In this document: in pieces, positions 1 through 64,000 of the stretch | Layout of the letters: the number at the start of each line of letters is the position of its first letter | Position numbering within the stretch: position 1 is the first letter of the stretch | Assembly: GCA_040388415.1 (NCBI GenBank) | Contig: JAZKBV010000001.1 | Coordinates: forward strand, 10,369 to 74,368 | DNA from: Patescibacteria group bacterium | GTDB lineage: Bacteria > Patescibacteriota > Minisyncoccia > Phycocordibacterales > PALSA-1337 | Direction of reading: 5' to 3' | DNA: 64,000 nucleotides | Position numbers and translations under genes: made by a program | The notes under the pieces: generated by a model | Database searches by the model: none | Told to the model about the DNA's origin: nothing | What the model saw: only the letters and a program-made list of their open reading frames with translations

Positions 1-1168
1 GAGCGCTCAGGCGACTCTCGCCGACTATTCTCGCGCGCTCACCCCCGAAGAGCTTGCTGTGCAAAAGACAGCTCTCGACACTGCAAAAAAGAATGCGCTC
101 AATGCGGTCCATGATGCATACAGCAAAGCTCAAGGCGCCCTCGTCAATTACACTGACAACTTTTTCACTAATCCCCAAAGCGTCAACCCGAGCATTACGC
201 TCCGTACCGATTCTTCAGCAATTAAAATAGATATAAATACACAACGAGTAGCGGTTTCAGATGCGCTTAGTGCGTGGTCGTCTCGGCTCAATTCGGTGAC
301 ATTTGATAATGTAAATTCTTTTATCGGTGATGTTTCCAAGTATCTCGCAGTAGAAAAGATGTTTATGAGCGACCTTTCGACTATTGCCGGCAAACTGAAT
401 CCTGGGAATTCTGGTATGAGCCAAACACAGATCGATTCTATCAGTACCACGATGAATGCGGGGCTCTCAGCTTTCAATACAGCGGTGGATACGATAACTT
501 CCGCTCAAACCGCGCTCTCAGCTGCTCAGTCGAACTATGATCTGAAGCTTGCGGGCAACTCTTCACAGTCGATCGCTTCCCAGCAGGCAAAGGTCGATCA
601 GGCTCAGGCTAGCGTGAACGATGGTCGCGTCTATTCTCCTATCGATGGCATTATCACCAAGGCAGATCCAAGCGTTGGCGAGTTCGTCGCTGCGGGACAA
701 TCCGGTTTTGCGGTGCAGAGCGATGGTGGTTTCAAGATCGAAGCCTATGTGCCAGAAGCTGATATAGCCAAGGTTGCTTTGGGCAATAAGGCGAATGTTA
801 CCCTCGATGCATATGGTCAGTATGTGCTATTTCCCGCTACAGTGACCGAGATCGATCCAGCGGAGACAGTGCTCGAAGGTGTGCCGACCTACAAAGTGAC
901 ATTGCAGTTCGATAGTCCCGATGCTCGCATCCGTTCTGGCATGACAGCTAATACTGATATCCTTACGCATGAAGTTGATGATGTGGTCACAGTGCCTACG
1001 CGCGCAGTCGTCGATGATAGCGGCAATAAAACTATCCGTATCGTGAATAGCGATGGTAAGACATATAGCAGCGTTGGTGTGACTGTCGGTCTCAAGGGTT
1101 CAGATGGCACGACGCAGATCCTTACTGGAGTCAGTGTGGGTGATAAGGTGGTTACGTATGTAAAGTAA
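1..1168 (+). CDS. Efflux transporter periplasmic adaptor subunit (HlyD/MacA/YknX-like membrane fusion protein), 5' end outside window
   Basis: The reading frame is open from nt 2, so the GTG at 59 is probably internal. It has a coiled-coil region, and its beta-barrel/lipoyl-like C-terminal half is typical of the HlyD family. It lies directly upstream of an ABC ATPase and FtsX permease pair, the same order as the second operon at 20737..24487. Confidence 0.7.
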   Translation, partial: SAQATLADYSRALTPEELAVQKTALDTAKKNALNAVHDAYSKAQGALVNYTDNFFTNPQSVNPSITLRTDSSAIKIDINTQRVAVSDALSAWSSRLNSVTFDNVNSFIGDVSKYLAVEKMFMSDLSTIAGKLNPGNSGMSQTQIDSISTTMNAGLSAFNTAVDTITSAQTALSAAQSNYDLKLAGNSSQSIASQQAKVDQAQASVNDGRVYSPIDGIITKADPSVGEFVAAGQSGFAVQSDGGFKIEAYVPEADIAKVALGNKANVTLDAYGQYVLFPATVTEIDPAETVLEGVPTYKVTLQFDSPDARIRSGMTANTDILTHEVDDVVTVPTRAVVDDSGNKTIRIVNSDGKTYSSVGVTVGLKGSDGTTQILTGVSVGDKVVTYVK

Positions 1169-1178
1169 TTTAAGAAGA

Positions 1179-2201
1179 ATGAAAAGCACGCCTTATATTC
1201 AACATGTCGGTAAGGTGATAGAAACTGGTGGAAAATTCACTCATGTAATGGCGGTAGCTCTGGATCCAATTTCAAACTATAAGGAAGGGATCATTCGCTG
1301 CATCACTAGCAGAGAGGGTGATGTCACGGTAAGTGGATATGTAGACAGAAGCGAGATATGGAAAATAAAAGGCGATTCTCTTGAAAAGTTTTCCATAACT
1401 GAGCTGTTAAAAATAAGTGGGACAGAGGAAATTATACATGATCTTTCTTCGGAGAACCTTGAATTTATCGGCTTTGAAGATCCTGATATATTTGTTGATG
1501 AAATAAAAAATCTTACTCATATATACTTCACACTTCCTTTTCTTAATAAAAAGGAAAAACATGCTCTCGTGCATCTCGGTCATGCTGTCGGTAAAAACCT
1601 TGACTCATTGGTTATGACTGAGCCGGTCCTTTTAGGAAACTCAAAAACATATGCTGGCGCAAAAGAAGTTTCGATAGCACCGATCAATAGTCGGGGATTA
1701 AGACTTAATTTATTTGAATCAAGTAAAAAAGAAGCAGATTTTACTTATTCGATTATTCAGGTCGCTGTTGTGGAAGATATGAGTAAGCCTTGGAAAAGTG
1801 GTGACATCGTTTTTCACCCCAAAGAACATAATATCCCATGGATTGGTGGACATGCATCACCGGGACCATTATTGCCTAAGTCATTTATTGATATCGGTGA
1901 AGGAAAAGTGCTCGGTATTATGAATGGTCGTGAGGCGAATCAGAAAGTTGGCGATCAGACCAAGTACGGCATGTTTTCGGTCGGGTTATTCATCTATGAT
2001 TATGAGAATGGAAAAATCGACTGGGTATCGCCTGAGCCGCTTATTCAAGATACTGAAGCCGTGACGATCACTTTTGCAAGCCAATTCATCGAAACAAAAG
2101 CTGGCGAGGGTATTTTGTACGCTCATGTTGACGATTCATTTGTGCGGGCATATACGCTTTTTGCTGATGGCATCAAACAACAGCTTCCAGTGCTACAATA
2201 A
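1179..2201 (+). CDS. Hypothetical protein (AT-rich ORF inserted between adaptor and ATPase genes; possibly beta-propeller/glycosidase-like fold, unverified)
   Basis: It is a 340 aa intact ORF and is clearly AT-richer than its neighbours. I recognise no family motif with certainty. It lies between the HlyD and ABC ATPase genes, a position that is empty in the paralogous operon. Confidence 0.45.
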   Translation: MKSTPYIQHVGKVIETGGKFTHVMAVALDPISNYKEGIIRCITSREGDVTVSGYVDRSEIWKIKGDSLEKFSITELLKISGTEEIIHDLSSENLEFIGFEDPDIFVDEIKNLTHIYFTLPFLNKKEKHALVHLGHAVGKNLDSLVMTEPVLLGNSKTYAGAKEVSIAPINSRGLRLNLFESSKKEADFTYSIIQVAVVEDMSKPWKSGDIVFHPKEHNIPWIGGHASPGPLLPKSFIDIGEGKVLGIMNGREANQKVGDQTKYGMFSVGLFIYDYENGKIDWVSPEPLIQDTEAVTITFASQFIETKAGEGILYAHVDDSFVRAYTLFADGIKQQLPVLQ

Positions 2202-2206
2202 ATACT

Positions 2207-2938
2207 ATGCCGACCACTCCCAACATCATCGAAGTAAAAAATCTCAAGAAAGCCTACCACGATGGCACCACTGAAACCGTCGCTCTTTCGGGCGTTACCT
2301 TCAATGTGCGCAAAGGGGAGTTCGTCGCCATCATGGGTCCATCAGGATCGGGCAAGTCGACGCTTCTGCACCTTCTCGGTCTCCTCGACACGCCGACGAG
2401 CGGACACTATTCTTTCAATGGAAAACAAGTCACCTCATATTCTGGCGATGAGCTCGCCCAACTTCGAAACAAAGAGATTGGTTTCGTATTTCAATCATTC
2501 AACCTCCTTGCACGCACGACAGTTCTCGAAAACGTGAAGCTACCGCTTGTATACTCAGATGTCCCTGAACATGAGTGGAATGCGCGCGCTGTAAAAGCGA
2601 TCGAAGATGTTGGTCTCGGTCACCGTATCGATCATCATCAAGCTGAACTCTCTGGCGGCGAGCGTCAGCGCGTAGCGATCGCTCGCGCGCTCGTGACTGA
2701 TCCAGAAGTCATCTTTGCTGATGAGCCTACAGGAAACCTCGATTCAAAGTCAGGCAAGATCGTCATGTCTATCATCCAAAAGCTCAATGAAAAAGAGGGC
2801 AAGACGATCGTGCTCATCACTCACGAGACATCTACCGCTGAGCATTCAGAGCGCATCATCCGTCTCATGGATGGGGAACTGGAGAGCGATACGCCAGTGA
2901 AGAATCGATTGACGGCTGACGATGAGTACATCAAGTAG
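2207..2938 (+). CDS. ABC transporter ATP-binding protein, MacB/LolD/YknY-like
   Basis: Walker [13 protein letters not shown] signature [15 protein letters not shown] and Walker [12 protein letters not shown] are all present. Confidence 0.9.
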   Translation: MPTTPNIIEVKNLKKAYHDGTTETVALSGVTFNVRKGEFVAIMGPSGSGKSTLLHLLGLLDTPTSGHYSFNGKQVTSYSGDELAQLRNKEIGFVFQSFNLLARTTVLENVKLPLVYSDVPEHEWNARAVKAIEDVGLGHRIDHHQAELSGGERQRVAIARALVTDPEVIFADEPTGNLDSKSGKIVMSIIQKLNEKEGKTIVLITHETSTAEHSERIIRLMDGELESDTPVKNRLTADDEYIK

Positions 2939-2964
2939 AACGTAACATGAATGCAGCAAATTAA

Positions 2965-4203
2965 ATGAACCTCAAACACACTTTTAAAACTTCACTGACC
3001 GGACTAACGACGAATCGCTCTCGTTCGGCTTTGACGATCTTGGGTATTGTGATCGGTATCACCGCCATCATGCTCGTCATCTCTCTCGGCGGGGGAGCAC
3101 AGGCTTTGATCCTTGGACAGGTACAAGGGTTGGGTACGAACACTATCGCTATCATCCCTGGACGTGAACCGACTGGTCCATCAGATGTGAGCGCGCTCTA
3201 TAGTGATTCACTCAAGCTCAAAGACCTCACCGCGCTCCAAAACAAAGCCAATGTGCCTGACATCAAATCGATCATGCCAGTGGTCATTAGTGGTGGCACC
3301 GCTTCGTATGACGTGAACGCATATCAAGTTTCTATTTTCGGTGCGACTGAGTTTATGGCAGATATTTTCGATCTGCATCCAGACCGCGGTGAATTTTTCT
3401 CAAGTGATGATGTGATCTCAAGAAATGATGTCGTAGTCATCGGCTCAAAAGTCGCGGAGCATCTTTTCGGTAGCGACAATCCAGTGGGGCAGAAAATGAA
3501 AATAAAAGGCAGGAATTTTAAAGTAGTGGGGACTTTGCCATCAACTGGTGGTGGGTCATTATTCAACTTCGATCAAATGACCTTGATACCATATACCACT
3601 GCCCAAGATTATCTTTTGGGTATCAAGTGGTTTAGTCGTATCATCATTCAGACTCAAACGGACGATCAGGTGCCTGCGGCTGCAGTTGATATACAGAGAA
3701 CATTGCGCGACTCTCATAATATAACAGATCCGACTAAGGATGATTTCACTGTTCAGACGCAGCAGGATCTTGCGAACCGTTTGAGTACAATCACCGGTGC
3801 GCTGACGTGGTTCTTGGTCGCCGTCGCTTCGATTGCGCTGTTCGTAGGTGGCGTAGGCATCATGAATATCATGCTCGTTTCGGTCACTGAACGCACGCGT
3901 GAGATTGGTCTTCGTAAAGCGCTTGGTGCCACTGATCGCGATATCCTCTCTCAGTTTTTACTTGAGGCGGTCTTGCTCACTGCTATTGGGGGATTGGTCG
4001 GCATTATTCTCGGCGCATCGCTCGCATTTATCATCGCAATCATTCTGTCGAAGGGACTTGGGGTGAACTGGCAGTTCATCTTCCCGTGGAGTGGCGCAAT
4101 CCTTGGTCTTGTTGTGTCAGGGTTGATCGGTCTCATATTTGGCGGATATCCTGCGAGCCAAGCTTCAAAGAAGAGCCCGATCGAGGCACTGAGATATGAA
4201 TAA
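2965..4203 (+). CDS. ABC transporter permease, FtsX/MacB family
   Basis: It has an N-terminal TM helix, a large extracytoplasmic domain and a C-terminal FtsX domain containing the TERTREIGLRKALGA motif. Confidence 0.9.
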   Translation: MNLKHTFKTSLTGLTTNRSRSALTILGIVIGITAIMLVISLGGGAQALILGQVQGLGTNTIAIIPGREPTGPSDVSALYSDSLKLKDLTALQNKANVPDIKSIMPVVISGGTASYDVNAYQVSIFGATEFMADIFDLHPDRGEFFSSDDVISRNDVVVIGSKVAEHLFGSDNPVGQKMKIKGRNFKVVGTLPSTGGGSLFNFDQMTLIPYTTAQDYLLGIKWFSRIIIQTQTDDQVPAAAVDIQRTLRDSHNITDPTKDDFTVQTQQDLANRLSTITGALTWFLVAVASIALFVGGVGIMNIMLVSVTERTREIGLRKALGATDRDILSQFLLEAVLLTAIGGLVGIILGASLAFIIAIILSKGLGVNWQFIFPWSGAILGLVVSGLIGLIFGGYPASQASKKSPIEALRYE

Positions 4204-4217
4204 GGTATAATAAATAC

Positions 4218-4670
4218 ATGCCATATACATTTGACATAGCATTGATTCATTTTTTCCGTAAAATATCTGTGCCTGTGGCGCGCTTTGGTTTATTCGTTGT
4301 TTTCTTTTGGTTCGGTATTTTGAAAGTTCTGGGCTTAAGTCCTGCGACACCGCTCGTGCAGGCACTTTTCGAGCAGACGATTTCCTTTATGAGCTTCCCG
4401 ACATTTCTTGTCTTATTCGGTCTGTTTGAATGTTTGATTGGTCTCCTATTTTTGATCAAAGGGTATGAGCGCGTAGTCATACCATTGCTTTTTGTTCACA
4501 TGGTGACCACGTTTATGCCATTGATATTGTTGCCGAGTGAGACGTGGCAGTCATTTATGGTGCCAACATTGGAAGGGCAGTATATTATCAAAAATTTGGT
4601 CATCATTGCTGCTGCTATAGGTATTGCTTCACATTTGCATCCACTGAGGCATCATTTGACGAAAAAATAA
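4218..4670 (+). CDS. Small integral membrane protein (YkgB/DUF417-like), hypothetical
   Basis: It is a 150 aa protein with four predicted hydrophobic helices. Confidence 0.45.
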   Translation: MPYTFDIALIHFFRKISVPVARFGLFVVFFWFGILKVLGLSPATPLVQALFEQTISFMSFPTFLVLFGLFECLIGLLFLIKGYERVVIPLLFVHMVTTFMPLILLPSETWQSFMVPTLEGQYIIKNLVIIAAAIGIASHLHPLRHHLTKK

Positions 4671-4767
4671 TCGCAGACAGATAGGTTATATATGCAAGGC
4701 GAGGACGTAAGGGGTGCGTGTTTTTTGTTGAGTGGATTGGTGGCACATAAAGAAAATTTGTATGTAC

Positions 4768-4793
4768 AATAAATAAGATTGAGTCTTATTTAC
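4768..4793. promoter_or_regulatory. Candidate Fur/Zur-box operator: imperfect palindrome AATAAATAAGA-N5-TCTTATTTAC; second half-site AGTCTTATTTAG at 4836..4847
   Basis: I read an AT-rich inverted repeat 70-95 nt upstream of the Fur-family gene start. Confidence 0.3.
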
Positions 4794-4862
4794 TTAAAAT
4801 TATATGCTGAATATTTCAATAGTAATTGCAACACAGTCTTATTTAGTGTACAGTGACATTTC

Positions 4863-5324
4863 ATGATACGGCGCATTCCTGATGACAATTCAAATAGCAA
4901 AATAAAGGACAGGCCATTTTCTCATATGTTATGGTCAGTTCGGCTTAAGGCGACCCCGGGCCGAATAGCTTTGTTGCGCACACTCAGTTTAGAGAAGCAT
5001 CCTTTAACTGTATTAGAAATCAGAAAAAAGATCGCCGCTTTGGACAGATCATCACTATTTAGGATATTGGAAAGTCTCGTTAAGGCCAATCTAATACATC
5101 GTATCAATTTCGGGTCGGCAGATTCTTTGTATGAAATGACCTATGGAAGAAAACATCATCATCATATTATTTGCACCACGTGCGGTGACATTGAAGATGT
5201 GGAGAGTTTAGAAAAATGCCCAGTACGGAAAATAACAGAATATGTCGCAAGTGAATCAAAAAAGTTTACTGTTATACACAATCATTCGCTTGAATTCTTT
5301 GGTCTCTGTAAAAAGTGCGATTAA
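4863..5324 (+). CDS. Fur family transcriptional regulator (Zur-like)
   Basis: It has a winged-helix N-terminus and a C-terminal metal-binding region with HHHH.C..C and C..C pairs. It lies immediately upstream of a ZIP transporter. Confidence 0.8.
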   Translation: MIRRIPDDNSNSKIKDRPFSHMLWSVRLKATPGRIALLRTLSLEKHPLTVLEIRKKIAALDRSSLFRILESLVKANLIHRINFGSADSLYEMTYGRKHHHHIICTTCGDIEDVESLEKCPVRKITEYVASESKKFTVIHNHSLEFFGLCKKCD

Positions 5325-5356
5325 TAAAATTACTAACAAACTATAACTCAATTACC

Positions 5357-6070
5357 ATGCTTATCCTCATTGCTCTCAGCGCGCTTGCAGCCACATTTCT
5401 CGGAGGTCTTTTTGCCCTCAAGCTTCGCGATAAACTCCACCTCATCCTCGGCTTCTCAGCAGGCGCAGTTATTGCCGTCGCATTCTTTGACCTCATGCCA
5501 GAAGCGCTCGAGCTAGGCTCAGGATTTTATTCAAGTAACACGATCCTCACCATTGTCGCGATTGGCTTTATCATCTATCTCATATTAGATCGTCTTGTTT
5601 TTATCCACGCGCATGCCCACGAAGATCATGAGGCCGCCGATAATCGAGGCATTCTCGGTGCCGCCAGCCTTTCGACTCATAGCTTCCTCGATGGCATCGC
5701 TATCGGCCTTGCGTTTCAAGTCTCGTCAGCTGTTGGTATCGTTGTCACAATAGCTGTGCTCACTCATGACTTTTCTGATGGTATCAACACGGTCAATATG
5801 ATCTTGAAAAATGGAGGTACTCGCACCAAAGCTTTTCGCTGGTTGATCATTGATGCTGTAGCGCCAGTGCTCGGTATCGTTTCAACACTTTTCTTTACGG
5901 TACCTGCTCAAGGCCTCGCCATCATCCTTGCGCTCTTCTCAGGCTTCTTCCTCTACATCGGCGCGAGCGATCTCATCCCTGAGAGCCACCACGTTCACCC
6001 AAAGTTCCTTACTACTTTCATGACCATCCTCGGCGCTGGTGTGCTCTATCTCGCCATCAGTGTGATTTAG
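5357..6070 (+). CDS. ZIP family metal (zinc) transporter, ZupT-like
   Basis: It is multi-pass, with a His-rich loop HAHAHEDHE and the conserved HSF.DG.A.G motif. I place the start at the ATG at 5357, just after the Fur stop. Confidence 0.8.
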   Translation: MLILIALSALAATFLGGLFALKLRDKLHLILGFSAGAVIAVAFFDLMPEALELGSGFYSSNTILTIVAIGFIIYLILDRLVFIHAHAHEDHEAADNRGILGAASLSTHSFLDGIAIGLAFQVSSAVGIVVTIAVLTHDFSDGINTVNMILKNGGTRTKAFRWLIIDAVAPVLGIVSTLFFTVPAQGLAIILALFSGFFLYIGASDLIPESHHVHPKFLTTFMTILGAGVLYLAISVI

Positions 6071-6101
6071 CAAAATCAGTCACAGGTGATATAATTCGCC
6101 C

Positions 6102-7424
6102 ATGATCAAACCTCGTATACTCATCCTTGGTGCCGGGTTCGGTGGCATGTATGTTGCGCGCGCATTGAAATCTCTCGTTAAAAAAGGCGAGATCGAAGTG
6201 ACTATCGTCAACGAAACGAACTATTTTCTCTTCACACCGCTCTTGCATGAAGTAGCAACTGGCGCGCTTGCACCACAGTCCGTAGCAGAACCGCTCCGCG
6301 AGATATTTGCAGGCACGGGAGTCAAGATCTGTCAGGGCACCGTGACCTCTATCGACCGCGAGCATCGAATGGTCACCGTTCTTGGTGACGTGAATGGTGA
6401 TGATGTGCATCATCGTGTGAAGCATGACATCACCTATGATTTTCTCGTCATCGCTACAGGTGCAACCACGAACTATTACAATATTCCTGGTGCAGATATT
6501 CATACGTATCCGCTCAAAACATTGGCAGATGCAGCCGAGATCCGTCGTCGTGTGATCGACTCATTCGAAGAGGCAATACTCTGCGATGATCCAATCATTC
6601 GTGCGCGACTTCTTTCATTTGTTGTGGTGGGTGGGGGTCCTACTGGTATTGAGATTGTTTCTGAACTCGCTGAGCTCATCAAAGGCATGGTCAAACGCTA
6701 TTATCATGATACTAAGTGCACACCAAACGAAGCGGGCAGTTGTAGTCCTGAGGAGCCGACCGTTACGCTCATCCATGCAGGTCCAGAGCTGCTCCAGCAG
6801 TTCAGTCCGACGCTTCGTCAATCAGCAGCGGATAAGCTCAAAGAAGCAGGTGTTCAACTTCTACTCAACGCGACAGTGATCAATGTTAGTCCACGCGGTT
6901 TGGAGTTGGCGAACAATACGACCGTGTCTGCTTCAACTGTCATTTGGGCAGCAGGTGTCAAACCGATCATTCCTCCCTTTGTCGGTGACATGCCAGCGCT
7001 CATCGGTGGACGTTTGGTTGTAGACGAATATTTCCGTCTCGGTGGCGATGAGCGCATCTTCGCTCTCGGTGATGTGGCTGGCTATATCGATCCCGCGCAT
7101 ACGACCGCAGAAAAGCCAATGACTATGCCGATGCTCGCTCAAGTTGCCGTCGGACAGTCTCGCCTTGTGGCAAAAAATATTCGCGCATTCGCGAAAGGAA
7201 AGAAAATGAAGAAGTTCGAGTATCATTCAAAAGGTTCGATGGTCTCGGTGGGGCAGTGGTTCGCTATTGGTGAGATCTTCTCTATGAAGATAACGGGACG
7301 TCTGACGTGGTGGCTCTGGCGCACGGTGTACCTCTTCAAGTTTATCTCATGGAAAAAACGTTTGCGCATCGTCATCGACTGGACACTCGACGCATTCTAC
7401 CCAAGAGATATTACGAAGTTATAA
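6102..7424 (+). CDS. Type II NADH dehydrogenase (NDH-2), FAD-dependent pyridine nucleotide-disulfide oxidoreductase
   Basis: Two Rossmann motifs are present: ILGAGFGG (FAD-binding) and VVVGGGPTGIE (NAD-binding). Confidence 0.85.
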   Translation: MIKPRILILGAGFGGMYVARALKSLVKKGEIEVTIVNETNYFLFTPLLHEVATGALAPQSVAEPLREIFAGTGVKICQGTVTSIDREHRMVTVLGDVNGDDVHHRVKHDITYDFLVIATGATTNYYNIPGADIHTYPLKTLADAAEIRRRVIDSFEEAILCDDPIIRARLLSFVVVGGGPTGIEIVSELAELIKGMVKRYYHDTKCTPNEAGSCSPEEPTVTLIHAGPELLQQFSPTLRQSAADKLKEAGVQLLLNATVINVSPRGLELANNTTVSASTVIWAAGVKPIIPPFVGDMPALIGGRLVVDEYFRLGGDERIFALGDVAGYIDPAHTTAEKPMTMPMLAQVAVGQSRLVAKNIRAFAKGKKMKKFEYHSKGSMVSVGQWFAIGEIFSMKITGRLTWWLWRTVYLFKFISWKKRLRIVIDWTLDAFYPRDITKL

Positions 7425-7426
7425 AA

Positions 7427-7462
7427 AAACCCGGCCTCATCTTGTGGATGAACCGGGGTTTG
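7427..7462. terminator. Bidirectional rho-independent terminator between convergent genes
   Basis: The sequence AAAAAAACCCGGCC...GAACCGGGGTTT forms a GC stem flanked by A-runs and T-runs. Confidence 0.5.
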
Positions 7463-7465
7463 TGT

Positions 7466-8326
7466 CTACCAATTATGCGGATGCCAACTGACACCAAGTT
7501 GAGCGAACGTTACACCTTCGTTGGTCGAAACGTTTACGAAGACGATGTCATCATTCGCACTGGCGCCGAACGAGTGAGAGAGAGTGGCGGACCAATTGGG
7601 CTCATGATTGCCATTGTGCATGTCAGTGAGCTTGTATGAACTACCAACCACGAACATTGATCTCCTTGGCAACATGAATGTGAGTTGCTCATCAACTGTC
7701 GATCTGAGAAGAATCGGATCATAGCGACACCGTATGAGGCCGAGTATCAGTGGATCCTTGGCATTGAGATGTCCCGCCCTGAATCCTCCCCAGACGTATC
7801 CATCGAGAGGACGGAAGCCTCCTAACAATATGCCATTCGAGCGCATCTCAGTGAGCCACGATGTTTGTGCCGCAATCGGTGTTAGTCCGACTGGATTGAT
7901 CGATTCCTCGGTCGTCCGGGCGAAAGTGCCGACAAGCAGATTTTCGATCCAACTTTTTGAATCAAATATCCCAGGCAGTTGGATCAAGCTTTCGCGGAGA
8001 GCATTCCTGGTTGAACGCATGAATGCGCCTCGGAAAGCACTGGCATAGCTGACGTTGAGGTCCTTGCCTTGGTCGTCTTCGTGGAGCCAATGGATGGTTG
8101 ATTGCCAACCAAAGGTGTCGGAGAAGATGACTGCGCTGCGTGTATTGAATTCATCCCGCATGATCTCGGGCCACGTTTGAGCGATCGGTGGCGCTTGAAG
8201 CAGGGGATAGTTGAGGGACGTGCCTGGGGAACTGACGACACTGTTTGTCGTTGTCGCCCAGGCTACCGTGTGTGAGATGACCAATAAACAGGCCGTATAA
8301 AAGGCCTTATAAAGGTTATTTTTCAT
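7466..8326 (-). CDS. Hypothetical secreted protein
   Basis: The ORF runs to 8368 starting with TTG. The ATG at 8326 gives a signal-peptide-like N-terminus, MKNNLYKAFYTACLLVISHTVAWA. Confidence 0.5.
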   Translation of the reverse strand: MKNNLYKAFYTACLLVISHTVAWATTTNSVVSSPGTSLNYPLLQAPPIAQTWPEIMRDEFNTRSAVIFSDTFGWQSTIHWLHEDDQGKDLNVSYASAFRGAFMRSTRNALRESLIQLPGIFDSKSWIENLLVGTFARTTEESINPVGLTPIAAQTSWLTEMRSNGILLGGFRPLDGYVWGGFRAGHLNAKDPLILGLIRCRYDPILLRSTVDEQLTFMLPRRSMFVVGSSYKLTDMHNGNHEPNWSATLSHSFGASANDDIVFVNVSTNEGVTFAQLGVSWHPHNW

Positions 8327-8526
8327 AATCTTAAGGAGGTGGAGGTTGGTTGTGGTATTTGACTGCAAAAGATCAGGGAACTCGTCGTATCATAGCTCTA
8401 TCCAGAGGGATAACAAGGGGGTAGGTTCATATCCTGTGGATGCGCTTTTGGAGGGGGTGTGGTAGCAATTTTTGCTCAAATTTCACTCAAAATCAGCCTA
8501 AATTTATCTGTTATACTTGTACCTAT

Positions 8527-10428
8527 ATGAAAGGAGAAACGCTCACAGAAAAAATACTCTTTGGTCTCGATGTTGTGCTTGTGGTGGTGAATATTCCGAC
8601 ACTACTTTCATTACTCTTACCATCATCGCTCCAGATTCCATACTCGTCAGGTATCTTTGCATTGCTGGCATTTCTTGGTCTCATCCCAGTCGCAGTCAGT
8701 GCTATCAAATCATTACTTGATAAGAAACTTTCAGTCGATCTTCTCGCCGCTATCGCCCTCATCTTTTCACTCCTTTCAAAGGAATGGGTCTCGGCGGCAT
8801 TCATCACGCTCATGCTGGCATTCGCGCGTCTCTTTGACCGTATTACCGAAGTCCGCGCAAAAAAGACCATCCAGAGTTTGATGAAGTATAACGTCGAGCG
8901 TGTGCACCGAAAGATCGGTGACACTATAGAAGAAGTGCATATAAGTGCTATCAAAACAGGAGATATCGTTGTTGTTGAAGCGGGCGATCGTATGCCAGTC
9001 GATGGCATCGTCGAATCAGGTGAAGCAGACGTAAATGAAGCGTCGCTTACCGGTGAAAGCGAATTGGTGCACAAGAAGATCGGTTCACGAGTGTATACCT
9101 CTACGGTAAATGAGTCTGGTTCTCTTATCGTCAAAACAGAGAAGGTGGGTGCAGATACGACCCTTTCGCGCATGATTGCTCTCGTTGAAGAAGCTGGTCG
9201 CGACAAAAATGAAGCTGAGCGCGCAGCAGACAGATTTACGCAGTGGTATATCCTCTTGTCCTTGGTCGCGGTAGTGGTTATGTATTTCTTTGGTTTATCT
9301 GCAAAAGAAATATTAGCCGTACTTCTTGTGGTCTGTGCTGACGATATCGCTGTTGCTATACCGCTCGCATTTACCGCTGCTATATCTCATGCAGCTCGTC
9401 GCGGTGTCATCGTCAAAGGCTCGAGCGTTTTTGAACAGTTGGCAAAGATGAAGTTTGTCCTGACTGATAAGACAGGTACGCTCACCAAGGGCAAGCCAAA
9501 GATCGTTGATATACGCTCATACGATTCAAGGTATTCCATAGATGAAATCGCTACCCGTTTCTTTATGGGAGCATCGGAATCAAATCACATCGTTTCAAAA
9601 GCTATGACAGAGTACGCAGTTGAACATAAGATGAAGCTCCATACGCCAGATGATTTTGAGGAAGTATCTGGTAAAGGCATCGTCTTCAAACACGATGGGT
9701 CGAATATGCTCATGGGCAGATTGTCGTTTATGCAAGAAAAAGGTTGCACTGTTGCTGAACAAATTCCAAAAGATATTATTTCAGAAAAAGATAATGGCAG
9801 AGGCGTGGCATGTCTCGCTGTCGACGGTGTCGTCGTCGGTCTCATCTCATATCAAGATGAGCTTCGCCCTCGAGTAAAAGAGATCATCAATGAGACAAAA
9901 GAGCTTGGTGTGGAGGAGTGGCACATGCTCACTGGTGACAATGAAAAGTCAGCGGCTGCTGTTTCTGCACAGATTGGCATCCGTCACTATCATGCCAATA
10001 TGACACCAGAGGGCAAAGTAGATTTCATCCGTCATTTTGAAAAGGAACACTCTGGTCGAACTACGCATGCAGGCAAAAAAACTGGAAAGGGTATCGTCGG
10101 CTATATCGGCGATGGAGTCAATGATGCAGCTTCGCTCGCCCTCGCTGATGTTTCAATCGCTATGGGTGGTATCGGCGCAGATGCGGCTATCGAAGCATCA
10201 GATATCACTATCATGAAAGATCATCTCGATCGTTTGCCAGAGACGATGAAGATAGCGCGCAAGGTTCGAAGTGTCATGAAAGGAAACTTTTGGATATGGG
10301 GTATCACCAATATTATCGGCCTTGGCCTAGTAGCTTTTGGCGTCATTGGTCCTGCCGGCGCTGCAACGTACAACTTTCTGACAGATTTTATACCTATCGT
10401 CAACGCTCTCAGGGCAGGGAGGAAGTAG
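8527..10428 (+). CDS. P-type cation-transporting ATPase, P1B-like core without N-terminal metal-binding domain; TM6 motif CAD instead of CPC
   Basis: DKTGTLT phosphorylation motif and the GDGVNDAASLALADVSIAMG hinge are present. I chose the ATG at 8527 (MKGETL) over the upstream TTG-rich extension. Confidence 0.85.
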   Translation: MKGETLTEKILFGLDVVLVVVNIPTLLSLLLPSSLQIPYSSGIFALLAFLGLIPVAVSAIKSLLDKKLSVDLLAAIALIFSLLSKEWVSAAFITLMLAFARLFDRITEVRAKKTIQSLMKYNVERVHRKIGDTIEEVHISAIKTGDIVVVEAGDRMPVDGIVESGEADVNEASLTGESELVHKKIGSRVYTSTVNESGSLIVKTEKVGADTTLSRMIALVEEAGRDKNEAERAADRFTQWYILLSLVAVVVMYFFGLSAKEILAVLLVVCADDIAVAIPLAFTAAISHAARRGVIVKGSSVFEQLAKMKFVLTDKTGTLTKGKPKIVDIRSYDSRYSIDEIATRFFMGASESNHIVSKAMTEYAVEHKMKLHTPDDFEEVSGKGIVFKHDGSNMLMGRLSFMQEKGCTVAEQIPKDIISEKDNGRGVACLAVDGVVVGLISYQDELRPRVKEIINETKELGVEEWHMLTGDNEKSAAAVSAQIGIRHYHANMTPEGKVDFIRHFEKEHSGRTTHAGKKTGKGIVGYIGDGVNDAASLALADVSIAMGGIGADAAIEASDITIMKDHLDRLPETMKIARKVRSVMKGNFWIWGITNIIGLGLVAFGVIGPAGAATYNFLTDFIPIVNALRAGRK

Positions 10429-10489
10429 GGTATAATTAAGGCATTATAAAAGGTCAATTTTAATATTACGTATTCGTACGTACACGCAT

Positions 10490-10879
10490 ATGGCACTTGT
10501 ATTTCTTATCGCCCGTATCGTTCTTGGTTTGTACTGGCTAGAGACAGCATATAAACACCTTTTCAAATCAGCTGGCCTCATCGGCTACGCTCAGATGAAA
10601 GGGGTGAAAGCAGCAAAGGTTGCAGTCATGGGTTCAGGTATCCTCGCTCTTCTCGGCGGACTTTCGATCCTCCTCGGCGTTCGTCCTCACTATGGCATCG
10701 TGCTCCTCGTTATTTTCCTCGTCGGTGTATCTTTCAAGATGCATACCTACTGGAAGATCGAAGATCCTATGCAAAAGATGAATGAGCGCATCAACTTCAT
10801 GAAGAACATCGCTCTCGCTGCTGCTATCCTTGCTCTTGCACAGGTCGCTCAGCCTTGGGTATATGGTTTGAATTGGTAG
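10490..10879 (+). CDS. DoxX-like small membrane protein
   Basis: It is a 129 aa protein with four hydrophobic helices and a DoxX-like pattern. Confidence 0.5.
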   Translation: MALVFLIARIVLGLYWLETAYKHLFKSAGLIGYAQMKGVKAAKVAVMGSGILALLGGLSILLGVRPHYGIVLLVIFLVGVSFKMHTYWKIEDPMQKMNERINFMKNIALAAAILALAQVAQPWVYGLNW

Positions 10880-10914
10880 TAGTCAGATTTTAATAAGGCC
10901 ATTTTATACCATTA

Positions 10915-10943
10915 TTGACGTATAGTGTCAGTAGTGGTATAAC
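10915..10943 (+). promoter_or_regulatory. Sigma70-like promoter TTGACG-N17-TATAAC
   Basis: The hexamers are near-consensus and sit about 75 nt upstream of the ORF at 11018. Confidence 0.35.
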
Positions 10944-11017
10944 TGCATACGTAAGATCATTGAATGCTGTGGCGAAGAGTCCAGCAACATAAACAACGAT
11001 AAAGAAAGGATGACACC

Positions 11018-11638
11018 ATGACACAGATCATGACTGCACCCGAAATGATGACCGACGCCCAAATCGAAAACGCCGTCAACAAACTCCGCGATGCGATGCG
11101 CAAGCATCGTTCTGAGATCACTTCGAACACTGCTCAGCATGTTCTCGGTATCAAGAACCTCGGAACGATAATGTTCGCACCCTTCCGCGAACGCGCTCTC
11201 GCAGTTTCGAACATCATCGTCCGCAAGGTCACAGTGAATCGCGGTCGTTCCCAGCAAGAGGCGCTCTATACTACTGGTTGCGCGCAATACGTGGACCGCA
11301 AAGTCGTGGACAGCATGCCGAAAGGTGAGGGCGATGAAGTCGAGGTTATGTTTTTCAAACCCGACCTCTCGCAACGCAACGGTTTTATCTCCGATGACGA
11401 CCTTAAAAGAGAGTTTGAGCTGCGCGGCCTCAAGCCCGCTGACCCGATCTCTGTCGCTGCTGTGAATGAAGCCGATCCTTCCTTCGTTAATAAGAGGCCT
11501 CACGGCACTTATTGGAAGGATATCAAAGGTGACTTGTGCTACGCCACGTTTGATCATACCGACGAGCGTCGTGTGCGCGTCAAAAGTGGCGACCGTGGTT
11601 GGAGTGACTATTGGTGGTTCGCTGGTCTTCGCAAGTAG
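11018..11638 (+). CDS. Hypothetical protein (compositionally GC-richer, stand-alone transcription unit)
   Basis: It is a 206 aa ORF bracketed by a promoter-like site and a clear terminator. I prefer it over the overlapping antisense ORF at 10928..11557. Confidence 0.5.
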   Translation: MTQIMTAPEMMTDAQIENAVNKLRDAMRKHRSEITSNTAQHVLGIKNLGTIMFAPFRERALAVSNIIVRKVTVNRGRSQQEALYTTGCAQYVDRKVVDSMPKGEGDEVEVMFFKPDLSQRNGFISDDDLKREFELRGLKPADPISVAAVNEADPSFVNKRPHGTYWKDIKGDLCYATFDHTDERRVRVKSGDRGWSDYWWFAGLRK

Positions 11639-11658
11639 TTCTCAATACTACGTTCTCA

Positions 11659-11691
11659 GACCCTGCATGTCTTTATGTGCAGGGTTTTTTT
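11659..11691 (+). terminator. Rho-independent terminator
   Basis: The stem ACCCTGCA...TGCAGGGT is followed by TTTTTTT. Confidence 0.55.
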
Positions 11692-12361
11692 ATTGAGTAG
11701 AAACTATTTTTATAAAACTTTCGCAGTAGTTAGCGTCTCGACCACTAACAGGTTTTACTTTGACACCTATTGTGGCTGGTTGATCAGGTGTTGAATTGAT
11801 TATTGTCGTCTTGGTAAGATTTTCTAGATCAGACAAATCAATGTTAAGTGTGAGATTATTTTTGTCGATTTTATTTACGGTATTGCCACTAGCCAGCATA
11901 TCTTTAAATAATTTAATGAGAGCACTGTCACCACCAGTGATATTGAAGATTGAGCAGGTCGTAGTTGCAGGTAATGGGTCTCGACTTGGGTCATAATCAA
12001 ACGGATACATGACCACTTCGCGCGTCGAGTAATATCCGTTAAGAAGATACACCTCCTTGCCTGTACCGATCGGGTATGAATCATGAGCCGATGAGCATGA
12101 TATTTTCGATGACCCATCAGTACTCATAACGGCGACCGGGATCAAATCTGCGGGGCATCCAAAATTATCTGGCGAAGTTGTCGCTGTTAGATCAAGACCA
12201 AGTTTAATTTTAAGGGGAGCCAGTCCGCCCTTATTCATTGCAAATGCAGGAATAATCTCTGTTGTTACAGGCTTTCGAAAATTATGACTGAGTGAGACTG
12301 CGAGTGCGACTGAAAGCAGTCCAATAATGACGAGTAAATATATGAGAAGTTTCTTGTTCAT
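11690..12361 (-). CDS. Hypothetical secreted/lipoprotein-like protein
   Basis: It has the N-terminal signal peptide MNKKLLIYLLVIIGLLSVALA and no recognisable domain. Confidence 0.5.
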   Translation of the reverse strand: MNKKLLIYLLVIIGLLSVALAVSLSHNFRKPVTTEIIPAFAMNKGGLAPLKIKLGLDLTATTSPDNFGCPADLIPVAVMSTDGSSKISCSSAHDSYPIGTGKEVYLLNGYYSTREVVMYPFDYDPSRDPLPATTTCSIFNITGGDSALIKLFKDMLASGNTVNKIDKNNLTLNIDLSDLENLTKTTIINSTPDQPATIGVKVKPVSGRDANYCESFIKIVSTQ

Positions 12362-12431
12362 GGGCTCATGCTAACAAATAGGGCGTGTTTTGTTAAATCT
12401 TCACATGTATTTTATATGTTAAAATATTCCC

Positions 12432-14141
12432 ATGTTCGACCCAAAAAAACTTTCAAAACTAATAGAAGGGGACGTTAGTACAAGCGAGTACAATCTTGAT
12501 AAAGCCAGTCACGACGCTTCGCTCTTCGAAGTGCGTCCAACGGTAGTTGTCTCGCCAAAAAATGTGGCTGACGTAGAGAAGCTGGTCCGCTACGTTGCCG
12601 ATGAAGCTCTTCATCGATCAAATTCATCGACACAAGAACCAAAGCTTACGCTCACTGCGCGTTCAGCAGGCACGGATATGTCAGGAGGACCACTGACCGA
12701 ATCGATCGTTGTTGACTTCACCAAAAATTTCAATCATATAAAAGGGGTCACAGAAAAAAATCTTGACCCTATCCTTGGCATAGAAATCAGTGGTTTTGCG
12801 GTGACTGAGCCAGGAGTATACTATCGTGATTTTGACAAAGCCACTCTCGCGGCAGGTGGACAGATCATGCCGAGCTATCCTGCTTCACGCGAGCTGTGTA
12901 CGGTGGGTGGAATGGCTGCAAATAACTCTGGTGGAGAAAAGACGCTGACCTATGGCAAGACTGAACGATACGTACGCCGTCTCAACATGGTCACGGCTGA
13001 CGGCAAAGAGCACATGTTCCAACCTCTCACTATGCATCAGTTGGAGCAAGCAAAGAAATTTCCTTCATTTGAAAGTGACATATACCGCAAGATGCACGAA
13101 CTCCTCGAAAAAAATTACGACCTTTTACAAAAAGCAAAGCCGATCGTTTCAAAGAATTCGAGTGGATATTTTCTCTGGAATGTCTGGGATAAAGAGAAGG
13201 GCATATTTGACCTGACAAAAATGATCGTTGGCTCACAGGGCACGCTTGGCCTCGTCACTGAGATCGAATTCGCTCTCGTAAAGCCAAAGAAGTTTTCTCA
13301 TATGGTCGTGGTCTTCCTCAAGGATTTGGCACAGCTTGCGCCGACCGCGACGCATATTATGGAGTTTAAGCCAGAGAGCTTTGAATCATATGATGATCAT
13401 ACATTCAAGGTTGCTCTTAAATTCCTTCCGTCACTCATCAAGAGAATGAAAGGCAATATCATTTCACTTGGCTTCCAGTTCATCCCTGAGATGCTCGCCG
13501 TCATCCGCGGTGGTGTGCCAAAGATGGTCCTCATGGCAGAGTTCACTGCAGATACCGACGAAGAAGCGCTCCGTCTCGCTGTTGCTGCACATGACTCGCT
13601 CAAAGTTATCCACGAAAAGTCACTCGTCACCAAAACTGCTCGCCAGTCGAACAAGTACTGGATCATCCGCCGTGAAAGTTTCAATATGCTACGTCAGCAT
13701 GTCAAAGGTCTCCGCACCGCTCCCTTCATCGATGACTTCGTCGTGCCACCAGAGACATTGCCGAAGTTTCTTCCACGCTTGTATGCCATCCTCGGTCAGT
13801 ATGAGCATGATATTACCTACACTATTGCTGGGCATGTCGGTGACGGCAATTTCCACATCATTCCGCTCATGAATCTGAACGATCCAAAGTCGCACACTAT
13901 CATCGAAGATCTGTCGGTCAAAGTCTATAAGCTCGTCCATGAGTTCAATGGTTCGATTAGCGGTGAACACAATGATGGCATCATCCGCACACCGTTCGTG
14001 AAGATGCAGTATGGCGAAGAAGTTTACAAGCTCTTTGAAGAGGTAAAGAAAATCTGGGATCCGCAGGGCATATTTAATCCTGGCAAGAAAGTGGGAGGCA
14101 CGCTTGAGTATGCATTCAAGCATCTGGTCAAAAATTCTTAG
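12432..14141 (+). CDS. FAD-binding oxidoreductase (FAD-linked oxidase/GlcD-like dehydrogenase)
   Basis: It has an FAD_binding_4 type N-terminus (RSAGTDMSGGPL) and the C-terminal motif GEHNDG found in the FAD-oxidase C-terminal domain. Confidence 0.75.
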   Translation: MFDPKKLSKLIEGDVSTSEYNLDKASHDASLFEVRPTVVVSPKNVADVEKLVRYVADEALHRSNSSTQEPKLTLTARSAGTDMSGGPLTESIVVDFTKNFNHIKGVTEKNLDPILGIEISGFAVTEPGVYYRDFDKATLAAGGQIMPSYPASRELCTVGGMAANNSGGEKTLTYGKTERYVRRLNMVTADGKEHMFQPLTMHQLEQAKKFPSFESDIYRKMHELLEKNYDLLQKAKPIVSKNSSGYFLWNVWDKEKGIFDLTKMIVGSQGTLGLVTEIEFALVKPKKFSHMVVVFLKDLAQLAPTATHIMEFKPESFESYDDHTFKVALKFLPSLIKRMKGNIISLGFQFIPEMLAVIRGGVPKMVLMAEFTADTDEEALRLAVAAHDSLKVIHEKSLVTKTARQSNKYWIIRRESFNMLRQHVKGLRTAPFIDDFVVPPETLPKFLPRLYAILGQYEHDITYTIAGHVGDGNFHIIPLMNLNDPKSHTIIEDLSVKVYKLVHEFNGSISGEHNDGIIRTPFVKMQYGEEVYKLFEEVKKIWDPQGIFNPGKKVGGTLEYAFKHLVKNS

Positions 14142-14183
14142 GCTAAGACGTCATAAATTATCAAGTCATCCGTCAACATACAT

Positions 14184-14990
14184 ATGTCATCAGCTATAAC
14201 AGTAAAAAATCTCACCAAAACCTTCAAGGGCGGTTTTGAAGCCGTAAAAAACGTCTCTTTTGATGTTCCAGCCGGTAGCACCTTTGCGTTTCTCGGTCCC
14301 AATGGAGCAGGCAAGACGACGACGATCCGCATGCTCACGACACTCCTCGCTCCGACATCTGGCTCAATCATGATCAATGGTTTTGATCCGACCAAAGACC
14401 CGCATATGGTTCGCAAATCATGCGGCATTGTCTTTCAGGACGCGAGCCTCGACGATGATCTGACTGCATACGAGAACATGTCTTTCCATGCAGGCATCTT
14501 TGGTGTGCCAAAAAATGAAGCAAAGGCGCGCATCGAAGAGCTTTTGAGATTTGTTGAGCTCTGGGATCGCAAGGATGATTTCGTCAAAGCTTTTTCTGGT
14601 GGTATGAAGCGCCGTCTTGAGATCGCACGCGGTCTCCTGCACACGCCTGCAGTCTTGTTCCTCGATGAGCCGACGGTCGGCCTTGATCCTCAGACACGCA
14701 ATCATATCTGGTCATATATCAAGAAGCTCAATACTGAAAAGGGTTTGACCGTTTTCTTCACTACTCACTATATGGATGAAGTTGAGCGCGTTGCCGACCA
14801 TGTAGTCGTCATCGATCATGGAGGCATGGTGGCGAGCGATACAGTACAAGGCATCATTGCGAAAAACGGCGGAACTTCGCTTGAAGATGCTTTTATCAAG
14901 CTCACAGGCCATGATATCCGCGAAGAAAGCGTTGATGCTACGGATCATCTCCGGTCGATGCGCAAGATGTTTGGCGGCAGTAAAAAATAA
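14184..14990 (+). CDS. ABC transporter ATP-binding protein (ABC-2/DrrA-like exporter)
   Basis: Walker A GPNGAGKTT, signature FSGGMKRRLEIARGL and Walker B LFLDEPTVGLD are present. Confidence 0.9.
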   Translation: MSSAITVKNLTKTFKGGFEAVKNVSFDVPAGSTFAFLGPNGAGKTTTIRMLTTLLAPTSGSIMINGFDPTKDPHMVRKSCGIVFQDASLDDDLTAYENMSFHAGIFGVPKNEAKARIEELLRFVELWDRKDDFVKAFSGGMKRRLEIARGLLHTPAVLFLDEPTVGLDPQTRNHIWSYIKKLNTEKGLTVFFTTHYMDEVERVADHVVVIDHGGMVASDTVQGIIAKNGGTSLEDAFIKLTGHDIREESVDATDHLRSMRKMFGGSKK

Positions 14991-14995
14991 TATAT

Positions 14996-15754
14996 ATGAA
15001 TTCAATCACTCTCACCACGATCTATATCCTCTGGCTCAGACAGATCAAGAAATATCTTCGTTCAAAGTCGCGCATCCTCGGCTCGCTTGGTCAGCCGATT
15101 CTCTTTCTTGTAGTCCTCGGTTTTGGTCTCGGTCCTGTTTTTGAAAAGGGCGGAGGAGGGAACTATATCCAATTCCTATCACCAGGCATTATCGCCATGA
15201 GCATTCTTTTCGCTGCTGTCTTTTCGGGCATTGAGATCATTTGGGATCGTCGTTTTGGCTTCCTCAAAGAAACTCTTGTTGCACCAGTTAGCCGTACTGC
15301 AGTCATGATTGGACGCACGTTGGGTGGGGCGACTACAGCCTTTATACAAGGTGTAATCGTTCTTCTCATCACGTTCTGTGTCGGCTTCCATACAACTATC
15401 CTCGGTGCATTACTCAGTCTCGTAGTCATGTTCATCATCGCGGTTATTTTTGCGGCTCTCGGTACGATTTTCGGTTCACTTATGCAGGATATCCAGGGCT
15501 TCGGTCTTATCGTCAATCTGCTCGTCATGCCGTTGTTCTTTCTTGCAGGAGCCCTTTTTCCTCTCGACACAGCGCCTGTAGCTATTCGTATCATATCGGA
15601 TATTAACCCTCTAACATATGGGGTTGATGCTCTGAGACATGTTCTTACGGGGGCCACGCACTTTAGTCTCTGGACGGATACTCTCGTTCTTTCAGGGGTT
15701 GTGGTAGTGGGGATAGCTGTCGGCGCCTACCTATTCTCAAAGATAGAGGCGTGA
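14996..15754 (+). CDS. ABC-2 type transporter permease
   Basis: It has six predicted TM helices and lies immediately downstream of the ATPase with a 5 nt gap. Confidence 0.75.
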   Translation: MNSITLTTIYILWLRQIKKYLRSKSRILGSLGQPILFLVVLGFGLGPVFEKGGGGNYIQFLSPGIIAMSILFAAVFSGIEIIWDRRFGFLKETLVAPVSRTAVMIGRTLGGATTAFIQGVIVLLITFCVGFHTTILGALLSLVVMFIIAVIFAALGTIFGSLMQDIQGFGLIVNLLVMPLFFLAGALFPLDTAPVAIRIISDINPLTYGVDALRHVLTGATHFSLWTDTLVLSGVVVVGIAVGAYLFSKIEA

Positions 15755-15769
15755 TATAATTTTCTCTAT

Positions 15770-16120
15770 ATGGCTGAAAAACTACAACTCGTTCTTATTT
15801 TCGTGGCGGTCATCTGTGGGGTACTCTCAGCGACATATTTTTATACGTCAGCAGGCATTTTCATGAATCTCTTGAGAAAGCCGTTGCGTCTCATTTCTTC
15901 GGGAATGTTTTTGATTGCTCTCGGCGTTCTCCTCGCCGCATTCATCTCATATGAATCTCAGCAAGGGCTTGAGTTATACATGGGTAGTATTCCGCTTTCA
16001 GTATTTTTCTACATCTTGTATATTATCGGTTCTATCGTCATTGGCTTTGGCGCTCGCCAGTTCGCAACACATCCCAGTGGCAACAATGTGGTAGATGTAT
16101 CGATGAAGAGAGGGGTGTAG
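15770..16120 (+). CDS. Small membrane protein, hypothetical
   Basis: It is a 116 aa protein with three hydrophobic helices. Confidence 0.4.
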   Translation: MAEKLQLVLIFVAVICGVLSATYFYTSAGIFMNLLRKPLRLISSGMFLIALGVLLAAFISYESQQGLELYMGSIPLSVFFYILYIIGSIVIGFGARQFATHPSGNNVVDVSMKRGV

Positions 16121-16337
16121 TCCTGCAAGTATTTTTCTTTTCTTGACTCAAGAAATTATTTTGGTATGATAAGTGCTCAAGGATCGATTTTAATGTAGTA
16201 AATCCCCCAGGTCTACGGCCTTGATATTTTTGTGGAATGCAGAGGCGTTGAGGGAATAGAAAGGGGTCCCTCTAAAATCAATCTTGCTCTGCTTAAGCAG
16301 AGATTCTACAAAAGGCTTTTAATAGAGGCCTTTTGTC

Positions 16338-16712
16338 TTATCTGTCCATAACACTGAGAAAAAATAGTAGATGCATCTTTTCTCTTATAATAATAACTTT
16401 AACCACCTTTTTATTTATATTTTCTGTGAGTACATAGTATTTTATATAAGAATTTTTGGTCATTCTCATCTCATTTGAGTTAATCGTTTTTACTGTCCTT
16501 ACTATTTGAATGGCTATTTTGAGTAATTTTATCCGCCTGTACTGATCAGGAACTGTTCGTTGTTTGCCGTTTTTGAATAATAAGTGATTTAAGCCACGTT
16601 CGGTAAAATAAACTTTTTCACCATTAAAGGCAGGGCAGACTACACTACCTATCTTAAAGTATTCTTTTCTAGCATTTTCTATAAATTCCTTCTTTGTATG
16701 ATTTTGCACCAT
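16338..16712 (-). CDS. Hypothetical protein (AT-rich)
   Basis: It is a 124 aa ORF with no recognisable motif. A hairpin plus T-run lies downstream at about 16296..16330. Confidence 0.35.
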   Translation of the reverse strand: MVQNHTKKEFIENARKEYFKIGSVVCPAFNGEKVYFTERGLNHLLFKNGKQRTVPDQYRRIKLLKIAIQIVRTVKTINSNEMRMTKNSYIKYYVLTENINKKVVKVIIIREKMHLLFFLSVMDR

Positions 16713-16780
16713 ACAAGCGTACCAACCCGAAATGAAGAACTAATCAAAAAGTTCTCAAGGAACGATAAAGTTTAGCTATG

Positions 16781-17470
16781 CTACCACGGATATTTTTGTC
16801 CTTTGAACCAGAATTGTCCCGTCTCAGGTTTTGATAGGGCGAGCTTGTAGATATCATCTACAGCTTCGACAGGGAGGACTGGTGCATCGTCACCGCCCAT
16901 ATCGGTGCGCACCCAACCAGGATGAACCGAGGAGACGGTGATTCCTGTCTTTTCATGTTCCAGTCTCATTGCCAAAGTTCGCGTGTACATATTTATTGCA
17001 GCCTTGGAAATCTTGTATGCAGGATAATGGAAAGGAAAATGAGAAGTTAAAGCATCTTTCATATCAGTCTCTGTTAATGAGGCAGCTGATGATGAAGTGT
17101 TCACAATGTGCCCATCGTTTCTAATAATTTTAATTATCTGTTCAGTAAGGTCGATTGTACCAATCAGGTTAACCATTAGTGTTCTTTGCAATTTATCCAC
17201 GATTACATGAGTTTCTTCATCATCAAATAATGCTCCAGCATTGTTGTGCATGATATCTATCTGAGTGCCTGATTTTATTATCTTTTTGACGCACGTACGG
17301 ATAGATCGTGGTTTTGATAGATCTAATGTATAGACTGTCAGGTTTTCGTGTTCAAAATCAACTTTACCGTTTATCGATGTGCCGATGACTGTGTGGCCTT
17401 CTGCCAAATATTTTTCAGCCAGTGCTTTGCCGATGCCACGACTAATGCCAGTGATGAGGATGGTTTTCAT
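16781..17470 (-). CDS. SDR family oxidoreductase (short-chain dehydrogenase/reductase)
   Basis: TGISRGIG cofactor motif, NNAG and the catalytic YKISKAA (YxxxK) are present. Confidence 0.85.
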   Translation of the reverse strand: MKTILITGISRGIGKALAEKYLAEGHTVIGTSINGKVDFEHENLTVYTLDLSKPRSIRTCVKKIIKSGTQIDIMHNNAGALFDDEETHVIVDKLQRTLMVNLIGTIDLTEQIIKIIRNDGHIVNTSSSAASLTETDMKDALTSHFPFHYPAYKISKAAINMYTRTLAMRLEHEKTGITVSSVHPGWVRTDMGGDDAPVLPVEAVDDIYKLALSKPETGQFWFKGQKYPW

Positions 17471-17542
17471 GGGGGTATTTTAGCATATGTTGTCGTCTGG
17501 TTTTTAGTTGCTTTTTAGTGGGCGTAGCTATATAAATAAGCC

Positions 17543-18265
17543 ATGTCGCACGTTTTCTCTCCAATCCAAAATCATATAGTTTCTCGCCTCAAGAATGCAA
17601 AAATGTTGCGTTATAGCGAGTTACAACAAAAAGGCGTGCCGAATGACCTTTTTAATTACCACCTTCAGTTTCTTGTTAAAAAGGGTTATCTGAATAGGTC
17701 TGATGATGGATACTCTTTGTCTGAGTCTGGCGTAAAACATGTCGCTGATTTCAATCCAGCAACAGATCATGCCGGTACCGCAAATCTCTTTAAAGTAAAT
17801 GTACTTACAGTTGTATCGCGCATCCATAACAAGAAGATCCAAATTCTCAACCAGATTCGCAAGTCGAATCCTTCATATGGCAAGATTGGCGTCATGGGCG
17901 GTGTAGTAATAAAAGGGGAATCTGTAGAAGATGCGGCAGTGCGTAAGCTCAAAATTGAGACTGGCCTTGAGGCGACATTTAAACTTGTTGGTATGCAACG
18001 TCGCACGATGTATGTAAAAGGAGAGCTTTTCTCTGATGTTATCTTTCCGATTGCCTATAGCGATGAATATTTCGGTGAATTACTTGAAGACACAGAATAT
18101 GGTCACAATATGTGGGTGGACATTGACGAGGCGATCAAGAATGAATCGGCAGAATTTGATTCAATAGTTTCTCTTAAGAAAGTTCTTCAGGCGGTAAAAG
18201 ATGGTTCAATATTGAAGATGCCTTTTTTCTATGATGAAGATACGCAGAGTGGGGAGTTGGTGTAG
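17543..18265 (+). CDS. NUDIX hydrolase with N-terminal winged-helix domain
   Basis: A Nudix-box-like segment GESVEDAAVRKLKIETGLE is preceded by an HTH-like N-terminal domain of about 70 aa. Confidence 0.55.
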   Translation: MSHVFSPIQNHIVSRLKNAKMLRYSELQQKGVPNDLFNYHLQFLVKKGYLNRSDDGYSLSESGVKHVADFNPATDHAGTANLFKVNVLTVVSRIHNKKIQILNQIRKSNPSYGKIGVMGGVVIKGESVEDAAVRKLKIETGLEATFKLVGMQRRTMYVKGELFSDVIFPIAYSDEYFGELLEDTEYGHNMWVDIDEAIKNESAEFDSIVSLKKVLQAVKDGSILKMPFFYDEDTQSGELV

Positions 18266-18382
18266 TTTTAAGGCCGAAATTTTGCCGAGGGCGCCCTCGC
18301 TTTTTTTGTTATGAATAAGGGTTAAAGTTAGCTAAACGTTCTTACACATAACAGTTGCTTTGCAACACAACAAACGATTCCA

Positions 18383-19066
18383 TTGGAATCCAGAAAGGAA
18401 AAAATGTCGACTAAATTCAGTAGTTCTTCGTATGTTCAATATGGACTCAGGGTTAATTTTTTAGATTTAAATATAAAGGAACGATGGTCAGTTGTTCATA
18501 ATATTCTCCATTCCCTCATTACTCCTTTCGCAAGCGGTGCTATTGAATCCATAACACCCCACAGGATTTTTGGGACTAATGACGCAGAGCGTCTTTGGCC
18601 TGTGAAATTTAATTCTTACGATCGAGAATTACCGATTGAGTTCATTACAAATGAACTGGAGATTAAGAGAAAATATAAATTGGACATGAATGTCAACCTG
18701 GTTCCAATATGTGAAATGTGCACACTAAGAATGAACCGAGGTAGCAGACTGATTCAGAAATATCTATTACTGGGTAAAGAGTATCCGTTTCATTTTATTG
18801 AACTTAAACGCTATTTAAAATTAGAAAGATGTCCAGGTGGATATTATCTTCTTGATCTTGACAGTGTTAAGCGTATAACTCTTGCGCATGTTGATGAAGA
18901 ATACATAAAGAGAACCATTGGTCGTGATCATAAGATTGGTATTGCGATAATCGAGGGAGTCGTGCGTTTGTTGAATATTGCGATTGAAAATAAAACTAAT
19001 GATCTTCGATTTGTTCAAGAAAAACTTGATCTTGTCCGCGATATTTCAAAAAGGATAGAAGGTTGA
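18383..19066 (+). CDS. Hypothetical protein
   Basis: It is a 227 aa AT-rich ORF with no recognised motif. Confidence 0.4.
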   Translation: MESRKEKMSTKFSSSSYVQYGLRVNFLDLNIKERWSVVHNILHSLITPFASGAIESITPHRIFGTNDAERLWPVKFNSYDRELPIEFITNELEIKRKYKLDMNVNLVPICEMCTLRMNRGSRLIQKYLLLGKEYPFHFIELKRYLKLERCPGGYYLLDLDSVKRITLAHVDEEYIKRTIGRDHKIGIAIIEGVVRLLNIAIENKTNDLRFVQEKLDLVRDISKRIEG

Positions 19067-19170
19067 TCTTTTTCGTTCCATCACAACGGCAGGCTTACAA
19101 CTTGTCGTTTTTCTTTACCGAAGATATCTTCACTTTCATATTTTTGATATTGGTATACACTGTATCCATG

Positions 19171-19599
19171 ACATGTATATTCTGCTCAAAACCAGAGATA
19201 AAAGCTCGTGAAATTATCAGCAATGATCTCGCGTGGGCTTTTCCGACAAATATTCCTATAACACCAGGACATATATTGATTGCACCTAAACGCTGTGTGT
19301 CCTCACTTGAAGATTTAACGGTTGATGAACGATTGGCAATATTAGGCTTGGCAGATCAAATAATGATAGCTCTTAAGCGAACCTATGGTGCACAGGGATT
19401 CAACTCGGTGTGGAATCAGGGCGTGCTCGCAGGCCAGTCAGTTCCGCATTTCCATTTGCATATCATCTCTCGAACGGATGGTGATGCAGGTGTTCTTGGA
19501 TATGATCCGCGAAGTATGTTGTATCGGACCGGTGATAGGGAACCGACGAGTGAAGCGGAACTGATGAAGATCGTTGAGAAAATTAAGAAAGCATTATAA
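19171..19599 (+). CDS. HIT family protein (histidine triad nucleotide hydrolase/transferase)
   Basis: The histidine triad HFHLHII is present. I chose the ATG at 19171 (MTCIFCS). Confidence 0.75.
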   Translation, partial: TCIFCSKPEIKAREIISNDLAWAFPTNIPITPGHILIAPKRCVSSLEDLTVDERLAILGLADQIMIALKRTYGAQGFNSVWNQGVLAGQSVPHFHLHIISRTDGDAGVLGYDPRSMLYRTGDREPTSEAELMKIVEKIKKAL

Positions 19600-20192
19600 T
19601 GAACCAACTAACAATAGATACGTATAATAAGATGGCCAAAGAATATGACGATGAAACCGTCGATTTTTGGGATCGATTTCCAAGAACGTTTATTGATGCT
19701 TTTACATCTCTTGTGAAAGGCAACGCTCTTGATGTTGGTAGTGGTCCTGGCAGAGACGGTTTACTTTTGCAAGAAAAAGGTCTTGATGTAACCTGTCTCG
19801 ATGCGTCAGAAGAGATGGTTAAATTGTGTCAAAGCAAAGGGCTAAAGGCTGTCACTGGTGATTTTAATAGTTTGCCATTTGAAGATGCTTCGTTTACTGG
19901 TGTTTGGGCATATACATCACTTCTCCATATTCCAAAAGCGGATATCTCAAAACCTCTCAATGAAATCAATAGAGTATTAATCAGTGGCGGAATTTTCGGA
20001 CTTGGTCTTATTGAAGGAGATTTTGATGGCTATCGCGAGAGCTCTGGGGTAAATATGCCTCGTTGGTTCGCATTTTACTCAAAAGAGGAAGTTGAAACAC
20101 TTTTGAAATCACATGGTTTTGAGGTCATTCATTTTGAGCAATTTAAACCAGGTTCAAAGAATTATTTGAATTTTATTTGTCGTAAAAGCTAA
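19599..20192 (+). CDS. Class I SAM-dependent methyltransferase
   Basis: Motif I LDVGSGPGRDG is present. Its start overlaps the HIT stop (TAATG), suggesting translational coupling. Confidence 0.75.
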   Translation: MNQLTIDTYNKMAKEYDDETVDFWDRFPRTFIDAFTSLVKGNALDVGSGPGRDGLLLQEKGLDVTCLDASEEMVKLCQSKGLKAVTGDFNSLPFEDASFTGVWAYTSLLHIPKADISKPLNEINRVLISGGIFGLGLIEGDFDGYRESSGVNMPRWFAFYSKEEVETLLKSHGFEVIHFEQFKPGSKNYLNFICRKS

Positions 20193-20296
20193 TTTAGCCA
20201 TCTCATAATTACCGAGGGATTCCTCGCTAGAACTCTTATGAAGAAGGAGTATATTTTTTGTTAGTAGTTTGAAAACAATGAACAAAAGAAATTATT

Positions 20297-20692
20297 ATGA
20301 GTGAAATTAATCGACACTTCGTTGCCATTGTTCTTGAATGGGGTAAGGATTATGATCCTGTGGGTTGGAGGAAGGTTGAGGAAATTAGATTAGGTAGAGG
20401 CAAGTATCCTGAAGGCTGGCATTTACCTACACCTAAAGAGTTTGAAGATGCAAATAAAGCTGGTGTTTTAGGCTTTGTATCACCTACAACCAGATATTGG
20501 GCCGCAGGTAAAGGTGATGCATTGGCGATTATCCCTGTTATACCAACAGAATATTATGTTTGTAATCGTTACGATATACAACATCGTGTAAGATTGGTGA
20601 GGTGTGTCCACATCTTCACTAATAGTTTCAAAACTAAAACCGTTGATTCACAAGTTGAATCTTCTAATTTAATTCTGGAGTTTAAGGATTAA
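20297..20692 (+). CDS. DUF1566 (Lcl C-terminal domain)-like protein
   Basis: GWHLPTPKEFED followed by YWAAG matches the W-R/H-LPT..EL and YWSS pattern of DUF1566. Confidence 0.4.
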   Translation: MSEINRHFVAIVLEWGKDYDPVGWRKVEEIRLGRGKYPEGWHLPTPKEFEDANKAGVLGFVSPTTRYWAAGKGDALAIIPVIPTEYYVCNRYDIQHRVRLVRCVHIFTNSFKTKTVDSQVESSNLILEFKD

Positions 20693-20736
20693 ATGTATCT
20701 AATCAAAATAGGATGACTTAATAGTTGTCCTATTTT

Positions 20737-21963
20737 TTACTCATACCTCAATGCCTCGATAGGATTGAGCCTCGATGCTCGGCGCGCAGGATAATACCCA
20801 AAAACGATGCCAATAAAAGCGGAGACGCCAAAGGCGAGAAGTACTGACGTTGATGATACGCTGGTGGCCAGTATGCCTAAAGTAGTGACGATATAAGCTA
20901 CGATCCAACCGAGTGCCACACCGATGCCTCCGCCGATGACTGTGAGCGCCACTGCTTCTGCGAGAAACTGAAAACTAATATCACGACGCTTTGCACCGAT
21001 GGCTTTGCGCAGGCCAATCTCACGAGTGCGCTCGGTCACGGTGGTCAGCATCATATTCATAATGCCGATACCACCAACGACGAGCGATATGCCCGCGACT
21101 GAACCGAGAAGATAGGTAAATGTCGTAGTAATGCTTGAGGCAGTCGAAACGATGTCGGCCATATTTTGTACATTGAAATCAGATTTTGTTGGGTCTTTGA
21201 TTTTATGACGAGTATTGAGAAGGTCGGTAATATCCGTTTGAATTTGAGTCATGACACTTGAGTCAGTAGCTGAGATACTGAGCGAAGTGACGTACGCTGA
21301 ACTACCGAGCAGGAAAATCTGCGCTGATGAAAGGGGGATATAGATAGCGTCATCTTGGTTGTTTAGACCACTGGTGCCTTTTGAGGCAGTGACGCCGATA
21401 ACTCTGAATTCCATACCATTGATGCGGAGCATTTGTCCTACTGCTTCGACGCTATCGCCAAAAAGATCACTTGCAGTAGTTGGTCCGATGACGGCCACTT
21501 TTGTGCGATTTTGCACATCCTGATCAGATATGAAGACACCATCATTGACTGATGTATTGTGAACAGTTGTATATGCTGGTTGTACGCCAGTGACTGAGGT
21601 GTTCGTATTTGTACCTTTTGCTGTTACCTGGTATCGTCCAGATATTTCAGGGGATATTGCATTGATATTTTTTACGTTAGCAGTGATGGTGGCGACATCC
21701 TCTGTGGTCAATGTCTTCGCTGAGCCACGACCAGTTGAAGCACTATAGCCAAAACTACGCGTCGCGCCAGGGGAGACAGTGATCAGGTTTGCACCGATAG
21801 ATTGGATACGCGAGGTGATCGATGCTTGTGCGCCTTGTCCGATCGATACCATGATGATGACTGAGCTGATGCCGATGATGATGCCGAGCATGGTGAGCGT
21901 CGTGCGCACTTTGTTTGCGGTGAGGGCAGAGACTGTTTCGTGAAGTGTGTCTTTGATAGTCAT
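20737..21963 (-). CDS. ABC transporter permease, FtsX/MacB family (second copy)
   Basis: The TERTREIGLRKAIGA motif is present and the architecture matches 2965..4203. Confidence 0.9.
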   Translation of the reverse strand: MTIKDTLHETVSALTANKVRTTLTMLGIIIGISSVIIMVSIGQGAQASITSRIQSIGANLITVSPGATRSFGYSASTGRGSAKTLTTEDVATITANVKNINAISPEISGRYQVTAKGTNTNTSVTGVQPAYTTVHNTSVNDGVFISDQDVQNRTKVAVIGPTTASDLFGDSVEAVGQMLRINGMEFRVIGVTASKGTSGLNNQDDAIYIPLSSAQIFLLGSSAYVTSLSISATDSSVMTQIQTDITDLLNTRHKIKDPTKSDFNVQNMADIVSTASSITTTFTYLLGSVAGISLVVGGIGIMNMMLTTVTERTREIGLRKAIGAKRRDISFQFLAEAVALTVIGGGIGVALGWIVAYIVTTLGILATSVSSTSVLLAFGVSAFIGIVFGYYPARRASRLNPIEALRYE

Positions 21964-21968
21964 GATGA

Positions 21969-22688
21969 TTATGCCTTACGTTTAGCGTGTTCAATGATTC
22001 TTTTGTTATGTCCTCTACCATCTTCGACGATCATTCCATCCTTTATATAAATAATACGATCAGCGTGCTCTGCCACTTCACGCTCGTGGGTGATGAGGAT
22101 GATGGTGCAACCGAGGTCCTTGTTGAGTCGTTGAAATGTACCCAAGACGATATCGCCAGTCTGTGAATCAAGGTTGCCGGTCGGCTCATCAGCGAGGATA
22201 AGTGAAGGGTTGTTCACAAGCGCACGAGCGATGGCGACGCGCTGTATCTGTCCGCCAGAAAGCTGGTTTGATTTGTGGTTGTAGCGGTCTTCGGAAAGTC
22301 CCGCTGACTCGAGTGATTTTCGCGCACGCTTCTCACGCTCGAGCTCAGGCACGCCAGCATATATGAGGGGGAGTGTGACATTGCGCATGACAGTGGCGCG
22401 GGGCAGGAGATTGAACGATTGAAAGACGAAACCGATGCGGTCGCGACGTATGGTCGCTAACTCGTCATCAGAGAGTTTCGATACATCTTTGTTGTCGAGC
22501 TTATAAGCACCCGAGGTTGGTGTATCGAGAGCGCCGAGGATATGCATAAGGGTAGATTTACCTGAGCCAGAAGGTCCCATGATAGCCACGAACTCTCCGT
22601 CGGCGATCTCGAACGACACCCCGCGCAAAGCCTGGGTTTCATTATCTCCCATGATGTATGTCTTTTTAATATTTTTTACTTCGATCAT
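21969..22688 (-). CDS. ABC transporter ATP-binding protein, MacB/YknY-like (second copy)
   Basis: [24 protein letters not shown] and [11 protein letters not shown] are present. Confidence 0.9.
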
Positions 22689-22690
22689 AT

Positions 22691-24487
22691 TTAGAGAGGG
22701 GTAGGTGGACGTGCAGCCGCGGTACCTGATGTTGTTGTGCGATTCGCTCCTTGCCTATTGCCACCAAAGAGGTTGCCGAGAAGACCACCGCTTGTCGCGG
22801 TTGCTGCTGTCGAACCTTGGGCAACAGTTGTCATCTTGGTGACAACAGCTTGTCCTGCCGTGAGACCGCTCAGGATCTCGGTGTTGGTATCATCAGCGTC
22901 GCCGATGGTAACAATGACTTCAGTTGGAGCAGTAGCAGAGGTGACAACTATGCCCATTGCTGATCGATTTGCACTTGTTGATGATGAACCAGATGTTCTT
23001 GCAAATGTTCGTGCTCCTGATGTCGTCGAGACTGTTGATGATGCAATACGGTTTCGATTAAATGATGATGAAGCCATTCCCGTATCTAATATTTGAACGT
23101 AGTGGATATTTCCGCGTGTTTTGATGGCGCTTGAAGGAACGAGAAGTACGCTGTCTTTTTGCTCGGTGACGATAGTTGCGTTGAGACTCATGCCAGGCTT
23201 GATGCGGGAATCAGTCGTGTCGATCAATATTTTGACATTATATGTGACGACACCTGAACTGACAGTGCCTACGAGATCAACGGAACTAACTGTTCCAGTT
23301 GCAGTCAAACCATCGATTGCATCAAAAGTGATTTTGACTGGCTGGCCAGCTTTTACTTTTGATGCGTCAATTTCATTGAGTGAGATCGTAGAGATTTTTT
23401 GTTCACCGATCAAAGTGGCGATGGCTGCACTGCCAGCTTGGCCATATACTGATGCACTGATTTTTCCTACAATGCCGTCGAATGGTGCGCGAATAAAATA
23501 ATTGTTGTAGGTAAGCTGTGCCTGTTCGAGGTTTAATCGTTGTGATTGGAGATCGAGCGAGTCAGTTCCGTTCAAAAGGGTAGTGAGCGAATTGGAGCTT
23601 GTTTGGATGTTATTCTGGGCAGATAAGACATTTGATACGGCGCTATTGGTTGTATTGGACCACGTGTTCACGTTTGTCGCTGCGCTTGATCCAGAGCTTG
23701 TTTCGTACTGAGGTTGTGAAGTAGTGATAAAGCTAATGGCAGTTCGGGCGCTTGTCACCGCTTCGGCAACGTCTTTTGTCATGACATACGTGTCATTCAA
23801 TAGATCATCGAGACTTGAGGTGGCACTATCGCGACTGAGTGATTTGAATGTTGTGAGAACGGCATTGTATTCTGTGAGCGCTTTATCGTAATTTTTCCCC
23901 ACTGTATCTCGATATTCGCGAGCGGTAGGGTTGAGATATGATGAACGCTGATCGCTCAAGAAGCCGGATTGACCATAGAGCAGGTCTTTCATACCGGACA
24001 TGATGGTCGGTAAATCAGTGAAGATGCTTGCGACGGCACTGTATCCATTGTCGTAGGACTTTGAAACACTGCTCTGTGCTTCAGATAGATCGGTTTCTTT
24101 TGGTGGCGTGGTCAATTTTTCCATGGCGATTTGGGCGCTCTGGAGAGAGCGTAATGCATCCGTTGAGTCGATCGTCGCCAAGAGGTCGCCCTTTTTGACG
24201 TGGTCGCCGACTGATACCTTTATCGATGTGATTGTACCGCTTACTTTGCTTGTGATATCAAGTTGGTTGAGCGCCGAGACCTGTCCGGTGCCTGTGACTG
24301 TTTGTGTGAGGGTGCCGAGTCGCGCAACACTAAGTGTGTACTGGGTCTCAGTACCACCCGCTGATATCTTCGCGTACACTTCATAGCTTCCCCCGATGAG
24401 TACTGCGAGAATGATAAGGCTCCATATTTTATGTGCACCCACAAAGGCGCATGTTTTTGCAGAATATTTTTTAAGAAATGATTTCAT
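22691..24487 (-). CDS. Efflux transporter periplasmic adaptor (HlyD family) with long coiled coil and C-terminal S/T/G-rich low-complexity tail
   Basis: It has an N-terminal TM anchor, HlyD-like hairpin and barrel segments, and a 3 nt gap to the ATPase. At 598 aa it is unusually long for the family. Confidence 0.8.
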
Positions 24488-24518
24488 TGGTATGGTGTGC
24501 GGAGTAGCATATGGATTA

Positions 24519-25043
24519 CTAGCGTCTCATATAACTCGTGCTCCCACTGTCTGCATCAATAGGTGGCGGAGGGACGATGCGGATAAGCGAAGCGCTGATC
24601 CTTCCTTGGGCATCTGGTTCACCGATCACAATCACCGCTGATCCAACATGAATGTCAGTCGTTGATGCAGGGCCATGAAGCGAACGGAGCAAGGTCGATG
24701 TGCCAATGAGAATTATTTTTTCTGCCTCAAGCGGGCCTTTGATAGCAAATGAAGGAAAGTTGACCCCGATCACTGCGCCGAATGCGCCGTGTGGCATACT
24801 GGGGCCATCATCTATATCTCCAAAGAAAGGCGAGCGCGGTCCGCCGAACTCGCGAGAATAGTTTGAGCTCCATTGATATGAAAATTCTGTCACACGGTGG
24901 CCGACAAATATACCTGCCCCGAATATAATTATTCCAAGAAAGGCAAAGCTCATATAGCGCAACAGGGAAGCGTACTTTTCAGATTGGAATGATTTGAGAA
25001 ACTGTGAGAAGTTCATAAGTGTAAGATATAGAAAATTAAGCAC
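24519..25043 (-). CDS. Hypothetical membrane protein (downstream of ECF sigma; candidate anti-sigma/accessory)
   Basis: One TM helix is followed by an extracytoplasmic domain. It sits in the operon after the sigma-factor gene. Confidence 0.4.
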   Translation of the reverse strand: MLNFLYLTLMNFSQFLKSFQSEKYASLLRYMSFAFLGIIIFGAGIFVGHRVTEFSYQWSSNYSREFGGPRSPFFGDIDDGPSMPHGAFGAVIGVNFPSFAIKGPLEAEKIILIGTSTLLRSLHGPASTTDIHVGSAVIVIGEPDAQGRISASLIRIVPPPPIDADSGSTSYMRR

Positions 25044-25053
25044 AGATTGATAA

Positions 25054-25521
25054 TTATGCCGTTGCGTACGAGCTCGCTTTGCGTGTGCTCAACTTTGCGA
25101 AATAGTAAGCACTTCGACGCAGAGAGTATGTGCATGTCAGCACGAGTCCGAGCACGATACTCATCTCAAGGATAGGGGCTGACTCGATCATGGTAAAAAT
25201 AAATGCTTTCCATGAACCAAGAACTGACACACCATCGCTCCATCCGAGCGAAGCGAATTGGATAAAGCCGGAACTAGTTGCGGAAGCAAAGAGCTGTTGG
25301 CCTGCAGGTGCGAGTCCGATGAGGGTGGCGAGCACAAAAAAACTGTGTGCCCCCGCGCGAGTGCGGGTCTGCATCAATTGTGATCTCTGTATGCGAGTCA
25401 CAACCACGACAGCGACCCCTTTGTGAGGTTCATTGGTGGTCATATGTAAGAACAGTTTCTTGTATGTTTCTTCAGGTTTCATTGTAGTGATTGTACGAAT
25501 ACAGCGGCTATTTCGGTGCAT
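25054..25521 (-). CDS. Hypothetical membrane protein (candidate anti-sigma factor)
   Basis: It is immediately downstream of the ECF sigma gene and has hydrophobic helices. The start is probably the internal MKPEETYKKL near 25482. Confidence 0.4.
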   Translation of the reverse strand: MHRNSRCIRTITTMKPEETYKKLFLHMTTNEPHKGVAVVVVTRIQRSQLMQTRTRAGAHSFFVLATLIGLAPAGQQLFASATSSGFIQFASLGWSDGVSVLGSWKAFIFTMIESAPILEMSIVLGLVLTCTYSLRRSAYYFAKLSTRKASSYATA

Positions 25522-25528
25522 ACGCTTT

Positions 25529-26116
25529 CTATGGCCGTATGTGGACCAGTGAGTCGCGTATCTTATCGAGTGATCGCCGGTGCCAGCTTTTGACCGTATT
25601 CATCGGTCGTTTCAACGTCTCCGCGATCTCCTCGAATGTCATGTCTTCGCGATAGTGCATGATGAGCACGGCGCGATGGTCTGGGTGAAGCACACTCATG
25701 GCGTTATCGAGCTGTTCTGACAACTGAGCGCGAGAGAATAGTTCAGAGGGAAGAGGTTCCGTGTCTACAACACTCTCTGCAAAGCTCGAATCATTTTCAG
25801 TGTCAGCGGTACCAACATCGATTTCAGAGAAGCTGGTCGCCTTTTTCTTTTTGATGTAATCGAGAGCGGTATTACGGGCTATGGTGAAGAGCCATGGTTT
25901 GAATTTCATGCCATTCTTGAAGCGATTGATATATTTCCATGCTTTAAAAAAAGTATCTTGAGCCACGTCTTCTGCTTCTTCACGGATACGGACGTATTGC
26001 AGGATGAAATTGAAAATATGCTTCATGTAGCGAGACATGAGTATATGGTAGGCCGTATCATTGCCAGATTTGATCTGTAATATGAGATCTTCGTCAGTAC
26101 TCATATGGTCTATCAT
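25529..26116 (-). CDS. RNA polymerase sigma-70 factor, ECF subfamily
   Basis: Region 2 (DVAQDTFFKAWKYINRF) and region 4 HTH (MTFEEIAETLKRPMNTVKSWHRR) are present. Confidence 0.85.
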   Translation of the reverse strand: MIDHMSTDEDLILQIKSGNDTAYHILMSRYMKHIFNFILQYVRIREEAEDVAQDTFFKAWKYINRFKNGMKFKPWLFTIARNTALDYIKKKKATSFSEIDVGTADTENDSSFAESVVDTEPLPSELFSRAQLSEQLDNAMSVLHPDHRAVLIMHYREDMTFEEIAETLKRPMNTVKSWHRRSLDKIRDSLVHIRP

Positions 26117-26155
26117 ACTATAGGTTATAATAAAGGAGTAAAACTAATTTTTTTT

Positions 26156-27913
26156 ATGACACTACTCATCATTTCATTTATTGCGGGCATTCTCACTATT
26201 CTTGCGCCGTGCGTGTTGCCGTTATTGCCAGTCATCTTGGGCGGAGCAGTGGCAGAGGTCAAAAACAAACGTCGACCATTTATCATCATCAGCTCATTGT
26301 CGATCTCGGTTCTTGTTTTCACACTGCTCCTCAAAGGATCGACCGCGCTCATCACTGTTTCTCCGTCAGTGTGGAGTTATGTCTCAGCAATTATTTTTCT
26401 TGCATTTGGTCTGACCCTTATCTTTCCAGAAAGTTGGGCGCGCGTTGTGCTCAAGATTCCGGGGCATAACAAGCCTGATCGCTGGATCAGTCGCGGATAC
26501 ACGCACGGGGAATCATTCTGGACAGATGTCATCGTCGGCGCCGCTCTCGGCCCTGTGTTCACGACCTGCAGTCCAACTTTTTTTGTGATACTCGCCACTG
26601 TTCTGCCACAGTCATTGGCTATGGGCGTGATAGATCTTCTCGCCTACATTATCGGTTTAGCATTGTCGCTCCTCCTCATCTCCTTCATCGGACAGCGCCT
26701 CGTCAATCGCCTTGAGTGGCTCTCAGATCCGAAAGGATGGTTCAAGCGCACGCTCGGTTTTCTCTTTATCATCCTTGCTTGTGCGATCGCTTTTGGATGG
26801 GACAAAAAAGCCGAGGCTGGCATACTGCGAAGCGGCTTCTTTGACGTGACATCCATCGAGCAGAAATTGCATCAATATCTCGATGGTATATCAGCCGGCA
26901 TTTCAAAGACGGATACAGATGGCATATATCCAGGTGTTGCCGATAGAAATTCGGTTCGTTACACCGACATCGTTCGTCCGTCCGGCTTTGTGAATAGCGA
27001 CCCATTTACCTTGTCGAGCTTGATCGGCAAAAAAGTCATCCTAGTCGATTTCATCGACTACACCTGCATCAACTGTGAGCGTACCTTCCCGTATTTGAAT
27101 GATTGGTATGCGAAGTATAAAGATCAAGGTCTAGAAGTCATCGCTATTCATACGCCTGAGTTCTCATTTGAAAAAGATATAAAAAATGTTGCCGCCGCCG
27201 CCAAGCAGTTTGGCTTGATGTTTCCGATAGTGCTTGATAATGACTATTCGACATGGAATGCGTATGGCAACCAGTATTGGCCACATAAGTATCTTATCGA
27301 TATCACGGGACATGTCGTCTATGATCATATTGGCGAAGGGGGATATGCTGAGACTGAATCCGAAATCGTCAAAGCACTCAACGGCAGAATGAAGTTTCTT
27401 GGACAATCGGGTTCAGTCACTATGGGCTCGACAACTGTTCAGGGTGTCGCTATACAGACACAGAGCCCCGAGACGTATTTCGGCGCATCGCGTAATGAGC
27501 TTTTCGGCAATGGCTATCAAGGCACAGCGTATAAAAATAATTTCACTATACCGAGCACGTTGGACGTTAATACATTTTATCTCGGTGGATCGTGGGATAT
27601 ACAGCGTGAATATATCAAAAGCACTTCTACTGACGCGCAGCTTTCATTCGTGTTCAAAGCTTCAAAGATGTATATCGTCGCATCACCAAGTTTCAGCTCA
27701 TCAGGCACCGCTATTCCAGTCAAAGCAAAAGTGCTCATCGATGGTAAACCGATCACGTCTGCTCAGAGTGGTAGCGATGTGAAAAATGGCATCGTCACCA
27801 TCGACAGCTCACGCCTCTATAATCTTTTTTCTGATACGGTCGTAGGTGCTCATCGTATCGATATTATTTTTTCCTCTCCAGGTGTTGAAGCGTTCACGTT
27901 CACATTTGGTTAG
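26156..27913 (+). CDS. DipZ-like thiol:disulfide interchange protein: CcdA/DsbD-type TM domain + thioredoxin (CxxC = CINC) + C-terminal beta-rich domain
   Basis: It has the TM Cys pair LAPCVLP, a thioredoxin fold with YTCINCERTFP, and a C-terminal extension of about 180 aa comparable to the mycobacterial DipZ architecture. Confidence 0.75.
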   Translation: MTLLIISFIAGILTILAPCVLPLLPVILGGAVAEVKNKRRPFIIISSLSISVLVFTLLLKGSTALITVSPSVWSYVSAIIFLAFGLTLIFPESWARVVLKIPGHNKPDRWISRGYTHGESFWTDVIVGAALGPVFTTCSPTFFVILATVLPQSLAMGVIDLLAYIIGLALSLLLISFIGQRLVNRLEWLSDPKGWFKRTLGFLFIILACAIAFGWDKKAEAGILRSGFFDVTSIEQKLHQYLDGISAGISKTDTDGIYPGVADRNSVRYTDIVRPSGFVNSDPFTLSSLIGKKVILVDFIDYTCINCERTFPYLNDWYAKYKDQGLEVIAIHTPEFSFEKDIKNVAAAAKQFGLMFPIVLDNDYSTWNAYGNQYWPHKYLIDITGHVVYDHIGEGGYAETESEIVKALNGRMKFLGQSGSVTMGSTTVQGVAIQTQSPETYFGASRNELFGNGYQGTAYKNNFTIPSTLDVNTFYLGGSWDIQREYIKSTSTDAQLSFVFKASKMYIVASPSFSSSGTAIPVKAKVLIDGKPITSAQSGSDVKNGIVTIDSSRLYNLFSDTVVGAHRIDIIFSSPGVEAFTFTFG

Positions 27914-28010
27914 TCGTGTGCCGGTTAGTTGTGCACTGAAAATGGTTTGTTTATCAAACATTGTATTGTACAATAGTAGACATATCAGCGGTTAAGTAAT
28001 TTAATTTTCT

Positions 28011-28142
28011 CCATGGCAAAAAGAATCACAGGCGTTGGAAAAAAGCGCGCTACACGCAGTCGCAAGACTACCAAGCGCCTCGCTGCAAAGCGTACACGTC
28101 TCGCTCCAAAGCGCGCAAAGAAAGCAAAGAAGGGCAAGCGTT
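28011..28142 (+). CDS. Small highly basic 43 aa protein (Lys/Arg-rich), hypothetical
   Basis: It has an ATG start and its own terminator at 28175..28210. The perfect palindrome TATTGTACAATA lies upstream at 27964..27975. It is not among the >=60 aa ORFs. Confidence 0.3.
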
Positions 28143-28174
28143 AAAAAGTTCGAGTCGCGCTCTATATTTTAAAC

Positions 28175-28210
28175 AAAAATACGTCCTGTCGGGGGCGTAT
28201 TTTTGTTTTA
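28175..28210 (+). terminator. Rho-independent terminator
   Basis: The stem AAATACG..CGTATTT is followed by TTGTTTT. Confidence 0.4.
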
Positions 28211-28230
28211 TATTGGTATATAATAGGTGC

Positions 28231-28770
28231 ATGAGCACAACACTACAAAAAGCCATATTTGCGAACGGATGTTTCTGGTGCACCGAAGCAGTTTTTTCGA
28301 TGCTCAAAGGGGTGAGCTCAGTCAAGCCAGGATATACTGGTGGCGACATAAAAAATCCCACCTATGAACAGGTGAGTAACGGCAATACTGGTCACGCTGA
28401 GGCTATCGAGATCCAATATGATCCAGAGATTATTTCTTATGATGATTTGCTGGCAGTGTATTTCAATACGCACGATCCAACGACAGTTAACAGACAAGGC
28501 AACGATATCGGCACTCAATATCGTTCAGCAATCTTCTATACGACAGATGAACAAAAAGCGAAGGCAGAAAGTTTGGTCAAAGAGTTGAATGATCGGGAGG
28601 CCTATGACAAGCCAGTGGTCACTGAGGTAAAGCCTCTCGATATATTTTATGAAGCTGAGGACTATCACCATGATTATTATAAGAATAATGAGAGCCAGCC
28701 GTATTGTCAGCTGGTGATTGCACCGAAACTTGAGAAGCTACAGAAGCGATTTGAGAATTTATTAAAATAA
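28231..28770 (+). CDS. msrA: Peptide methionine sulfoxide reductase MsrA
   Basis: The active-site motif GCFWCTEAVF is near the N-terminus. Confidence 0.9.
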   Translation: MSTTLQKAIFANGCFWCTEAVFSMLKGVSSVKPGYTGGDIKNPTYEQVSNGNTGHAEAIEIQYDPEIISYDDLLAVYFNTHDPTTVNRQGNDIGTQYRSAIFYTTDEQKAKAESLVKELNDREAYDKPVVTEVKPLDIFYEAEDYHHDYYKNNESQPYCQLVIAPKLEKLQKRFENLLK

Positions 28771-28784
28771 CCGATACAAATACA

Positions 28785-29171
28785 ATGAATGAAGAAGAAC
28801 TCAAAAAGAAATTAACGCCTGAAGAATATCATGTGCTTCGCGAAAAGGGCACAGAAGCGCCTTTTAGTGGTGAACTCCTGAATGAAAAACGAACGGGGAC
28901 GTATATGTGCAAAGTCTGCGGTAGTCCACTTTTTCCTTCAACTGCTAAATTTGATTCTGGTACAGGCTGGCCATCGTTCGACCAGGCTCTTCCGGGAGCA
29001 ATCAAGCAGATAGAGGATATCAGCCATGGCATGCACCGTGTCGAAATCGTATGCGCAAAATGTGCTTCGCATCTCGGACATCTTTTTGACGACGGTCCGA
29101 CAGGTACTGGTAAACGATATTGTATGAATTCGGTCTGTCTTGAGCTTGCGGCCGAAGAGTCTAACGGGTAA
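28785..29171 (+). CDS. msrB: Peptide methionine sulfoxide reductase MsrB
   Basis: The zinc CxxC pairs (CKVCG, CAKCASHLGH) and the SelR fold signature are present. Confidence 0.9.
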   Translation: MNEEELKKKLTPEEYHVLREKGTEAPFSGELLNEKRTGTYMCKVCGSPLFPSTAKFDSGTGWPSFDQALPGAIKQIEDISHGMHRVEIVCAKCASHLGHLFDDGPTGTGKRYCMNSVCLELAAEESNG

Positions 29172-29172
29172 T

Positions 29173-30207
29173 ATGAGTTTATCTATGAATTCTAGTGAAA
29201 TATCACCACTCATAATTGAGAAGGCTCCAATCATATTGGCTGAGATACAAAAAGCGAGAAGCATCCTTCTACATTGTCACCCTTCACCTGATCCTGATTC
29301 GGTGTGTTCTTCGCTTGCCATGAAGGCGGCATGCGAACAGTTAGGCAAAAAAGTTACGATCATTCGTGGAGATGCAGTTGTTCTGTCAGATGGTTTCGCT
29401 CGCTTTCCGGGTATTGAGACGATTGTTGGGAAAAGTTTTACTCAGGTCGATTTGAATGAATACGACTTGTTCATTGCGCTCGATAGCGCTTCGGCTGATA
29501 GAGTTTCAGCGAAGAATCCTCCAGCGTTTCCTTTGCCTATCAAGAGTATTAACATCGATCACCATAAGTCCAACACTTTTTTTGCCGACATCAATCTTGT
29601 TGATATGTGTACATCAGCGACGTTTATGCTGTACCAGCTTTTTACTATTTGGAATATTGAGATTACTCATGATATAGCGATCAATCTCTTTATGGGTATG
29701 TATACTGATAGTGGAGGATTTAAATACTACCCAATCGACCATCGAGTATTTCAAGTGGCCAGTGCGTTGGTCAAGATCGCACCAGATTTCGTGGATGTCA
29801 TATTTCATATGGAAAATAGTCAGAATTCTCAAGCGATCTATTTTGAAAGGCTTGCACTCGATTCCGTCGAAACTTTTTTGGGCGACAATATCGCCATGGC
29901 ATCTATTTCGTTCAAGCAAATCGAAGATCATAAGATACTGCTTGATTCTATTCATGTCGATATACCAAATAAACTGAAGTCTGTTGTCGGCTGGAATGTC
30001 GGTATGATGCTTGTTGAGCGTGAGCCCGATATAGTTAAAGTCAGTATGCGCACCCGCGATATAGAGAGATTTGATGTCTCAAAGCTCGCAGTTGCACTTG
30101 GTGGTGGCGGGCACCGTGCGGCTGCGGGCATTCTTTTTAAAGGACTTTCACTAGCCGAAGCAAAAGAAAAAATTGTATCAAAAGCAAAAGAACTGTATAA
30201 TCTCTAA
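29173..30207 (+). CDS. DHH family phosphoesterase (NrnA-like oligoribonuclease/pAp phosphatase)
   Basis: It has DHH motifs (HPSPDPDS, NIDHHKSN) and the DHHA1 motif GGGGHRAAAG. Confidence 0.8.
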   Translation: MSLSMNSSEISPLIIEKAPIILAEIQKARSILLHCHPSPDPDSVCSSLAMKAACEQLGKKVTIIRGDAVVLSDGFARFPGIETIVGKSFTQVDLNEYDLFIALDSASADRVSAKNPPAFPLPIKSINIDHHKSNTFFADINLVDMCTSATFMLYQLFTIWNIEITHDIAINLFMGMYTDSGGFKYYPIDHRVFQVASALVKIAPDFVDVIFHMENSQNSQAIYFERLALDSVETFLGDNIAMASISFKQIEDHKILLDSIHVDIPNKLKSVVGWNVGMMLVEREPDIVKVSMRTRDIERFDVSKLAVALGGGGHRAAAGILFKGLSLAEAKEKIVSKAKELYNL

Positions 30208-30210
30208 ACT

Positions 30211-30867
30211 ATGAAAAAACTTATTACACTTATTTCTATTCTTGTCGTCATCGCTGTGGCTTGGTTACTTCTCGATAACCGTTCACAGTATCCCAAGAGT
30301 GACGAGGAGTCTGTGGCACCGCCTGCGACTACGACTGCGCCAGGTATAGCAACAGATTCGATTACTACTTCATCAACAAATACTACTATGCATCACACCG
30401 TTACTATCGAAACCAACAAAGGCACCATCGTTTTTGAGACATATGACAATGATGCGCCAAAGACAGCTGCGAATTTCATCTCGCTTGCGAACAAAGGTTT
30501 CTACAATAACCTCATCTTCCATCGTGTGATCGAAGGGTTCATGATCCAAGGTGGAGATCCTACAGGTACTGGCACGGGTGGCCCAGGATATAAGTTCGCT
30601 GATGAGCTCAACCCAAATACAGATTCATATAAGGCCGGATATGTTCGCGGTGTCGTAGCTATGGCAAACTCTGGTCCAGATACTAACGGCAGCCAGTTCT
30701 TTATCATGCACAAAGACACACCACTCCCTCATAACTATAGTATCTTCGGCAAGGTCATATCGGGCATGGATGTAGTCGACGCTATCGCTGCGACTCCTGT
30801 TAACGGTTCAGATAAGCCTCTCCAGGATATCATCATGAAGAAAGTCACTGTTGCTGAAGTAAAATAG
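30211..30867 (+). CDS. Peptidyl-prolyl cis-trans isomerase, cyclophilin type, with N-terminal membrane anchor
   Basis: Cyclophilin motifs FHRVIEGFMIQGGD and MANSGPDTNGSQFFI are present. The N-terminal TM segment and S/T linker suggest an extracytoplasmic location. Confidence 0.9.
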   Translation: MKKLITLISILVVIAVAWLLLDNRSQYPKSDEESVAPPATTTAPGIATDSITTSSTNTTMHHTVTIETNKGTIVFETYDNDAPKTAANFISLANKGFYNNLIFHRVIEGFMIQGGDPTGTGTGGPGYKFADELNPNTDSYKAGYVRGVVAMANSGPDTNGSQFFIMHKDTPLPHNYSIFGKVISGMDVVDAIAATPVNGSDKPLQDIIMKKVTVAEVK

Positions 30868-30878
30868 CTTAGTAATAG

Positions 30879-30950
30879 TACCCCCGGCAGGAATTGAACC
30901 TACATCCACTCCTTAGGACGGAGTTGTTCTATCCGTTGAACTACGGGGGC
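30879..30950 (-). tRNA. tRNA-Arg (anticodon CCU)
   Basis: I folded the cloverleaf manually on the reverse complement. It has a 7 bp acceptor with a G1-U72 wobble, D arm GTTC/GAAC, anticodon stem ACTCC/GGAGT with loop GTCCTAA, and a T arm with loop TTCAATT. Confidence 0.7.
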
Positions 30951-31032
30951 AGAACGGTAAATAGAGGATAGCATAGATTTATTCCGCTATATACTTTTGC
31001 AAATCAGCCCGTTTTCTGTTAATGTTTTGAGC

Positions 31033-31308
31033 ATGACGCCTGAGGAAAAATCATTACTTGAACGCACCTATAAGCTCGTTGAAGAGAACAACGATATTCT
31101 TATCAAGATGCGTCGTGGTGCTCGCATCACAAACATAATGAGGATCGTGTACTGGGCAGTCATTCTTATCCTTAGTTTCGGCGCGTATTATTTCATACAG
31201 CCGTATCTCAATCTCATGATTGGGTCGCTCGGTTCGCTCAGTGGTTTTGTGGGCAATGCCAATGCTGCAAACGACGCTGCGCAATCACTCAAGGATTTAT
31301 TGAAGTAG
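31033..31308 (+). CDS. Small membrane protein, hypothetical
   Basis: It starts MTPEEKSL, has one to two TM helices, and is 91 aa. Confidence 0.35.
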   Translation: MTPEEKSLLERTYKLVEENNDILIKMRRGARITNIMRIVYWAVILILSFGAYYFIQPYLNLMIGSLGSLSGFVGNANAANDAAQSLKDLLK

Positions 31309-31322
31309 GGTTTGGTACCAAC

Positions 31323-31350
31323 GCCAAGGTAGCTGTTTTGGTAGATATAC
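31323..31350 (+). other. Degenerate copy of tRNA-Phe 5' end (GCCAAGGTAGCTG..TTGGTAGA)
   Basis: It matches the first ~24 nt of the intact tRNA-Phe 46 nt downstream, with an indel in the D arm. Confidence 0.4.
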
Positions 31351-31395
31351 ATCGACAAAGGTTAGTGAATCATTTAAAATCAGTTTTCCAACATT

Positions 31396-31468
31396 GCCAA
31401 GGTAGCTCAGTTGGTAGAGCATTCCCCTGAAGAGGGAAGGGTCACCAGTTCGATCCTGGTCCTTGGCA
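31396..31468 (+). tRNA. tRNA-Phe (anticodon GAA), CCA encoded at 31469..31471
   Basis: I folded the cloverleaf manually. It has acceptor GCCAAGG/CCTTGGC, D loop AGTTGGTAGAGC, anticodon loop CTGAAGA, T loop TTCGATC and discriminator A followed by CCA. Confidence 0.85.
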
Positions 31469-31493
31469 CCACATATTGCGGGATGGAGGAACA

Positions 31494-31514
31494 TTCGATC
31501 CTGGTCCTTGGCAC
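31494..31514 (+). repeat. Direct duplicate of tRNA-Phe 3' end (TTCGATCCTGGTCCTTGGCAC) 26 nt after the tRNA
   Basis: It is an exact 21 nt repeat of the T loop through the acceptor 3' strand, an att-like footprint. Confidence 0.6.
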
Positions 31515-31547
31515 ATAATAAGGCTTAAAATATAGGTCAAGGGGTAC

Positions 31548-31577
31548 TTGACAAATAGGATATATGTAGTATATAAT
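31548..31577 (+). promoter_or_regulatory. Sigma70-like promoter TTGACA-N18-TATAAT upstream of PKD-repeat gene
   Basis: Both hexamers are at consensus. A 5' UTR hairpin GGCTTGATTAAGCC lies at about 31633..31646. Confidence 0.4.
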
Positions 31578-31686
31578 GTACCTATACGACTTAGTTATAG
31601 GCGTATCTTTAGTAATAATCTACCCGCTTTTACGGCTTGATTAAGCCACTGTACGTGGTATATCAAGTGTGATAGCTTTACATTAT

Positions 31687-32967
31687 ATGACTTATTCAAT
31701 AAACAAAAATTACATTTTCGGAAGCATAGTCCTCGGACTCGCTCTCGTCTTTGTGGTTGGCTTGTCTCAGGCTCCACGTGCTGAGGCTTGTAACTCTGGT
31801 TGTGGTACATACTACCCGCCGACCTACAATACGCCACCACAGCCGTCTGCTTCTCCGCTCTATGTTCAGTGTTACCCACAGCCTTTGACGGCAAATGTCG
31901 GTGACAGTGCTACTTGGGTGTCGAACATCTCAGGTGGAAATGGATCATTCAGTTATTCATGGTCAGGCACTGACGGTCTCGTTGGCGCAGGTCCTTCAAT
32001 AGCAAAGGTCTACTACACAAGCGGTTCAAAGAGCGCGACTCTTACGGTCACTTCAGGAAGCCAGACAAAATCTGTCTCGTGTAGTGGAACTGTTACTGTA
32101 TACGGCAATACAAATACATACGATTATCCTCCTGTATACCAGCCACCAGTATATGTTCCACCAACCTATTACCCACCAACATATTACTCTCCGCTCCAGA
32201 TCACGTGTACTCCTAACATTACTTATACCAATGTAGGTACTACGGTCACATGGTCAGCAAACGTCTATGGTGGTAGTAACAATGGATACTACGGTATGAC
32301 CTATTCATGGTCAGGCACTGACGGTCTCTATGGTAATGGTCAGTCAATCTCGACGACATATAACAATCCTGGATACAAGACAGCTACAGTTACCGTCTAT
32401 TCAAATGGACAGACAGCTACTCAGGCTTGTTCAAATTCAGTCAATGTCACTGGTTATAACTACAACTATCAATCGACGTACTACAATTACAATAACGCCT
32501 ACGGCTCAAATAACAGCGGTCTCAACATCGGTTGTTATTCAGATCCACAGACAGCTTCGGTCAACCAGCCGATCACCTGGTCTGTAGAAGTCACTGGCGG
32601 TGTCGGTCCTTACACATACTCATGGTCTGGTACTGATGGTCTCTCTGGTTCAGCGATCTCTGTTGTAAAATATTACAACTCACGCGGTGAAAAGAGTGCT
32701 ATCGTCTCAGTTACCTCAGCGGATGGAAAGACAGGCACACATGCTTGTAGTAATACATTGAATGTTCGCAGTCCAGGTGGTGCAGTCACTAAGCCTGTCA
32801 CTCCTGCTCCTACACAGACAGCTCCAGCTAATGACCAGAACAATGGTCAGTCTGCAGCAGCCCTCTTCTCACTTCAGAGCATTCCTTGGGGTTGGGTAGC
32901 TATACTCATCATCCTCGTCCTCTTCGCTACTATCATGTATCTCATCTTCAATCGTCCAAAGATCTAA
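31687..32967 (+). CDS. Cell-surface protein with three PKD-like repeats, Pro/Tyr-rich linkers and C-terminal TM anchor
   Basis: It has a signal peptide. A roughly 85 aa module recurs three times with flanking Cys and the core YSWSGTDGL, of which the third copy reads GGVGPYTYSWSGTDG, matching the PKD consensus. Linkers such as PPVYQPPVYVPPTYYPP separate the modules, and a C-terminal hydrophobic helix is followed by NRPKI. Confidence 0.7.
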   Translation: MTYSINKNYIFGSIVLGLALVFVVGLSQAPRAEACNSGCGTYYPPTYNTPPQPSASPLYVQCYPQPLTANVGDSATWVSNISGGNGSFSYSWSGTDGLVGAGPSIAKVYYTSGSKSATLTVTSGSQTKSVSCSGTVTVYGNTNTYDYPPVYQPPVYVPPTYYPPTYYSPLQITCTPNITYTNVGTTVTWSANVYGGSNNGYYGMTYSWSGTDGLYGNGQSISTTYNNPGYKTATVTVYSNGQTATQACSNSVNVTGYNYNYQSTYYNYNNAYGSNNSGLNIGCYSDPQTASVNQPITWSVEVTGGVGPYTYSWSGTDGLSGSAISVVKYYNSRGEKSAIVSVTSADGKTGTHACSNTLNVRSPGGAVTKPVTPAPTQTAPANDQNNGQSAAALFSLQSIPWGWVAILIILVLFATIMYLIFNRPKI

Positions 32968-33074
32968 CATCTTTGATGGTTGTGAGAGAGCTGGGCGGGT
33001 GTGACTCCAAATAATGTCTAAATAGCCTATAACACAGAAGCCCCCAGAAATGGGGGCTTCTGTTATGGTTTTTT

Positions 33075-34850
33075 TTATTTCTTCTCCCTGATCTCGCTCT
33101 CGATCTTGGTCAATACCTCTTCAACTTTCAATTGGCCTATCTGACCATGGTCACGGCTTTCGAGAGTGACTGCGCCAGCAGCGATATCTTTGTCACCGAT
33201 GATAATGAAGTAGGGAATATTGGCCGTCTTGGCATTGCGTATCTTCTTACCAAAGCCGGCGTTCGAACTATCGAACTCAGAGCGAATCATCTTTGAGCGG
33301 AGGAGGTCGTGCACTTTTTGTGCTTCTGCAACATGTGTATCGCCGACAGGGATGACCGCCACTTGGACTGGGGCGAGCCAGAGAGGAAACTTGCCTCCAT
33401 AATGCTCTATAAGGAAGCCAATGAAGCGTTCATGGGTGCCGAGTGGGGCACGATGGATACAGAGAGGTGTTTTTTCAGTGCCATCTTTGTCTGCGTAGGT
33501 GAGACCAAACTTCTGTGGTACAGAGAAGTCGACTTGGTTTGTAGCAAGCGTAAACTCACGTCCGATGGCACTCCAGACCTGTACATCGATCTTTGGGCCA
33601 TAGAAGGCTGCTTCATTTGGCACTTCGATAAAAGGAATCTTTGAATCGACGAGAACCTTGCGTACCATATCCTCGGTCTTTTTCCAGAGGATTGGATCAT
33701 TCACGTATTTTTCACCAAGCTTCTTTGGGTCATGGGTTGAAAAGCGCATAATGAACTTGTCGACACCAAATATCTTGAAGTAATAGAGATACATCTCGTT
33801 AACGGCACGGAATTCATCTGCAAACTGCTCTTCAGTACAATATATATGCGCATCATTCATCTGGAGGGCACGTACACGCATGAGGCCGAAAAGCTCGCCA
33901 GATTTCTCATGACGGTAACAAGTGCCGTATTCTGCGAGACGGAGAGGGAGGTCACGGTAGCTCTTTGGGCGTGCCGCATAAATCTTGTGATGGTGCGGGC
34001 AGTTCATGGCCTTGAGATAGTACTTACCACCCTCGTATTCCATAGGAGGAAACATGCTGTCTTCGTAGTACGGCAAGTGACCGCTCTTCAAGTACATAGA
34101 CTCCTTGGCAAGGTGAGGGGTCTTAACACGCGAGTAACCCATCTTGAATTCGGTCTCCTTGGCGAGCTTCTCAAGTTCTTCTATAAGGACAGCGCCATTT
34201 GGCAACCAGAGAGCAAGTCCCGGTCCTACATCATCATCAAAGTCGAATATATCCATCTCTTTACCGATCTTACGGTGATCACGCTTTTCGGCTTCTTTCA
34301 TCATGGTTTCGTACGCATCAAGCGCTTCCTTTGTTTCAAACGCGAGACCATATATACGAGTGAGCTGAGTATTGGCTTCGTTACCTTTCCAATATGCTCC
34401 AGCAATGCGTGAGAGCTTGAATGAATCGGCTGGGATGTCCTTGGCCGGGCTCTCAGAGTGGCCACCACGACAAAGGTCGGTGAAGTGTCCAGCAGTATAG
34501 AGAGTGATCTTTTCTCCTTTAGCTACGATGTCAGATATGAGCTCGAGCTTATATTGATTGCCTTTGAATGCTTCGCGGGCCTCAACTTCTGACACTTCTT
34601 TGCCAGACATGTCCTTCCATGAAGGCAAAAGCTTGCGCATCTTCTTTTCAATATCCTTCAGTTCTTTCTCGGTAGGCTTGTTTGGCGTGCCGTCGGCGTT
34701 CATACCGAATTCGTAGTCATAATAAAAACCGTTGTCTACTGCTGGTCCGATAGTTGGCTTGGCATCTGGATAGAGCTCGAGAACTGCTGCAGCCATCAGA
34801 TGGGCGAGGGTATGACGAGCATGGACAAGCTTTTCATTGGTTGGATTCAT
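33075..34850 (-). CDS. thrS: Threonine--tRNA ligase (ThrRS), short form lacking N-terminal TGS domain
   Basis: It has an N2 editing domain with HTLAHLMAAA, class II core motifs (FRAVNEMY, HRAPLGTHERFIG) and a C-terminal anticodon-binding domain. Confidence 0.9.
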   Translation of the reverse strand: MNPTNEKLVHARHTLAHLMAAAVLELYPDAKPTIGPAVDNGFYYDYEFGMNADGTPNKPTEKELKDIEKKMRKLLPSWKDMSGKEVSEVEAREAFKGNQYKLELISDIVAKGEKITLYTAGHFTDLCRGGHSESPAKDIPADSFKLSRIAGAYWKGNEANTQLTRIYGLAFETKEALDAYETMMKEAEKRDHRKIGKEMDIFDFDDDVGPGLALWLPNGAVLIEELEKLAKETEFKMGYSRVKTPHLAKESMYLKSGHLPYYEDSMFPPMEYEGGKYYLKAMNCPHHHKIYAARPKSYRDLPLRLAEYGTCYRHEKSGELFGLMRVRALQMNDAHIYCTEEQFADEFRAVNEMYLYYFKIFGVDKFIMRFSTHDPKKLGEKYVNDPILWKKTEDMVRKVLVDSKIPFIEVPNEAAFYGPKIDVQVWSAIGREFTLATNQVDFSVPQKFGLTYADKDGTEKTPLCIHRAPLGTHERFIGFLIEHYGGKFPLWLAPVQVAVIPVGDTHVAEAQKVHDLLRSKMIRSEFDSSNAGFGKKIRNAKTANIPYFIIIGDKDIAAGAVTLESRDHGQIGQLKVEEVLTKIESEIREKK

Positions 34851-34888
34851 AGTGAGATAAATATAGCACTTTCGGATAAAAAACGCAG

Positions 34889-36388
34889 TTAGCCGAGCTT
34901 CTTGGTCAAAATTTCTTTTATAACTGCTGGGTTGGCAGCACCCTTGGTGGCTTTCATAGCCTGACCGATCAAGAACTGGATAGAGGCGACTTTACCGGCT
35001 CTATATTCGGCTACGACAGAAGCATTATCGGCAATGACCTTATCTATGGCAGGTTCAATAGAAGCTGCATCGCTCTTTTGGATAAGTCCGTGCGCGTCTG
35101 CAAGTGCTTTTGGTGAGGTGTTCTTTGAAGCTTCATCGGTAACCAGTAGAGACAGGATCTTCTTTGCTCCAGAAGATGACATATCACCTGCACTGATCAT
35201 GTTGATAAGCTCTGCGAAGTGTTTAGGGGCTATCAAATCAAGCATGTTAACCCAATTTGAGGCAGTTTTGGTACCAACAGCAGGAAGCTTCTTTAATAGA
35301 CCTGCATAGTCAGTGAGAAGATAGTTGATGACAAGGCGGACAGACTTCAGGTCTTTATTTGTTAGACTAGAAACTACATCATCAAAGTATCGTGAGAGTA
35401 GTCCAGTATAGTCATCGACGAATACCTCAGCCTCCTTATCAGTAGCACCAAACTCTTTCTTGAATCGCTCACGACGCACCCAAGGGAAGTTGAGGATACC
35501 GTGAGCATCTTTCAACTCTTTCTCAAGCGCTGATTTTGCGAACTCAGGCATCTCAGAAATCTTGAGCTTCGGTATATCAGGGTCAGGGAAGTAGCGATAG
35601 TCATGTGAGCTCTCCTTTGATCGTTGTGAATAGGTGGTGTTAGTTTTTTCATCCCAACCTCTGGTTTCTTGTTTTACCTTTTCACCAGCTTCGATGAGCG
35701 CGATCTGTCTCTCGATCTCGTGAGCGATAGCTCCTTCGACAGCACGAAATGAGTTGAGGTTCTTAACTTCTGTTTTGGTGCCAAACTTTTTTGCTGCAGT
35801 GTCTTCTTCTGAAGCAACTGAAATATTTGCTTCGACGCGCATCTCACCTTTTTCCATGTTCGCTTCACCGGCACCAAGGTAGCGGAGGAGGAGTTGAAGT
35901 TCTTTTGCAAAGTCGGTTGCAGTCTTTGCGTCACGAATAGTTGGAGTGGTCACGAGCTCCATGAGAGGGACTCCTGAGCGATTGAAGTTCACTAAACTTT
36001 TTTCATGAGTGTCATGTGTCGACTGAGCGGTGTCTTCTTCAAGATGGATGCGTTCGAGTGCGACGCCAGCAAGCGTTCCTCCAGAGATGAGAGGGTAGGC
36101 ATATTGACTGATCTGGTAGCCTTTCGGTATGTCAGGATAAAAATAATTTTTACGATCCCACTCAGTGAAGTCTGCGAGCGTACCGTCAACAGCGACTCCG
36201 ACTTTGAGTACATGCTTGATTGCTTCTTTGTTTAAAACAGGGAGCGTGCCTGGATGACCGAGACAGATCGAACAAACATTGACGTTCGCTTTTTCTTCAT
36301 CAGGATTGTTCGCACATGAGCAGAACATCTTTGACTGAGTCTTGAGTTCTGCATGGATCTCGAGACCAATAGTAGGAATGTATTTCAT
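34889..36388 (-). CDS. gatB: Asp-tRNA(Asn)/Glu-tRNA(Gln) amidotransferase subunit B
   Basis: The N-terminus MKYIPTIGLEIHAELKTQSKMFCSC is characteristic of GatB, and a GatB/YqeY C-terminal domain is present. Confidence 0.9.
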   Translation of the reverse strand: MKYIPTIGLEIHAELKTQSKMFCSCANNPDEEKANVNVCSICLGHPGTLPVLNKEAIKHVLKVGVAVDGTLADFTEWDRKNYFYPDIPKGYQISQYAYPLISGGTLAGVALERIHLEEDTAQSTHDTHEKSLVNFNRSGVPLMELVTTPTIRDAKTATDFAKELQLLLRYLGAGEANMEKGEMRVEANISVASEEDTAAKKFGTKTEVKNLNSFRAVEGAIAHEIERQIALIEAGEKVKQETRGWDEKTNTTYSQRSKESSHDYRYFPDPDIPKLKISEMPEFAKSALEKELKDAHGILNFPWVRRERFKKEFGATDKEAEVFVDDYTGLLSRYFDDVVSSLTNKDLKSVRLVINYLLTDYAGLLKKLPAVGTKTASNWVNMLDLIAPKHFAELINMISAGDMSSSGAKKILSLLVTDEASKNTSPKALADAHGLIQKSDAASIEPAIDKVIADNASVVAEYRAGKVASIQFLIGQAMKATKGAANPAVIKEILTKKLG

Positions 36389-36404
36389 CTGTTCAGTCTA
36401 TAAA

Positions 36405-36436
36405 TAATAAACCCCTCGTGCAAGAGGAGTTTATTT
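36405..36436 (-). terminator. Rho-independent terminator for the small HTH gene
   Basis: On the minus strand the stem AAACTCCTCTTGCACGAGGGGTTT is followed by ATTATTTAT. Confidence 0.4.
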
Positions 36437-36458
36437 TAAAAACGTGGTCTATTTTTAT

Positions 36459-36716
36459 TTAATCCTCATGCCTGACCAAGAGCTTTCGGGGACCTTTAGG
36501 TGCTCGCTTGCGTGGGGGTCGTTTTTCCTTGTTTGTTGAAATTTCTGTCAAGAGTTTCTCGATGTCCTCACGACGATAGACACGGTAGTTGTTGAAGGGA
36601 TGTCGGCTCGCCTCAAGCTTGCCACTGTTGTCCCAATTGCGCAGGGTGAGAGCAGTTACTCCGAGCATTGTTGCTGCTTGTTTGACGGTTAAAAGGCGGT
36701 TTGAGCTCGTTTCCAT
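36459..36716 (-). CDS. Small MerR/excisionase-like helix-turn-helix DNA-binding protein
   Basis: It is an 85 aa protein whose HTH, LLTVKQAATMLGVTALTLRNW, is of MerR_1/HTH_17 type, with a basic C-terminal tail. A partial second copy lies 0.5 kb away. Confidence 0.6.
   Translation of the reverse strand: METSSNRLLTVKQAATMLGVTALTLRNWDNSGKLEASRHPFNNYRVYRREDIEKLLTEISTNKEKRPPRKRAPKGPRKLLVRHED
36524..36704. repeat. Direct repeat copy 1 (~180 bp, identical to 37201..37384)
   Basis: I compared the two copies base by base from the given sequence. They are identical apart from one T in a T-run at the 5' edge. Confidence 0.8.
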
Positions 36717-37116
36717 GATTCATATAGTATACATGATAACCTGTATACGTTAAAACGTTGATAAATGCGCTGGTGGATTGGGGGATAGATTTTGTGTTCA
36801 AAATCGGACGTTTTTCAGAGCGGTTTTCGTTTAAAAGAGTATAAAAAGCGATCTCAAAAAACCTAGTAAAATCGACCTCTGCTAGCCGAGATTGCCGTAT
36901 TTTTCGTGATTAAAATTGCATGAGCTTAATCAAAAAAATAAGGAATTTTTAATGCATTTTTTGATCAAAATAGAATCAAAATTTCATCCAATGAAATGAT
37001 GATCTAGATGTTTGAAGAGCTATAAAGTCGTGTTACAGGGTGAAGCGAATGCGAGGCGCACTTATGTGATAGTAGTATGTATCAACGAAGTACTTATTTT
37101 ACATTCAAATCTCATT

Positions 37117-37384
37117 TTAAATATGTTGAAAATAGACAATTAACATAGCGTTTTTTATTAGCAGAAAGCAATGGCTTAAATAGTAGCTTTTTAAGAAACA
37201 GTTTTCCTTGTTTGTTGAAATTTCTGTCAAGAGTTTCTCGATGTCCTCACGACGATAGACACGGTAGTTGTTGAAGGGATGTCGGCTCGCCTCAAGCTTG
37301 CCACTGTTGTCCCAATTGCGCAGGGTGAGAGCAGTTACTCCGAGCATTGTTGCTGCTTGTTTGACGGTTAAAAGGCGGTTTGAT
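37117..37384 (-). pseudogene. Truncated duplicate of the MerR/Xis-like HTH gene (lacks start codon and native C-terminus)
   Basis: The copy covers codons 5-64 of the 36459..36716 gene, then diverges into unrelated sequence and a stop. Confidence 0.5.
37201..37384. repeat. Direct repeat copy 2 (~180 bp)
   Basis: It is identical to 36524..36704 and sits in the AT-rich noncoding gap. Confidence 0.8.
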
Positions 37385-37721
37385 AGTGGCCGTAAGCCAT
37401 CTATAGTCTAAGCCACAAAACCTTACTAAAGGTATATACATTGGCAACAAATTTAGTAATGTTTATATATTTTTAATATTCTATTTACTAAAACTGAAGC
37501 GAGATCATTTTGATCTGTTTTGTATACCAAAAATGGCAAAAAAGGTGACATGAATCTTGATCAACGACCGTTTAAAATGCCCCAGGACGAAATTTGTTTT
37601 GAATGAAGTCCGACACTTGTTTTGATTATTTATTTTGAGGCTCTTTTGGTTGTATAAAATAAGCCTAGTTATCCCCAGAAAACAAATATATAAATGATAC
37701 TCGTCGTTATAATACTCTTGT

Positions 37722-38606
37722 ATGAAAAAGGACCAGATAATCATAGACGGAAAGACCTACATCTCGGCGCGCCGAGGTGCCGAGATTGCCGGATATTCAG
37801 CGGATTATGTTGGCCAACTCTGTAGAGCGGGAAAAATAGATTGCGCAATGATCGGACGTAGTTGGTATGTCGGCGAAGAATCTATTTTGAAGCACCAAGA
37901 AGAAGCATTCAAAGCAAATCAAACTTCATTCAAACCGAATGAAATAAAAAGTCCTTACTCGCATGCGCCTGTCAGTGTATTTCCTTTGCTTTTGACGGGA
38001 CCACATGGAGGAGCAGTCTCTGCAATTCCTCGTACTATGTCTGAGCAGGTGGTTCATGCAGCCCATCAAGTTGCTCATGAGGCCAATCGTGCCACACCTC
38101 GCGCACTTGTAGCCTCACTCGTTATTACTGCGGTGGTTGGAGTCGGTGCTTTGCTCGTGTCACCACTCTTCATGTCTTTGGATGCAATCTCATCTGAAGA
38201 ATCAAATTCAGCATCTGTTGTACAAGCTGACGGGTCAGTCAGTGCGACATCATTTATACAAAAGAGTTTGCGTGCGATTTATGACGCTTCAGTTAAATAT
38301 ACGGCGCTCGGTATTGTTCCATCTGTCACCGCTTCTGCTGATCAGACATCAAACGATGCTGATCCATATCAGGAGCTCGCGTACGGCGGTCTTGTGGTGA
38401 CGCCTTCACAAGGTACGACGACAGATGCAAAGCTCGCAAATGCTATCACCAACTCATTTTCTGACCCAGTCGAAGTTCGCAAGAATGAAAATACAAACAC
38501 AGGAGTCATCACCCCAATGTTCCGCACCGTGAAGGGACATGACTTTATGTATGTATTGGTACCAGTACAGACAACATCGTCGACTTCTAACAATGACTCA
38601 AAATAA
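37722..38606 (+). CDS. Membrane-tethered HTH_17 (excisionase-type helix-turn-helix) protein with extracytoplasmic Ser/Thr-rich domain
   Basis: The N-terminal 60 aa (YISARRGAEIAGYSADYVGQLCRAGKIDCAMIGRSWYV) resembles the HTH_17 domain. A single TM helix spans aa 128-150 and the C-terminal half is S/T-rich. It is the first gene of the giant-protein locus. Confidence 0.5.
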   Translation: MKKDQIIIDGKTYISARRGAEIAGYSADYVGQLCRAGKIDCAMIGRSWYVGEESILKHQEEAFKANQTSFKPNEIKSPYSHAPVSVFPLLLTGPHGGAVSAIPRTMSEQVVHAAHQVAHEANRATPRALVASLVITAVVGVGALLVSPLFMSLDAISSEESNSASVVQADGSVSATSFIQKSLRAIYDASVKYTALGIVPSVTASADQTSNDADPYQELAYGGLVVTPSQGTTTDAKLANAITNSFSDPVEVRKNENTNTGVITPMFRTVKGHDFMYVLVPVQTTSSTSNNDSK

Positions 38607-38607
38607 T

Positions 38608-39405
38608 ATGAAAACTCCATTCATGAACAATTTGAAGTCATTCAGAGTCGATTACGATAAGGTCTTCGCATTTATCGCTTTCTTGTCTCTCATCTCATAT
38701 TTCTTCGCTTCTTATGTCTTTGCGCAGAACATGTCGAGCACGAACTATTCGATTCCTGATCAGAGTATCAATTTTGCTGGTAAACTTTCTTCATCGACGA
38801 ACTATACTGTCGAAGATACGGCTGGTGAAGTTGCTACTGGCTTTGCTTCAAGCACGAACTATGGCATCAGTGCAGGTTATCAGCAGATGAATATCGTCAC
38901 TCTTTCAGTTGTTCCACCTTCAAATGTCATCATGTCTTCAGCTCTCGGTGGTGTTTCAGGTGGTAGTTCGAACGGTTCGACAACCTTTACAGTCACTACA
39001 GATGATGCTGCGGGTTATACGGCGACGATTACGGCTAGTTCTTCTCCTGCACTGGTCAGTGGAGCCAATTCTTTCGCTGATTATAGCCCTGCTGGCGCCG
39101 CTCCTGACTATACCTACTCGATCTTGCCAACAAACTCAAACTTTGGCTTCTCAGTACAAGGGACTGATACTGATCAACGCTTCAAGAATAACGGCTCGAT
39201 CTGCAATACAGGCTCAAATACGACAGCGACTACATGCTGGGACGGTCTCTCGACCTCACCAAAGACCATTGCTGGTCGTACAACGAACAATACGCCATCA
39301 GGAACGCAGACGGTGTTGTATTTCCGCGCAGCAACCGGGTCGAACCATATTCAAGTTAATGGCACCTATGTTGCAACAACAACACTGACCGTGACCCCGC
39401 TATAA
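38608..39405 (+). CDS. Secreted protein, member 1 of a 3-copy paralog family in this window (signal anchor, Ser/Thr/Asn-rich beta-rich body, conserved Cys pair)
   Basis: It shares blocks with 59815..60519 and 61594..62289, including MSSALGGVSGGSSNG...TTDDAAGYTATITASSS, FKNNGS.CNTG...C and a C-terminal TYVATTTLTVTP. It has an N-terminal hydrophobic helix. Confidence 0.6.
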   Translation: MKTPFMNNLKSFRVDYDKVFAFIAFLSLISYFFASYVFAQNMSSTNYSIPDQSINFAGKLSSSTNYTVEDTAGEVATGFASSTNYGISAGYQQMNIVTLSVVPPSNVIMSSALGGVSGGSSNGSTTFTVTTDDAAGYTATITASSSPALVSGANSFADYSPAGAAPDYTYSILPTNSNFGFSVQGTDTDQRFKNNGSICNTGSNTTATTCWDGLSTSPKTIAGRTTNNTPSGTQTVLYFRAATGSNHIQVNGTYVATTTLTVTPL

Positions 39406-39411
39406 ACCGAT

Positions 39412-42400
39412 ATGAAGCATTTTATCTACACAACTCTCGTACTTGTCGGACTCTTCACACAGAGCGCCTTTCCAGTACGTGCATCAGTTGGTAGTACGTT
39501 CACTGCTTCATTCACCACGACTGGCGTTGTAGATTCGATCGCTCCTACGACACCAGTTGGAGTAACAGCGACTCCAGTGTCTCAGTCACAGATCAATCTT
39601 TCATGGACACCTTCAACTGATAACATTGGTGTTGCCGGATATGTCATCTTCCGCGATGCATCTGCGGTTGCTACAACATCAGTTGCATCATTTGTTGATA
39701 CCGGATTGGTCGCAAGCACAACATACACATATGAGGCGCAAGCATTCGATACATCATTTAATTATTCAAGTACATCAGCTGCAGTATCTACGACAACACT
39801 TCCGGTTCCTCCAGTCATCGTGGCTACGTCAACGCCGACAACCTCACCAGTAGTTTCTGGTGGCACTTCAGGTACACCATTTATCCATGGATTGAACATT
39901 GCAGTGCAACCAACCGAGGCTTCGGTCACATTCAATACTGCACGTCCAGCGCGTTCAACTATCTCATGGGGTACAACATCAGATCTCGAAGGAGGTTCGA
40001 TCACCAGTATTTTGTACGATACAACACATGCAGTCACTATTTCGAATCTCGTGCCCAATACGCACTACTTCGCACGCATCACTGTAGTCGACGCACGTGG
40101 CAATCAGTTTGCGTCTTCGATCGAATTTGTCACGCCAACTCTCATATATTCACCACTCGTCAACCCATCTAACTTCAGCGCACAGTTCGCGACTGTCGGA
40201 CGCACCGGAGTCAATCTCACCTGGACAAATCCAAACGATGCTCGTTTTGACTCTGTGCGCATCGTTCGTTCTGAAAGCTTCTTCCCACGCGATCAGTTTG
40301 ACGGCGTGCTCATATATGAGGGTGCACGCGAATCGTTCTTCGATGCAACAGCTATTCCTGGCAAGACATACTACTACGCTATTTTTGCAAAGGATGCGAA
40401 CGGTGCATATTCATCAGGTGCATTGGCACAGGCTTCATCGGTTGTCGGCACAAATCCATTCGTCACTGCGCCACAAGCTGGCTATGTCGATCCGCTCATC
40501 GCACGTTTGACGATCGCTGACTTTGAATTCATCCAGCAGGGCAAAGATCTCATGGTGAATGGTACAAGCACGGTCATGATCAACGGTATGAACAACCTCA
40601 CGATCCGTTTGCCCTACAACAAAGTTCCTGAAGTGTTGAAGACGATCGCAGTTTCTCTCACTGATCCAAAAGACTCATCAAAGGCATTTATCTTCCTACT
40701 CCGCGCAAACACAGAGAAGACATACTACGAGGCAAGCATCGGTGCGCTCAACGCAGTTGGTTCATTCCCATTAGCTATCAGCATCCTCGATTATCAAAAT
40801 CAGAGCTTGAAACAGATCGCCGGTTCAGTCCAAGCTCTCGTTTTTGCTGCGCAAGCTTCTTCAAATGACACAGACCAGCTTTTGCTCTTGATCATCCTTG
40901 TCGCATTGGTTGCTCTTGTGGTCTACGTGATTCGTGGACGTCGTACGGTCGGTATGAACAAGATGACTGGCGCAACGCTTGCTCTCATCTTGGTGTTCGG
41001 ATCATTCGGAACATTCTTTACTCCACAAGCTCACGCTGCGATCAATCAGCAGATCAATTATCAGGGCAAACTAACCAATGCATCGAACATCGCTGTCGCT
41101 GATGGAAGTTACATCGCATCGTTCAGTTTGTATACGGCTCCATCAGGTGGCGCAGCGATCTGGACTGAGCTCGATAACGGATCAAATAAAGTTGTTGTCA
41201 GAAATGGACTCTTTAGTGTCATGCTCGGTTCGACAACACCTCTCACGGGAGTTGATTTCAATCAGACATTGTATCTCGGCGTGACAATCGAAAGTGATTC
41301 AGAAATGACGCCCCGCAAGGTTATCGGCACGGTGCCTTCAGCTATCGTCGCGCAAACTCTTCAGAACATCACTCCCGGTCAGTTGCTCCGCAGTGATATT
41401 CAAAACTCAACATCGACATCAGCAACATTCCTCAATGTATTGCAGAGTGGAGCAGGAAAGATTGCCGAGTTCTTTGGTCAGTCGAGTTTCAGTGTATTCT
41501 CACTTCTTTCAAATGGAAATGTTGGCGTCGGTACATCGACACCAGGTTCACGTTTTGCTATCGCAGGTGCAGCTGGCGCGACCACAGCGCTCTTTAGCGT
41601 TTCAACGTCGACATCAGGTTTTGCGACAACAACGACATTCCAAATCGATCAGAACGGTAGCCTCGCTCTCAGAAATGGCGCGACACTCACATTGAACAAT
41701 TTAAACGGTCCATTGCAGGCGAACAACGGCGTTGTATCAGCGACATCATCAGTAGGTGTGTTGTATGGAGGTACTGGAATTACGACAGCTCCAGCGTACG
41801 GCAACCTCTTGATTGGAAATAACACAGGAGGTTACACGCTTACTGCGACATCTTCACTTGGTCTCGCCAACTTAACTGCAACAAATAGTACCCTCACATT
41901 TTCAGGTGCATATAATGGAAGTACTGCTCGCACAGTTGGTATCAACTTGGCTAATTCAAATACATGGACAGTCAATCAAGCATTTAATGCAAATGATAGT
42001 ACATCTGGCTCTATAAAAATTCAAAACGGTTCAGTCACTTCGAATTCGGGAGTTATCGGTATCGCAGGTTCATCAAATGCGCTCGCCACTGGAGCGGCGT
42101 CAGGGGATTTTGTGCTCAGTACAGATTTTTCTAATATTATCTTCTCGGCAAAGAGCGGGTCACGATCTGACATCTATATCAGAAGTAGTGATGGATATGT
42201 CGGCATCGGTACCACCTCACCATTTGCAAGACTTTCAGTCGACGGTCGCGGTGTCTTCAATCAAGATGTCCGTGCTGATTACTACACAGCAACTTCAACC
42301 TCGATCGCTTCAACTTTCCCATATGCTTCAACAACTGCTCTTACAGTTGCAGGTACAAATGGTCTTACGGTTGGTACATTGAATGGTCCTCTCCAAGCAA

Positions 42401-45400
42401 ATAACGGAACAGTTTCAGCAACCTCATCAATTGGTGTTCTCTACGGTGGCACTGGACTCACCACTGCTCCTACGTATGGCCAAGTGCTCGTAGGTAATGC
42501 TCTTGGTGGTTATACGCTTACCGCGACATCTTCACTCGGTTTCCCAGTTGGCGCTGCATATCCATTCACCTCACTCACCAACTATGGTGCAACTAACCAA
42601 GCAACCACGGGCATCGCATGGTTCCAGAATGGGTTGAATGCAAGTTCGACATCGCACTTTGTGAATGCATCTACCACCGCGCTCACTGTCGCAGGCAACC
42701 TCTATGTTGGCTCACTCAGTGGCCTCCTCCTTGCAACTAACGGCACAGTTTCATCAGTCTCAACTTCATCACTTAACCTTTCAATACCTCTCGCTTCAAC
42801 AACAGGAACACTTGGTGTTGCAAACGGCGGCACAGGGGCAACGGCCTTCGGACAAGGATGGATCTACTCAGTCGGTGGCACCGGAGCATTGAGTGCTTCT
42901 ACAAGTCCAACGGTTACATTCCTTTATGCAACTTCAACCTCGATCGCCTCAACCTTCCCATACGCTTCAACCACAGCGCTCACCGTGTCAAACGGCGCAG
43001 GATTCTTCCTCGGCTCACTCAACGGCCCACTCCAAGCAAATAACGGAAAGGTAAGTGCAACCTCATCAGTTGGTGTTCTCTACGGTGGCACCGGACTCAC
43101 AACAGCCCCTTCATATGGCAATATCTTGGTTGGTAATGCTCTCGGCGGGTATACGTTGACCGCGACTTCATCTCTCGGCATCACAGGTGTATCAGGTGGC
43201 ACCGCAGGCATGCTCACCTCATGGACTGGCGGTTCAACTCTCACTGCAACTGGTACTCCAACAGCTGCTGCATACTATGCTTCATCGACGACTGCGACAT
43301 CAACGTTCATGGGTGGTTTCGTTGCTGGCACGAACGGACTGACGGTGCTTCAGAATGGCAATGTCGGCATTGGAAATACAGCTCCACTTAATAAGTTCGA
43401 TGTGACCGGCAGTTTTAATTCGCAGTCACTAGATGGACAATCGATCAGAAACAATGATTCAGAAGGCATCGTTCTCGATGATGGCGGCAATGGGACAGGA
43501 ATCAGGCTTACCTCGTTGGGCACTGAATTTAGAGTCGATGGCAATAATGGCGCTTTCTTGTTCAATTCTGGAAACGTCGGCATCGGCACGTCATCACCAT
43601 TCACGGCTCTCTCAGTCATGGGTAATGGATATTTCGCAGGCAATGTCACCGCATCAAACTTCACTGCAACATCTACAACAGCGACAAGTACCTTCCCGAT
43701 CTTGAGACAAGGTGAAATCGCTATCATCGATCCTCTCGGAAGTGCAAAGTATGTCGTTGCTACCACCTCAACTGATGTAGGACGCGGAAATGCTTTGAAG
43801 TATGCTGTTTCGATCGCCCAAAACGGTTCTTCGATATACCTCGCATCTACGACGTATGATCTCGGAAACTCGACCCTGGATTTGAGTCGATTGAATACAT
43901 TTTTTGTTCATCTGCATGGTGCTGGCAAGTATAGTACAGTCATCAAGAGCACTGCCACATTTGGTGTTCTCGATATCAATTCAGGCGAAGAGATAACAGA
44001 TCTGTCTGTCATAAATCCAAGTTATATCGGTATCAATTCTATAGAAGCATTCCGTAATGTTCTTATAAAGGATGTTTACATTCTAGCGGGAACAGTGGGT
44101 ATGTCATTGACGCCTGATAGAGATGGAACTGGCTACATAGAGAACGTAACGATCGATTCAAAGGGCGATGGCATACAAATGGCAAATGGAGTCTATGACA
44201 GCACTATGATGAGGATCTTCATACACGATTCCGATATCCGTGGAATACCAGGCGGCTCATCGACTGCGTATGGTATCAAGGCCGATGGTGTGACCGCGTA
44301 CATTTATAATACGAACATAGATATGTCAGCGTCAGGCGGCGCGACCTCGTATGGTCTTGAAGTTAGCGAGCGAAATGATTACCCCGGATATCTCTACGTA
44401 TCAGGCGGACAAATCTCGTCCAAGACCACGGACTTGGTGAATACTGCTGGAACGCCAGACAGTACGCTTTCTATCACTGCAAACACGATCTACGATGTTT
44501 CAAAGGCAACTGGGACACTTGCATACGCTGACGCGAATCAGATAATTAAAAGCATTTCGCATGGGACAGAAAATCTAGGCTTGGGAAGTCCAAATCCAAC
44601 ACATAAATTGGAGGTTAACGGTACCTCATTCTTTGAGTGTGGCGATGTTGATGATGCCTTTTCAGTGTACGATACTCCTGATGCTATAAGCAGACTTAAA
44701 GTTAATTGTGACAATCCATCTGTCGTTCTAAATAACCTTATGACAGTAACAGAGGGCGCTGTCGGCATCGGCACCAGCTCGCCATTCACTGATCTCTCAG
44801 TTGTTGGCAATGGATACTTCACGGGCAATCTCACTGCAACAAATATTACAGCGACAGGCACACTCAAGGTTGGTACTCTTAACGGTCCGCTCCAAGCGAA
44901 TAATGGTATCGTCAGTGCAACTACATCGGTCGGTGTTCGTTACGGAGGTACAGGGCTCACGACCGCTCCTTCATATGGAAATATTCTTGTTGGAAACAAT
45001 GCAGGAGGTTACACACTCACTGCGACGTCATCGCTCGGTCTCGGTTCAGGCACTGTCAACTCTGGTCTTCAGGGACAGGTAGCGTTCTATAATGCAAATG
45101 GTACCGCTGTTACTGGTACTTCAACGTTGTTCGTTGGGACGAATGGAAATGTTGGAGTCGGGACGACATCGTCAAGTGAAAAATTGACCGTCAATGGAAA
45201 TCTTCATTTAGTGAATTCAGCAAGCAACGCATTCGATGGATTTACTATCGATGCAAATAATGGCGAGACTGGTATCTTGCGTGCGCCAGGTGCTTCAAGT
45301 GCTGCTCTCCAATTTATTGCTGGAACAGGTAATTCAGGTGGTTACTTCGGAATTAGAAATTCAGGTGGAACGAACGGTACTGGTCAATTCTTCTTTAACT

Positions 45401-48400
45401 CAACACAACTTTCACAGGATGTTCAATTTGAAACTAATTTTGCTAACTCATATCTTGGAAATGATGGAAGCATGAATTTGAACAACACTCTCTATATGCC
45501 AGCTGGGGCGGGAAGTATCGGTATCGGAACGGATGCTCCAGGAAGCGTATTACACCTTAAGTCAGTTAATCCAACGCTTACCGTTCAAAATAACGGCGCT
45601 GACGGTGTCGATTCAATATCTTTTGTTGATGATGAAGCTGAAAAGGCATCTATAAAAATGGATGCAGGAAACAATTTGTTCAGCCTATCAAGCAATTACA
45701 ATATTGCATTGTTGTCTAATAACAACGTCGGTATCGGAACCGCTGCTCCTGCATATGCTCTCGATGTCAACGGCTTCGTGAACGTGGATGGTGCATATGG
45801 ATACAAGCAAGATGGAACCACGATCCTCGTCGCAAGCAGCACAACATTGTCTGTATTGCTTGGTGGCAATGCGGGCGCATCGCTCACAGATCCAAATGGT
45901 CTCAGTAATACCGCGATCGGTTTCAATACATTGTCTACAGCAACATCTTCGGTTGAAAATACTGCTGTTGGTTACAATGCGCTCGCAAACAATGGCACAA
46001 ACTACAATACCGCCGTCGGTACCTGGTCAATGTATGCCAATACATTTGGTATCGATAACACTGCTATCGGTGGATATAGCCTTCGTTCAAATACGACAGG
46101 TTCAAGCAGTGCTGCGGGAGGTACATCAGCGCTCCAGGCAAATACAACAGGTTCGTTTAACACCGCTTTTGGTAAATCTTCGCTTCGTTTTAACACCACT
46201 GGTTCAAACAATACCGCTCTTGGTTTTCGTGCATTATTCAACTCTCTCGGCACAGGAAATATCGGCATCGGTTATTCAGCAGGAAAGTATGAGACTGGTT
46301 CAGACTCATTCTATGTAGACAACCAAGATAGAACAAACACAGCGGGAGATAAGGCTAGCGCACTCTTGTATGGTAAATTCAATGCGACAGCTGCGAACCA
46401 GACGCTCGTCATCAATGCATCAACTACTGTCGCGCAGAGCTTGAGCGTCCTTGGTTCAGGTGCCTCATACTTCCTTGGTAACCTCGGTATCGGTACAAGT
46501 TCACCATTTACAAAGTTTGCAGTCATGGGTGACGGTTACTATGCAGGAAATGTAAAAGCTTCAAACTTTACCGCTACCTCGTCTACTGCATCAAGTTTCC
46601 CATATGCTTCAACCACCGCGCTCACTGTCGCAGGCAACCTCTATGTTGGCTCACTCAGCGGCCTCCTCCTTGGAACAAACGGCACCGTCTCGGCAGTATC
46701 AACCTCATCACTTAACCTTTCAATCCCTCTTGCTTCAACAACAGGAACGCTGGGTGTCGCTAATGGTGGCACCGGAGCAACGACCTTCAGCCAAGGTTGG
46801 ATATATTCAACAGGTGGTACAACAGCACTCTCAGCTTCCACGAGTCCAACAGTCAACTACTTCACTGCAACTTCAACCACGATCGCTTCAACATTCCCAT
46901 ACGCTTCAACAACAGCTCTTACAGTTGCCGGCACAAACGGTCTCAAGGTCGGAACACTGAACGGCCCACTCCAAGCTAACAACGGTACAGTATCAGCAAC
47001 CTCATCAGTTGGTGTTCTCTACGGTGGCACAGGACTCACTACAGCTCCTGCATATGGTCAGGTCCTCGTCGGTAACGCACTTGGTGGTTACACTCTCACT
47101 GCTACGTCGTCACTTGGTATTACAGGAGTATCAGGTGGCACCGCAGGCATGCTCACCTCATGGACAGGGGGATCAACGCTCACCGCAACCGGCACTCCAA
47201 CAGCTGCTGCATACTATGCTTCATCGACGACAGCGACATCGACGTTCCGTGGCGGTTTGAGTGTTGCTGGCTCAGCAGGTCTCACTGTCCTTCAGAATGG
47301 CAATGTTGGTATCGGTACTGCATCTCCTAGTTATAAACTCCATGTCGCTGGCACTTTTGCTGTACAAACTGGTACCGGAGGCTCAACTAGTGATTCTCCA
47401 AGCTCTGATTCTTTCACCACAACATATCCTAATATCACTGCAAACAGCGTTACTGGTGATTATGGAGGTTTCTCATTTACATTCTATGATGACGGAAGCG
47501 GTAATCTTCTTGATACTGGTGATGATCATCAGATTGGAACAATTAACTATGTGAATGGAGTAGTAAGTACAGTTGATTTTGGTGATGATACAATCGACCA
47601 AATAAATTACACATATAGTGGCACGTATGCTTTAACTACTGATTCTAGTGGAAAAGTAGGTATCGGAACACTTTCTCATCTCTCAAATCTCGACGTTGGA
47701 GGCAATGTGGCTATCGGTTCATATGCCGGAACAAATGCCGCGCCAACTAATGGTCTCATTGTCAGCGGTAACGTTGGTATCGGCACTGCTTCACCTGAAC
47801 AAACTTTGCATGTGAAAGGTCCTCTACTTATAGAAGGTAATCCGACTCCGCGTTTGTATTTCAAATCAAATGATGGTAACTGGTTCGTGATAGATAGATA
47901 TTCTGGACAGGAATCATACAGCGGTTATTTTGGAGAGAATGGTGACACGGGTGATTTGTTCTTCCGTGGACAAGGCAGCTTCTATTTTGGTGACCAATCA
48001 ACACCAGCAATCCTCGCCAACGGCGCGACCAAAAAAGCGACATTTATATTTGCTTCAAGTACTGCATTTAGCACAGCATACGCATCATCAACAAGAGATT
48101 TCGTCGGCACGCTCAATCTCCCAAATATCACTGGCACACAATGTCTCCATTCGGTGAGCGGTGTAGTAAGTGGTACAGGAAGCGATTGCGCATCAGTTGC
48201 ATACCCATTCACCTCACTCACCAACTATGGTGCAACTAACCAAGCGACCACTGGCATCGCATGGTTCCAGAATGGCATCAATGCTTCAAGTACATCACAC
48301 TTTGTGAATGCTTCAACAACAGTTCTTTCGGCAACAGCGATTTGTATCTCAACTGACTGTCGTTCTGCATGGCCAACTGGTGGTGGCAGTGGGGGTGGCT

Positions 48401-51400
48401 CATGGTCAACGACTACGTCACAAGTTACAGGACGTCTCGTAAATTACTCAAACAATACGACTGATATCGTCGCTATCGGCGCAAACTCAACTACAACAGC
48501 GAAATATTGGTTTGATCCAAACACACAGACATCATTCTTGTCAGGCAATGTCGGTATAGGTACAACCTCGCCATTCACCGCGCTTTCAGTCATGGGTAAT
48601 GGTTACTTTGCTGGCAACGTCACTGCCTCGAACTTCACCGCTACTTCAACAGTTGCTTCAACTTTCCCATACGCTTCAACAACAGCTCTTACAGTTGCAG
48701 GTACAAATGGTCTTACGGTTGGTACATTGAATGGTCCTCTCCAAGCAAATAACGGAACAGTATCAGCAACCTCATCAGTCGGTGTTCTCTACGGTGGCAC
48801 AGGACTTACCACTGCTCCTACATACGGACAGATCTTGGTTGGAAACAATGCAGGAGGATACACGCTTACTGCAACTTCATCACTCGGTCTTCCAACATTC
48901 CAGTACCCATTCACCTCACTCACCAACTATGGTGCAACTAACCAAGCCACAACAGGTATCGCATGGTTCCAGAATGGTTTGAATGCGAGTTCGACTTCAC
49001 ACTTTGTGAATGCATCTACCACAGCTCTCACTGTCGCAGGCAACCTCTATGTTGGCTCACTCAGCGGCCTCCTCCTTGGAACAAACGGCACCGTCTCGGC
49101 AGTATCAACCTCATCACTTAACCTTTCAATCCCTCTTGCTTCAACAACAGGAACGCTGGGTGTCGCTAATGGTGGCACCGGAGCAACGACCTTCAGCCAA
49201 GGTTGGATATATTCAACAGGTGGTACAACAGCACTCTCAGCTTCCACGAGTCCAACAGTCAACTACTTCACTGCAACTTCAACCTCGATCGCTTCAACCT
49301 TCCCATACGCTTCAACAACAGCTTTTTCGGCGACTGGAAATGCATATGTAGGCGGTGCGCTTGCGGTCGGAAATCAATACATTGTCGCAACAGGAACGAA
49401 CGCTTTCGCATCAGGATATTCTGACGGTGCCGGAGGTCTCTCGTTGATAAAATCGACAGGTGTTGGCTCTGTGGCGCTTGGTTATGTATTAAATGCAGGT
49501 TCGATTAATTCAAATAATAGCGGATCTGTCGCGGTCGGATATGCGGGCTATGGAAACTCTATCAACTCACAAGCAGCAGGCTCTTTTGCTGGAGGAAATA
49601 CGACAATCTTGTCTGGAAACATCGTAGCGTCTGGAGCCGGCTCATTTGTATGGGGCAGCAATATCAGCGCGACTCAAAGCCTGTCGACTGCCTTTGGTAA
49701 AGGGTTCACTAACTCGACAGCAGATACATTCCAAGTTGGATATTCGTCAACGCCTACGCTTACTGTTAATACTACGGGTGTTGGTATTGGCACGACATCG
49801 CCATACGCACCTCTTTCGGTTAATGGTCAGGTAGTTGCATCATACTTCACCGCAACTACATCTACTGCTTCGGTATTCCCATACGCTTCAACAACAGCGC
49901 TCACAGTTGCTGGCACCAACGGTCTTACGGTTGGTACATTGAATGGTCCTCTCCAAGCAAACAATGGCACAGTTAGTGCAACCTCATCAGTTGGCGTCCT
50001 CTACGGAGGCACAGGACTCACTACAGCTCCTACGTATGGCCAAGTGCTCGTAGGTAATGCTCTTGGTGGTTACACATTGACCGCAACATCTTCACTCGGT
50101 TTCCCAGTTGGCGCTGCATATCCATTCACCTCACTCACGAACTATGGTGCAACCAACCAAGCAACCACTGGCATCGCCTGGTTCCAGAATGGGTTGAATG
50201 CAAGTTCGACATCGCACTTCGAGACAGCACTTTTCAATGGCAATGTCGGCATCGGCACCACCTCACCATTCACTGCTCTCTCAGTTATGGGCAATGGATA
50301 CTTCGCAAATAACGTCACTGCATCATATTTCACTGCAACTTCGACAACTGCAACATCAACATTCGCCGGTGATATCAGTGTCGGTTCAGGTGGCTCAGAT
50401 GCTTTCGTTGTTGATTACTCAGGTAACGTTGGTATCGGCACTTCTACACCATGGAAGACACTTTCAGTCGCGGGCAGTATGGTCCTCACCGGTGGCTTGT
50501 ATGACAACGCCGCTTCAGCTGGTACCGCAGGATATGTCCTCATGTCGACTGCAACAGGTGTACGCTGGGTTGCGACAACAACTTCTTCGGGTACATATTC
50601 ATTTACTCCTCTCACCAACTTCGGCGCAACGAATCAGGCAACCACGGGCATCGCATGGTTCCAGAATGGGTTGAATGCAAGTTCGACATCACATTTCGAC
50701 AATGCTTCAACGACAGTTTTGTCAGCAGCAACGATCTGTATCTCAACAGACTGTCGTTCAGCATGGCCAACAGGAGGCGGTAGTGGTTCGAGCTCATGGT
50801 CAACAACAACCTCATCAGTTGCAGGACGCTTCATCAACTACTCGAACAACACGACTGACATCGTCACTATTGGCGGCAACGCAACCACAACCGCAAAGTA
50901 CTGGTTCGATCCAAATGCATTCACTTCATTCTTCACTGGCAATGTCGGCATCGGCACCACTTCACCGTTCACCGCGCTTTCAGTTATGGGTAGTGGATAC
51001 TTTGCAAACAATGTGACCGCTTCGTATTTCACCGCAACTTCGACAACGGCAACAAGCACCTTCGCTGGAGATGTCACCGTTGGTTCAGGTTCAGATACAT
51101 ATTTTATCGTAGATTACACAGGCAACGTTGGTATCGGCAGTACCACACCATACGCAAAGCTCTCAGTTTCAAATGGCTCGCAGCAAGACGGAACATTGCC
51201 ACTTTTCACTATTGCTTCAACTACAAATCAGAGCCTGTTCGCTGTTCTTGGAAATGGAAATGTCACTATTGGAACCACTTCCCAGCAATCGATCGACCCA
51301 AACAATCCTGCTAAGCTGCTTATCGACATGGGCACTAGCCAGAGTGAAGAAGGGATAAATGTCATAGGCACTGTTAACGACTTTTTGGAAAACAATGTCA

Positions 51401-54400
51401 AAAATCTGAGTTCTGGTCTTAATGCACAAGCGTGTCAGACTGCCACCGCAAACAATGGATCTGACCTGACAGGTTTTGTCTCCATCTGTGCTAATAACTC
51501 GAATTTCTACAATCCACAGACTTACAATGTTGGTGGAGGAGGTGATACATCCGTAATGTCCTTGGCCTCTGGAGATTTCTATATTAACAACGCTACGGCA
51601 AACAAGAAGCTCTACTTCATGACAGGCGGCACCGCGACATCAACAAATATCCGCATGACTGTTGATGGTAACGGCAACGTTGGTATCGGCACAACCACAC
51701 CAAATGCACTCCTTGCTCTTGTGGGTCAGAGCGGTTCAACAGGTCAGATCTTCGACGTCGCTTCATCGTCGGGCGCTTCTTACTTCCATATCACTTCAGC
51801 AGGAAATATCGGCATTGGAACTTCGTCTCCATTTGCAAAACTTTCTATTACTTCTATTGCACAAAATGGTGGAAACTCTCTCCTCACAGTGGCCTCAAGT
51901 AGCGGTTCAACTTTGTTCACTGTTCTTGGTAACGGCAATGTCGGCATCGGCACTTCAAGTCCTCTCGCAACCCTCCATCTCTATAATACAAATACTCCTG
52001 GCGCAGCGCCGTCGATCCTTATGGGAGGAAATAATGGGGGCGACACAGATTTCTGGATGGCGCGCGTCAATGATAATGATTCTACGGATAATGACTTCTT
52101 CCAGATTGGAACAGGAAATACGCCTGGCACGAATCCATATTTCAGCATCAATAGAAACGGATATGTAGGCGTCGGCACCACTTCGCCATTTGCAGTGGTA
52201 TCGATCGCAAATACACGCAACAGCGTCGCCAATACTCCGCTTTTGACCATTGCTTCAACAACGAATGGAACGGCAACCTCAACTCTTATGACAGTGCTTG
52301 CAAACGGCTCTATCGGCATGGGATCAAGTACTCCATCAAGCCTCGCAACTCTCAGTGTCAGCGGTTCAACATACTTGGGCTCAGGCATAGGAACTAGTTT
52401 GACTATCCACTCAGGTATCATCAACTATCCGACACAGGCAACAAGTACAGTTTTGAACGGTCTCGATAACGTTTGGTCTATTGCCACCTCTACGACAAAT
52501 ACTCCGATCTTCAGTATCTCAACACGTTCAAGTCCAGCAGGTCTCATTGGTATCGGCACATCATCACCATTCGGCAGATTCTCACTTGAAATGGGAACAA
52601 TGGCCAATAGTCTCTGGATCGGTAACCAGGGTAGTTCGACACCTTCATTTGTCATCGCTGGTGTGAACGGCAACGGCTCAGTCGGCGTTGCGACGAACAC
52701 CCCTTCAGCGAACTTCGCATTCTCAGTTGGTGGTTCTACGTATCTCGGCGCTGGCGTAGGTAGCAACTTGACTATCCATAGCAACCTCATCAACTATCCG
52801 ATTCAGTCGACCACAACTGTTCCAACAGGAGCGTTTGGCTGGTCTCTCGCGACTTCTACCGCGACTACTGGAAACCCACTCTTCACTACTTCTACGAACG
52901 GTGCAACTTCAACACTCGGCTTCTTTGTCGCTACGACAACAGGACTTGTTGCTGGTCAGGGTATGGGTCTCCCGTCAGCTCTCCAGAACTATATGATCGT
53001 TGGTAACGGTAAGGTTCAAGCTGGTATAGCTATTGTGAAAGGTGGTCTCTGTGTCGATAGTGATGGCTGGTGTACGGCTTCAACTACTGGTCGTGTCACT
53101 GCAGTCTCATCAACACTTGGTGGTTCAGACGTCGCTGAAATGTATTCATCAGCAGATGATCTCAAGCCAGGCGAGATTGTCAGTGCAAGCTATGGCACAT
53201 CGATCGTCCGCGCTTCAAAGGATACCGCTCACTCTCTCATGGGCATCGTTTCTACTGATCCTGGTTTGATACTCGGTCTCCAGCCAGACTCATCAGAATT
53301 TGCAGCAGGAAAGTTCCCAATCGCTCTTAATGGTCGCGTCCCAGTCAGAGTAAGCAATGAAAATGGTCCTATCGCTATCGGTGATCCGATCACTATCTCA
53401 TCAGTCTCTGGCGTCGGTATGCGTGCAACCGGAAGTTCAACCAAGGTGGTCGCCATCGCTCTCGAGCCGATGAACGATGTGAGCGGAACCGTCATGGGCT
53501 TTGTTCAGAACTACGAGCACGATGATCATCTTGCAAGTTTGTCAGTTGATACGAGCGGTACACTCAAGACAGTTGGTGATGTCTGTGCATACGGCACGCA
53601 GTGTTTGAGTGCTTCACTCAACCATATCAATGACCAGTTGAGTGCATTGTCTGCAACTGCCTCATCGACAAATACTGGCAGCGATATATCGAACGTATCG
53701 AGCCAGCTCGCAGCACTACAAGCTCGTATAGATTCTCTTGCATCATCGACTGTTTCGATCGCCGACTTCGCCTCAACGACCTCACGCCTCGAAACATTGA
53801 GCACTTCAACCCTCGCCATGATCGCTTCAACGACTGCTACCACTATCGCTTCATCGACAACATTCATCCAGTCAGTTGCTCTTGCGGTCTACGACATCAT
53901 GAACTCAAGCGGTCAGGTCATCAGCTCTGCAGGAGATTGGTCTGTCCATCAGATCACCGCCGCAATCGGTAATTTCCAGACGCTCATCGCTGGTCGCGTC
54001 GAGACCCAGACAGCCGCAGTGTCAAATGGTCTCGAAATGAAGTCACCAAGCGGACAAACCTGGTGTGTTCGCATCGATGATATGGGTAATTTCCAGAGAA
54101 CACAGGGATCATGCGACACAGCAACATCGACGCCGGTCGTGTCAGCAGCGCCAGTTATCCAAACAAATCCTGTATTTGATACGACATCAACAGGAACTAC
54201 CACAACAGCTACGAGTACCGTGACTACGGTAGAAGATGTAAGCGCAAGCTCAACACCAGCGACTACAGGAACAGAGGGTGCGACCGCCACATCAAGTACA
54301 GCAACAATAACTTCAGATCCTGCACCGAGCCCAACACCTACAACTGAAACTGCGACAGCACCCGCTCCAGAGACATCAACAGTCTCATCAGTAGCACCAA

Positions 54401-54447
54401 CTGATGCAACGACAGGATCTTCGGATGCAACCACGGCAACACCATAA
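39412..54447 (+). CDS. Giant secreted cell-surface protein (5011 aa): signal peptide, 2 FN3-like domains, internal TM hairpin, beta-helix-like block, tail-fibre/YadA-head-like repeat arrays, C-terminal coiled-coil and beta-rich domain
   Basis: It is a single uninterrupted frame of 15,036 nt. An N-terminal signal peptide (aa 1-24) is followed by two FN3-type domains. A hydrophobic hairpin spans aa 493-542. A beta-helix-like block lies at 43700..44580 and NTA-I/V-G repeats at 45900..46330. GNVGIGT(T/S)SP...L.V modules recur dozens of times. Confidence 0.8.
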   Translation: MKHFIYTTLVLVGLFTQSAFPVRASVGSTFTASFTTTGVVDSIAPTTPVGVTATPVSQSQINLSWTPSTDNIGVAGYVIFRDASAVATTSVASFVDTGLVASTTYTYEAQAFDTSFNYSSTSAAVSTTTLPVPPVIVATSTPTTSPVVSGGTSGTPFIHGLNIAVQPTEASVTFNTARPARSTISWGTTSDLEGGSITSILYDTTHAVTISNLVPNTHYFARITVVDARGNQFASSIEFVTPTLIYSPLVNPSNFSAQFATVGRTGVNLTWTNPNDARFDSVRIVRSESFFPRDQFDGVLIYEGARESFFDATAIPGKTYYYAIFAKDANGAYSSGALAQASSVVGTNPFVTAPQAGYVDPLIARLTIADFEFIQQGKDLMVNGTSTVMINGMNNLTIRLPYNKVPEVLKTIAVSLTDPKDSSKAFIFLLRANTEKTYYEASIGALNAVGSFPLAISILDYQNQSLKQIAGSVQALVFAAQASSNDTDQLLLLIILVALVALVVYVIRGRRTVGMNKMTGATLALILVFGSFGTFFTPQAHAAINQQINYQGKLTNASNIAVADGSYIASFSLYTAPSGGAAIWTELDNGSNKVVVRNGLFSVMLGSTTPLTGVDFNQTLYLGVTIESDSEMTPRKVIGTVPSAIVAQTLQNITPGQLLRSDIQNSTSTSATFLNVLQSGAGKIAEFFGQSSFSVFSLLSNGNVGVGTSTPGSRFAIAGAAGATTALFSVSTSTSGFATTTTFQIDQNGSLALRNGATLTLNNLNGPLQANNGVVSATSSVGVLYGGTGITTAPAYGNLLIGNNTGGYTLTATSSLGLANLTATNSTLTFSGAYNGSTARTVGINLANSNTWTVNQAFNANDSTSGSIKIQNGSVTSNSGVIGIAGSSNALATGAASGDFVLSTDFSNIIFSAKSGSRSDIYIRSSDGYVGIGTTSPFARLSVDGRGVFNQDVRADYYTATSTSIASTFPYASTTALTVAGTNGLTVGTLNGPLQANNGTVSATSSIGVLYGGTGLTTAPTYGQVLVGNALGGYTLTATSSLGFPVGAAYPFTSLTNYGATNQATTGIAWFQNGLNASSTSHFVNASTTALTVAGNLYVGSLSGLLLATNGTVSSVSTSSLNLSIPLASTTGTLGVANGGTGATAFGQGWIYSVGGTGALSASTSPTVTFLYATSTSIASTFPYASTTALTVSNGAGFFLGSLNGPLQANNGKVSATSSVGVLYGGTGLTTAPSYGNILVGNALGGYTLTATSSLGITGVSGGTAGMLTSWTGGSTLTATGTPTAAAYYASSTTATSTFMGGFVAGTNGLTVLQNGNVGIGNTAPLNKFDVTGSFNSQSLDGQSIRNNDSEGIVLDDGGNGTGIRLTSLGTEFRVDGNNGAFLFNSGNVGIGTSSPFTALSVMGNGYFAGNVTASNFTATSTTATSTFPILRQGEIAIIDPLGSAKYVVATTSTDVGRGNALKYAVSIAQNGSSIYLASTTYDLGNSTLDLSRLNTFFVHLHGAGKYSTVIKSTATFGVLDINSGEEITDLSVINPSYIGINSIEAFRNVLIKDVYILAGTVGMSLTPDRDGTGYIENVTIDSKGDGIQMANGVYDSTMMRIFIHDSDIRGIPGGSSTAYGIKADGVTAYIYNTNIDMSASGGATSYGLEVSERNDYPGYLYVSGGQISSKTTDLVNTAGTPDSTLSITANTIYDVSKATGTLAYADANQIIKSISHGTENLGLGSPNPTHKLEVNGTSFFECGDVDDAFSVYDTPDAISRLKVNCDNPSVVLNNLMTVTEGAVGIGTSSPFTDLSVVGNGYFTGNLTATNITATGTLKVGTLNGPLQANNGIVSATTSVGVRYGGTGLTTAPSYGNILVGNNAGGYTLTATSSLGLGSGTVNSGLQGQVAFYNANGTAVTGTSTLFVGTNGNVGVGTTSSSEKLTVNGNLHLVNSASNAFDGFTIDANNGETGILRAPGASSAALQFIAGTGNSGGYFGIRNSGGTNGTGQFFFNSTQLSQDVQFETNFANSYLGNDGSMNLNNTLYMPAGAGSIGIGTDAPGSVLHLKSVNPTLTVQNNGADGVDSISFVDDEAEKASIKMDAGNNLFSLSSNYNIALLSNNNVGIGTAAPAYALDVNGFVNVDGAYGYKQDGTTILVASSTTLSVLLGGNAGASLTDPNGLSNTAIGFNTLSTATSSVENTAVGYNALANNGTNYNTAVGTWSMYANTFGIDNTAIGGYSLRSNTTGSSSAAGGTSALQANTTGSFNTAFGKSSLRFNTTGSNNTALGFRALFNSLGTGNIGIGYSAGKYETGSDSFYVDNQDRTNTAGDKASALLYGKFNATAANQTLVINASTTVAQSLSVLGSGASYFLGNLGIGTSSPFTKFAVMGDGYYAGNVKASNFTATSSTASSFPYASTTALTVAGNLYVGSLSGLLLGTNGTVSAVSTSSLNLSIPLASTTGTLGVANGGTGATTFSQGWIYSTGGTTALSASTSPTVNYFTATSTTIASTFPYASTTALTVAGTNGLKVGTLNGPLQANNGTVSATSSVGVLYGGTGLTTAPAYGQVLVGNALGGYTLTATSSLGITGVSGGTAGMLTSWTGGSTLTATGTPTAAAYYASSTTATSTFRGGLSVAGSAGLTVLQNGNVGIGTASPSYKLHVAGTFAVQTGTGGSTSDSPSSDSFTTTYPNITANSVTGDYGGFSFTFYDDGSGNLLDTGDDHQIGTINYVNGVVSTVDFGDDTIDQINYTYSGTYALTTDSSGKVGIGTLSHLSNLDVGGNVAIGSYAGTNAAPTNGLIVSGNVGIGTASPEQTLHVKGPLLIEGNPTPRLYFKSNDGNWFVIDRYSGQESYSGYFGENGDTGDLFFRGQGSFYFGDQSTPAILANGATKKATFIFASSTAFSTAYASSTRDFVGTLNLPNITGTQCLHSVSGVVSGTGSDCASVAYPFTSLTNYGATNQATTGIAWFQNGINASSTSHFVNASTTVLSATAICISTDCRSAWPTGGGSGGGSWSTTTSQVTGRLVNYSNNTTDIVAIGANSTTTAKYWFDPNTQTSFLSGNVGIGTTSPFTALSVMGNGYFAGNVTASNFTATSTVASTFPYASTTALTVAGTNGLTVGTLNGPLQANNGTVSATSSVGVLYGGTGLTTAPTYGQILVGNNAGGYTLTATSSLGLPTFQYPFTSLTNYGATNQATTGIAWFQNGLNASSTSHFVNASTTALTVAGNLYVGSLSGLLLGTNGTVSAVSTSSLNLSIPLASTTGTLGVANGGTGATTFSQGWIYSTGGTTALSASTSPTVNYFTATSTSIASTFPYASTTAFSATGNAYVGGALAVGNQYIVATGTNAFASGYSDGAGGLSLIKSTGVGSVALGYVLNAGSINSNNSGSVAVGYAGYGNSINSQAAGSFAGGNTTILSGNIVASGAGSFVWGSNISATQSLSTAFGKGFTNSTADTFQVGYSSTPTLTVNTTGVGIGTTSPYAPLSVNGQVVASYFTATTSTASVFPYASTTALTVAGTNGLTVGTLNGPLQANNGTVSATSSVGVLYGGTGLTTAPTYGQVLVGNALGGYTLTATSSLGFPVGAAYPFTSLTNYGATNQATTGIAWFQNGLNASSTSHFETALFNGNVGIGTTSPFTALSVMGNGYFANNVTASYFTATSTTATSTFAGDISVGSGGSDAFVVDYSGNVGIGTSTPWKTLSVAGSMVLTGGLYDNAASAGTAGYVLMSTATGVRWVATTTSSGTYSFTPLTNFGATNQATTGIAWFQNGLNASSTSHFDNASTTVLSAATICISTDCRSAWPTGGGSGSSSWSTTTSSVAGRFINYSNNTTDIVTIGGNATTTAKYWFDPNAFTSFFTGNVGIGTTSPFTALSVMGSGYFANNVTASYFTATSTTATSTFAGDVTVGSGSDTYFIVDYTGNVGIGSTTPYAKLSVSNGSQQDGTLPLFTIASTTNQSLFAVLGNGNVTIGTTSQQSIDPNNPAKLLIDMGTSQSEEGINVIGTVNDFLENNVKNLSSGLNAQACQTATANNGSDLTGFVSICANNSNFYNPQTYNVGGGGDTSVMSLASGDFYINNATANKKLYFMTGGTATSTNIRMTVDGNGNVGIGTTTPNALLALVGQSGSTGQIFDVASSSGASYFHITSAGNIGIGTSSPFAKLSITSIAQNGGNSLLTVASSSGSTLFTVLGNGNVGIGTSSPLATLHLYNTNTPGAAPSILMGGNNGGDTDFWMARVNDNDSTDNDFFQIGTGNTPGTNPYFSINRNGYVGVGTTSPFAVVSIANTRNSVANTPLLTIASTTNGTATSTLMTVLANGSIGMGSSTPSSLATLSVSGSTYLGSGIGTSLTIHSGIINYPTQATSTVLNGLDNVWSIATSTTNTPIFSISTRSSPAGLIGIGTSSPFGRFSLEMGTMANSLWIGNQGSSTPSFVIAGVNGNGSVGVATNTPSANFAFSVGGSTYLGAGVGSNLTIHSNLINYPIQSTTTVPTGAFGWSLATSTATTGNPLFTTSTNGATSTLGFFVATTTGLVAGQGMGLPSALQNYMIVGNGKVQAGIAIVKGGLCVDSDGWCTASTTGRVTAVSSTLGGSDVAEMYSSADDLKPGEIVSASYGTSIVRASKDTAHSLMGIVSTDPGLILGLQPDSSEFAAGKFPIALNGRVPVRVSNENGPIAIGDPITISSVSGVGMRATGSSTKVVAIALEPMNDVSGTVMGFVQNYEHDDHLASLSVDTSGTLKTVGDVCAYGTQCLSASLNHINDQLSALSATASSTNTGSDISNVSSQLAALQARIDSLASSTVSIADFASTTSRLETLSTSTLAMIASTTATTIASSTTFIQSVALAVYDIMNSSGQVISSAGDWSVHQITAAIGNFQTLIAGRVETQTAAVSNGLEMKSPSGQTWCVRIDDMGNFQRTQGSCDTATSTPVVSAAPVIQTNPVFDTTSTGTTTTATSTVTTVEDVSASSTPATTGTEGATATSSTATITSDPAPSPTPTTETATAPAPETSTVSSVAPTDATTGSSDATTATP
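46622..46920 (+). repeat. Intragenic near-identical repeat, copy A (~300 bp) within giant gene
   Basis: The first ~260 nt are identical to 49028..49326 and the remainder differs at only a few positions, by my direct comparison. A more divergent copy (~85-90% identity) lies at about 42670..42980. Confidence 0.8.
49028..49326 (+). repeat. Intragenic near-identical repeat, copy B (~300 bp) within giant gene
   Basis: It matches 46622..46920, 2.4 kb upstream. Confidence 0.8.
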
Positions 54448-54468
54448 AAATAAGATATAATACTGTAC

Positions 54469-55335
54469 ATGAAAAAAATACTCTTTACTGTATCGCTCAT
54501 GCTCATCCTCTCAACGGGAGGCAATTATGCCTATGCGCTTGAAGATATTACTACCGGACTTGTCGCGCACTATACATTTGACGAGGGAACTCGATATGCC
54601 ACTGTTATTGATAGCTCTGGAAATAGTCATGATGGAACACCTCAAGGCAACGGTCCTTTTCAGCCGCAATATTCTACAGATACGCCGATCAATACCTATT
54701 CATTATCGTGTAATCAAGATGCACAGCAGGGTGAGGCAGTTAACGTAGGAAATTTCCTTGATAATGATCCAACATTTACCGTATCACTTTGGTATAAGGG
54801 TCATGCCATGGGACAAGACGAAATGATTATCGGTAAGTGGAGTCCAGGCGGTCAGTCCACTGGAGCAGGGTGGGGAATGATGCAGTTCATTAGCGGCGAA
54901 AATCTGATTGACGGTCAGCTTCAAGATCCAGGAGGAGCGAACTGGGTCGAGCAAAATTTTTCGCAGACGCAGGATAACTTGTGGCATCATCTCGTTATGG
55001 TTACAAATGGAGATCTTACGACTGGGTTGGATGATACGAACATGACGTTTTATATCGATGGAGTAGTTGCGACTATTGATTATGTCCTTGGTGGTGGTCA
55101 CGGAACTGTTCATTCATTTACAAATAGTAATGATATTATTTTGTGTGGATCACAGGGCGGTCAACCGACGCTCGAAGGTCAAATCGCTGATGTTCGTTTG
55201 TACGATAGGCCGCTCACAGGGGCGCAAGTTACAGCGCTCTATAACAAGCAGGGTAGCGGGGCGCCTCAATATAAGACAAAGATCTCTACATTACGTCGTT
55301 TTGCGGTCAAAGTTGGAAGGTATTTTCACTTCTAA
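54469..55335 (+). CDS. LamG-like jellyroll (concanavalin A-like lectin) domain protein, secreted
   Basis: It has a signal peptide and LamG_3-like blocks (FTVSLWYK...WHHLVMV...FYIDGV...VRLYDRPLT). It lies 22 nt after the giant gene, with TATAAT directly upstream. Confidence 0.7.
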   Translation: MKKILFTVSLMLILSTGGNYAYALEDITTGLVAHYTFDEGTRYATVIDSSGNSHDGTPQGNGPFQPQYSTDTPINTYSLSCNQDAQQGEAVNVGNFLDNDPTFTVSLWYKGHAMGQDEMIIGKWSPGGQSTGAGWGMMQFISGENLIDGQLQDPGGANWVEQNFSQTQDNLWHHLVMVTNGDLTTGLDDTNMTFYIDGVVATIDYVLGGGHGTVHSFTNSNDIILCGSQGGQPTLEGQIADVRLYDRPLTGAQVTALYNKQGSGAPQYKTKISTLRRFAVKVGRYFHF

Positions 55336-55524
55336 TATGATTGTTCTAGTAAAATAATGGCTCTGTGTAGGGTTTATTTGGCGTTTACGCCACTTGCTTT
55401 TTGTCTATAGATATGCTATACTACTCTCGCTGTATGTTTCTCGTCACATACGCGTTAGCATTAACGACTGAGAGCTCCGCTAGCGCGTTACTGTATAAGT
55501 GATTCGTTGCGGGTAATAAAAGAA

Positions 55525-55776
55525 ATGTCAAAGAGACTTTTCGTAGGCAGTATTGCCTGGGGTACAACCGACGCCACCCTGAAGAAGCACTTCGAACAGG
55601 CTGGGGAAGTTGAGTCAGCAGCAGTTATCATCGACAAGATGTCAGGCCGTTCAAAGGGCTTCGGCTTCGTGGAGATGGCAAATGATGCAGATGCAGCTAC
55701 AGCTGTTGAGAAGCTCAACGGTTCAGAACTCGACGGTCGCAAGATCGTAGTTTCTGAGGCTCGCCCAAAGCAGTAA
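55525..55776 (+). CDS. RNA-binding protein with RRM domain
   Basis: RNP-2 (LFVGSI) and RNP-1 (KGFGFVEM) are present. It is 83 aa. Confidence 0.85.
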   Translation: MSKRLFVGSIAWGTTDATLKKHFEQAGEVESAAVIIDKMSGRSKGFGFVEMANDADAATAVEKLNGSELDGRKIVVSEARPKQ

Positions 55777-55854
55777 TTTATTACTCTTCTGGTACGCTTA
55801 ACAAAAATACTCACAGCAATGTGAGTATTTTTGTTTGTCCGATTCTTCTAACTC

Positions 55855-56553
55855 CTAGTTTATATTTCTCCACCATTCTGACACCGGTGCTTTTTGTATG
55901 AGGCTGACCGCTTCTTCGACTGAGTCAGTGATATGGAAGAGTTTAAGATCGCGCTCTTCGATCGTATGATATCCATCGAGCATCGCTTTTTCAATCATAG
56001 CTTTGACAGGATTCCAGAAGCCAGAATCAAAGAGGATGACAGGTACATGAGGGATCTTGCCAGTCTGGATGAGGGTGAGCACGCTGAAGAGTTCGTCGAA
56101 TGTACCAAATCCTCCCGGAAAATAGACGTATGCTTCTGCGGCGAATGAGAGCATGGTCTTGCGAGAGAAAAAGTACGTGAACTTCATCGAATGAGTGACA
56201 TATGGATTAACTGAGTGCTCATGTGGAAGTGTGACATTGAGTCCGAGTGAGATGCCACCGTTATCGTATGCACCTTTGTTGGCAGCCTCCATGATGCCAG
56301 GTCCACCGCCGGTCAGCACCGCGTATTTGAGATCGCGCGCCACGCATGCGGCCAAGTCATATGCTTTTTTGTAATGTTCGCTGTCGCGACTGGCGAGCGA
56401 TGAACCAAAGACGGTTATGGATTTTGGATATTTTGAAAGAAAGTCGAAGCCATCGTAAAATTCGCGATTGATGCGTTCGAGGTGCGTCAGGATCTCTTTT
56501 GCATGTATGTCTTCGCGGACGAACGGATTGCTGTTTTTATTTTTAGAATTCAT
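55855..56553 (-). CDS. LOG family protein (TIGR00730 Rossmann fold; cytokinin riboside 5'-monophosphate phosphoribohydrolase-like)
   Basis: GGGPGIMEA and the PGGFGTFDELFE motif are present. Confidence 0.85.
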   Translation of the reverse strand: MNSKNKNSNPFVREDIHAKEILTHLERINREFYDGFDFLSKYPKSITVFGSSLASRDSEHYKKAYDLAACVARDLKYAVLTGGGPGIMEAANKGAYDNGGISLGLNVTLPHEHSVNPYVTHSMKFTYFFSRKTMLSFAAEAYVYFPGGFGTFDELFSVLTLIQTGKIPHVPVILFDSGFWNPVKAMIEKAMLDGYHTIEERDLKLFHITDSVEEAVSLIQKAPVSEWWRNIN

Positions 56554-56561
56554 GGAAGTAG

Positions 56562-57866
<1,305 letters not shown>

Positions 57867-57880
57867 CCGTCAGATAGATC

Positions 57881-58642
57881 CTAAGGGTTTTGGATGGATT
57901 GAGTATACATGTTCATCTCATCAATGAGACCTGTGAATCCAGTGCTACCATAATTTCCAATAAGAATTATGTTTGTAGCCGCAATGTCCTGGATTATACC
58001 GCTTACTGTATTATCCAATTTTCCATTTACGTAATAATTCGTACTGCCACCATTGATATTAGACCAACTTAACATTATATGATTCCATTCACCTGGTTTA
58101 ATTCCGGTTTTGGTTGTTATGCCAGTATAACTATTCTCGGCTGTTATATGACAACTACTATCTTTAATTCTTAACCATAAATTAGCAATATAAATGAGAT
58201 TTATAAAACCACTCGAAGGACAAACAAACGATGAGGATGGCTTTATCCAAAAAGATATGCTGCCGTTTAATGGATTAATCGGGAAATTCAAAACTGTAAA
58301 TTGAGAAAGCGGCATGCTGCAGTTAGCACTGGTAGTTGTGAAATTTAACGCGCTTCCTTTAATTCCATTCGAGTCTACTGATACGTTTGTGCATGTCCAT
58401 GACGGTGAAGAATTTCCTGTCGCATCGATTGGTGGCACAGTATTAAGCGGATAGAGGGATACTGCATTTGTTGAAAACGCATGGTACGTATGATCATCAA
58501 AAGTTTGTCCTGCTCCAACCACTCCTTTTTGACGAGCACTCTGTAGACTCGCCAACACAACACTCGATAATAGCCCGATAATCGAGATTACCACCAGGAG
58601 CTCAATCAGAGTAAAACCTTTCGTGTGCGATTTATTGGTCAT
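57881..58642 (-). CDS. Prepilin-type N-terminal cleavage/methylation domain protein (type IV pilin-like) with C-terminal LamG-like jellyroll domain
   Basis: The N-terminus KGFTLIELLVVISIIGLLSSVVLASL is a class III signal with a hydrophobic helix. The C-terminal half carries LamG_3-like blocks (SFWIK...WNHIMLSW...YVNGK...LIDEMNMY). Confidence 0.8.
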   Translation of the reverse strand: MTNKSHTKGFTLIELLVVISIIGLLSSVVLASLQSARQKGVVGAGQTFDDHTYHAFSTNAVSLYPLNTVPPIDATGNSSPSWTCTNVSVDSNGIKGSALNFTTTSANCSMPLSQFTVLNFPINPLNGSISFWIKPSSSFVCPSSGFINLIYIANLWLRIKDSSCHITAENSYTGITTKTGIKPGEWNHIMLSWSNINGGSTNYYVNGKLDNTVSGIIQDIAATNIILIGNYGSTGFTGLIDEMNMYTQSIQNP

Positions 58643-58671
58643 TGAATTATTGATAATTGTATCATTAATCT

Positions 58672-59667
58672 CTAAATCTCTTTTACCTTATATTCATCAG
58701 GAGCTCTATTGAGCCACCATTCGAGCTGGTCACGGGTGAGCAAGCCTTCTTGTGCGCCGATGAATTGAGCGACTGACATTGGATTGACGGGAGCCCAGAT
58801 GAGAGCTTCAAGTGGATCTTTACCGAGAGCGAGCGCAGAGATAAAAGTGGAAGCCCACGCATCTCCACAACCAGTGCGTTCAAAGGCTGGACGTGGGTCG
58901 GGATACATCGGCACATGATAGTAGTGCTCGCCAGTATAGAGGTATGCGCCGTTGGTGTTGTCAGTGATAGCGACCATTTTTGGTCCATAGTCAGCGAGAT
59001 TTTTTATGAGAGCTTTGATGTCGCGTGTCTTGGTCTTGAGCATGCGTTGTGCTTCTTCGACATTTACAACAAGTAAATCAGTTTTTTTGTATATGCGTTC
59101 AAGTTTCTCAAATCCGAGCTCCATCTGGAATGTACCTGGTTGGAAAGCGAGCCTGACCGTCGGGTTCTTTTCGAGGTAGTCCGCTATCATCATATGATAG
59201 TCATACGTAGTCGAAGCGAGCGAAGTGAGGTAAATCCATTTCGGCGCAGGGAATGCAGGGAGCTTGTAATCATAGTCGGTGTGTTTGACCAGGATAGTGC
59301 GGTCGACGTCATACCAGAGTACGAAGTGGTAGTTGCTCGGCTTGTTTGGGTGGATCTTTACATATGAGGTGATGACGCTGTTTTTTTGCAGTTCAGCCAT
59401 ATCGTCTTTGCCGCCCTGGTCGCCGCCGAGGTTAGTGATGAGGGCAGAACGAAGTCCGAGGCGAGCACCGCTGACTGCAGCATTGGCAGCATTGCCGACT
59501 GCTTTGACTACTTTTACATACTCGAAGGGAATCTTGTCGCCAAAGGGCATACAGATCTCGCAGTCATTCGTATTCACTTTACAGGTGACATGAGCATCTT
59601 TGAGTCTTATAAAAGCGTCGGTAGTAGTATCGCCGATGGCAACGATATCAAGTGGTTTTTTGAACAT
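58672..59667 (-). CDS. PfkB family carbohydrate kinase (ribokinase/fructokinase-like)
   Basis: The motif AIGDTTTDAF is near the N-terminus and a PfkB signature 2-like TGCGDAWASTF is near the C-terminus. Confidence 0.75.
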   Translation of the reverse strand: MFKKPLDIVAIGDTTTDAFIRLKDAHVTCKVNTNDCEICMPFGDKIPFEYVKVVKAVGNAANAAVSGARLGLRSALITNLGGDQGGKDDMAELQKNSVITSYVKIHPNKPSNYHFVLWYDVDRTILVKHTDYDYKLPAFPAPKWIYLTSLASTTYDYHMMIADYLEKNPTVRLAFQPGTFQMELGFEKLERIYKKTDLLVVNVEEAQRMLKTKTRDIKALIKNLADYGPKMVAITDNTNGAYLYTGEHYYHVPMYPDPRPAFERTGCGDAWASTFISALALGKDPLEALIWAPVNPMSVAQFIGAQEGLLTRDQLEWWLNRAPDEYKVKEI

Positions 59668-59814
59668 GAGGAAATTATAACATGAGTAATAAAAAAGCCT
59701 TACGTTATACACAGTTTATGTTGTTGAAGAGGCGTAGCATTACATGTTAATATATAGGTATTCGAACTTGTTTTCGTACCTGTTTTTATTAAAATTATCA
59801 ATTAATTTATTTCA

Positions 59815-60519
59815 ATGATTAGAAAAATAACCCGCACACTCAATCAAGCCGTATTGGCGCTTTTTGTGCTCACATTTATCTTCACCGCTGTTGAGCCTGC
59901 GATCAGTTTTGGTGCAGTTACAACAAGTCAGTTCACTATTTCTCAGACAGTCACGAGTGAGATTTCGTTCGCAACACCAGCTGCAAATGTCACCATGTCG
60001 CCTTCGCTCGGAGGTATCACTGGTGGTACGTCAAATGGACAAACTCAAGTTGTGGTTACGACCAACAACTCTACTGGCTATAATATGACGCTTACTGCGA
60101 GCTCATCTGTTGGCATGATTGGCAATGCAAGTTCATCGAACAGTATCCCCGCATATACGCCTACAGTTAACCTTGTTCCTGACTATAGCTTCACTACTCC
60201 ATCAAATGCAGCTCGTTTCGGTTATAGTGTTGCCGCATCATCGACTGCTGACAACGTCACATTGTTCAAGAACAACGGATCAAATGCATGTAATACAGGT
60301 GCAAGTACAAACTCAGCAACAAGTAATGTAACGATTAACTGCTGGCTTAACGCATCAACAACTGCTATAACTATCATAAATCGTTCTCTCCAGACGCCAG
60401 CGTCAGGTGCAACGTCAACAGTTTACTTTAGAGTCAATATCACCTCTAACCCAAGTCCAGTTATTCCAAATGATACATACGTAGCAACATCGACTCTCAC
60501 AGCAACAACTAATCCATAA
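59815..60519 (+). CDS. Secreted protein, paralog family member 2
   Basis: It shares conserved blocks with members 1 and 3, and is about 75% identical to member 3 by eye. It has a signal anchor and the C-terminal motif TYVATSTLTATTNP. Confidence 0.6.
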   Translation: MIRKITRTLNQAVLALFVLTFIFTAVEPAISFGAVTTSQFTISQTVTSEISFATPAANVTMSPSLGGITGGTSNGQTQVVVTTNNSTGYNMTLTASSSVGMIGNASSSNSIPAYTPTVNLVPDYSFTTPSNAARFGYSVAASSTADNVTLFKNNGSNACNTGASTNSATSNVTINCWLNASTTAITIINRSLQTPASGATSTVYFRVNITSNPSPVIPNDTYVATSTLTATTNP

Positions 60520-60521
60520 AC

Positions 60522-61592
60522 ATGAATCAGATTTCCCAGACGACTATCTATCGAAAAATAAGCATTCTTTCGATAGGAGTTAGTGTAGCTATATTTGGAC
60601 TGACTATTTTCACAAGTATTTCATCTGTCAGTGCTGCTATGTCTGCGGTAAAAACTGTTTCTGCTCCAGCTCAGCCAACATATGCCCTTGAGCCTCTTCC
60701 TGATCTTGTTAATTACCATGATTTTGTTGTTGGCCCAGGCAAGATAGAGCTTCAGATTGCTCCTGGAGAATCACAAACCGTCGATCTCACTATTGCTAAC
60801 CGTCTTGGTTCAGATAAAGTTTTTCAGGTTAGCGAAGAAGATTTCACTGGTTCAAATGATCCAGGACGTTCTGTTGTATTGCTCGGAAGTGACCGAGGTC
60901 CATATTCATTGAAAGATAGCATTCATATTTCTTCGACAAAGATTATGATTCCGTTTGGTCAGCGTGCACGTGTTCCTGTAACGATTTCTTTGCCTGCTGA
61001 CGCACAACCAGGTGGTCTTTACGGTAGTGTTGTCGTTAGTGTGGTTAGCGTGGAAGGATCAACAACGTCTTCTGGTGTCGGTGGTACTAATCCTATTATT
61101 ACGCGCATCGGTACACTCTTCTTTGTCCGTGTCCCAGGGCCTACTGAAGCAAATGGTTCTATGCAGAGCTTCACGCTTCCAAGTGGCTCGTTTGTATGGT
61201 CAAGCTCAGTCAGTCAGACAGATCCGATATTGTTTAACATTTTGTTTAAAAATGATGGAAATGTCTATCTCGACCCATCAGGTACGATATCAGTGACAAA
61301 TATGTTTGGTGCGACTGTCGGCAATATCCTTATTGATCCTTGGTTTGCCATGCCTGATTCTCTCCGATTCCGTGAAGTCAAATGGCAGCCAACATTTCTT
61401 TTTGGCCGTTATGTTGCTCATGCAAACATAAACCCTGGTTATGGTAGTACAACAGAAACGGCTGATCTCGTATTCTGGGTTATACCTTGGAAGATTATCC
61501 TGCTCATCTTTATTGGTCTTATCGTGATCATCGGCGGTATTCGATGGATCGCTAGTCGTATAAGTTTTGTTCCTAAAAAATCAAAAAAATAA
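60522..61592 (+). CDS. Doubly membrane-anchored cell-surface protein (N-terminal signal anchor, beta-rich ectodomain, C-terminal TM + KKSKK tail), hypothetical
   Basis: Its hydrophobic N- and C-termini bracket an ectodomain of about 300 aa. It is sandwiched between paralogs 2 and 3, separated by 2 nt from one and overlapping the ORF of the other. Confidence 0.5.
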   Translation: MNQISQTTIYRKISILSIGVSVAIFGLTIFTSISSVSAAMSAVKTVSAPAQPTYALEPLPDLVNYHDFVVGPGKIELQIAPGESQTVDLTIANRLGSDKVFQVSEEDFTGSNDPGRSVVLLGSDRGPYSLKDSIHISSTKIMIPFGQRARVPVTISLPADAQPGGLYGSVVVSVVSVEGSTTSSGVGGTNPIITRIGTLFFVRVPGPTEANGSMQSFTLPSGSFVWSSSVSQTDPILFNILFKNDGNVYLDPSGTISVTNMFGATVGNILIDPWFAMPDSLRFREVKWQPTFLFGRYVAHANINPGYGSTTETADLVFWVIPWKIILLIFIGLIVIIGGIRWIASRISFVPKKSKK

Positions 61593-61593
61593 T

Positions 61594-62289
61594 ATGCGCA
61601 CTGTAGTCCAAGCAATAACAGCTCTTTTCATCTTTAGTTTCCTTTTCGTGGCAATAGAGCCTGCGATTAGTCTTGGTGCGGTCACAACAAGCCAGTTCAA
61701 GGTTTCTCAGGTTGTTACAACTGAAGTTTCATTTGCGACACCGGCCTCAAACATTGTCTTGTCACCATCACTTGGAGGTATCACTGGTGGTACGTCAAAT
61801 GGTCAGACTCAGGTTGTCGTAACTACAGGTAATAGTACCGGCTACAACATGACACTCACAGCTAGTTCATCGCTCGGTATGATCGGTAATGCGAGCTCAT
61901 CGAACTATATCCCTGCATGGCCAGCGACTACCACTCTTCCAGCTTATTGGATGACTTCAGCTTCAGTTGCCGCAAATACCGCTGCTTTTGCCTATAGTGT
62001 TGCCGCTTCATCAACAGCAGATAATGTGACCCTCTTCAAAAATAATGGTTCAAATACTTGCAATACTGGTGCAAGTACAAACTCAGCGACAAGTAATGCC
62101 ACGATTAATTGCTGGCTCAATGCTTCAACGACTCCAGTTACGATTGTTAACCGTACTCTCCAAACATCAGCCTCAGGTGCGACAACAACTCTTTATTTCC
62201 GTGTTGTTGTTAACTCAAATCCAAGCCCTGTTATTCCAAACGACACATATGTAGCAACCTCAACTCTTACGGCAACAACTAATCCATAA
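61594..62289 (+). CDS. Secreted protein, paralog family member 3
   Basis: It is highly similar to 59815..60519 along its whole length. The ATG at 61594 follows the stop of the upstream gene. Confidence 0.6.
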   Translation: MRTVVQAITALFIFSFLFVAIEPAISLGAVTTSQFKVSQVVTTEVSFATPASNIVLSPSLGGITGGTSNGQTQVVVTTGNSTGYNMTLTASSSLGMIGNASSSNYIPAWPATTTLPAYWMTSASVAANTAAFAYSVAASSTADNVTLFKNNGSNTCNTGASTNSATSNATINCWLNASTTPVTIVNRTLQTSASGATTTLYFRVVVNSNPSPVIPNDTYVATSTLTATTNP

Positions 62290-62298
62290 TTATTCCAC

Positions 62299-63165
62299 AT
62301 GAAAACCCTCCGCGAATACATAACAGATGCGAGAAAAAATAATATCGCTATTGGACATTTCAATATCTGCACCCTCGATGGAGTGTGGGCAGTCGTTGAT
62401 GCGGCAAAAGGCCTCAATGTACCAGTCATCATCGGTGTATCAGAAGGAGAGCGCGATTACGTAGGAGTCAAAGCTATCGCTGCAGTCGTCAAAGGCATCC
62501 GCGAAAGCACTGGTCAGCCGGTATTCCTCAATGCGGATCATACCTATTCATTTGATAGGGTAAAAGAAGCTATCGATGCAGGCTTTGATGCGGTTATCTT
62601 TGACGGAGCACAGCTTTCATTTGAAGAAAACGTAAAGATCGCCAAGCAGTGCGTTGAGTATGCGCGTGCAAGCGGAAGAGATGTTCTTGTGGAGGGTGAG
62701 CTCGGCTTTATTGGCACCTCCTCAAAGGTTTTAAATGAGATCCCTGCAGGCGCAGTCGTCGGCGATGCAGCTATGACCAAGCCAGAAGATGCGCTCAAGT
62801 TCGTCACTGAGACAGGTGTCGATATGCTCGCTCCTGCGGTCGGTAACATCCACGGTGTCGTCCGTGGTGGCGATCCTGCGCTCAATACCAAGCGCGTGAA
62901 AGAGATCAGTGAAGCAGTCAAGATTCCTCTTGTCCTTCATGGTGCATCAGGCAACTCCGCGAGCGATATCTTCGAGTCAGTCAAAAATGGCGTGGGGATA
63001 GTGCACGTGAACACAGAGCTCCGTCTCGCCTATAGATCAGGTTTAGTGAAGGCTCTTTCCGAAAATCCTGATGAAGTAGCGCCATATAAGTTCCTTCGTC
63101 CTGCAAAACAAGCTATGCAAAAGGTGGTAGAGGAGAAGCTTCGTATTGTGAATAATATGGTATAA
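62299..63165 (+). CDS. Class II fructose-bisphosphate/ketose-bisphosphate aldolase
   Basis: The FBA_II family pattern is present: NADHT, a GxxEGE region and VLHGASG. Confidence 0.85.
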   Translation: MKTLREYITDARKNNIAIGHFNICTLDGVWAVVDAAKGLNVPVIIGVSEGERDYVGVKAIAAVVKGIRESTGQPVFLNADHTYSFDRVKEAIDAGFDAVIFDGAQLSFEENVKIAKQCVEYARASGRDVLVEGELGFIGTSSKVLNEIPAGAVVGDAAMTKPEDALKFVTETGVDMLAPAVGNIHGVVRGGDPALNTKRVKEISEAVKIPLVLHGASGNSASDIFESVKNGVGIVHVNTELRLAYRSGLVKALSENPDEVAPYKFLRPAKQAMQKVVEEKLRIVNNMV

Positions 63166-63172
63166 TAATATT

Positions 63173-63421
63173 ATGTCTGATATTCAATTTGAGGCAGATT
63201 TTGAAAACAATCCACACCGACCTGCTCACGTGGCGAATAATTCTGCAGGCATGCCACAAGTCGGCCAGCCTCAGGGGCCATCTCATATCGGAATGGTCAA
63301 CTGGCTGATCAAGCATGGCATCATCAGCGGCGAATCGAGCGCCAAAGCGGTTTTGATTGGGCTCATTTCTATCAATTTCATTGCGACTGCAGTGATTTTG
63401 TATTTTTTCGTATTTCGTTAA
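63173..63421 (+). CDS. Small membrane protein, hypothetical
   Basis: It is 82 aa with a C-terminal TM helix. Confidence 0.35.
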   Translation: MSDIQFEADFENNPHRPAHVANNSAGMPQVGQPQGPSHIGMVNWLIKHGIISGESSAKAVLIGLISINFIATAVILYFFVFR

Positions 63422-63577
63422 TAGATAATCATTTTAAATAAACATATGAAGATGAAAACAAAAAAAGTCACCGCTCAGTTACCCTTGCCGACACGCATTA
63501 TTTTGCTTGCGAGTGCGGCCTGTAATTTTTTCGTAACTGTCCTTGTCGTCAAATATTACCTTCTATAAGCACTATCT

Positions 63578-64000
63578 ATGATTATCAATAAGTACCGCAA
63601 GGGCTTTACGTTGATCGAACTTCTAGTGGTCATTTCCATCATCGGCCTTTTGTCGAGTGTCGTGTTGGCTAGTCTGCAGAGTGCGAGGGAAAAGGGTCGT
63701 ATCGCCAGTATTGTTACGTTTGATACCTACAACTACCATAAATTAGGATCTAATTTAATTGCAAGTTTTGATTTTAATGACTCAACAAATTATGGGAAAG
63801 ACACCTCCAATAATGGTTATAATATGGGGTCGTGGGGCACTATTACAACTGGGACTGGTGCAAATGGTAGTGGTTCGTCTGTAAATACTAGCGTTGGATA
63901 TTTTTATGTTGTTTATGCTGGAGGTGTTCCATTTATTACAACAACACAAAAAGGCGGAACAATCAGTGTTTGGGAAAAGCAACTATCGACATCATTTCCA
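63578..64000 (+). CDS. Prepilin-type N-terminal cleavage/methylation domain protein (type IV pilin-like), 3' end outside window
   Basis: Its N-terminal 30 aa are identical at the protein level to the 57881..58642 pilin, but the DNA has diverged at synonymous sites. A LamG-like block begins after it (ISVWEK). Confidence 0.75.
   Translation, partial: MIINKYRKGFTLIELLVVISIIGLLSSVVLASLQSAREKGRIASIVTFDTYNYHKLGSNLIASFDFNDSTNYGKDTSNNGYNMGSWGTITTGTGANGSGSSVNTSVGYFYVVYAGGVPFITTTQKGGTISVWEKQLSTSFP

Follow-up and report, generated by a model that had tools for sequence, protein, structure and literature searches.

A conserved operon of Paceibacteria-type CPR bacteria as a candidate usher-less, chaperone-assisted surface pilus

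The Pam pilus has been described in Candidatus Mycosynbacter amalyticus, a member of the Saccharimonadia (Troman et al., bioRxiv 10.64898/2026.03.03.709456). In that system, PamA, PamB and PamE possess a nine-strand N-terminal sandwich, a linker donor strand and a truncated Ig C-terminal domain, and PamC and PamD are PapD-like chaperones with a signal peptide and a retained C-terminal TM helix. Furthermore, PamR, which combines an extra N-terminal strand with tandem FnIII domains and a C-terminal TM helix, was proposed as a tether, and, beside the pam operons, a protein resembling tail fibres was reported (bioRxiv 10.64898/2026.03.03.709456). The WxL-interacting protein (WxLIP) of Firmicutes consists of DUF916 (PGBD), DUF3324 (HBD) and a TM helix (PDB 9i1y, 9i25), and WxLIPs are thought to form non-polymeric complexes.

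The locus studied here lies in a stretch of 64,000 nucleotides from a Patescibacteria group bacterium, hereafter the window. A first-pass annotation had proposed that the genes around a giant ORF cooperate in building or decorating a host-attachment fibre. Most of the genes flagged there belong to one surface-filament system that is kept across many Paceibacteria-type CPR bacteria, and the best reading of the locus is a variant, in Paceibacteria, of the Pam pilus that was published in 2026. The structure built is probably what these tiny bacteria use to grip host cells. The features of the locus were as follows.

36459..36716, minus strand: R1, MerR/HTH_17-like cytoplasmic regulator of 85 aa, divergent from H
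37117..37347, minus strand: R2, ORF of 76 aa, partial R1 duplicate, probably degenerate
37722..38606, plus strand: H, membrane-spanning HTH protein of 294 aa
38608..39405, plus strand: T (family member 1), PamT-like and pilin-like subunit; signal peptide, three STNY repeats, pilin domain
39412..54447, plus strand: giant ORF of 5011 aa
39412..40953, plus strand: N module of the giant ORF (aa 1-514), PamR-like tether
40954..54447, plus strand: F part of the giant ORF (aa 515-5011), tail-fibre-like
54469-55335: LamG protein (Laminin_G_3, E 6.6e-15)
57881-58642, minus strand: prepilin-LamG, with N_methyl and Laminin_G_3
59815..60519, plus strand: P1 (family member 2), single-domain pilin-like subunit
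60522..61592, plus strand: C, membrane-anchored chaperone-like protein of 356 aa with two Ig domains (WxLIP/PapD-like)
61594..62289, plus strand: P2 (family member 3), second P-type pilin-like copy

All ORFs of the first-pass annotation were borne out in coordinates and strand; the gap between the giant gene and the LamG gene, given there as 22 nt, was measured as 21 nt. The intergenic gaps within the two clusters were 1, 6, 2 and 1 nt. The two small divergent MerR-like genes upstream were absent from that annotation, as were a TM helix and a second signal peptide within the giant ORF. The ORF of T could also begin earlier, at 38539, at the price of an overlap with the gene upstream. Promoter and terminator scans of both clusters gave counts not above those of shuffled sequence, and the scans were therefore not used for defining transcription units.

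The first-pass annotation had called for a check of co-occurrence and gene order in CPR relatives, and this check showed that H, P, C, T, N and F form one operon in the order H-P-C-T-N-F, found at 81 loci in related CPR genomes, which are Paceibacteria-type MAGs. Adjacency was counted only in loci whose flanking sequence permitted the test. P and C were adjacent in 69/71 loci, T was directly downstream of C or fused to it in 67/73, and N was adjacent within the operon in 51/57. Moreover, H was the first operon gene in 46 of the 63 loci with room. Fusions of C with T and of N with F occurred in other genomes, and the operon loci adjoined housekeeping genes such as gatB and obg. The window holds a rearranged form of this operon, with H-T-N::F at 37722-54447 and P-C-P at 59815-62289. 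Of two close relatives, L004 had the same P-C-P arrangement, and L005 had P-P-C directly after the giant gene. In the literature on DUF916 and chaperone-usher-like systems in Patescibacteria/Parcubacteria, no account of the H-P-C-T-N-F operon was found.

The proposed cooperation was supported for H, the three paralogs, the 356 aa protein and the giant protein, which are joined by the conserved operon and by gene fusions, but it did not extend to the LamG and prepilin-LamG proteins, which co-occurred poorly. LamG-like proteins were present in 2/81 loci, and prepilin-LamG-like proteins in 8/81, mostly kilobases off. Both were missing or sited elsewhere in the closest relatives (L004, L005 and L006), and they were ruled out as system components by this co-occurrence. 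The prepilin-LamG protein carries a class III signal peptide/N-methylation motif (N_methyl, E 5e-8; TIGR02532, E 1e-7) and is a type IV pilin-like protein that does not co-occur with the operon. The housekeeping genes tgt, LOG and PfkB part the operon halves in this lineage only; together with the LamG and prepilin-LamG genes they are lineage-specific neighbours and not part of the core.

C starts with a signal sequence and has a TM helix near its C-terminus, at aa 323-346. Instead of the double anchor described earlier, this protein more likely has a single C-terminal anchor and loses its signal peptide by cleavage. Its AF2 model showed two beta-sandwich domains with a pLDDT of 87.4. The window protein scored 22.7 bits against Pfam PF06030, just under the gathering score of 27.3, and 68 of the 75 C family members matched this model. 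In addition, the C family profile matched the E. faecium WxLIP in the PDB (EfmWxLIP1) with E 1.2e-8. The best Foldseek match was also a WxLIP (E 3e-12, about 280 columns aligned over both domains), followed by the chaperone-usher chaperones CfaA, CsuC, Caf1M, FimC, DraB and PapD; RbmA was matched as well (E 4e-9). Accordingly, C is homologous in both sequence and fold to the WxL-interacting protein of Firmicutes (DUF916), and its fold resembles that of PapD-type chaperones. The loose resemblance to WxL loci noticed in the first-pass annotation was thus a true homology for the 356 aa protein, as the profile, PF06030 and Foldseek matches indicate, but the paralogs are not WxL proteins. A search with the C family profile retrieved 636 clusters of proteins (at 50% identity) with E <= 1e-30; with E <= 1e-3 the number was 7288.

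The three small paralogs reported earlier are real, with 41-78% identity and with the motif FKNNGS.CNTG and both Cys residues invariant among them. P1 and P2 were 78% identical. Between the P and T subtypes, BLASTP gave E values of 1e-23 to 1e-30 and profile-profile comparison gave E 1e-50, which places the paralogy far beyond chance. P1 has a signal peptide, an N-terminal strand at aa 35-54 (nt 59917-59976), an Ig-like pilin fold and the invariant Cys pair. The monomer model shows P as one beta-sandwich, with about 200 residues in the mature protein. The folds of P and T resembled chaperone-usher pilins, with P closest to CsuA/B, CupE and CfaB at modest Foldseek TM-scores of 0.35-0.50, and weaker fold matches were to TasA/TLP fibres, archaeal bundling pili and cannulae. 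By sequence, P had no match in the PDB with either a single sequence or the family profile. Furthermore, P and T had no WxL Pfam match and only a single conserved Trp (CWL/CWDGL), with no second W-x-L motif. WxL domains were ruled out as an identity for the paralogs, whose fold fits pilins and not the WxL chain of 9i25.

The N-terminal strand of P was conserved, yet modelled with low confidence. The N-terminal extension has the consensus DQFTVSQxITxEISF. Residues 35-49 were among the most conserved parts of the protein (Q39, F40 and E49 at >= 90%), and this segment had the lowest pLDDT and was coil in the monomer model. A conserved segment that is coil in the monomer is what would be expected for a donor strand. 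T has three STNY repeats at aa 41-96 (nt 38728-38895) and a pilin domain homologous to P. It matched the NCBIfam model NF058579 CPR_pilus_PamT with E 3.7e-11 and 42.9 bits, far below the equivalog cut-off of 240; the STNY repeats contributed 30 of these bits, and no match was left when the pilin domain was taken by itself. Two T orthologues also matched the PamT model (E 4e-8 and 7.5e-8). Homology of the STNY region of T with the N-terminal strand of P was considered and dropped, as hhalign aligned the pilin domains only.

In the N module of the giant protein, a signal peptide and the N-terminal strand SVGSTFTASFTTTGVV are followed by fn3 domains as well as a conserved domain and a TM helix at aa 489-507, with Pfam matches to fn3 and Pur_ac_phosph_N. 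N stands as a gene of its own (about 520 aa) in 43 loci, and its product there carries a signal peptide, a P-like strand and, at the C-terminal end, a TM helix. The strand motif stood right after the signal peptide in 46/70 P and 22/42 N proteins, compared with 2.4% of background windows. When N termini were scored with a PSSM built from P strands, the median was 0.3 bits and 11/43 reached >= 12 bits. In the background (n=3000) the median was -12.3 and the 99th percentile -0.1, and 0/3000 reached >= 12 bits. T, F, C and H scored like background, and the window's own N strand scored 2.0 bits only.

The F part begins with an internal signal-peptide-like segment at aa 518-547 (TPQAHA directly before AINQQINYQGKL), followed by a repeat-rich tail-fibre-like body, in which internal DNA repeats share 62-89% identity. 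F stands alone as a gene in most loci and begins there with a signal peptide of its own and the motif xNPQINYQGKL. PHROG matches of F (E 3e-19 to 5e-10) were to proteins of the virion structural, tail spike and tail fibre classes. Pfam found nothing in the giant protein past the N-terminal fn3 region, even at E <= 5. A P-like domain in the giant protein, by analogy with 'large WxL' proteins, was sought and rejected, as BLASTP gave low-complexity matches only (E >= 0.3), and no domain common to F and P or T was detected.

H has a weak HTH_17 match and one TM helix at aa 128-146, which separates a cytoplasmic N-terminal HTH from a conserved extracytoplasmic C-terminal domain, and it keeps both the N- and C-terminal consensus. 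R1 was 53-70% identical to small MerR/HTH_17 proteins beside the operon in two other loci (L001 and L002), and its orthologues stood directly upstream of H in divergent orientation in 32 of about 60 loci with room. The first 48 aa of R2 are identical to aa 17-64 of R1, after which the two diverge.

Compared with the Pam pilus, the present system would likewise be a CPR-specific surface filament without an usher. C matched PamC/PamD in architecture and fold, the features compared, and N matched PamR in architecture, the feature compared. Both systems have an adjoining tail-fibre-like gene and paired cysteines in the pilins, and T, with its weak match to the PamT model, may be the counterpart of PamT, a small single-domain tip subunit. 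However, the main subunit here has one domain (about 200 aa) and an N-terminal strand, whereas PamA/PamB have two domains and a linker strand, and the conserved operon contains no two-domain pilin gene of the PamA/PamB/PamE type. NCBIfam scans of all 75 C family members matched no Pam model, and those of all 82 P/T members matched only PamT, in T only. In addition, the operon has one chaperone gene instead of two, it has its own HTH membrane protein and MerR-like gene, and it belongs to a Paceibacteria-type lineage absent from the preprint (bioRxiv 10.64898/2026.03.03.709456).

The archaic and alternate chaperone-usher pili (Csu, CupE/SCPU, CFA/I), found in diderm bacteria, share with this locus the fold of P, nearest CsuA/B, CupE and CfaB, and that of C, which matches CsuC, CfaA and Caf1M. 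Both would also follow one assembly logic, with a donor strand at the N-terminus and a chaperone. On the other hand, there is no outer membrane here, the chaperone is anchored in the membrane, a dedicated TM tether would hold the filament, and sequence similarity to the genes here was not detectable. No usher domain was found in the operon genes of the window, and no beta-barrel pore among the six conserved families.

The locus likely encodes an usher-less, chaperone-assisted donor-strand pilus of a monoderm Paceibacteria-type CPR bacterium, coupled to a giant tail-fibre-like adhesin, and we hold this reading with modest confidence. All structural parts would be exported by Sec. C, held in the membrane by its C-terminal helix, would cap fresh subunits and pass them on for strand exchange, a step suggested by the folds and motifs. 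P1 and P2 may polymerise in that the N-terminal extension of each serves as the donor strand for the pilin-type Ig fold of the next subunit. The N strand would enter the last P subunit and so fasten the filament at the membrane, in the way put forward for PamR. T may be a specialised tip or adaptor subunit, with its P-like domain after the three STNY repeats. F would be the host-binding fibre; here it is translated fused to N and is probably freed by signal peptidase at the internal signal peptide. H and the small MerR-like R may regulate the operon.

A different use of the same parts would be a WxL-type, non-polymeric complex, in which a C strand completes a single P or T on the envelope and gives a docking platform for the giant protein, with no filament. 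The nearest sequence and structure relatives of C are indeed the E. faecium WxLIPs, with which it shares length, domain order, signal peptide and C-terminal helix. Moreover, the window's one WxLIP-like gene between two genes for small secreted proteins corresponds to the commonest WxL cluster, which has one WxLIP and two WxL, and an inserted WxLIP strand is predicted to complete the partner beta-sandwich in WxL systems. However, P and T lack the dual W-x-L motif and have another fold, and a 1:1 complex offers no role for the conserved unstructured strand of P, common to the tether N. As F has no P-like domain, it is not a 'large WxL' protein; a membrane tether and a separate giant fibre take that place here, and the host is a CPR bacterium and not a Firmicute. 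We regard such a complex as rather unlikely.

It is still less probable, in our judgement, that the fibre self-assembles by donor strands without a chaperone, as do TasA, archaeal bundling pili and cannulae, with C a separate Ig adhesin or matrix anchor like RbmA. Those fibres also have beta-sandwich subunits, donor-strand complementation and no outer membrane, and the C model does match RbmA. Nevertheless, they are assembled without a PapD-like chaperone, whereas C is adjacent to P in nearly all testable loci, is fused to T in several genomes, and aligns over both domains with pilus chaperones and WxLIP at a better TM-score than with RbmA. A SipW-type signal peptidase, which TasA requires, was absent from the conserved families and from the window clusters. 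Coincidence, or a prophage remnant with a phage-derived giant gene beside unrelated small genes, is effectively refuted. Parts of the giant protein do match PHROG tail spike and tail fibre families and the two clusters are 5.4 kb apart in the window, but the same gene set and order recur in 81 loci beside housekeeping genes, the operon carries no other phage genes, and the families are joined by gene fusions.

Beyond the chaperone-assisted pilus favoured here, a wider reading is put forward tentatively, as possible but doubtful. H-P-C-T-N-F would be an undescribed Paceibacteria-wide pilus, whose minimal single-domain pilin is joined into polymers by an anchored chaperone of the WxLIP type. One ancient machinery for strand complementation would then have branched into the WxL clusters of Firmicutes, the Pam pilus of Saccharimonadia and the chaperone-usher pili of diderms, and the usher would have been added late. 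In this scheme the N::F polyprotein would be cut at the internal signal peptide and F mounted on the filament via T, the subunit with the STNY repeats.

Most of what is known on the finding and holding of hosts by ultrasmall CPR bacteria comes from a few cultivated Saccharibacteria. For the large Paceibacteria/Parcubacteria group, the operon offers a concrete candidate for an attachment apparatus that is widely conserved, and its parts list is defined and testable. The WxLIP homology and PapD-type fold of C allow a common origin of monoderm, CPR and diderm donor-strand assembly to be asked about. Furthermore, the variable giant fibre F readily suggests itself as a candidate for what sets the host range.

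The gene order around the giant ORF was compared with that of related CPR genomes. All the ORFs named in the first-pass annotation were present, with the same coordinates and strands. The sequence belongs to a 208-kb contig of a Patescibacteria MAG, where the NCBI locus tags include V4524_00335 and V4524_00345. The genes concerned were as follows:

34889-36388, minus strand: gatB, bordering the operon in the window and in two related loci, L001 and L002
36459-36716, minus strand: MerR/HTH_17-like small ORF, upstream of H and divergent from it
37117-37347, minus strand: MerR/HTH_17-like small ORF, a partial or truncated duplicate of 36459-36716 (48 aa identical, then diverging)
37722-38606: H, HTH membrane protein
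38608-39405: T, small secreted protein with STNY repeats
39412-54447: giant ORF, a fusion (N::F) of a putative tether (N) and a putative fibre (F)
59815-60519: first pilin-like protein (P)
60522-61592: C, chaperone-like protein of 356 aa
61594-62289: second pilin-like protein (P)

The intergenic gaps in the two clusters were 1, 6, 2, and 1 nt; the 6 nt reported between T and the giant gene was correct, and the LamG gene (54469) was separated from the giant gene by 21 nt instead of 22 nt. The proteins encoded at 38608-39405, 59815-60519, and 61594-62289, all small and secreted, had been regarded as paralogs, in agreement with their identity of 41-78% across the entire mature length and with the invariance of FKNNGS.CNTG and both Cys. 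Furthermore, their subtypes matched each other with E values of 1e-23 to 1e-30 in BLASTP and 1e-50 in profile-profile comparison.

For the locus scan, the C-family alignment was run against one genome per GTDB species, two peptide patterns were used, and the best 80 of 118 matches were retained. All of these came from CPR MAGs, whose labels were either generic or one of Paceibacterota, Parcubacteria, and Taylor-, Kaiser-, Nomura-, or Zambryskiibacteria. Many labels were submitter-assigned, among them "uncultured Candidatus Saccharibacteria", a generic label shared by many loci, and, in one case, "Nanoarchaeia archaeon". The latter locus, L044 (DATGWK010000115.1, "Candidatus Nanoarchaeia archaeon"), carried a complete H-P-C-T-N operon typical of Paceibacteria and probably represents a CPR contig that was mis-binned or mislabelled. 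Each window protein, as a profile or a sequence, was used to search six-frame ORFs of the loci, and one canonical operon, H-P-C-T-N-F, was found among these 80 best matches. Its N, a protein of about 520 aa, corresponded to the N-terminal module of the giant ORF in the window, and its F was a giant protein that carried a signal peptide of its own, with xNPQINYQGKL as the mature N-terminus.

Gene adjacency in the canonical operon, counted only in loci with enough flanking sequence among the best 80 of 118 matches
P directly upstream of C: 69/71 loci
T directly downstream of C or fused to C: 67/73 loci
N further downstream: 51/57 loci
H upstream: 46/63 loci
F recognisable by single-sequence search: 23/48 loci

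In addition, 32 of about 60 loci among the same best 80 matches had a small MerR-like gene divergent from H. The gatB flank was common to the window, L001, and L002, which suggests that the chromosomal position of the canonical operon is conserved. The gene obg was near gatB in L001 and L002. Gene fusions were also observed. N::F occurred in the window and at least seven other loci among the best 80 of 118 matches, and C::T occurred in L002 (10001-11740), L022 (9875-11599), and several clusters of about 570-aa proteins. The C::T proteins of L002 and L022 (about 575 aa) consisted of C with its TM helix, a signal peptide, and an STNY-type pilin, the same TM-hairpin style of fusion as in N::F. 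Moreover, P-P-C lay directly behind the giant gene in the relative L005, and the LOG-tgt-PfkB block separated the giant gene from the P-C genes in L006 and L004, as in the window. The system in the window is therefore the same one, in a rearranged form made up of H-T-N::F and P-C-P. A coincidental neighbourhood or a prophage origin was excluded by the conservation of the operon. The earlier proposal that the envelope genes cooperate in a fibre was thus supported for H, P, C, T, and the giant gene, which form one conserved operon, but not for the LamG and prepilin-LamG genes, which lie outside it.

Proteins similar to the LamG protein were found in 2 of 81 loci, and those similar to the prepilin-LamG fusion in 8 of 81, usually several kb away (best 80 of 118 matches). 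In the close relative L006 neither gene was present between the giant gene and P, while in L004 the LamG gene was present there and the prepilin gene was absent. The LamG gene is a lineage-specific addition. Co-transcription with the giant gene is possible in the window genome, where the gap is 21 nt and the sole terminator-like hairpin sits after LamG. The prepilin-LamG gene was a genuine type IV pilin-like gene of a multi-copy N_methyl-LamG family (57881-58642, minus strand; a partial copy at 63578-64000, plus strand; three tandem copies in L004, 13062-15713), and its products are likely to be type IV pilus minor pilins or adhesins independent of the operon. Two modules of HlyD-like protein plus MacB/FtsX-type ABC exporter were located at window 59-4203 and 20737-24487; the bacterium is presumed to have no outer membrane.

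C is demonstrably homologous to the WxL-interacting protein (WxLIP) of Firmicutes. It matched Pfam PF06030 (DUF916 of WxL-interacting proteins) below threshold, and 68 of 75 C homologues matched this family. The top PDB sequence match was E. faecium WxLIP1, which improved to E 1.2e-8 with the 75-homologue profile. The AlphaFold2 model (pLDDT 87.4) showed two beta-sandwich domains, with a signal helix before them at the N-terminus and a TM helix after them at the C-terminus. WxLIP was the top Foldseek match (E 3e-12), followed by the chaperones of chaperone-usher systems CfaA, CsuC, Caf1M, FimC, DraB, and PapD, and RbmA was also matched. The C superfamily comprised 7288, 3408, and 636 clusters (50% identity) at E ≤ 1e-3, ≤ 1e-10, and ≤ 1e-30, respectively. 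Between the two Ig domains, aa 176-204 formed a loop of low confidence, followed by the nearly invariant NPIITRIGTLFF. This segment is a candidate chaperone donor strand, since it aligned with the WxLIP hairpin region predicted to enter WxL.

P had no sequence match in Pfam, NCBIfam, or PDB. Its model matched CfaB in Foldseek (E 8e-4), and no WxL chain appeared in either of the fold-match lists for P. Residues 35-49 were among the most conserved parts of P, yet in the monomer model they formed coil and had the lowest confidence. T differed from the two P paralogs by three extra STNY repeats inserted right behind the signal peptide. T and its orthologues matched NCBIfam NF058579, "CPR-type pilus protein PamT" (E 3.7e-11 for T), with a score mostly from the repeat region and far under the model's cut-off in total. 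A membrane protein with DsbD-type TM, redoxin, and thioredoxin-like domains was encoded at 26105-27913 and may bear on the invariant Cys pair that the pilin-like proteins carry outside the cytoplasm.

A motif of approximately (E/T)DxF(T/I)(V/I)SQx(V/I) was found right behind the signal peptide of N, as in P. By regular expression it occurred in 46/70 P and 22/42 N, compared with 2.4% of background windows. With a PSSM built from P strands, N termini had a median of 0.3 bits, and 11 of 43 reached at least 12 bits, whereas in the background the 99th percentile was -0.1 and 0 of 3000 reached 12 bits; T, F, C, and H were at background level. At the level of sequence and predicted structure, the conserved coil segment of P and the motif common to P and N support strand exchange.

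The loose likeness to WxL loci noted in the first pass proved to be homology in the case of C. A WxL-like 1:1 complex is possible, as C is most closely related to WxLIPs, which are predicted to supply a strand that completes their partner. However, P and T failed both the WxL motif and fold tests, and such a complex leaves the strand common to P and N unexplained. A chaperone-free fibre of the TasA or cannula type is less likely, because the adjacency of P and C is near-obligate.

Within the giant ORF, the N part began with a signal peptide and a short strand and continued with fn3 domains, another conserved domain, and a strong TM helix (aa 489-507). A short basic loop came next, and then a second segment that resembles a signal peptide and ends AHA|A; the stretch from the TM helix to this segment covers aa 489-547 (window 40876-41052). 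The remaining residues, about 4,460, were repeat-rich, with PHROG matches to tail spike, tail fibre, and virion proteins; the predicted mature F begins AINQQINYQGKL... in the window. The junction at 40876-41052 was the border between two separate genes in most related genomes, so signal peptidase may cut the 5011-aa product as a polyprotein. Alternatively, F may start at an internal ATG (40954). The downstream part of both N::F and C::T kept its own signal peptide, so signal peptidase could split either fusion into its halves. Direct repeats of 164-300 nt with 62-89% identity, belonging to several families, were also dispersed through the giant gene (39412-54447), indicating modular duplication of fibre segments; they are a possible source of assembly error too.

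In the Pam pilus, a CPR-type pilus of Candidatus Mycosynbacter amalyticus (Saccharimonadia), pilins are joined by donor-strand exchange, PapD-like chaperones retain a C-terminal TM helix, PamT is a small tip subunit, the tether PamR consists of an N-terminal strand, tandem FnIII domains, and a TM helix, and there is no usher but a tail-fibre-like gene nearby (bioRxiv 10.64898/2026.03.03.709456). Each element has a counterpart in the H-P-C-T-N-F operon, except the two-domain pilins of Pam. The Pam accessions are WP_260763277 and WP_260763284 for the chaperones PamC/D, WP_260763289 for PamT, and WP_260763282 for PamR. That 2026 preprint (bioRxiv 10.64898/2026.03.03.709456) made no mention of WxL, DUF916, or Paceibacteria, and our literature search found no paper tying DUF916 to CPR bacteria. 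On the basis of the Pam counterparts, the conserved P strand, and the P/N motif, we propose that P would polymerise via its N-terminal strand, with C capping and delivering the subunits; N would end and anchor the filament, T may be a specialised tip or adaptor subunit, and F a putative adhesin. The operon is best regarded as encoding a simpler version of the Pam pilus, either related or analogous to it, that occurs Paceibacteria-wide and is coupled to a giant fibre.

What the first reader, a model, noticed from the sequence alone, without database searches (positions are those of the whole stretch)
39412..54447. 15 kb single-ORF giant surface protein with mosaic FN3 / beta-helix / tail-fibre-like repeat architecture
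A 5011 aa uninterrupted frame is exceptional for a genome of this gene density.

What the sequence shows:
- A cleavable-looking signal peptide, MKHFIYTTLVLVGLFTQSAFPVRA.
- Two FN3-type domains, one with the purple-acid-phosphatase N-terminal flavour (NLVPNTHYFARITVVD).
- A block at 43700..44580 with the periodic hydrophobic and Asn/Gly pattern of right-handed parallel beta-helices (pectin-lyase fold).
- An array of NTAIG/NTAVG..AL repeats at 45900..46330, resembling YadA-head or phage tail-fibre repeats.
- Dozens of GNVGIGT(T/S)SP(F/Y)..L.V modules, a motif I associate with predicted tail-fibre-like and giant adhesin proteins.
- A Ser/Thr-rich predicted coiled-coil at about 53600..53900, followed by a distinct beta-rich C-terminal domain and a Pro/Thr tail.

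In episymbiotic CPR bacteria, giant surface proteins are the prime candidates for host attachment. This one is unusually large and modular.
Basis: partly seen in the sequence, partly recalled or inferred. Interest (0 to 1): 0.8.

Follow-up and report, generated by a model that had tools for sequence, protein, structure and literature searches.

The report
Giant phage-fibre-like surface protein, Patescibacteria
A 5,011-residue gene in an uncultured ultrasmall (Patescibacteria/CPR) bacterium encodes a membrane-anchored surface fibre built from phage tail-fibre and tailspike parts, including the self-cleaving folding domain of phage phi29's appendage protein. It is most likely a cell-borne 'tail fibre' for recognising host cells.

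Summary
The FN3 domain, the right-handed beta-helix and the phage tail-fibre-like repeats are confirmed. The YadA likeness is not.

Three findings are new:
- The ORF is a fusion of two genes that are separate in most relatives. One encodes an FN3 protein with a C-terminal membrane anchor. The other encodes a fibre with its own signal peptide. A transmembrane hairpin joins them (aa 489-542).
- The C-terminal domain (aa ~4545-4705) is homologous to the autoproteolytic auto-chaperone of phage phi29 gp12 (peptidase G2). The family's invariant D-x-A-E aligns on gp12's cleavage and catalytic residues, here S4572|D4573...E4576.
- This C-terminal domain occurs at 424 loci in a scan of one genome for each of 185,579 bacterial and archaeal species. 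The best 80 are nearly all labelled Patescibacteria. It always sits near the end of 0.6 to >4 kaa ORFs.

Most likely this is a trimeric, C-terminally nucleated, self-processing host-recognition fibre.

Caveats: function is untested. A 258-nt exact internal repeat leaves copy number unverified. An independent assembly of a sister haplotype carries an in-frame TAG.

The parts
39412..54447 (+). Complete ORF, 5,011 aa (fusion of an anchor gene and a fibre gene)
   Evidence: Independent contigs L089, L088 and L001 tile most of it.
39412..39483 (+). N-terminal signal peptide, aa 1-24 (V-R-A | S)
   Evidence: Read from the sequence. Homologous standalone anchor proteins P0032 and P0050 begin in the same way. 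Cleavage is inferred.
39553..39780 (+). FN3 domain 1, aa 48-123
   Evidence: Pfam PF00041, E 1.2e-11, 45 bits.
39907..40086 (+). FN3-like domain 2, aa 166-225
   Evidence: Pfam Pur_ac_phosph_N, E 7e-5, 23.7 bits, below the 30-bit cut-off. This shows FN3-like character only.
40144..40851 (+). Third FN3-like region (aa ~245-340) and a conserved juxtamembrane domain (aa ~345-480, 'LKTIAVSLTDP..SKAFIFLLRAN..KTYYEA')
   Evidence: Conserved in the standalone anchor proteins P0042, P0047 and P0050 and in the fused P0029, P0032 and P0034. The fold was not modelled.
40876..40932 (+). TM helix 1, aa 489-507 (QLLLLIILVALVALVVYVI)
   Evidence: Kyte-Doolittle 19-residue mean of 3.15. In relatives this is the C-terminal anchor, followed by a basic tail and a stop codon.
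40933..40965 (+). Basic cytoplasmic loop, aa 508-518 (RGRRTVGMNKM), with in-frame ATGs at M515 and M518
   Evidence: The positive-inside rule is from my own knowledge. Identical sequence in the independent contig L089.
40966..41037 (+). TM helix 2, a former signal peptide, aa 519-542, ending AHA|A
   Evidence: 100 of 120 homologues start with their own Met and leader 35-60 aa before 'INYQGKL'.
41038..41511 (+). Conserved N-terminal fibre module, aa 543-700 ('INYQGKLT..')
   Evidence: 153 homologues, all those named being Patescibacteria. No Pfam match at E<=10.
41512..53043 (+). Fibre shaft: about 27 GNVGIGT(T/S)SP modules, 7 'LNGPLQANNG..YGGTG..' modules, 5 'YPFTSLTNYGATNQ' modules and large internal duplications
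   Evidence: Paralogue pairs are 84-89% identical at nucleotide level and 92-97% at amino-acid level, with dN/dS 0.08-0.12. PHROG tail fibre phrog_9942, E 4.6e-11. No PDB or Pfam match.
43714..44526 (+). Right-handed parallel beta-helix (tailspike or polysaccharide-enzyme fold), aa 1435-1705
   Evidence: AF2 pLDDT 82.4, with most 10-residue blocks of the core averaging above 90. Foldseek hits include AlgE4 epimerase, CBA120 TSP2, the Kp7 tail fibre, pectin methylesterases, the Sf6 tailspike and the phi29 gp12 N-fragment. 73 relatives in the representative library. No Pfam match.
45901..46281 (+). NTAxG 16-17-residue repeat array, aa 2164-2290
   Evidence: phrog_23837, E 1.4e-19. tblastn hits annotated phage tail fibres at 40-50% identity, E down to 6e-15. 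No YadA_head or other Pfam hit at E<=10.
46621..46878 (+). Copy 1 of a 258-nt exact internal repeat
   Evidence: The borders are sharp and the flanks are unrelated.
49027..49284 (+). Copy 2 of the 258-nt exact repeat (spacing 2,406 nt = 802 codons)
53044..53526 (+). phi29-gp12-type (peptidase G2-like) intramolecular chaperone domain, aa 4545-4705, preceded by the Cys motif GGLCVDSDGWC
   Evidence: Pfam PF23982 E 3.9e-6 and PF11962 E 1.4e-3. AF2 pLDDT about 87-97 over most of the domain. Foldseek 3suc 1.8e-5 and 3gqh 6.2e-5. BFVD 'Preneck appendage protein' 1.6e-13. Family profile against gp12, E 6.1e-5.
53125..53139 (+). Predicted autocleavage site S4572|D4573-V-A-E4576
   Evidence: Aligns to gp12 S691|D692-F-A-E695. 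The 3gqh fragment starts at that Asp, and at that Glu position the 'pre-mature' 3suc chain has Gln. D-x-A-E is present in 79/80 genome loci and 80/80 viral loci. Cleavage itself is inferred.
53593..53907 (+). Ser/Thr-rich helical (coiled-coil-like) region, aa 4728-4832
   Evidence: AF2 helices at local residues 209-313, pLDDT about 45-80. Only weak coiled-coil Pfam matches.
53974..54105 (+). Small conserved Cys-containing beta domain, aa 4855-4898 ('TQTAAVSNGLEM..YCVRI..G')
   Evidence: AF2 strands, pLDDT about 79-88. Conserved in P0009, P0012, P0013 and P0017. Function unknown.
54118..54444 (+). Pro/Thr/Ser-rich low-complexity tail, aa 4903-5011; no LPXTG motif
36459..39405 (.). Conserved upstream genes: MerR/HTH_17 (36459-36716, minus strand), a weak HTH_17 match followed by a hydrophobic segment (37722-38606, plus strand), and a small putative secreted protein (38539-39405, plus strand)
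   Evidence: Pfam. The same order, GatB, HTH, two small genes, FN3 anchor, giant gene, occurs in L006 and L007, with a variant in L004.
54469..55335 (+). Downstream LamG (Laminin_G_3) protein with a signal-peptide-like N-terminus, 21 nt after the giant ORF; terminator-like site at 55379

Best explanation
The gene encodes a cell-surface fibre of a Paceibacterota (Patescibacteria/CPR) bacterium. The fibre is assembled on the same principle as a phage tailspike or tail fibre.

**Shown here:**
- The polypeptide begins with a Sec-type signal peptide, three FN3-like domains and a conserved juxtamembrane domain.
- It then crosses the membrane twice. TM1 is aa 489-507, followed by an 11-residue basic loop. 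TM2 (aa 519-542) is the former signal peptide of the fibre gene and still ends in AHA|A.
- About 4,000 residues of tail-fibre-like modules follow. They include an embedded right-handed beta-helix (aa 1435-1705) and NTAxG repeats shared with phage tail fibres.
- Near the C-terminus lies a homologue of the phi29 gp12 auto-chaperone with the catalytic D and E in place. After it come a helical segment, a small Cys domain and a Pro/Thr tail.

**Inferred:**
- After unfolded export, three chains are held at the membrane by their N-terminal hairpins or by the FN3 anchor.
- They register and trimerise from the C-terminal helical and chaperone region, and folding proceeds back towards the membrane.
- The chaperone then cuts itself off between S4572 and D4573, removing the last 439 residues.
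- That leaves a mature fibre whose tip is the conserved Cys-containing segment.
- Signal peptidase may also cut at A542|A543. The product would be the same as in relatives whose anchor and fibre genes are separate. The fusion itself suggests that the FN3 anchor is the fibre's docking partner.
- The fibre serves to recognise and hold a host cell surface. The beta-helix acts as a glycan-binding, and possibly glycan-cleaving, module.
For: **ORF and topology.**
- The ORF is intact.
- The fusion junction is identical in the independent contig L089, which carries a 993-aa uninterrupted gene call.
- Three relatives (P0029, P0032, P0034) are fused with different linkers and all keep an AxA site.
- Of 120 listed homologues, 100 are standalone fibres with their own leader and 6 are anchor-only.
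- The anchor gene and the giant gene lie close together on the same strand in L004 and L006.

**Chaperone domain.**
- Pfam PF23982 (E 3.9e-6, at threshold) and PF11962 Peptidase_G2 (E 1.4e-3) both match.
- The AF2 domain is confident.
- The best PDB fold hits are phi29 gp12 entries 3suc and 3gqh.
- The best viral fold hit is 'Preneck appendage protein', E 1.6e-13.
- The family profile hits gp12 at E 6.1e-5 and places the invariant D-x-A-E on gp12 S691|D692..E695. The cleaved fragment 3gqh starts at that Asp. The chain of the entry titled 'pre-mature' gp12 (3suc) has Gln at that Glu position.
- D-x-A-E is kept in 79/80 genome loci and 80/80 viral loci.
- Mature gp12* is a trimer ending at residue 691 (PMC6542822). 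Phage intramolecular chaperones are released after trimer folding (PMC4690869).

**Beta-helix.**

**Tail-fibre modules.**

**Cellular rather than prophage context.** The neighbours are housekeeping and transport genes and tRNAs.

**Family spread.** 424 loci in the species-representative genomes, with the domain always 60-900 aa from the ORF end.
Against: - There is no experimental or proteomic evidence. Trimerisation, autocleavage and signal-peptidase processing are all inferred.
- The Pfam Peptidase_G2 score (18.5 bits) is below its 25-bit cut-off.
- The same fold also occurs in non-cleaving phage capsid decoration proteins.
- The window's beta-helix lacks two Asp residues that are nearly invariant in its family (S1473 and V1562). 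Catalysis is therefore doubtful.
- The shaft modules have no solved or modelled structure.
- Repeat order and copy number are unverified because of the 258-nt exact repeat.
- A sister haplotype in an independent assembly has TAG at codon 1595.
- No host is known.
Confidence: 0.6

Rival explanations
1. The fibre architecture is the same, but the gp12-like C-terminal domain is not a released chaperone. It stays attached as a permanent trimeric distal knob, like a capsid decoration protein. The coiled coil, the Cys domain and the Pro/Thr tail would then form the functional tip or a wall-interacting end.
For: - The fold is shared with non-cleaving phage decoration and cement proteins of HFTV1, Pam3, BB1, TW1 and T1, and with PF23982, a minor capsid protein.
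- The residue before the Asp is not conserved.
- About 280 residues of conserved sequence follow the domain in most relatives. That is more than the 163-residue fragment gp12 releases.
Against: - The D-x-A-E motif is invariant and aligns exactly with the gp12 cleavage and catalytic residues. Such strict conservation would be unexpected for a purely structural role.
- The best fold hits are gp12 itself and 'Preneck appendage protein' rather than decoration proteins.
Confidence: 0.15
2. The 15-kb single ORF overstates reality. It could be an assembly construct, with repeat units mis-ordered or mis-counted or with strains mixed. It could also be a gene that is interrupted or decaying in the population.
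For: - There is a 258-nt exact repeat 2,406 nt apart, a 77-nt exact repeat 6,348 nt apart, and independent contigs that end at such repeats.
- L088 is a mosaic of stretches identical to the window and stretches 13-15% divergent. It carries TAG at codon 1595 and a 10-N gap.
- The relative L006 has a frameshift just after the fusion.
- 42392-42883 and 48740-50194 have no independent cover.
Against: - All repeat spacings are multiples of 3, and the frame stays open for 5,011 codons.
- Paralogous modules differ mainly at synonymous sites (dN/dS about 0.1), as expected for real, selected copies rather than collapsed reads.
- Three independent contigs agree with about 85% of the gene and are collinear with it.
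- Differences in the L088 haplotype are also mostly synonymous.
- Relatives routinely have 2-4 kaa ORFs of the same build.
Confidence: 0.1
3. It is a surface fibre, but host attachment is not its purpose. It could be a structural coat or matrix fibre, a cell-cell cohesion factor, or a decoy or shield against phages.
For: - Nothing in the data identifies a ligand.
- The composition, rich in Ser/Thr and poor in charged residues, and the repetitive build would also suit a coat or matrix protein.
- The beta-helix lacks two Asp residues conserved in its family.
Against: - The modules are those that phages use for receptor binding: a tailspike-type beta-helix, tail-fibre repeats and an intramolecular chaperone.
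- The strain-level mosaic divergence in the gene fits a recognition molecule under diversifying exchange.
- Adjacent genes encode LamG lectin-like proteins, one of them pilin-like.
- A review describes cultivated Patescibacteria as obligate epibionts and notes that surface proteins predicted to be adhesins are essential in a Saccharibacterium (PMC11665869).
Confidence: 0.12
4. It is a tail fibre gene of a prophage or phage, not a cellular gene.
For: - PHROG tail-fibre and virion-protein matches.
- 344 relatives of the chaperone domain on IMG/VR viral contigs.
- An excisionase-like HTH_17/MerR gene lies upstream.
Against: - None of the window ORFs scanned has a capsid, portal, terminase or tail Pfam match. 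The scanned neighbours are GatB, ThrRS, TGT-like, MacB/HlyD, ATPase and tRNA genes.
- The locus order next to gatB is conserved in different Paceibacteria.
- The protein has a Sec signal and membrane anchors.
- Viral relatives are 39% identical or less, against 40-55% (85% for the closest) among Patescibacteria genome loci. The viral ones also lack the Cys motif, 0/80 against 56/80.
Confidence: 0.03

Closest known systems
Bacillus phage phi29 gp12 pre-neck appendage (tailspike), MEROPS/Pfam Peptidase_G2 auto-chaperone
   Same: - Both have a right-handed beta-helix and a C-terminal beta-structured auto-chaperone.
- The family D-x-A-E motif aligns on gp12 S691|D692..E695.
- gp12 and 'Preneck appendage protein' are the best fold hits.
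- gp12 is a homotrimer whose mature form ends at residue 691 (PMC6542822).
   Different: - Length is 5,011 aa against 854 aa.
- This gene is chromosomal and cellular, with a Sec signal, FN3 domains and a TM hairpin instead of a virion-attachment N-terminus.
- The beta-helix lies about 2,850 residues upstream of the chaperone rather than next to it.
- About 300 extra residues (helices, Cys domain, Pro/Thr tail) follow the chaperone domain.
- A Cys-pair motif before the cleavage site is absent from the viral relatives.
- The Pfam PF11962 score is below its threshold.
Phage fibres and spikes with the S74-type intramolecular chaperone (T5 pb1, K1F endosialidase), and eukaryotic MyRF
   Same: The logic is the same. 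A C-terminal domain nucleates the trimer, ends in or lies next to a coiled coil, and is removed by autoproteolysis (PMC4690869). MyRF shows that this device can be used by cellular, membrane-anchored proteins (PMC8326128).
   Different: The fold and chemistry differ. In T5 pb1 a serine (Ser1264) is responsible for the cleavage (PMC4690869), whereas here the conserved residues are an Asp and a Glu. No Peptidase_S74 match occurs in this protein. S74 does occur in 2 of 31 relatives of the beta-helix domain.
Giant membrane and surface proteins of other CPR bacteria (for example Vampirococcus lugosii, 1,392-4,163 aa) and giant proteins of Omnitrophota
   Same: These are also very large predicted surface proteins in ultrasmall episymbiotic or predatory bacteria, and they have been proposed to mediate host contact (PMC8080830; 10.1101/2023.11.21.568195).
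   Different: Those proteins were described by WD40, PKD, integrin, DUF11, dockerin and similar domains. No phage-fibre build or autoproteolytic chaperone was reported for them. No paper in the library contains 'intramolecular chaperone', 'Peptidase_G2' or 'pre-neck appendage' together with Patescibacteria or Saccharibacteria among the 15 best-ranked results.
Trimeric autotransporter adhesins (YadA-like head repeats)
   Same: Both have short Asn/Gly-rich repeats (NTAxG..) and are probably trimeric fibres.
   Different: No YadA_head, stalk or anchor Pfam match appears even at E<=10. There is no outer-membrane beta-barrel anchor. The lineage is monoderm (PMC11665869). The repeats match phage tail fibres instead.
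Aureispira grappling-hook protein GhpA (5,898 aa, PDB 9flp)
   Same: It is a giant bacterial fibre of similar length. By my own recollection it is used to catch other cells.
   Different: The only link is an insignificant sequence hit (E 0.51). This is an analogy, with no evidence of homology.

Membership tests
Peptidase G2 / phi29 gp12-type intramolecular chaperone (Pfam PF11962) | Sequence match to the family model above its curated threshold | tested here: not met
   PF11962 gives E 1.4e-3 and 18.5 bits against a 25-bit cut-off. A profile of the Patescibacteria family does hit gp12 itself at E 6.1e-5.
Peptidase G2 / phi29 gp12-type intramolecular chaperone (Pfam PF11962) | Fold of the gp12 C-terminal auto-chaperone | tested here: met
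   The AF2 domain has pLDDT about 87-97 over most of its length. The best Foldseek PDB hits are 3suc (1.8e-5) and 3gqh (6.2e-5). The best BFVD hit is 'Preneck appendage protein' at 1.6e-13.
Peptidase G2 / phi29 gp12-type intramolecular chaperone (Pfam PF11962) | Conserved Asp at the scissile bond and Glu three residues later (gp12 D692, E695) | tested here: met
   D4573 and E4576 align to D692 and E695. The motif is invariant in 18/18 aligned relatives, 79/80 genome loci and 80/80 viral loci.
Peptidase G2 / phi29 gp12-type intramolecular chaperone (Pfam PF11962) | Position near the C-terminus of a trimeric fibre or spike, downstream of a beta-helix | tested here: inconclusive
   The domain lies 60-900 aa from the ORF end in all 80 loci, and a beta-helix is present. 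However, the helix is 2,850 residues upstream, and the trimeric state was not modelled.
Peptidase G2 / phi29 gp12-type intramolecular chaperone (Pfam PF11962) | Autoproteolytic release after assembly | not testable with these tools
   This needs expression of the C-terminal fragment with D4573N and E4576Q controls.
Right-handed parallel beta-helix (pectin-lyase fold), as in tailspike depolymerases | The fold | tested here: met
   AF2 pLDDT 82.4 and pTM 0.76. Almost all of the top 50 PDB hits are beta-helix enzymes or tailspikes, with a best E of 4.8e-4. No Pfam Beta_helix or Pectate_lyase match.
Right-handed parallel beta-helix (pectin-lyase fold), as in tailspike depolymerases | Catalytic acidic residues or enzymatic activity | tested here: inconclusive
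   One invariant Asp is kept (D1586). Two nearly invariant family Asp positions are Ser1473 and Val1562 in the window. The active-site geometry was not examined.
Fibronectin type III domain | Pfam fn3 match above threshold | tested here: met
   aa 48-123, E 1.2e-11, 45 bits against a 25-bit cut-off.
Purple acid phosphatase N-terminal domain | Pfam PF16656 above threshold, together with a phosphatase catalytic domain | tested here: not met
   23.7 bits against a 30-bit cut-off, and no metallophosphatase domain.
Trimeric autotransporter adhesin (YadA family) | YadA head or stalk repeats and a C-terminal beta-barrel membrane anchor | tested here: not met
   No such Pfam match at E<=10 on the repeat region, and none at E<=0.01 on the C-terminal pieces.
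Sortase-anchored Gram-positive surface protein | C-terminal LPXTG motif, hydrophobic segment and basic tail | tested here: not met
   No LP.T[GANS] motif anywhere in the protein. It ends in a Pro/Thr tail.
Phage tail fibre (virion component) | Encoded within a phage structural module | tested here: not met
   The neighbours scanned are chromosomal housekeeping and transport genes, with no capsid, portal or terminase match among them. Synteny next to gatB is conserved.

The most novel reading that the evidence does not exclude
Patescibacteria as a group may have taken over the phage receptor-binding toolkit to build their own giant, membrane-anchored 'tail fibres'. The toolkit comprises tail-fibre repeats, a tailspike beta-helix and the phi29-type self-cleaving chaperone. 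These fibres would be the main determinants of which host cell an episymbiont can attach to. Strain-level mosaic exchange of fibre segments, as seen between the window and L088, would then act as a host-range switch in the way it does in phages. The FN3/TM protein would be the conserved membrane socket of the fibre.
Probability: 0.4. Interest if true: 0.75.

Novelty: new variant of a known kind. Interest (0 to 1): 0.6.

Why it matters
How ultrasmall episymbiotic bacteria find and hold their hosts is largely unknown beyond type IV pili. This locus offers a concrete and widespread candidate: the chaperone domain occurs at 424 loci in species-representative genomes.

The proposed assembly mechanism can be tested directly. 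It predicts trimerisation from the C-terminus and self-cleavage at S4572|D4573, which D4573N or E4576Q should block.

The work also places a domain so far known from phage appendages at the end of giant cellular proteins. In addition, it defines several uncharacterised module families that current Pfam and NCBIfam models do not detect in more than 90% of this protein.

The gene fusion gives a 'Rosetta-stone' hint that the neighbouring FN3/TM protein is the fibre's anchor. The mosaic strain variation suggests that the gene is a target of recombination-driven diversification.

Tried and rejected
**Searches that found little or nothing:**
- Pfam and NCBIfam scans of seven overlapping pieces found only FN3. 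The chaperone match appeared only when the C-terminal 194 aa were scanned alone.
- PDB sequence searches found nothing significant with the C-terminal 628 aa, with aa 1284-2363, with a profile of the 'LNGPLQANNG' module, or with the beta-helix family profile.
- The word-indexed homologue search found nothing for the beta-helix block. The exhaustive representative search then found 73 relatives.
- Pfam at E<=10 found nothing on five individual modules.
- tblastn of the shaft modules and the beta-helix against GenBank phages gave no match.
- An exact-match search for the fusion junction in JGI metagenome contigs gave no match.
- Alignment A2 was too diverse for the locus scan. The closer set A4 worked.

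**Ideas considered and dropped:**
- Prophage origin, because of the chromosomal context and conserved synteny.
- Trimeric autotransporter, because there is no anchor and no head match.
- Sortase substrate, because there is no LPXTG motif.
- Loss of a stop codon through sequencing error as the cause of the fusion. The junction is identical in an independent contig, and three relatives are fused with different linkers.
- The frameshift in L088 as evidence against the ORF. It is caused by a 10-N scaffold gap that replaces 9 nt. The TAG in L088 is a real base difference and is reported as a caveat.

Full report
**1. The observation**

Window 39412..54447 (+) is one ATG-to-stop frame of 5,011 codons. 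It is rich in Thr, Gly, Ser, Ala and Asn (57% together) and poor in charged residues. A frame of this length cannot stay open by chance.

- Pfam fn3 covers aa 48-123 (E 1.2e-11). A sub-threshold Pur_ac_phosph_N match at aa 166-225 indicates FN3-like character only.
- GNVGIGT-type motifs occur about 27 times.
- The Pro/Thr tail is visible in the translation.

More than 90% of the protein has no Pfam or NCBIfam match. PHROG tail-fibre, tail-spike and virion-protein families do match it (phrog_9942 E 4.6e-11, phrog_23837 E 1.4e-19).

**2. Is the 15-kb frame real?**

Three contigs of an independent NCBI assembly (GCA_040384245.1) lie collinear with the gene:
- L089 covers window 36650-42391 at 99.98% identity. 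Its gene call is an uninterrupted 993 aa.
- L088 covers 42884-48739 at 96.1%.
- L001 covers 50195-55464 at 100%, and so does a Logan contig, L002.

Internal paralogous modules are 84-89% identical in DNA but 92-97% identical in protein, with dN/dS about 0.08-0.12. This is what real, selected duplicates look like, and not what collapsed reads look like.

Two cautions remain.
- The gene holds a 258-nt exact repeat (46621 and 49027, 2,406 nt apart, with sharp borders and unrelated flanks) and a 77-nt exact repeat (42337 and 48685). The independent contigs stop at such repeats. Unit order and copy number therefore depend on the window's own assembly. 42392-42883 and 48740-50194 have no independent cover.
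- L088 is a mosaic. Long stretches are identical to the window, and patches of 13-15% divergence interrupt them. The differences are mostly synonymous (88 nt and 16 aa differences in 208 codons). It carries TAG where the window has TAT (Tyr1595).

The apparent frameshift in L088 is an artefact of a 10-N scaffold gap. A second haplotype therefore exists, and in that assembly it is interrupted.

**3. The ORF is a fusion of two genes**

Residues 489-507 form a strong TM helix. An 11-residue basic loop (RGRRTVGMNKM) follows, and then a second hydrophobic segment that ends AHA|A.

Relatives of this region fall into three groups:
- Standalone proteins of about 595 aa, consisting of a signal peptide, FN3 domains and a TM helix, which stop after a basic tail (P0042, P0047, P0050).
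- Standalone fibres that start with their own Met and signal peptide 35-60 residues before 'INYQGKL'. These make up 100 of the 120 listed homologues.
- Three fused forms with different linkers (P0029, P0032, P0034), all keeping a small-x-small site.

The locus order is conserved: gatB, a MerR/HTH gene, two small genes, the FN3 anchor and then the giant gene (L006, L007). L004 is a variant. The junction sequence is identical in L089, so the fusion is not a sequencing error.

The predicted topology is an FN3 ectodomain outside, a hairpin through the membrane, and the fibre outside. Signal peptidase could still cut at A542|A543, or translation could start at M515 or M518. Either would give the two products that relatives make from separate genes. 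The fusion suggests that the FN3/TM protein is the fibre's membrane partner. This last point is inference.

**4. The C-terminal domain**

Scanned alone, aa 4520-4713 match PF23982 (a phage minor capsid protein, E 3.9e-6) and PF11962 Peptidase_G2 (E 1.4e-3, below threshold).

An AF2 model built on 28 homologues is confident over most of aa 4569-4704, with pLDDT about 87-97:
- Its best PDB fold matches are phi29 gp12, both the 'pre-mature' form (3suc, 1.8e-5) and the C-terminal fragment (3gqh, 6.2e-5). Phage capsid decoration proteins follow.
- In the viral model library the top hit is 'Preneck appendage protein' at 1.6e-13.

A profile of 18 relatives hits gp12 at E 6.1e-5. It places the family's invariant D-x-A-E on gp12 S691|D692-F-A-E695. 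The crystallised cleaved fragment starts at that Asp. At that Glu position the chain of the entry titled 'pre-mature' gp12 has Gln.

In the window the corresponding site is GGS4572|D4573-V-A-E4576. The motif is present in 79/80 related genome loci and 80/80 viral loci.

From the literature, mature gp12* is a homotrimer ending at residue 691 (PMC6542822). Such C-terminal chaperones are released after trimer folding (PMC4690869).

Downstream of the domain lie predicted helices (aa 4728-4832), a small conserved Cys domain (aa 4855-4898) and the Pro/Thr tail.

**5. The beta-helix and the repeats**

The block at aa 1421-1783 had no hit in the word-indexed search. It had 73 relatives in the exhaustive search. 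None of the 31 relatives scanned has a Pfam match over this domain. Two of them carry Peptidase_S74 and three carry PG_binding_1 elsewhere.

AF2 with these relatives gives pLDDT 82.4 and pTM 0.76. Almost all of the top PDB matches are right-handed parallel beta-helices. They include AlgE4 epimerase, CBA120 TSP2, the Kp7 tail fibre, pectin methylesterases, the Sf6 tailspike and the gp12 N-fragment.

Catalysis is uncertain. One invariant Asp (D1586) is kept, but two nearly invariant Asp positions are Ser and Val here.

The NTAxG array has a 16-17-residue period. It matches annotated tail fibres of Roseobacter, Pelagibacter and E. coli phages at 40-50% identity. It has no YadA-type Pfam match.

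**6. Distribution and context**

A scan of one genome per bacterial and archaeal species found 424 loci that encode a relative of the chaperone domain:
- The best 80 are almost all labelled Patescibacteria (Paceibacteria, Kaiser-, Nomura-, Uhr- and Saccharibacteria, among others).
- The closest locus is 85% identical and comes from Ca. Paceibacterota STB_107.
- The domain always sits 60-900 residues from the end of a large ORF. ORFs with complete reading frames have a median of about 1,970 aa, and six run past 3,600 aa at the edge of the fetched DNA.

IMG/VR viral contigs hold 344 more distant relatives, at 39% identity or less. These lack the Cys motif that precedes the cleavage site in 56/80 of the genome loci.

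None of the other window ORFs scanned has a phage structural match. They comprise two MacB/HlyD exporter sets, a P-type ATPase, NDH-2, ThrRS, GatB and two tRNAs, together with LamG, pilin-like and WxL-like surface proteins.

**7. Mechanism**

The modules, the topology signals, the homology of the chaperone domain with conserved catalytic residues, and the family distribution are shown. The following steps are inferred:
- Export through Sec.
- Three chains held at the membrane.
- Trimer nucleation at the C-terminal helical and chaperone region once the whole chain is outside.
- Folding back towards the membrane.
- Self-cleavage at S4572|D4573.
- A mature fibre, probably well over 100 nm long if it is built like phage fibres (my own rough estimate). 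It would display a glycan-binding beta-helix and a Cys-stabilised tip for host recognition.

**8. Novelty**

Large CPR surface proteins have been noted before (PMC8080830). None of the 15 best-ranked papers from the literature search contained 'intramolecular chaperone', 'Peptidase_G2' or 'pre-neck appendage' together with Patescibacteria or Saccharibacteria. Current family libraries miss nearly all of the protein. I rate it a new variant of a known kind: a phage-type self-processing trimeric fibre used as a giant cellular surface organelle.

Noticed in passing
L088 (GCA_040384245.1 JAWVHA010023802.1) against window 42884-48739: An independent contig is a mosaic. Long stretches are identical to the window. 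Patches of 13-15% mostly synonymous divergence lie at 44161-44302, 45873-46494, 46725-46812 and 47478-47946. It also carries an in-frame TAG at the window's Tyr1595 codon (44194-44196). This suggests either recombining haplotypes of the fibre gene or strain-chimeric assembly.
   Followed up: partly
window 46621-46878 and 49027-49284: A 258-nt perfectly identical repeat with sharp borders sits inside otherwise diverged modules. The L088 haplotype differs from the window at 16 positions in 46725-46812, inside copy 1. The identity may therefore reflect recent gene conversion, or an assembly effect, in the window's strain.
   Followed up: partly
L006 11600-11900 (ENA ERZ27272026 k141_274255): A 55%-identical relative is also fused across the TM hairpin. 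It shifts frame about 25 codons into the fibre at a short duplicated 'ADGQYP' segment. The gene is therefore called as 576 aa plus 2,402 aa. Four contigs carry the same 576-aa product.
   Followed up: partly
window 38539-39405 (+) and P0029: The small protein just upstream contains an 'S.NY..(x)..SINF.G...S.NY..DTAGE..GYQQ' motif. The same motif appears at the N-terminus of the fused relative P0029. This domain is therefore sometimes fused to the anchor as well. It has no Pfam match.
   Followed up: no
window 59815-62289 (+): A cluster of two paralogous ~235-aa proteins with N-terminal hydrophobic segments (59815-60519 and 61567-62289) flanks a 356-aa protein. That protein has a weak WxLIP_PGBD match and a C-terminal TM helix. 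The arrangement resembles Gram-positive WxL surface-complex loci.
   Followed up: no
window 54469-55335 (+) and 57881-58642 (-): Two LamG (Laminin_G_3) proteins lie next to the giant gene. One has a signal-peptide-like N-terminus. The other has a type IV pilin N-terminal methylation motif, so it is a pilin-like lectin.
   Followed up: no
window 31669-32967 (+): A 432-aa protein has three PKD-like repeats separated by Tyr/Pro/Asn-rich linkers and a C-terminal TM anchor. It is another surface protein near the locus.
   Followed up: no
window 59-4203 and 20737-24487: There are two separate gene sets with MacB-type ABC permease and HlyD-like adaptor matches. That is unexpected in a small genome of a lineage described as monoderm.
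   Followed up: no
window 16001-20000: GC content drops to 0.39 against about 0.46 elsewhere, and GC skew is strongly positive. This may be a foreign island.
   Followed up: no
L003 against window 31617-36417: The housekeeping flank (ThrRS, GatB) in the same NCBI assembly is 99.6% identical to the window, with 18 mismatches. The flanks of the giant gene are 99.98-100% identical. More than one closely related strain is therefore present in that data set.
   Followed up: no

What the first reader, a model, noticed from the sequence alone, without database searches (positions are those of the whole stretch)
40879..41040. Internal TM hairpin followed by a second signal-peptide-like segment inside the giant ORF
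At aa 493-542 the protein reads LLLLIILVALVALVVYVIRGRR TVG MNKMTGATLALILVFGSFGTFFTPQAHA|AIN.

That is a hydrophobic helix with a positively charged stop-transfer, then an in-frame Met at 40954 heading a second hydrophobic stretch that ends in a canonical AxA site.

Three outcomes are possible:
- The N-terminal 500 aa FN3 module stays membrane-anchored while the 4.5 kDa-scale... rather, the roughly 4500 aa fibre is released after signal-peptidase cleavage.
- Translation re-initiates internally at 40954.
- Two ancestral genes (an FN3 anchor protein and a fibre protein) fused by loss of a stop codon.

Each would be an unusual way to build a surface fibre.
Basis: seen in the sequence. Interest (0 to 1): 0.55.

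Follow-up and report, generated by a model that had tools for sequence, protein, structure and literature searches.

The report
Fused anchor-fibre gene, internal signal peptide
Two neighbouring surface-protein genes of an ultrasmall (Patescibacteria/CPR) bacterium, a membrane anchor and a giant fibre, have merged into one 5,011-residue reading frame, so the fibre's export signal now sits inside the protein as the second arm of a membrane hairpin; it still looks cleavable, and the same merger recurs in many related species.

Summary
The giant ORF (39412-54447, 5011 aa) contains TM1 (aa 490-507), a loop RGRRTVGMNK, then a signal-peptide-like segment (aa 518-542) ending AHA|A. These are the only strongly hydrophobic segments after the N-terminal signal peptide.

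Comparison with 79 related Patescibacteria loci explains it. In 44 of the 74 informative cases (73 loci plus the window) the anchor (FN3 ectodomain, TM, Arg-rich tail) and the fibre are separate, tightly coupled genes. The fibre start overlaps the anchor stop in 25 of those 44. In 30 cases, including the window and its 81% and 75% relatives, they form one frame with the same hairpin. A tree needs at least 10 fused/split switches, and the window sits in an all-fused clade of 10.

The AxA site (-1 Ala in 29/30, -3 small, -2 free) and the mature N-terminus A[IF]N..INYQGKL are as conserved in fused as in split loci. Nine fused loci have no start codon between TM1 and the hydrophobic core.

Best reading: a gene fusion makes an N-out/C-out hairpin polyprotein that signal peptidase I probably cuts into anchor and fibre. 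Cleavage is inferred, not shown. Internal re-initiation is disfavoured. This is a new variant of a known principle, of moderate interest.

The parts
39412..54447 (+). Fused anchor-fibre ORF, 5011 aa
   Evidence: Single ORF with no internal stop. The same continuous frame is present in L001 (81% identity) and L002 (75% identity), from independent assemblies.
39412..39483 (+). N-terminal signal peptide of the anchor module (aa 1-24, MKHFIYTTLVLVGLFTQSAFPVRA|S)
   Evidence: Read directly from the sequence. Homologues carry an equivalent N-terminal signal.
39484..40878 (+). Anchor ectodomain (aa 25-489): FN3 domain, FN3-like domains and a conserved membrane-proximal domain
   Evidence: Pfam fn3 at aa 48-123 (E=1.2e-11) and a weak Pur_ac_phosph_N match at aa 166-225. 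In most homologues this module is a stand-alone protein of about 510-600 aa ending in a TM helix and an Arg/Lys tail. AF2 gives beta-sandwiches at aa 253-341 (pLDDT 76-90) and aa 372-459.
40879..40932 (+). TM1, stop-transfer helix (aa 490-507), formerly the C-terminal membrane anchor of the FN3 protein
   Evidence: KD19 maximum 3.15. Aligns with the C-terminal TM of stand-alone homologues. AF2 helix 486-512.
40933..40962 (+). Cytoplasmic loop RGRRTVGMNK (aa 508-517), 4 K/R and no acidic residues; contains ATG Met515 (40954-40956)
   Evidence: Where the parser resolved TM1 (24 of 30 fused loci), the loop has 3-9 K/R; in 18 loci it is 4-16 aa long, and in several others the TM1-h2 linker runs to about 40-150 aa.
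40963..41037 (+). Internal signal-peptide-like segment / TM2 (aa 518-542), with c-region TPQAHA and predicted signal peptidase I site A542|A543
   Evidence: KD12 2.28. Position -1 is Ala in 29/30 fused and 41/44 split loci, -3 is A/T/V/S/G, and -2 is variable. Homologous to the N-terminal signal peptide of the fibre gene in split loci. AF2 helix 518-535.
41038..41073 (+). Conserved mature N-terminus of the fibre, AINQQINYQGKL (aa 543-554)
   Evidence: Near-invariant A[IF]N[KQ][EQ]INYQGKL directly after the AxA site in 74 loci.
41038..54447 (+). Giant fibre module (aa 543-5011, about 448 kDa), Thr/Ser/Gly-rich with dispersed repeats
   Evidence: No Pfam or NCBIfam family was found; Pfam covered all but aa 4175-4196.
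38539..39405 (+). Upstream cassette gene up2: secreted protein, distantly PamT-like
   Evidence: NCBIfam NF058579 CPR_pilus_PamT at E=4.6e-11, 42.6 bits, far below the cut-off of 240. Found upstream of the anchor in 77 of the 79 related loci.
37722..38606 (+). Upstream cassette gene up1: HTH-like N-terminus followed by a hydrophobic segment
   Evidence: Weak Pfam HTH_17 match. Found upstream in 71 of the 79 related loci.

Best explanation
The segment is the seam of a gene fusion.

Origin. The ancestral state is a two-gene pair.
- Gene 1 encodes a type I membrane protein: a cleaved N-terminal signal, an FN3-rich ectodomain, a C-terminal TM helix and an Arg/Lys tail.
- Gene 2 is translationally coupled to it and encodes a giant fibre with its own Sec signal peptide.
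- In the window's lineage the boundary was lost, so one 5011-aa chain is made.

Topology.
- The N-terminal signal exports the FN3 module.
- TM1 (aa 490-507) stops transfer.
- The loop RGRRTVGMNK stays in the cytoplasm, following the positive-inside rule.
- The former fibre signal peptide (aa 518-542) re-enters the translocon as the second arm of a helical hairpin and restarts export of the 4469-aa fibre.

Processing.
- Signal peptidase I then most likely cuts after AHA542.
- The predicted products match those of the two-gene relatives: a roughly 55-kDa anchor, now ending in a hairpin, and a free roughly 448-kDa fibre starting AINQQINYQGKL.

What is shown: the segments, the fusion/fission pattern, and conservation of the cleavage motif.
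What is inferred: the topology and the cleavage.
Speculative: the fusion may guarantee fibre synthesis and translocon delivery in a genome where no Shine-Dalgarno-like motif was found upstream of any of 29 ORF starts checked.
For: 1. Most homologues of aa 1-514 in the hit list are stand-alone proteins of about 510-600 aa that end in a TM helix plus an R/K tail.

2. Of 79 related species-level genome loci, the 74 informative cases (73 loci plus the window) split into two states.
- 44 have a stop after the anchor, followed by a fibre gene with an N-terminal signal peptide.
- 30 have one continuous frame with TM1, a K/R loop, a hydrophobic segment, AxA, then INYQGKL.

3. In split loci the fibre start overlaps the anchor stop in 25/44 (for example ATGA) and lies 0-20 nt away in 13/44. 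A small mutation is therefore enough to fuse them.

4. A neighbour-joining tree with Fitch parsimony needs at least 10 state changes (label shuffles: mean 22.7, minimum 15). The window lies in an all-fused clade of 10 deeply diverged members. Fused ORFs continue for thousands of codons.

5. Per-position entropy in fused loci is 0.21 at -1, 1.18 at -3 and 3.06 at -2. In split loci it is 0.36, 1.10 and 3.48. This is the classical signal peptidase I signature, undiminished after fusion. Peak hydrophobicity of the segment is the same in both classes (p=0.95).

6. Loops are K/R-rich (window: 4 K/R, 0 D/E).

7. Nine fused loci have no ATG/GTG/TTG between TM1 and the hydrophobic core, and eight more have one only inside the core. 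In those loci the fibre can only be made as part of the fused chain.

8. L001 and L002 share the junction with no indels (87% DNA column identity).
Against: - No experimental evidence of cleavage or topology exists.
- SignalP and DeepTMHMM could not be run.
- The AF2 model is low-confidence in the hairpin (pLDDT about 30-65).
- The uninterrupted apolar run is slightly longer in fused loci than in split loci (median 18 vs 15 residues, p=0.018, not corrected for phylogeny). That could mean adaptation towards a permanent TM helix.
- The window itself keeps two in-frame ATGs (Met515, Met518) in the loop, and its three nearest relatives have ATG/TTG/GTG at the Met518 position. Some internal initiation cannot be excluded for this particular locus.
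- Signal peptidase I was not found among the roughly 33 window ORFs scanned, and its presence in the genome is assumed.
Confidence: 0.6

Rival explanations
1. Uncleaved hairpin. The fusion is real, but the second hydrophobic segment now acts as a permanent TM2. The 5011-aa protein stays in one piece, with both the FN3 module and the fibre outside, tethered by the hairpin.
For: The two hydrophobic segments and the K/R loop fit a stable hairpin. The apolar run is somewhat longer in fused than in split loci (18 vs 15 residues, p=0.018). Tethering would solve how a fibre stays on a cell.
Against: If cleavage had been abandoned, the -1 and -3 positions should drift. They remain as conserved as in true N-terminal signal peptides (A at -1 in 29/30), including across the old all-fused clade, while -2 and -4 vary freely. 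A Pro or Ser at -5 and a polar c-region are retained.
Confidence: 0.22
2. Internal translation start. The fibre is made mainly as a separate polypeptide starting at Met515 (nt 40954) or Met518 (nt 40963) inside the long ORF. The fused frame would then be largely incidental.
For: Two in-frame ATGs lie in the loop. The Met518 position is ATG, ATG, TTG and GTG in the window, L001, L002 and L003. No Shine-Dalgarno-like motif was found upstream of any of the 29 ORF starts checked (0/29), so its absence at the junction is uninformative.
Against: - Met515 is absent in L002 (75% identity), where the loop reads RSRRTNSTNKLTG.
- Nine fused loci have no possible start codon between TM1 and the core, and eight more have one only inside the core.
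- No promoter-like site lies near the junction.
- In split relatives the fibre start is coupled to the anchor stop codon, and no stop codon exists here.
- TTG and GTG are the expected single-base descendants of an ancestral ATG.
- A start at Met518 would give a signal peptide with no charged n-region.
Confidence: 0.1
3. Artefact or decay. The continuous frame results from a sequencing or assembly error, or from a recent inactivating mutation in a pseudogenising locus.
For: One protein-database relative (P0001) ends 25 aa after the junction.
Against: - The same in-frame junction occurs in L001 and L002, which are independent assemblies, with no indels.
- It also occurs in 27 further species-level genomes.
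- The frames stay open for thousands of codons.
- The fused state is clade-wide.
Confidence: 0.02

Closest known systems
Enveloped-virus glycoprotein polyproteins (flavivirus prM-E, alphavirus E2-6K-E1, bunyavirus Gn-Gc). Comparison from my own knowledge; one search retrieved only an orthobunyavirus review.
   Same: Ectodomain, stop-transfer TM, short cytoplasmic turn, then a second hydrophobic segment that serves as the signal sequence for the next ectodomain and ends in a signal-peptidase site. One ORF yields two exported products.
   Different: Those are viral, act in the eukaryotic ER and use the host signal peptidase complex, and their cleavage is shown experimentally. Here the protein is a bacterial chromosomal gene, cleavage is only inferred, and the fused form coexists in evolution with a two-gene form.
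Bradyrhizobium japonicum FbcH cytochrome b-c1 precursor (Thony-Meyer et al., recalled from my own knowledge; not retrieved)
   Same: A bacterial fusion of two normally separate membrane or exported proteins, in which the downstream partner's signal peptide lies internally and is removed to give two mature proteins.
   Different: A respiratory complex rather than a surface fibre, with the upstream partner a polytopic protein and no sequence relationship. I could not verify the details in the held library.
Ordinary Sec signal peptide of the stand-alone fibre genes in related Patescibacteria
   Same: Homologous segment with the same hydrophobicity (p=0.95), the same AxA site and the same mature N-terminus.
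   Different: In the window it is preceded by 517 residues, including a TM helix, instead of a start codon.
Pam pilus system of CPR bacteria (Troman et al. 2026, bioRxiv 10.64898/2026.03.03.709456): PamR anchor, PamT tip pilin and a co-localised tail-fibre-like gene
   Same: - It is a CPR-specific surface-filament cassette.
- PamR is an FnIII protein with a C-terminal TM helix, proposed to anchor the filament.
- The window's upstream gene is distantly PamT-like.
- A tail-fibre-like gene accompanies pam operons.
   Different: - The PamT match is far below the family cut-off (42.6 vs 240 bits).
- The anchor matched no Pam-named NCBIfam model, and the 17 window ORFs scanned against NCBIfam gave no PamA/B/C/D match.
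- Pam pilins are reported mainly in Saccharimonadia and Microgenomatia, whereas the nearest relatives here are labelled Paceibacterota.
- The paper describes N-terminal signal peptides on all components; a term search and the two sections read show no mention of a fused anchor-fibre or an internal signal peptide.

Membership tests
Sec-type signal peptide with a signal peptidase I site (here internal) | Positively charged n-region | tested here: met
   The loop RGRRTVGMNK has 4 K/R and 0 D/E. Where TM1 was resolved (24 of 30 fused loci) the loop has 3-9 K/R.
Sec-type signal peptide with a signal peptidase I site (here internal) | Hydrophobic h-region | tested here: met
   KD12 is 2.28 in the window. 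The fused median is 2.77 and the split median 2.88, p=0.95.
Sec-type signal peptide with a signal peptidase I site (here internal) | Small neutral residues at -1 and -3 with a free -2 position, and a polar c-region with a helix breaker | tested here: met
   The window has A540-H-A542|A543 with Pro at -5. Position -1 is Ala in 29/30 fused loci (entropy 0.21), -3 has entropy 1.18 and -2 has entropy 3.06.
Sec-type signal peptide with a signal peptidase I site (here internal) | Actual cleavage by signal peptidase I | not testable with these tools
   This needs N-terminal proteomics or expression experiments. SignalP was also unavailable.
Helical-hairpin (N-out/C-out) membrane insertion | Two membrane-length apolar segments separated by a short loop enriched in K/R | tested here: met
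   TM1 is 18 aa (KD19 3.15), the loop is 10 aa, and the second segment has about 18-25 uncharged residues. AF2 predicts helix, break, helix at low confidence.
Fusion of adjacent genes (Rosetta-stone type) | Orthologues of both halves exist as separate adjacent genes in the same order and orientation | tested here: met
   44 of the 74 informative cases are split, and in 38 of those 44 the genes are within 20 nt or overlapping.
Independent internal gene start | Conserved start codon with an initiation signal upstream of the second hydrophobic segment | tested here: not met
   - Met515 is not conserved in L002.
- Nine fused loci have no start codon at all in the interval.
- No promoter-like site is present.
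- The Shine-Dalgarno criterion is uninformative (0/29 ORF starts checked have such a motif).

C-terminal sorting signals (LPXTG/sortase, PEP-CTERM, PGF-CTERM) | Conserved signature motif immediately before the TM helix and basic tail | tested here: not met
   The alignment of 27 anchors has no conserved motif between the last conserved domain (LDYQNQ.LK) and the TM.
Pam pilus operon (CPR-type pilus) | Members score above the NCBIfam cut-offs for Pam proteins | tested here: not met
   Only up2 matches PamT, at 42.6 bits against a cut-off of 240. The anchor, the fibre and 10 other window ORFs gave no Pam match.
Pam pilus operon (CPR-type pilus) | Donor-strand-exchange architecture (truncated Ig-like domain plus a donor strand) | not tested
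   This would need multimer structure prediction with contact output.

The most novel reading that the evidence does not exclude
Many Patescibacteria build a surface appendage from a true bacterial polyprotein.
- Signal peptidase I would cut an internal signal peptide in a TM hairpin, as in enveloped-virus glycoproteins.
- The lineage has switched between a two-gene and a one-gene form at least ten times.
- The freshly exposed, near-invariant N-terminal strand AINQQINYQGKL would then dock by strand complementation onto the FN3 anchor or the PamT-like neighbour.

That would make this cassette a Pam-like, chaperone-usher-style filament system whose anchor and fibre come from one ORF.
Probability: 0.15. 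Interest if true: 0.7.

Novelty: new variant of a known kind. Interest (0 to 1): 0.5.

Why it matters
- Internal signal peptides processed by signal peptidase are textbook for viral polyproteins, but only a handful of bacterial cases are known.
- Here evolution has run the experiment repeatedly. The same element serves as an N-terminal signal peptide in 44 of the 74 informative cases and as the second arm of a TM hairpin in 30, with the cleavage motif intact.
- That gives a ready-made comparative system for asking what a signal peptide needs in order to work internally in bacteria.
- It affects annotation. Giant CPR 'proteins' of this type are probably two mature products.
- It links an FN3 membrane anchor functionally to a giant fibre in a conserved four-gene surface cassette of organisms whose host-attachment machinery is largely unknown.

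Tried and rejected
- **Family searches of the fibre.** Pfam and NCBIfam found no family for the fibre.
- **Solved structures.** PDB sequence searches with the anchor's C-terminal half and the fibre's N-terminus gave only noise or a generic FN3 match.
- **AlphaFold2.** The model of aa 245-720 used a 6-sequence alignment and was too poor (pLDDT 52.7) for a fold search or domain-contact inference. I used only its secondary structure.
- **Literature.**
  - Searches for bacterial internal signal peptides, FbcH and CPR giant surface proteins returned nothing directly relevant.
  - 'PamT' alone returned unrelated hits.
  - The Pam pilus preprint was found only through the NCBIfam lead.
- **Shine-Dalgarno test for an internal start.** Abandoned as uninformative, because none of the 29 ORF starts checked has such a motif upstream.
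- **C-terminal sorting signal.** Considered (LPXTG or PEP-CTERM type) and rejected, because no conserved motif precedes TM1.
- **Phage origin of the fibre.** Considered and rejected.
  - The cassette lies between housekeeping genes: gatB and a class II tRNA synthetase upstream, and a queuine tRNA-ribosyltransferase-like ORF downstream (my reading of the translation; not family-searched).
  - Related cassettes were found in 79 species-level genomes.
- **Pinpointing the fusing mutation.** Not attempted, because sister fused/split pairs are too diverged, judging from the tree.
Full report
**Observation**

The window carries one uninterrupted ORF, 39412-54447, of 5011 codons. Its layout is:
- an ordinary N-terminal signal peptide (aa 1-24, ...FPVRA|S);
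- an FN3-containing region (Pfam fn3 at aa 48-123, E=1.2e-11);
- LLLLIILVALVALVVYVI (aa 490-507, nt 40879-40932);
- RGRRTVGMNK (aa 508-517; Met515 at nt 40954, Met518 at nt 40963);
- MTGATLALILVFGSFGTFFTPQAHA (aa 518-542, nt 40963-41037);
- AINQQINYQGKL... from aa 543.

On a Kyte-Doolittle scan of the whole protein, the only windows above 1.5 are the N-terminal signal, a marginal one at aa 441, aa 484-495 (maximum 3.15) and aa 518-520. The two adjacent hydrophobic segments are therefore a singular feature of this 5011-aa protein, not background.

**What the halves are**

A search with aa 1-640 found that most of the homologues listed are stand-alone Patescibacteria proteins of about 510-600 aa. 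They end in a TM helix followed by an Arg/Lys-rich tail. Five homologues, however, run straight on into '...INYQGKL'. I then fetched 79 related loci from species-representative genomes, mostly labelled Paceibacterota, Patescibacteria or 'uncultured Saccharibacteria'. The two closest encode anchor modules 81% (L001) and 75% (L002) identical to the window's.

I located the anchor's last conserved domain and the fibre's first domain in each locus by tblastn and read the DNA between them. This gave two states among the 74 informative cases (73 loci plus the window):
- **Split, 44 cases.** There is a stop codon after the anchor's tail, and the fibre is a separate gene with its own N-terminal signal peptide.
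- **Fused, 30 cases**, including the window, L001 and L002. There is one continuous frame with TM1, a K/R loop, a second hydrophobic segment, AxA, then A[IF]N..INYQGKL.

Fused frames stay open for thousands of codons or to the end of the contig. L001 and L002 align to the window across the junction with no indels (87% column identity). The continuous frame is therefore not an assembly error or a fresh pseudogene.

**How the fusion arises**

In split loci the two genes are tightly coupled. The fibre's start codon overlaps the anchor's stop in 25 of 44 loci (ATGA and overlaps of 8 to 23 nt) and lies 0-20 nt downstream in 13 more. A point mutation or a one- or two-base indel is enough to merge them.

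A neighbour-joining tree of the concatenated flanking domains, scored by Fitch parsimony, needs at least 10 fused/split changes (label shuffles: mean 22.7, minimum 15). The inferred root state is split. The window sits in a clade of 10 deeply diverged loci that are all fused. The fused state is thus both recurrent and long-lived, which argues that it is functional.

**Is the second segment still a signal peptide?**

Aligned on the predicted site, fused loci have Ala at -1 in 29 of 30 (entropy 0.21), A/T/V/S/G at -3 (1.18) and a freely varying -2 (3.06). Split loci, where the segment is an undoubted N-terminal signal peptide, give 0.36, 1.10 and 3.48. Positions +1 to +11 are near-invariant in both classes.

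Peak hydrophobicity is indistinguishable (median 2.77 vs 2.88, p=0.95). The uninterrupted apolar run is somewhat longer in fused loci (18 vs 15 residues, p=0.018, not corrected for phylogeny). The retained -3/-1 rule next to a free -2 is the signature of selection by signal peptidase I. I take it as the main, though indirect, evidence that the internal site is still cut.

**Topology**

Where the parser resolved TM1 (24 of the 30 fused loci), the loop carries 3-9 K/R, usually with few acidic residues. In 18 loci it is only 4-16 aa long (KKKK in L048 and L051), and in several others the TM1-to-h2 linker runs to about 40-150 aa. With a cleaved N-terminal signal, this fits an N-out/C-out helical hairpin:
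- the FN3 module lies outside;
- TM1 acts as the stop-transfer helix;
- the basic loop lies inside;
- the second segment re-initiates export of the fibre.

A low-confidence AF2 model (pLDDT 52.7) agrees on secondary structure: helix 486-512, a break, helix 518-535, coil across the site, and a strand at 548-553.

**Internal re-initiation**

The window has ATGs at 40954 and 40963. Against re-initiation:
- L002 reads RSRRTNSTNKLTG, with no ATG in the loop.
- Nine fused loci have no ATG, GTG or TTG anywhere between TM1 and the hydrophobic core, and eight more have one only inside the core. In those the fibre can only be made as part of the fused chain.
- No promoter- or terminator-like site lies at the junction.

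No Shine-Dalgarno-like motif precedes any of the 29 ORF starts checked, and many have a TATAAT-like box 6-9 nt upstream. The absence of a Shine-Dalgarno motif at the junction is therefore uninformative.

The ATG/ATG/TTG/GTG series at the Met518 position in the four closest loci is what single-base decay of an ancestral start codon would produce. I keep internal initiation as a minor possibility for this particular locus.

**Context**

The window is chromosomal. GatB, a class II tRNA synthetase, ABC/MacB systems and a class II aldolase flank the region.

The anchor and fibre belong to a conserved cassette. Among the 79 related loci, up1 (37722-38606, HTH-like N-terminus plus a hydrophobic segment) is present in 71 and up2 (38539-39405) in 77. 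A secreted LamG protein follows the fibre in the window.

up2 gives a distant match to NCBIfam 'CPR-type pilus protein PamT' (E=4.6e-11, 42.6 bits against a cut-off of 240). The Pam pilus preprint (bioRxiv 10.64898/2026.03.03.709456) describes the following:
- PamR, an FnIII protein with a C-terminal TM helix and an N-terminal strand, proposed to anchor a donor-strand-exchange filament;
- a tail-fibre-like gene co-localised with pam operons.

The resemblance in logic is a lead only. The anchor and fibre match no Pam model, so membership is not supported. The near-invariant strand right at the predicted new N-terminus does make a docking role, possibly by strand complementation, worth testing.

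**Comparison and verdict**

Mechanistically the closest analogues are two, both cited from my own knowledge:
- the TM-hairpin/internal-signal junctions of enveloped-virus glycoprotein polyproteins;
- among bacteria, the cytochrome b-c1 precursor FbcH. The held library did not return the primary papers.

The origin is an ordinary fusion of adjacent genes. What is unusual is that a Sec signal peptide has repeatedly been converted into the second arm of a hairpin while keeping its cleavage motif, in about 40% of the cases sampled.

I rate this a new variant of a known kind, with interest 0.5. The fusion origin and the existence of the hairpin are essentially certain. Cleavage is probable (about 0.6), an uncleaved tether is the main rival (about 0.2), and internal initiation is unlikely (about 0.1).

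Noticed in passing
window 38539-39405 (+): The gene immediately upstream of the giant ORF is a secreted protein with repeated S-x-N-Y motifs. It gives a distant NCBIfam match to the CPR-type pilus tip pilin PamT (E=4.6e-11, far below cut-off). It is found upstream of the anchor in 77 of the 79 related loci.
   Followed up: partly
L034-L078 (e.g. L037, L048, L057); proteins P0031, P0033 and P0054: In many related loci the N-terminal domain of the up2-like protein lies directly next to, or is fused with, the anchor's C-terminal domain in place of the FN3 repeats. P0031 is a triple fusion of up2 N-domain, anchor C-domain, TM, linker and fibre. The cassette is therefore modular and fusion-prone beyond the junction studied.
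   Followed up: partly
whole window (29 gene starts checked): None of the 29 ORF starts checked has a Shine-Dalgarno-like motif upstream. Many have a TATAAT-like box only 6-9 nt before the ATG, which suggests leaderless mRNAs and stop-start coupling as the main initiation modes.
   Followed up: partly
window 36523-36704 and 37202-37383: An exact 182-nt direct repeat, 679 nt apart, duplicates the N-terminal part of a small HTH (MerR/excisionase-like) ORF on the minus strand, just upstream of the cassette.
   Followed up: partly
window 41686-51090: The fibre coding region contains five families of dispersed direct repeats, 160-300 nt long with 2-7 copies at 62-89% identity. They correspond to repeated protein modules (...TLNGPLQANNG.VSATSS.GVLYGGTG..., NGNVGIGTTSP...).
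   Followed up: partly
window 57881-58642 (-) and 54469-55335 (+): Two LamG (Laminin_G_3) proteins lie near the cassette. One has a type IV pilin N-terminal methylation motif (GFTLIELLVV). The other is a secreted protein encoded 22 nt after the fibre's stop.
   Followed up: no
L042, L068, L070, L073: In a subgroup of related loci the anchor does not end after its TM. It continues for about 330 further residues (to the stop codon), including further hydrophobic segments and a CarboxypepD_reg-like motif (DLDGRYGF...G.Y), before the fibre gene.
   Followed up: no
window 59-4203 (+) and 20737-24487 (-): There are two separate HlyD / ABC ATPase / MacB-FtsX efflux-type gene sets in one 64-kb window of a small-genome organism.
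   Followed up: no
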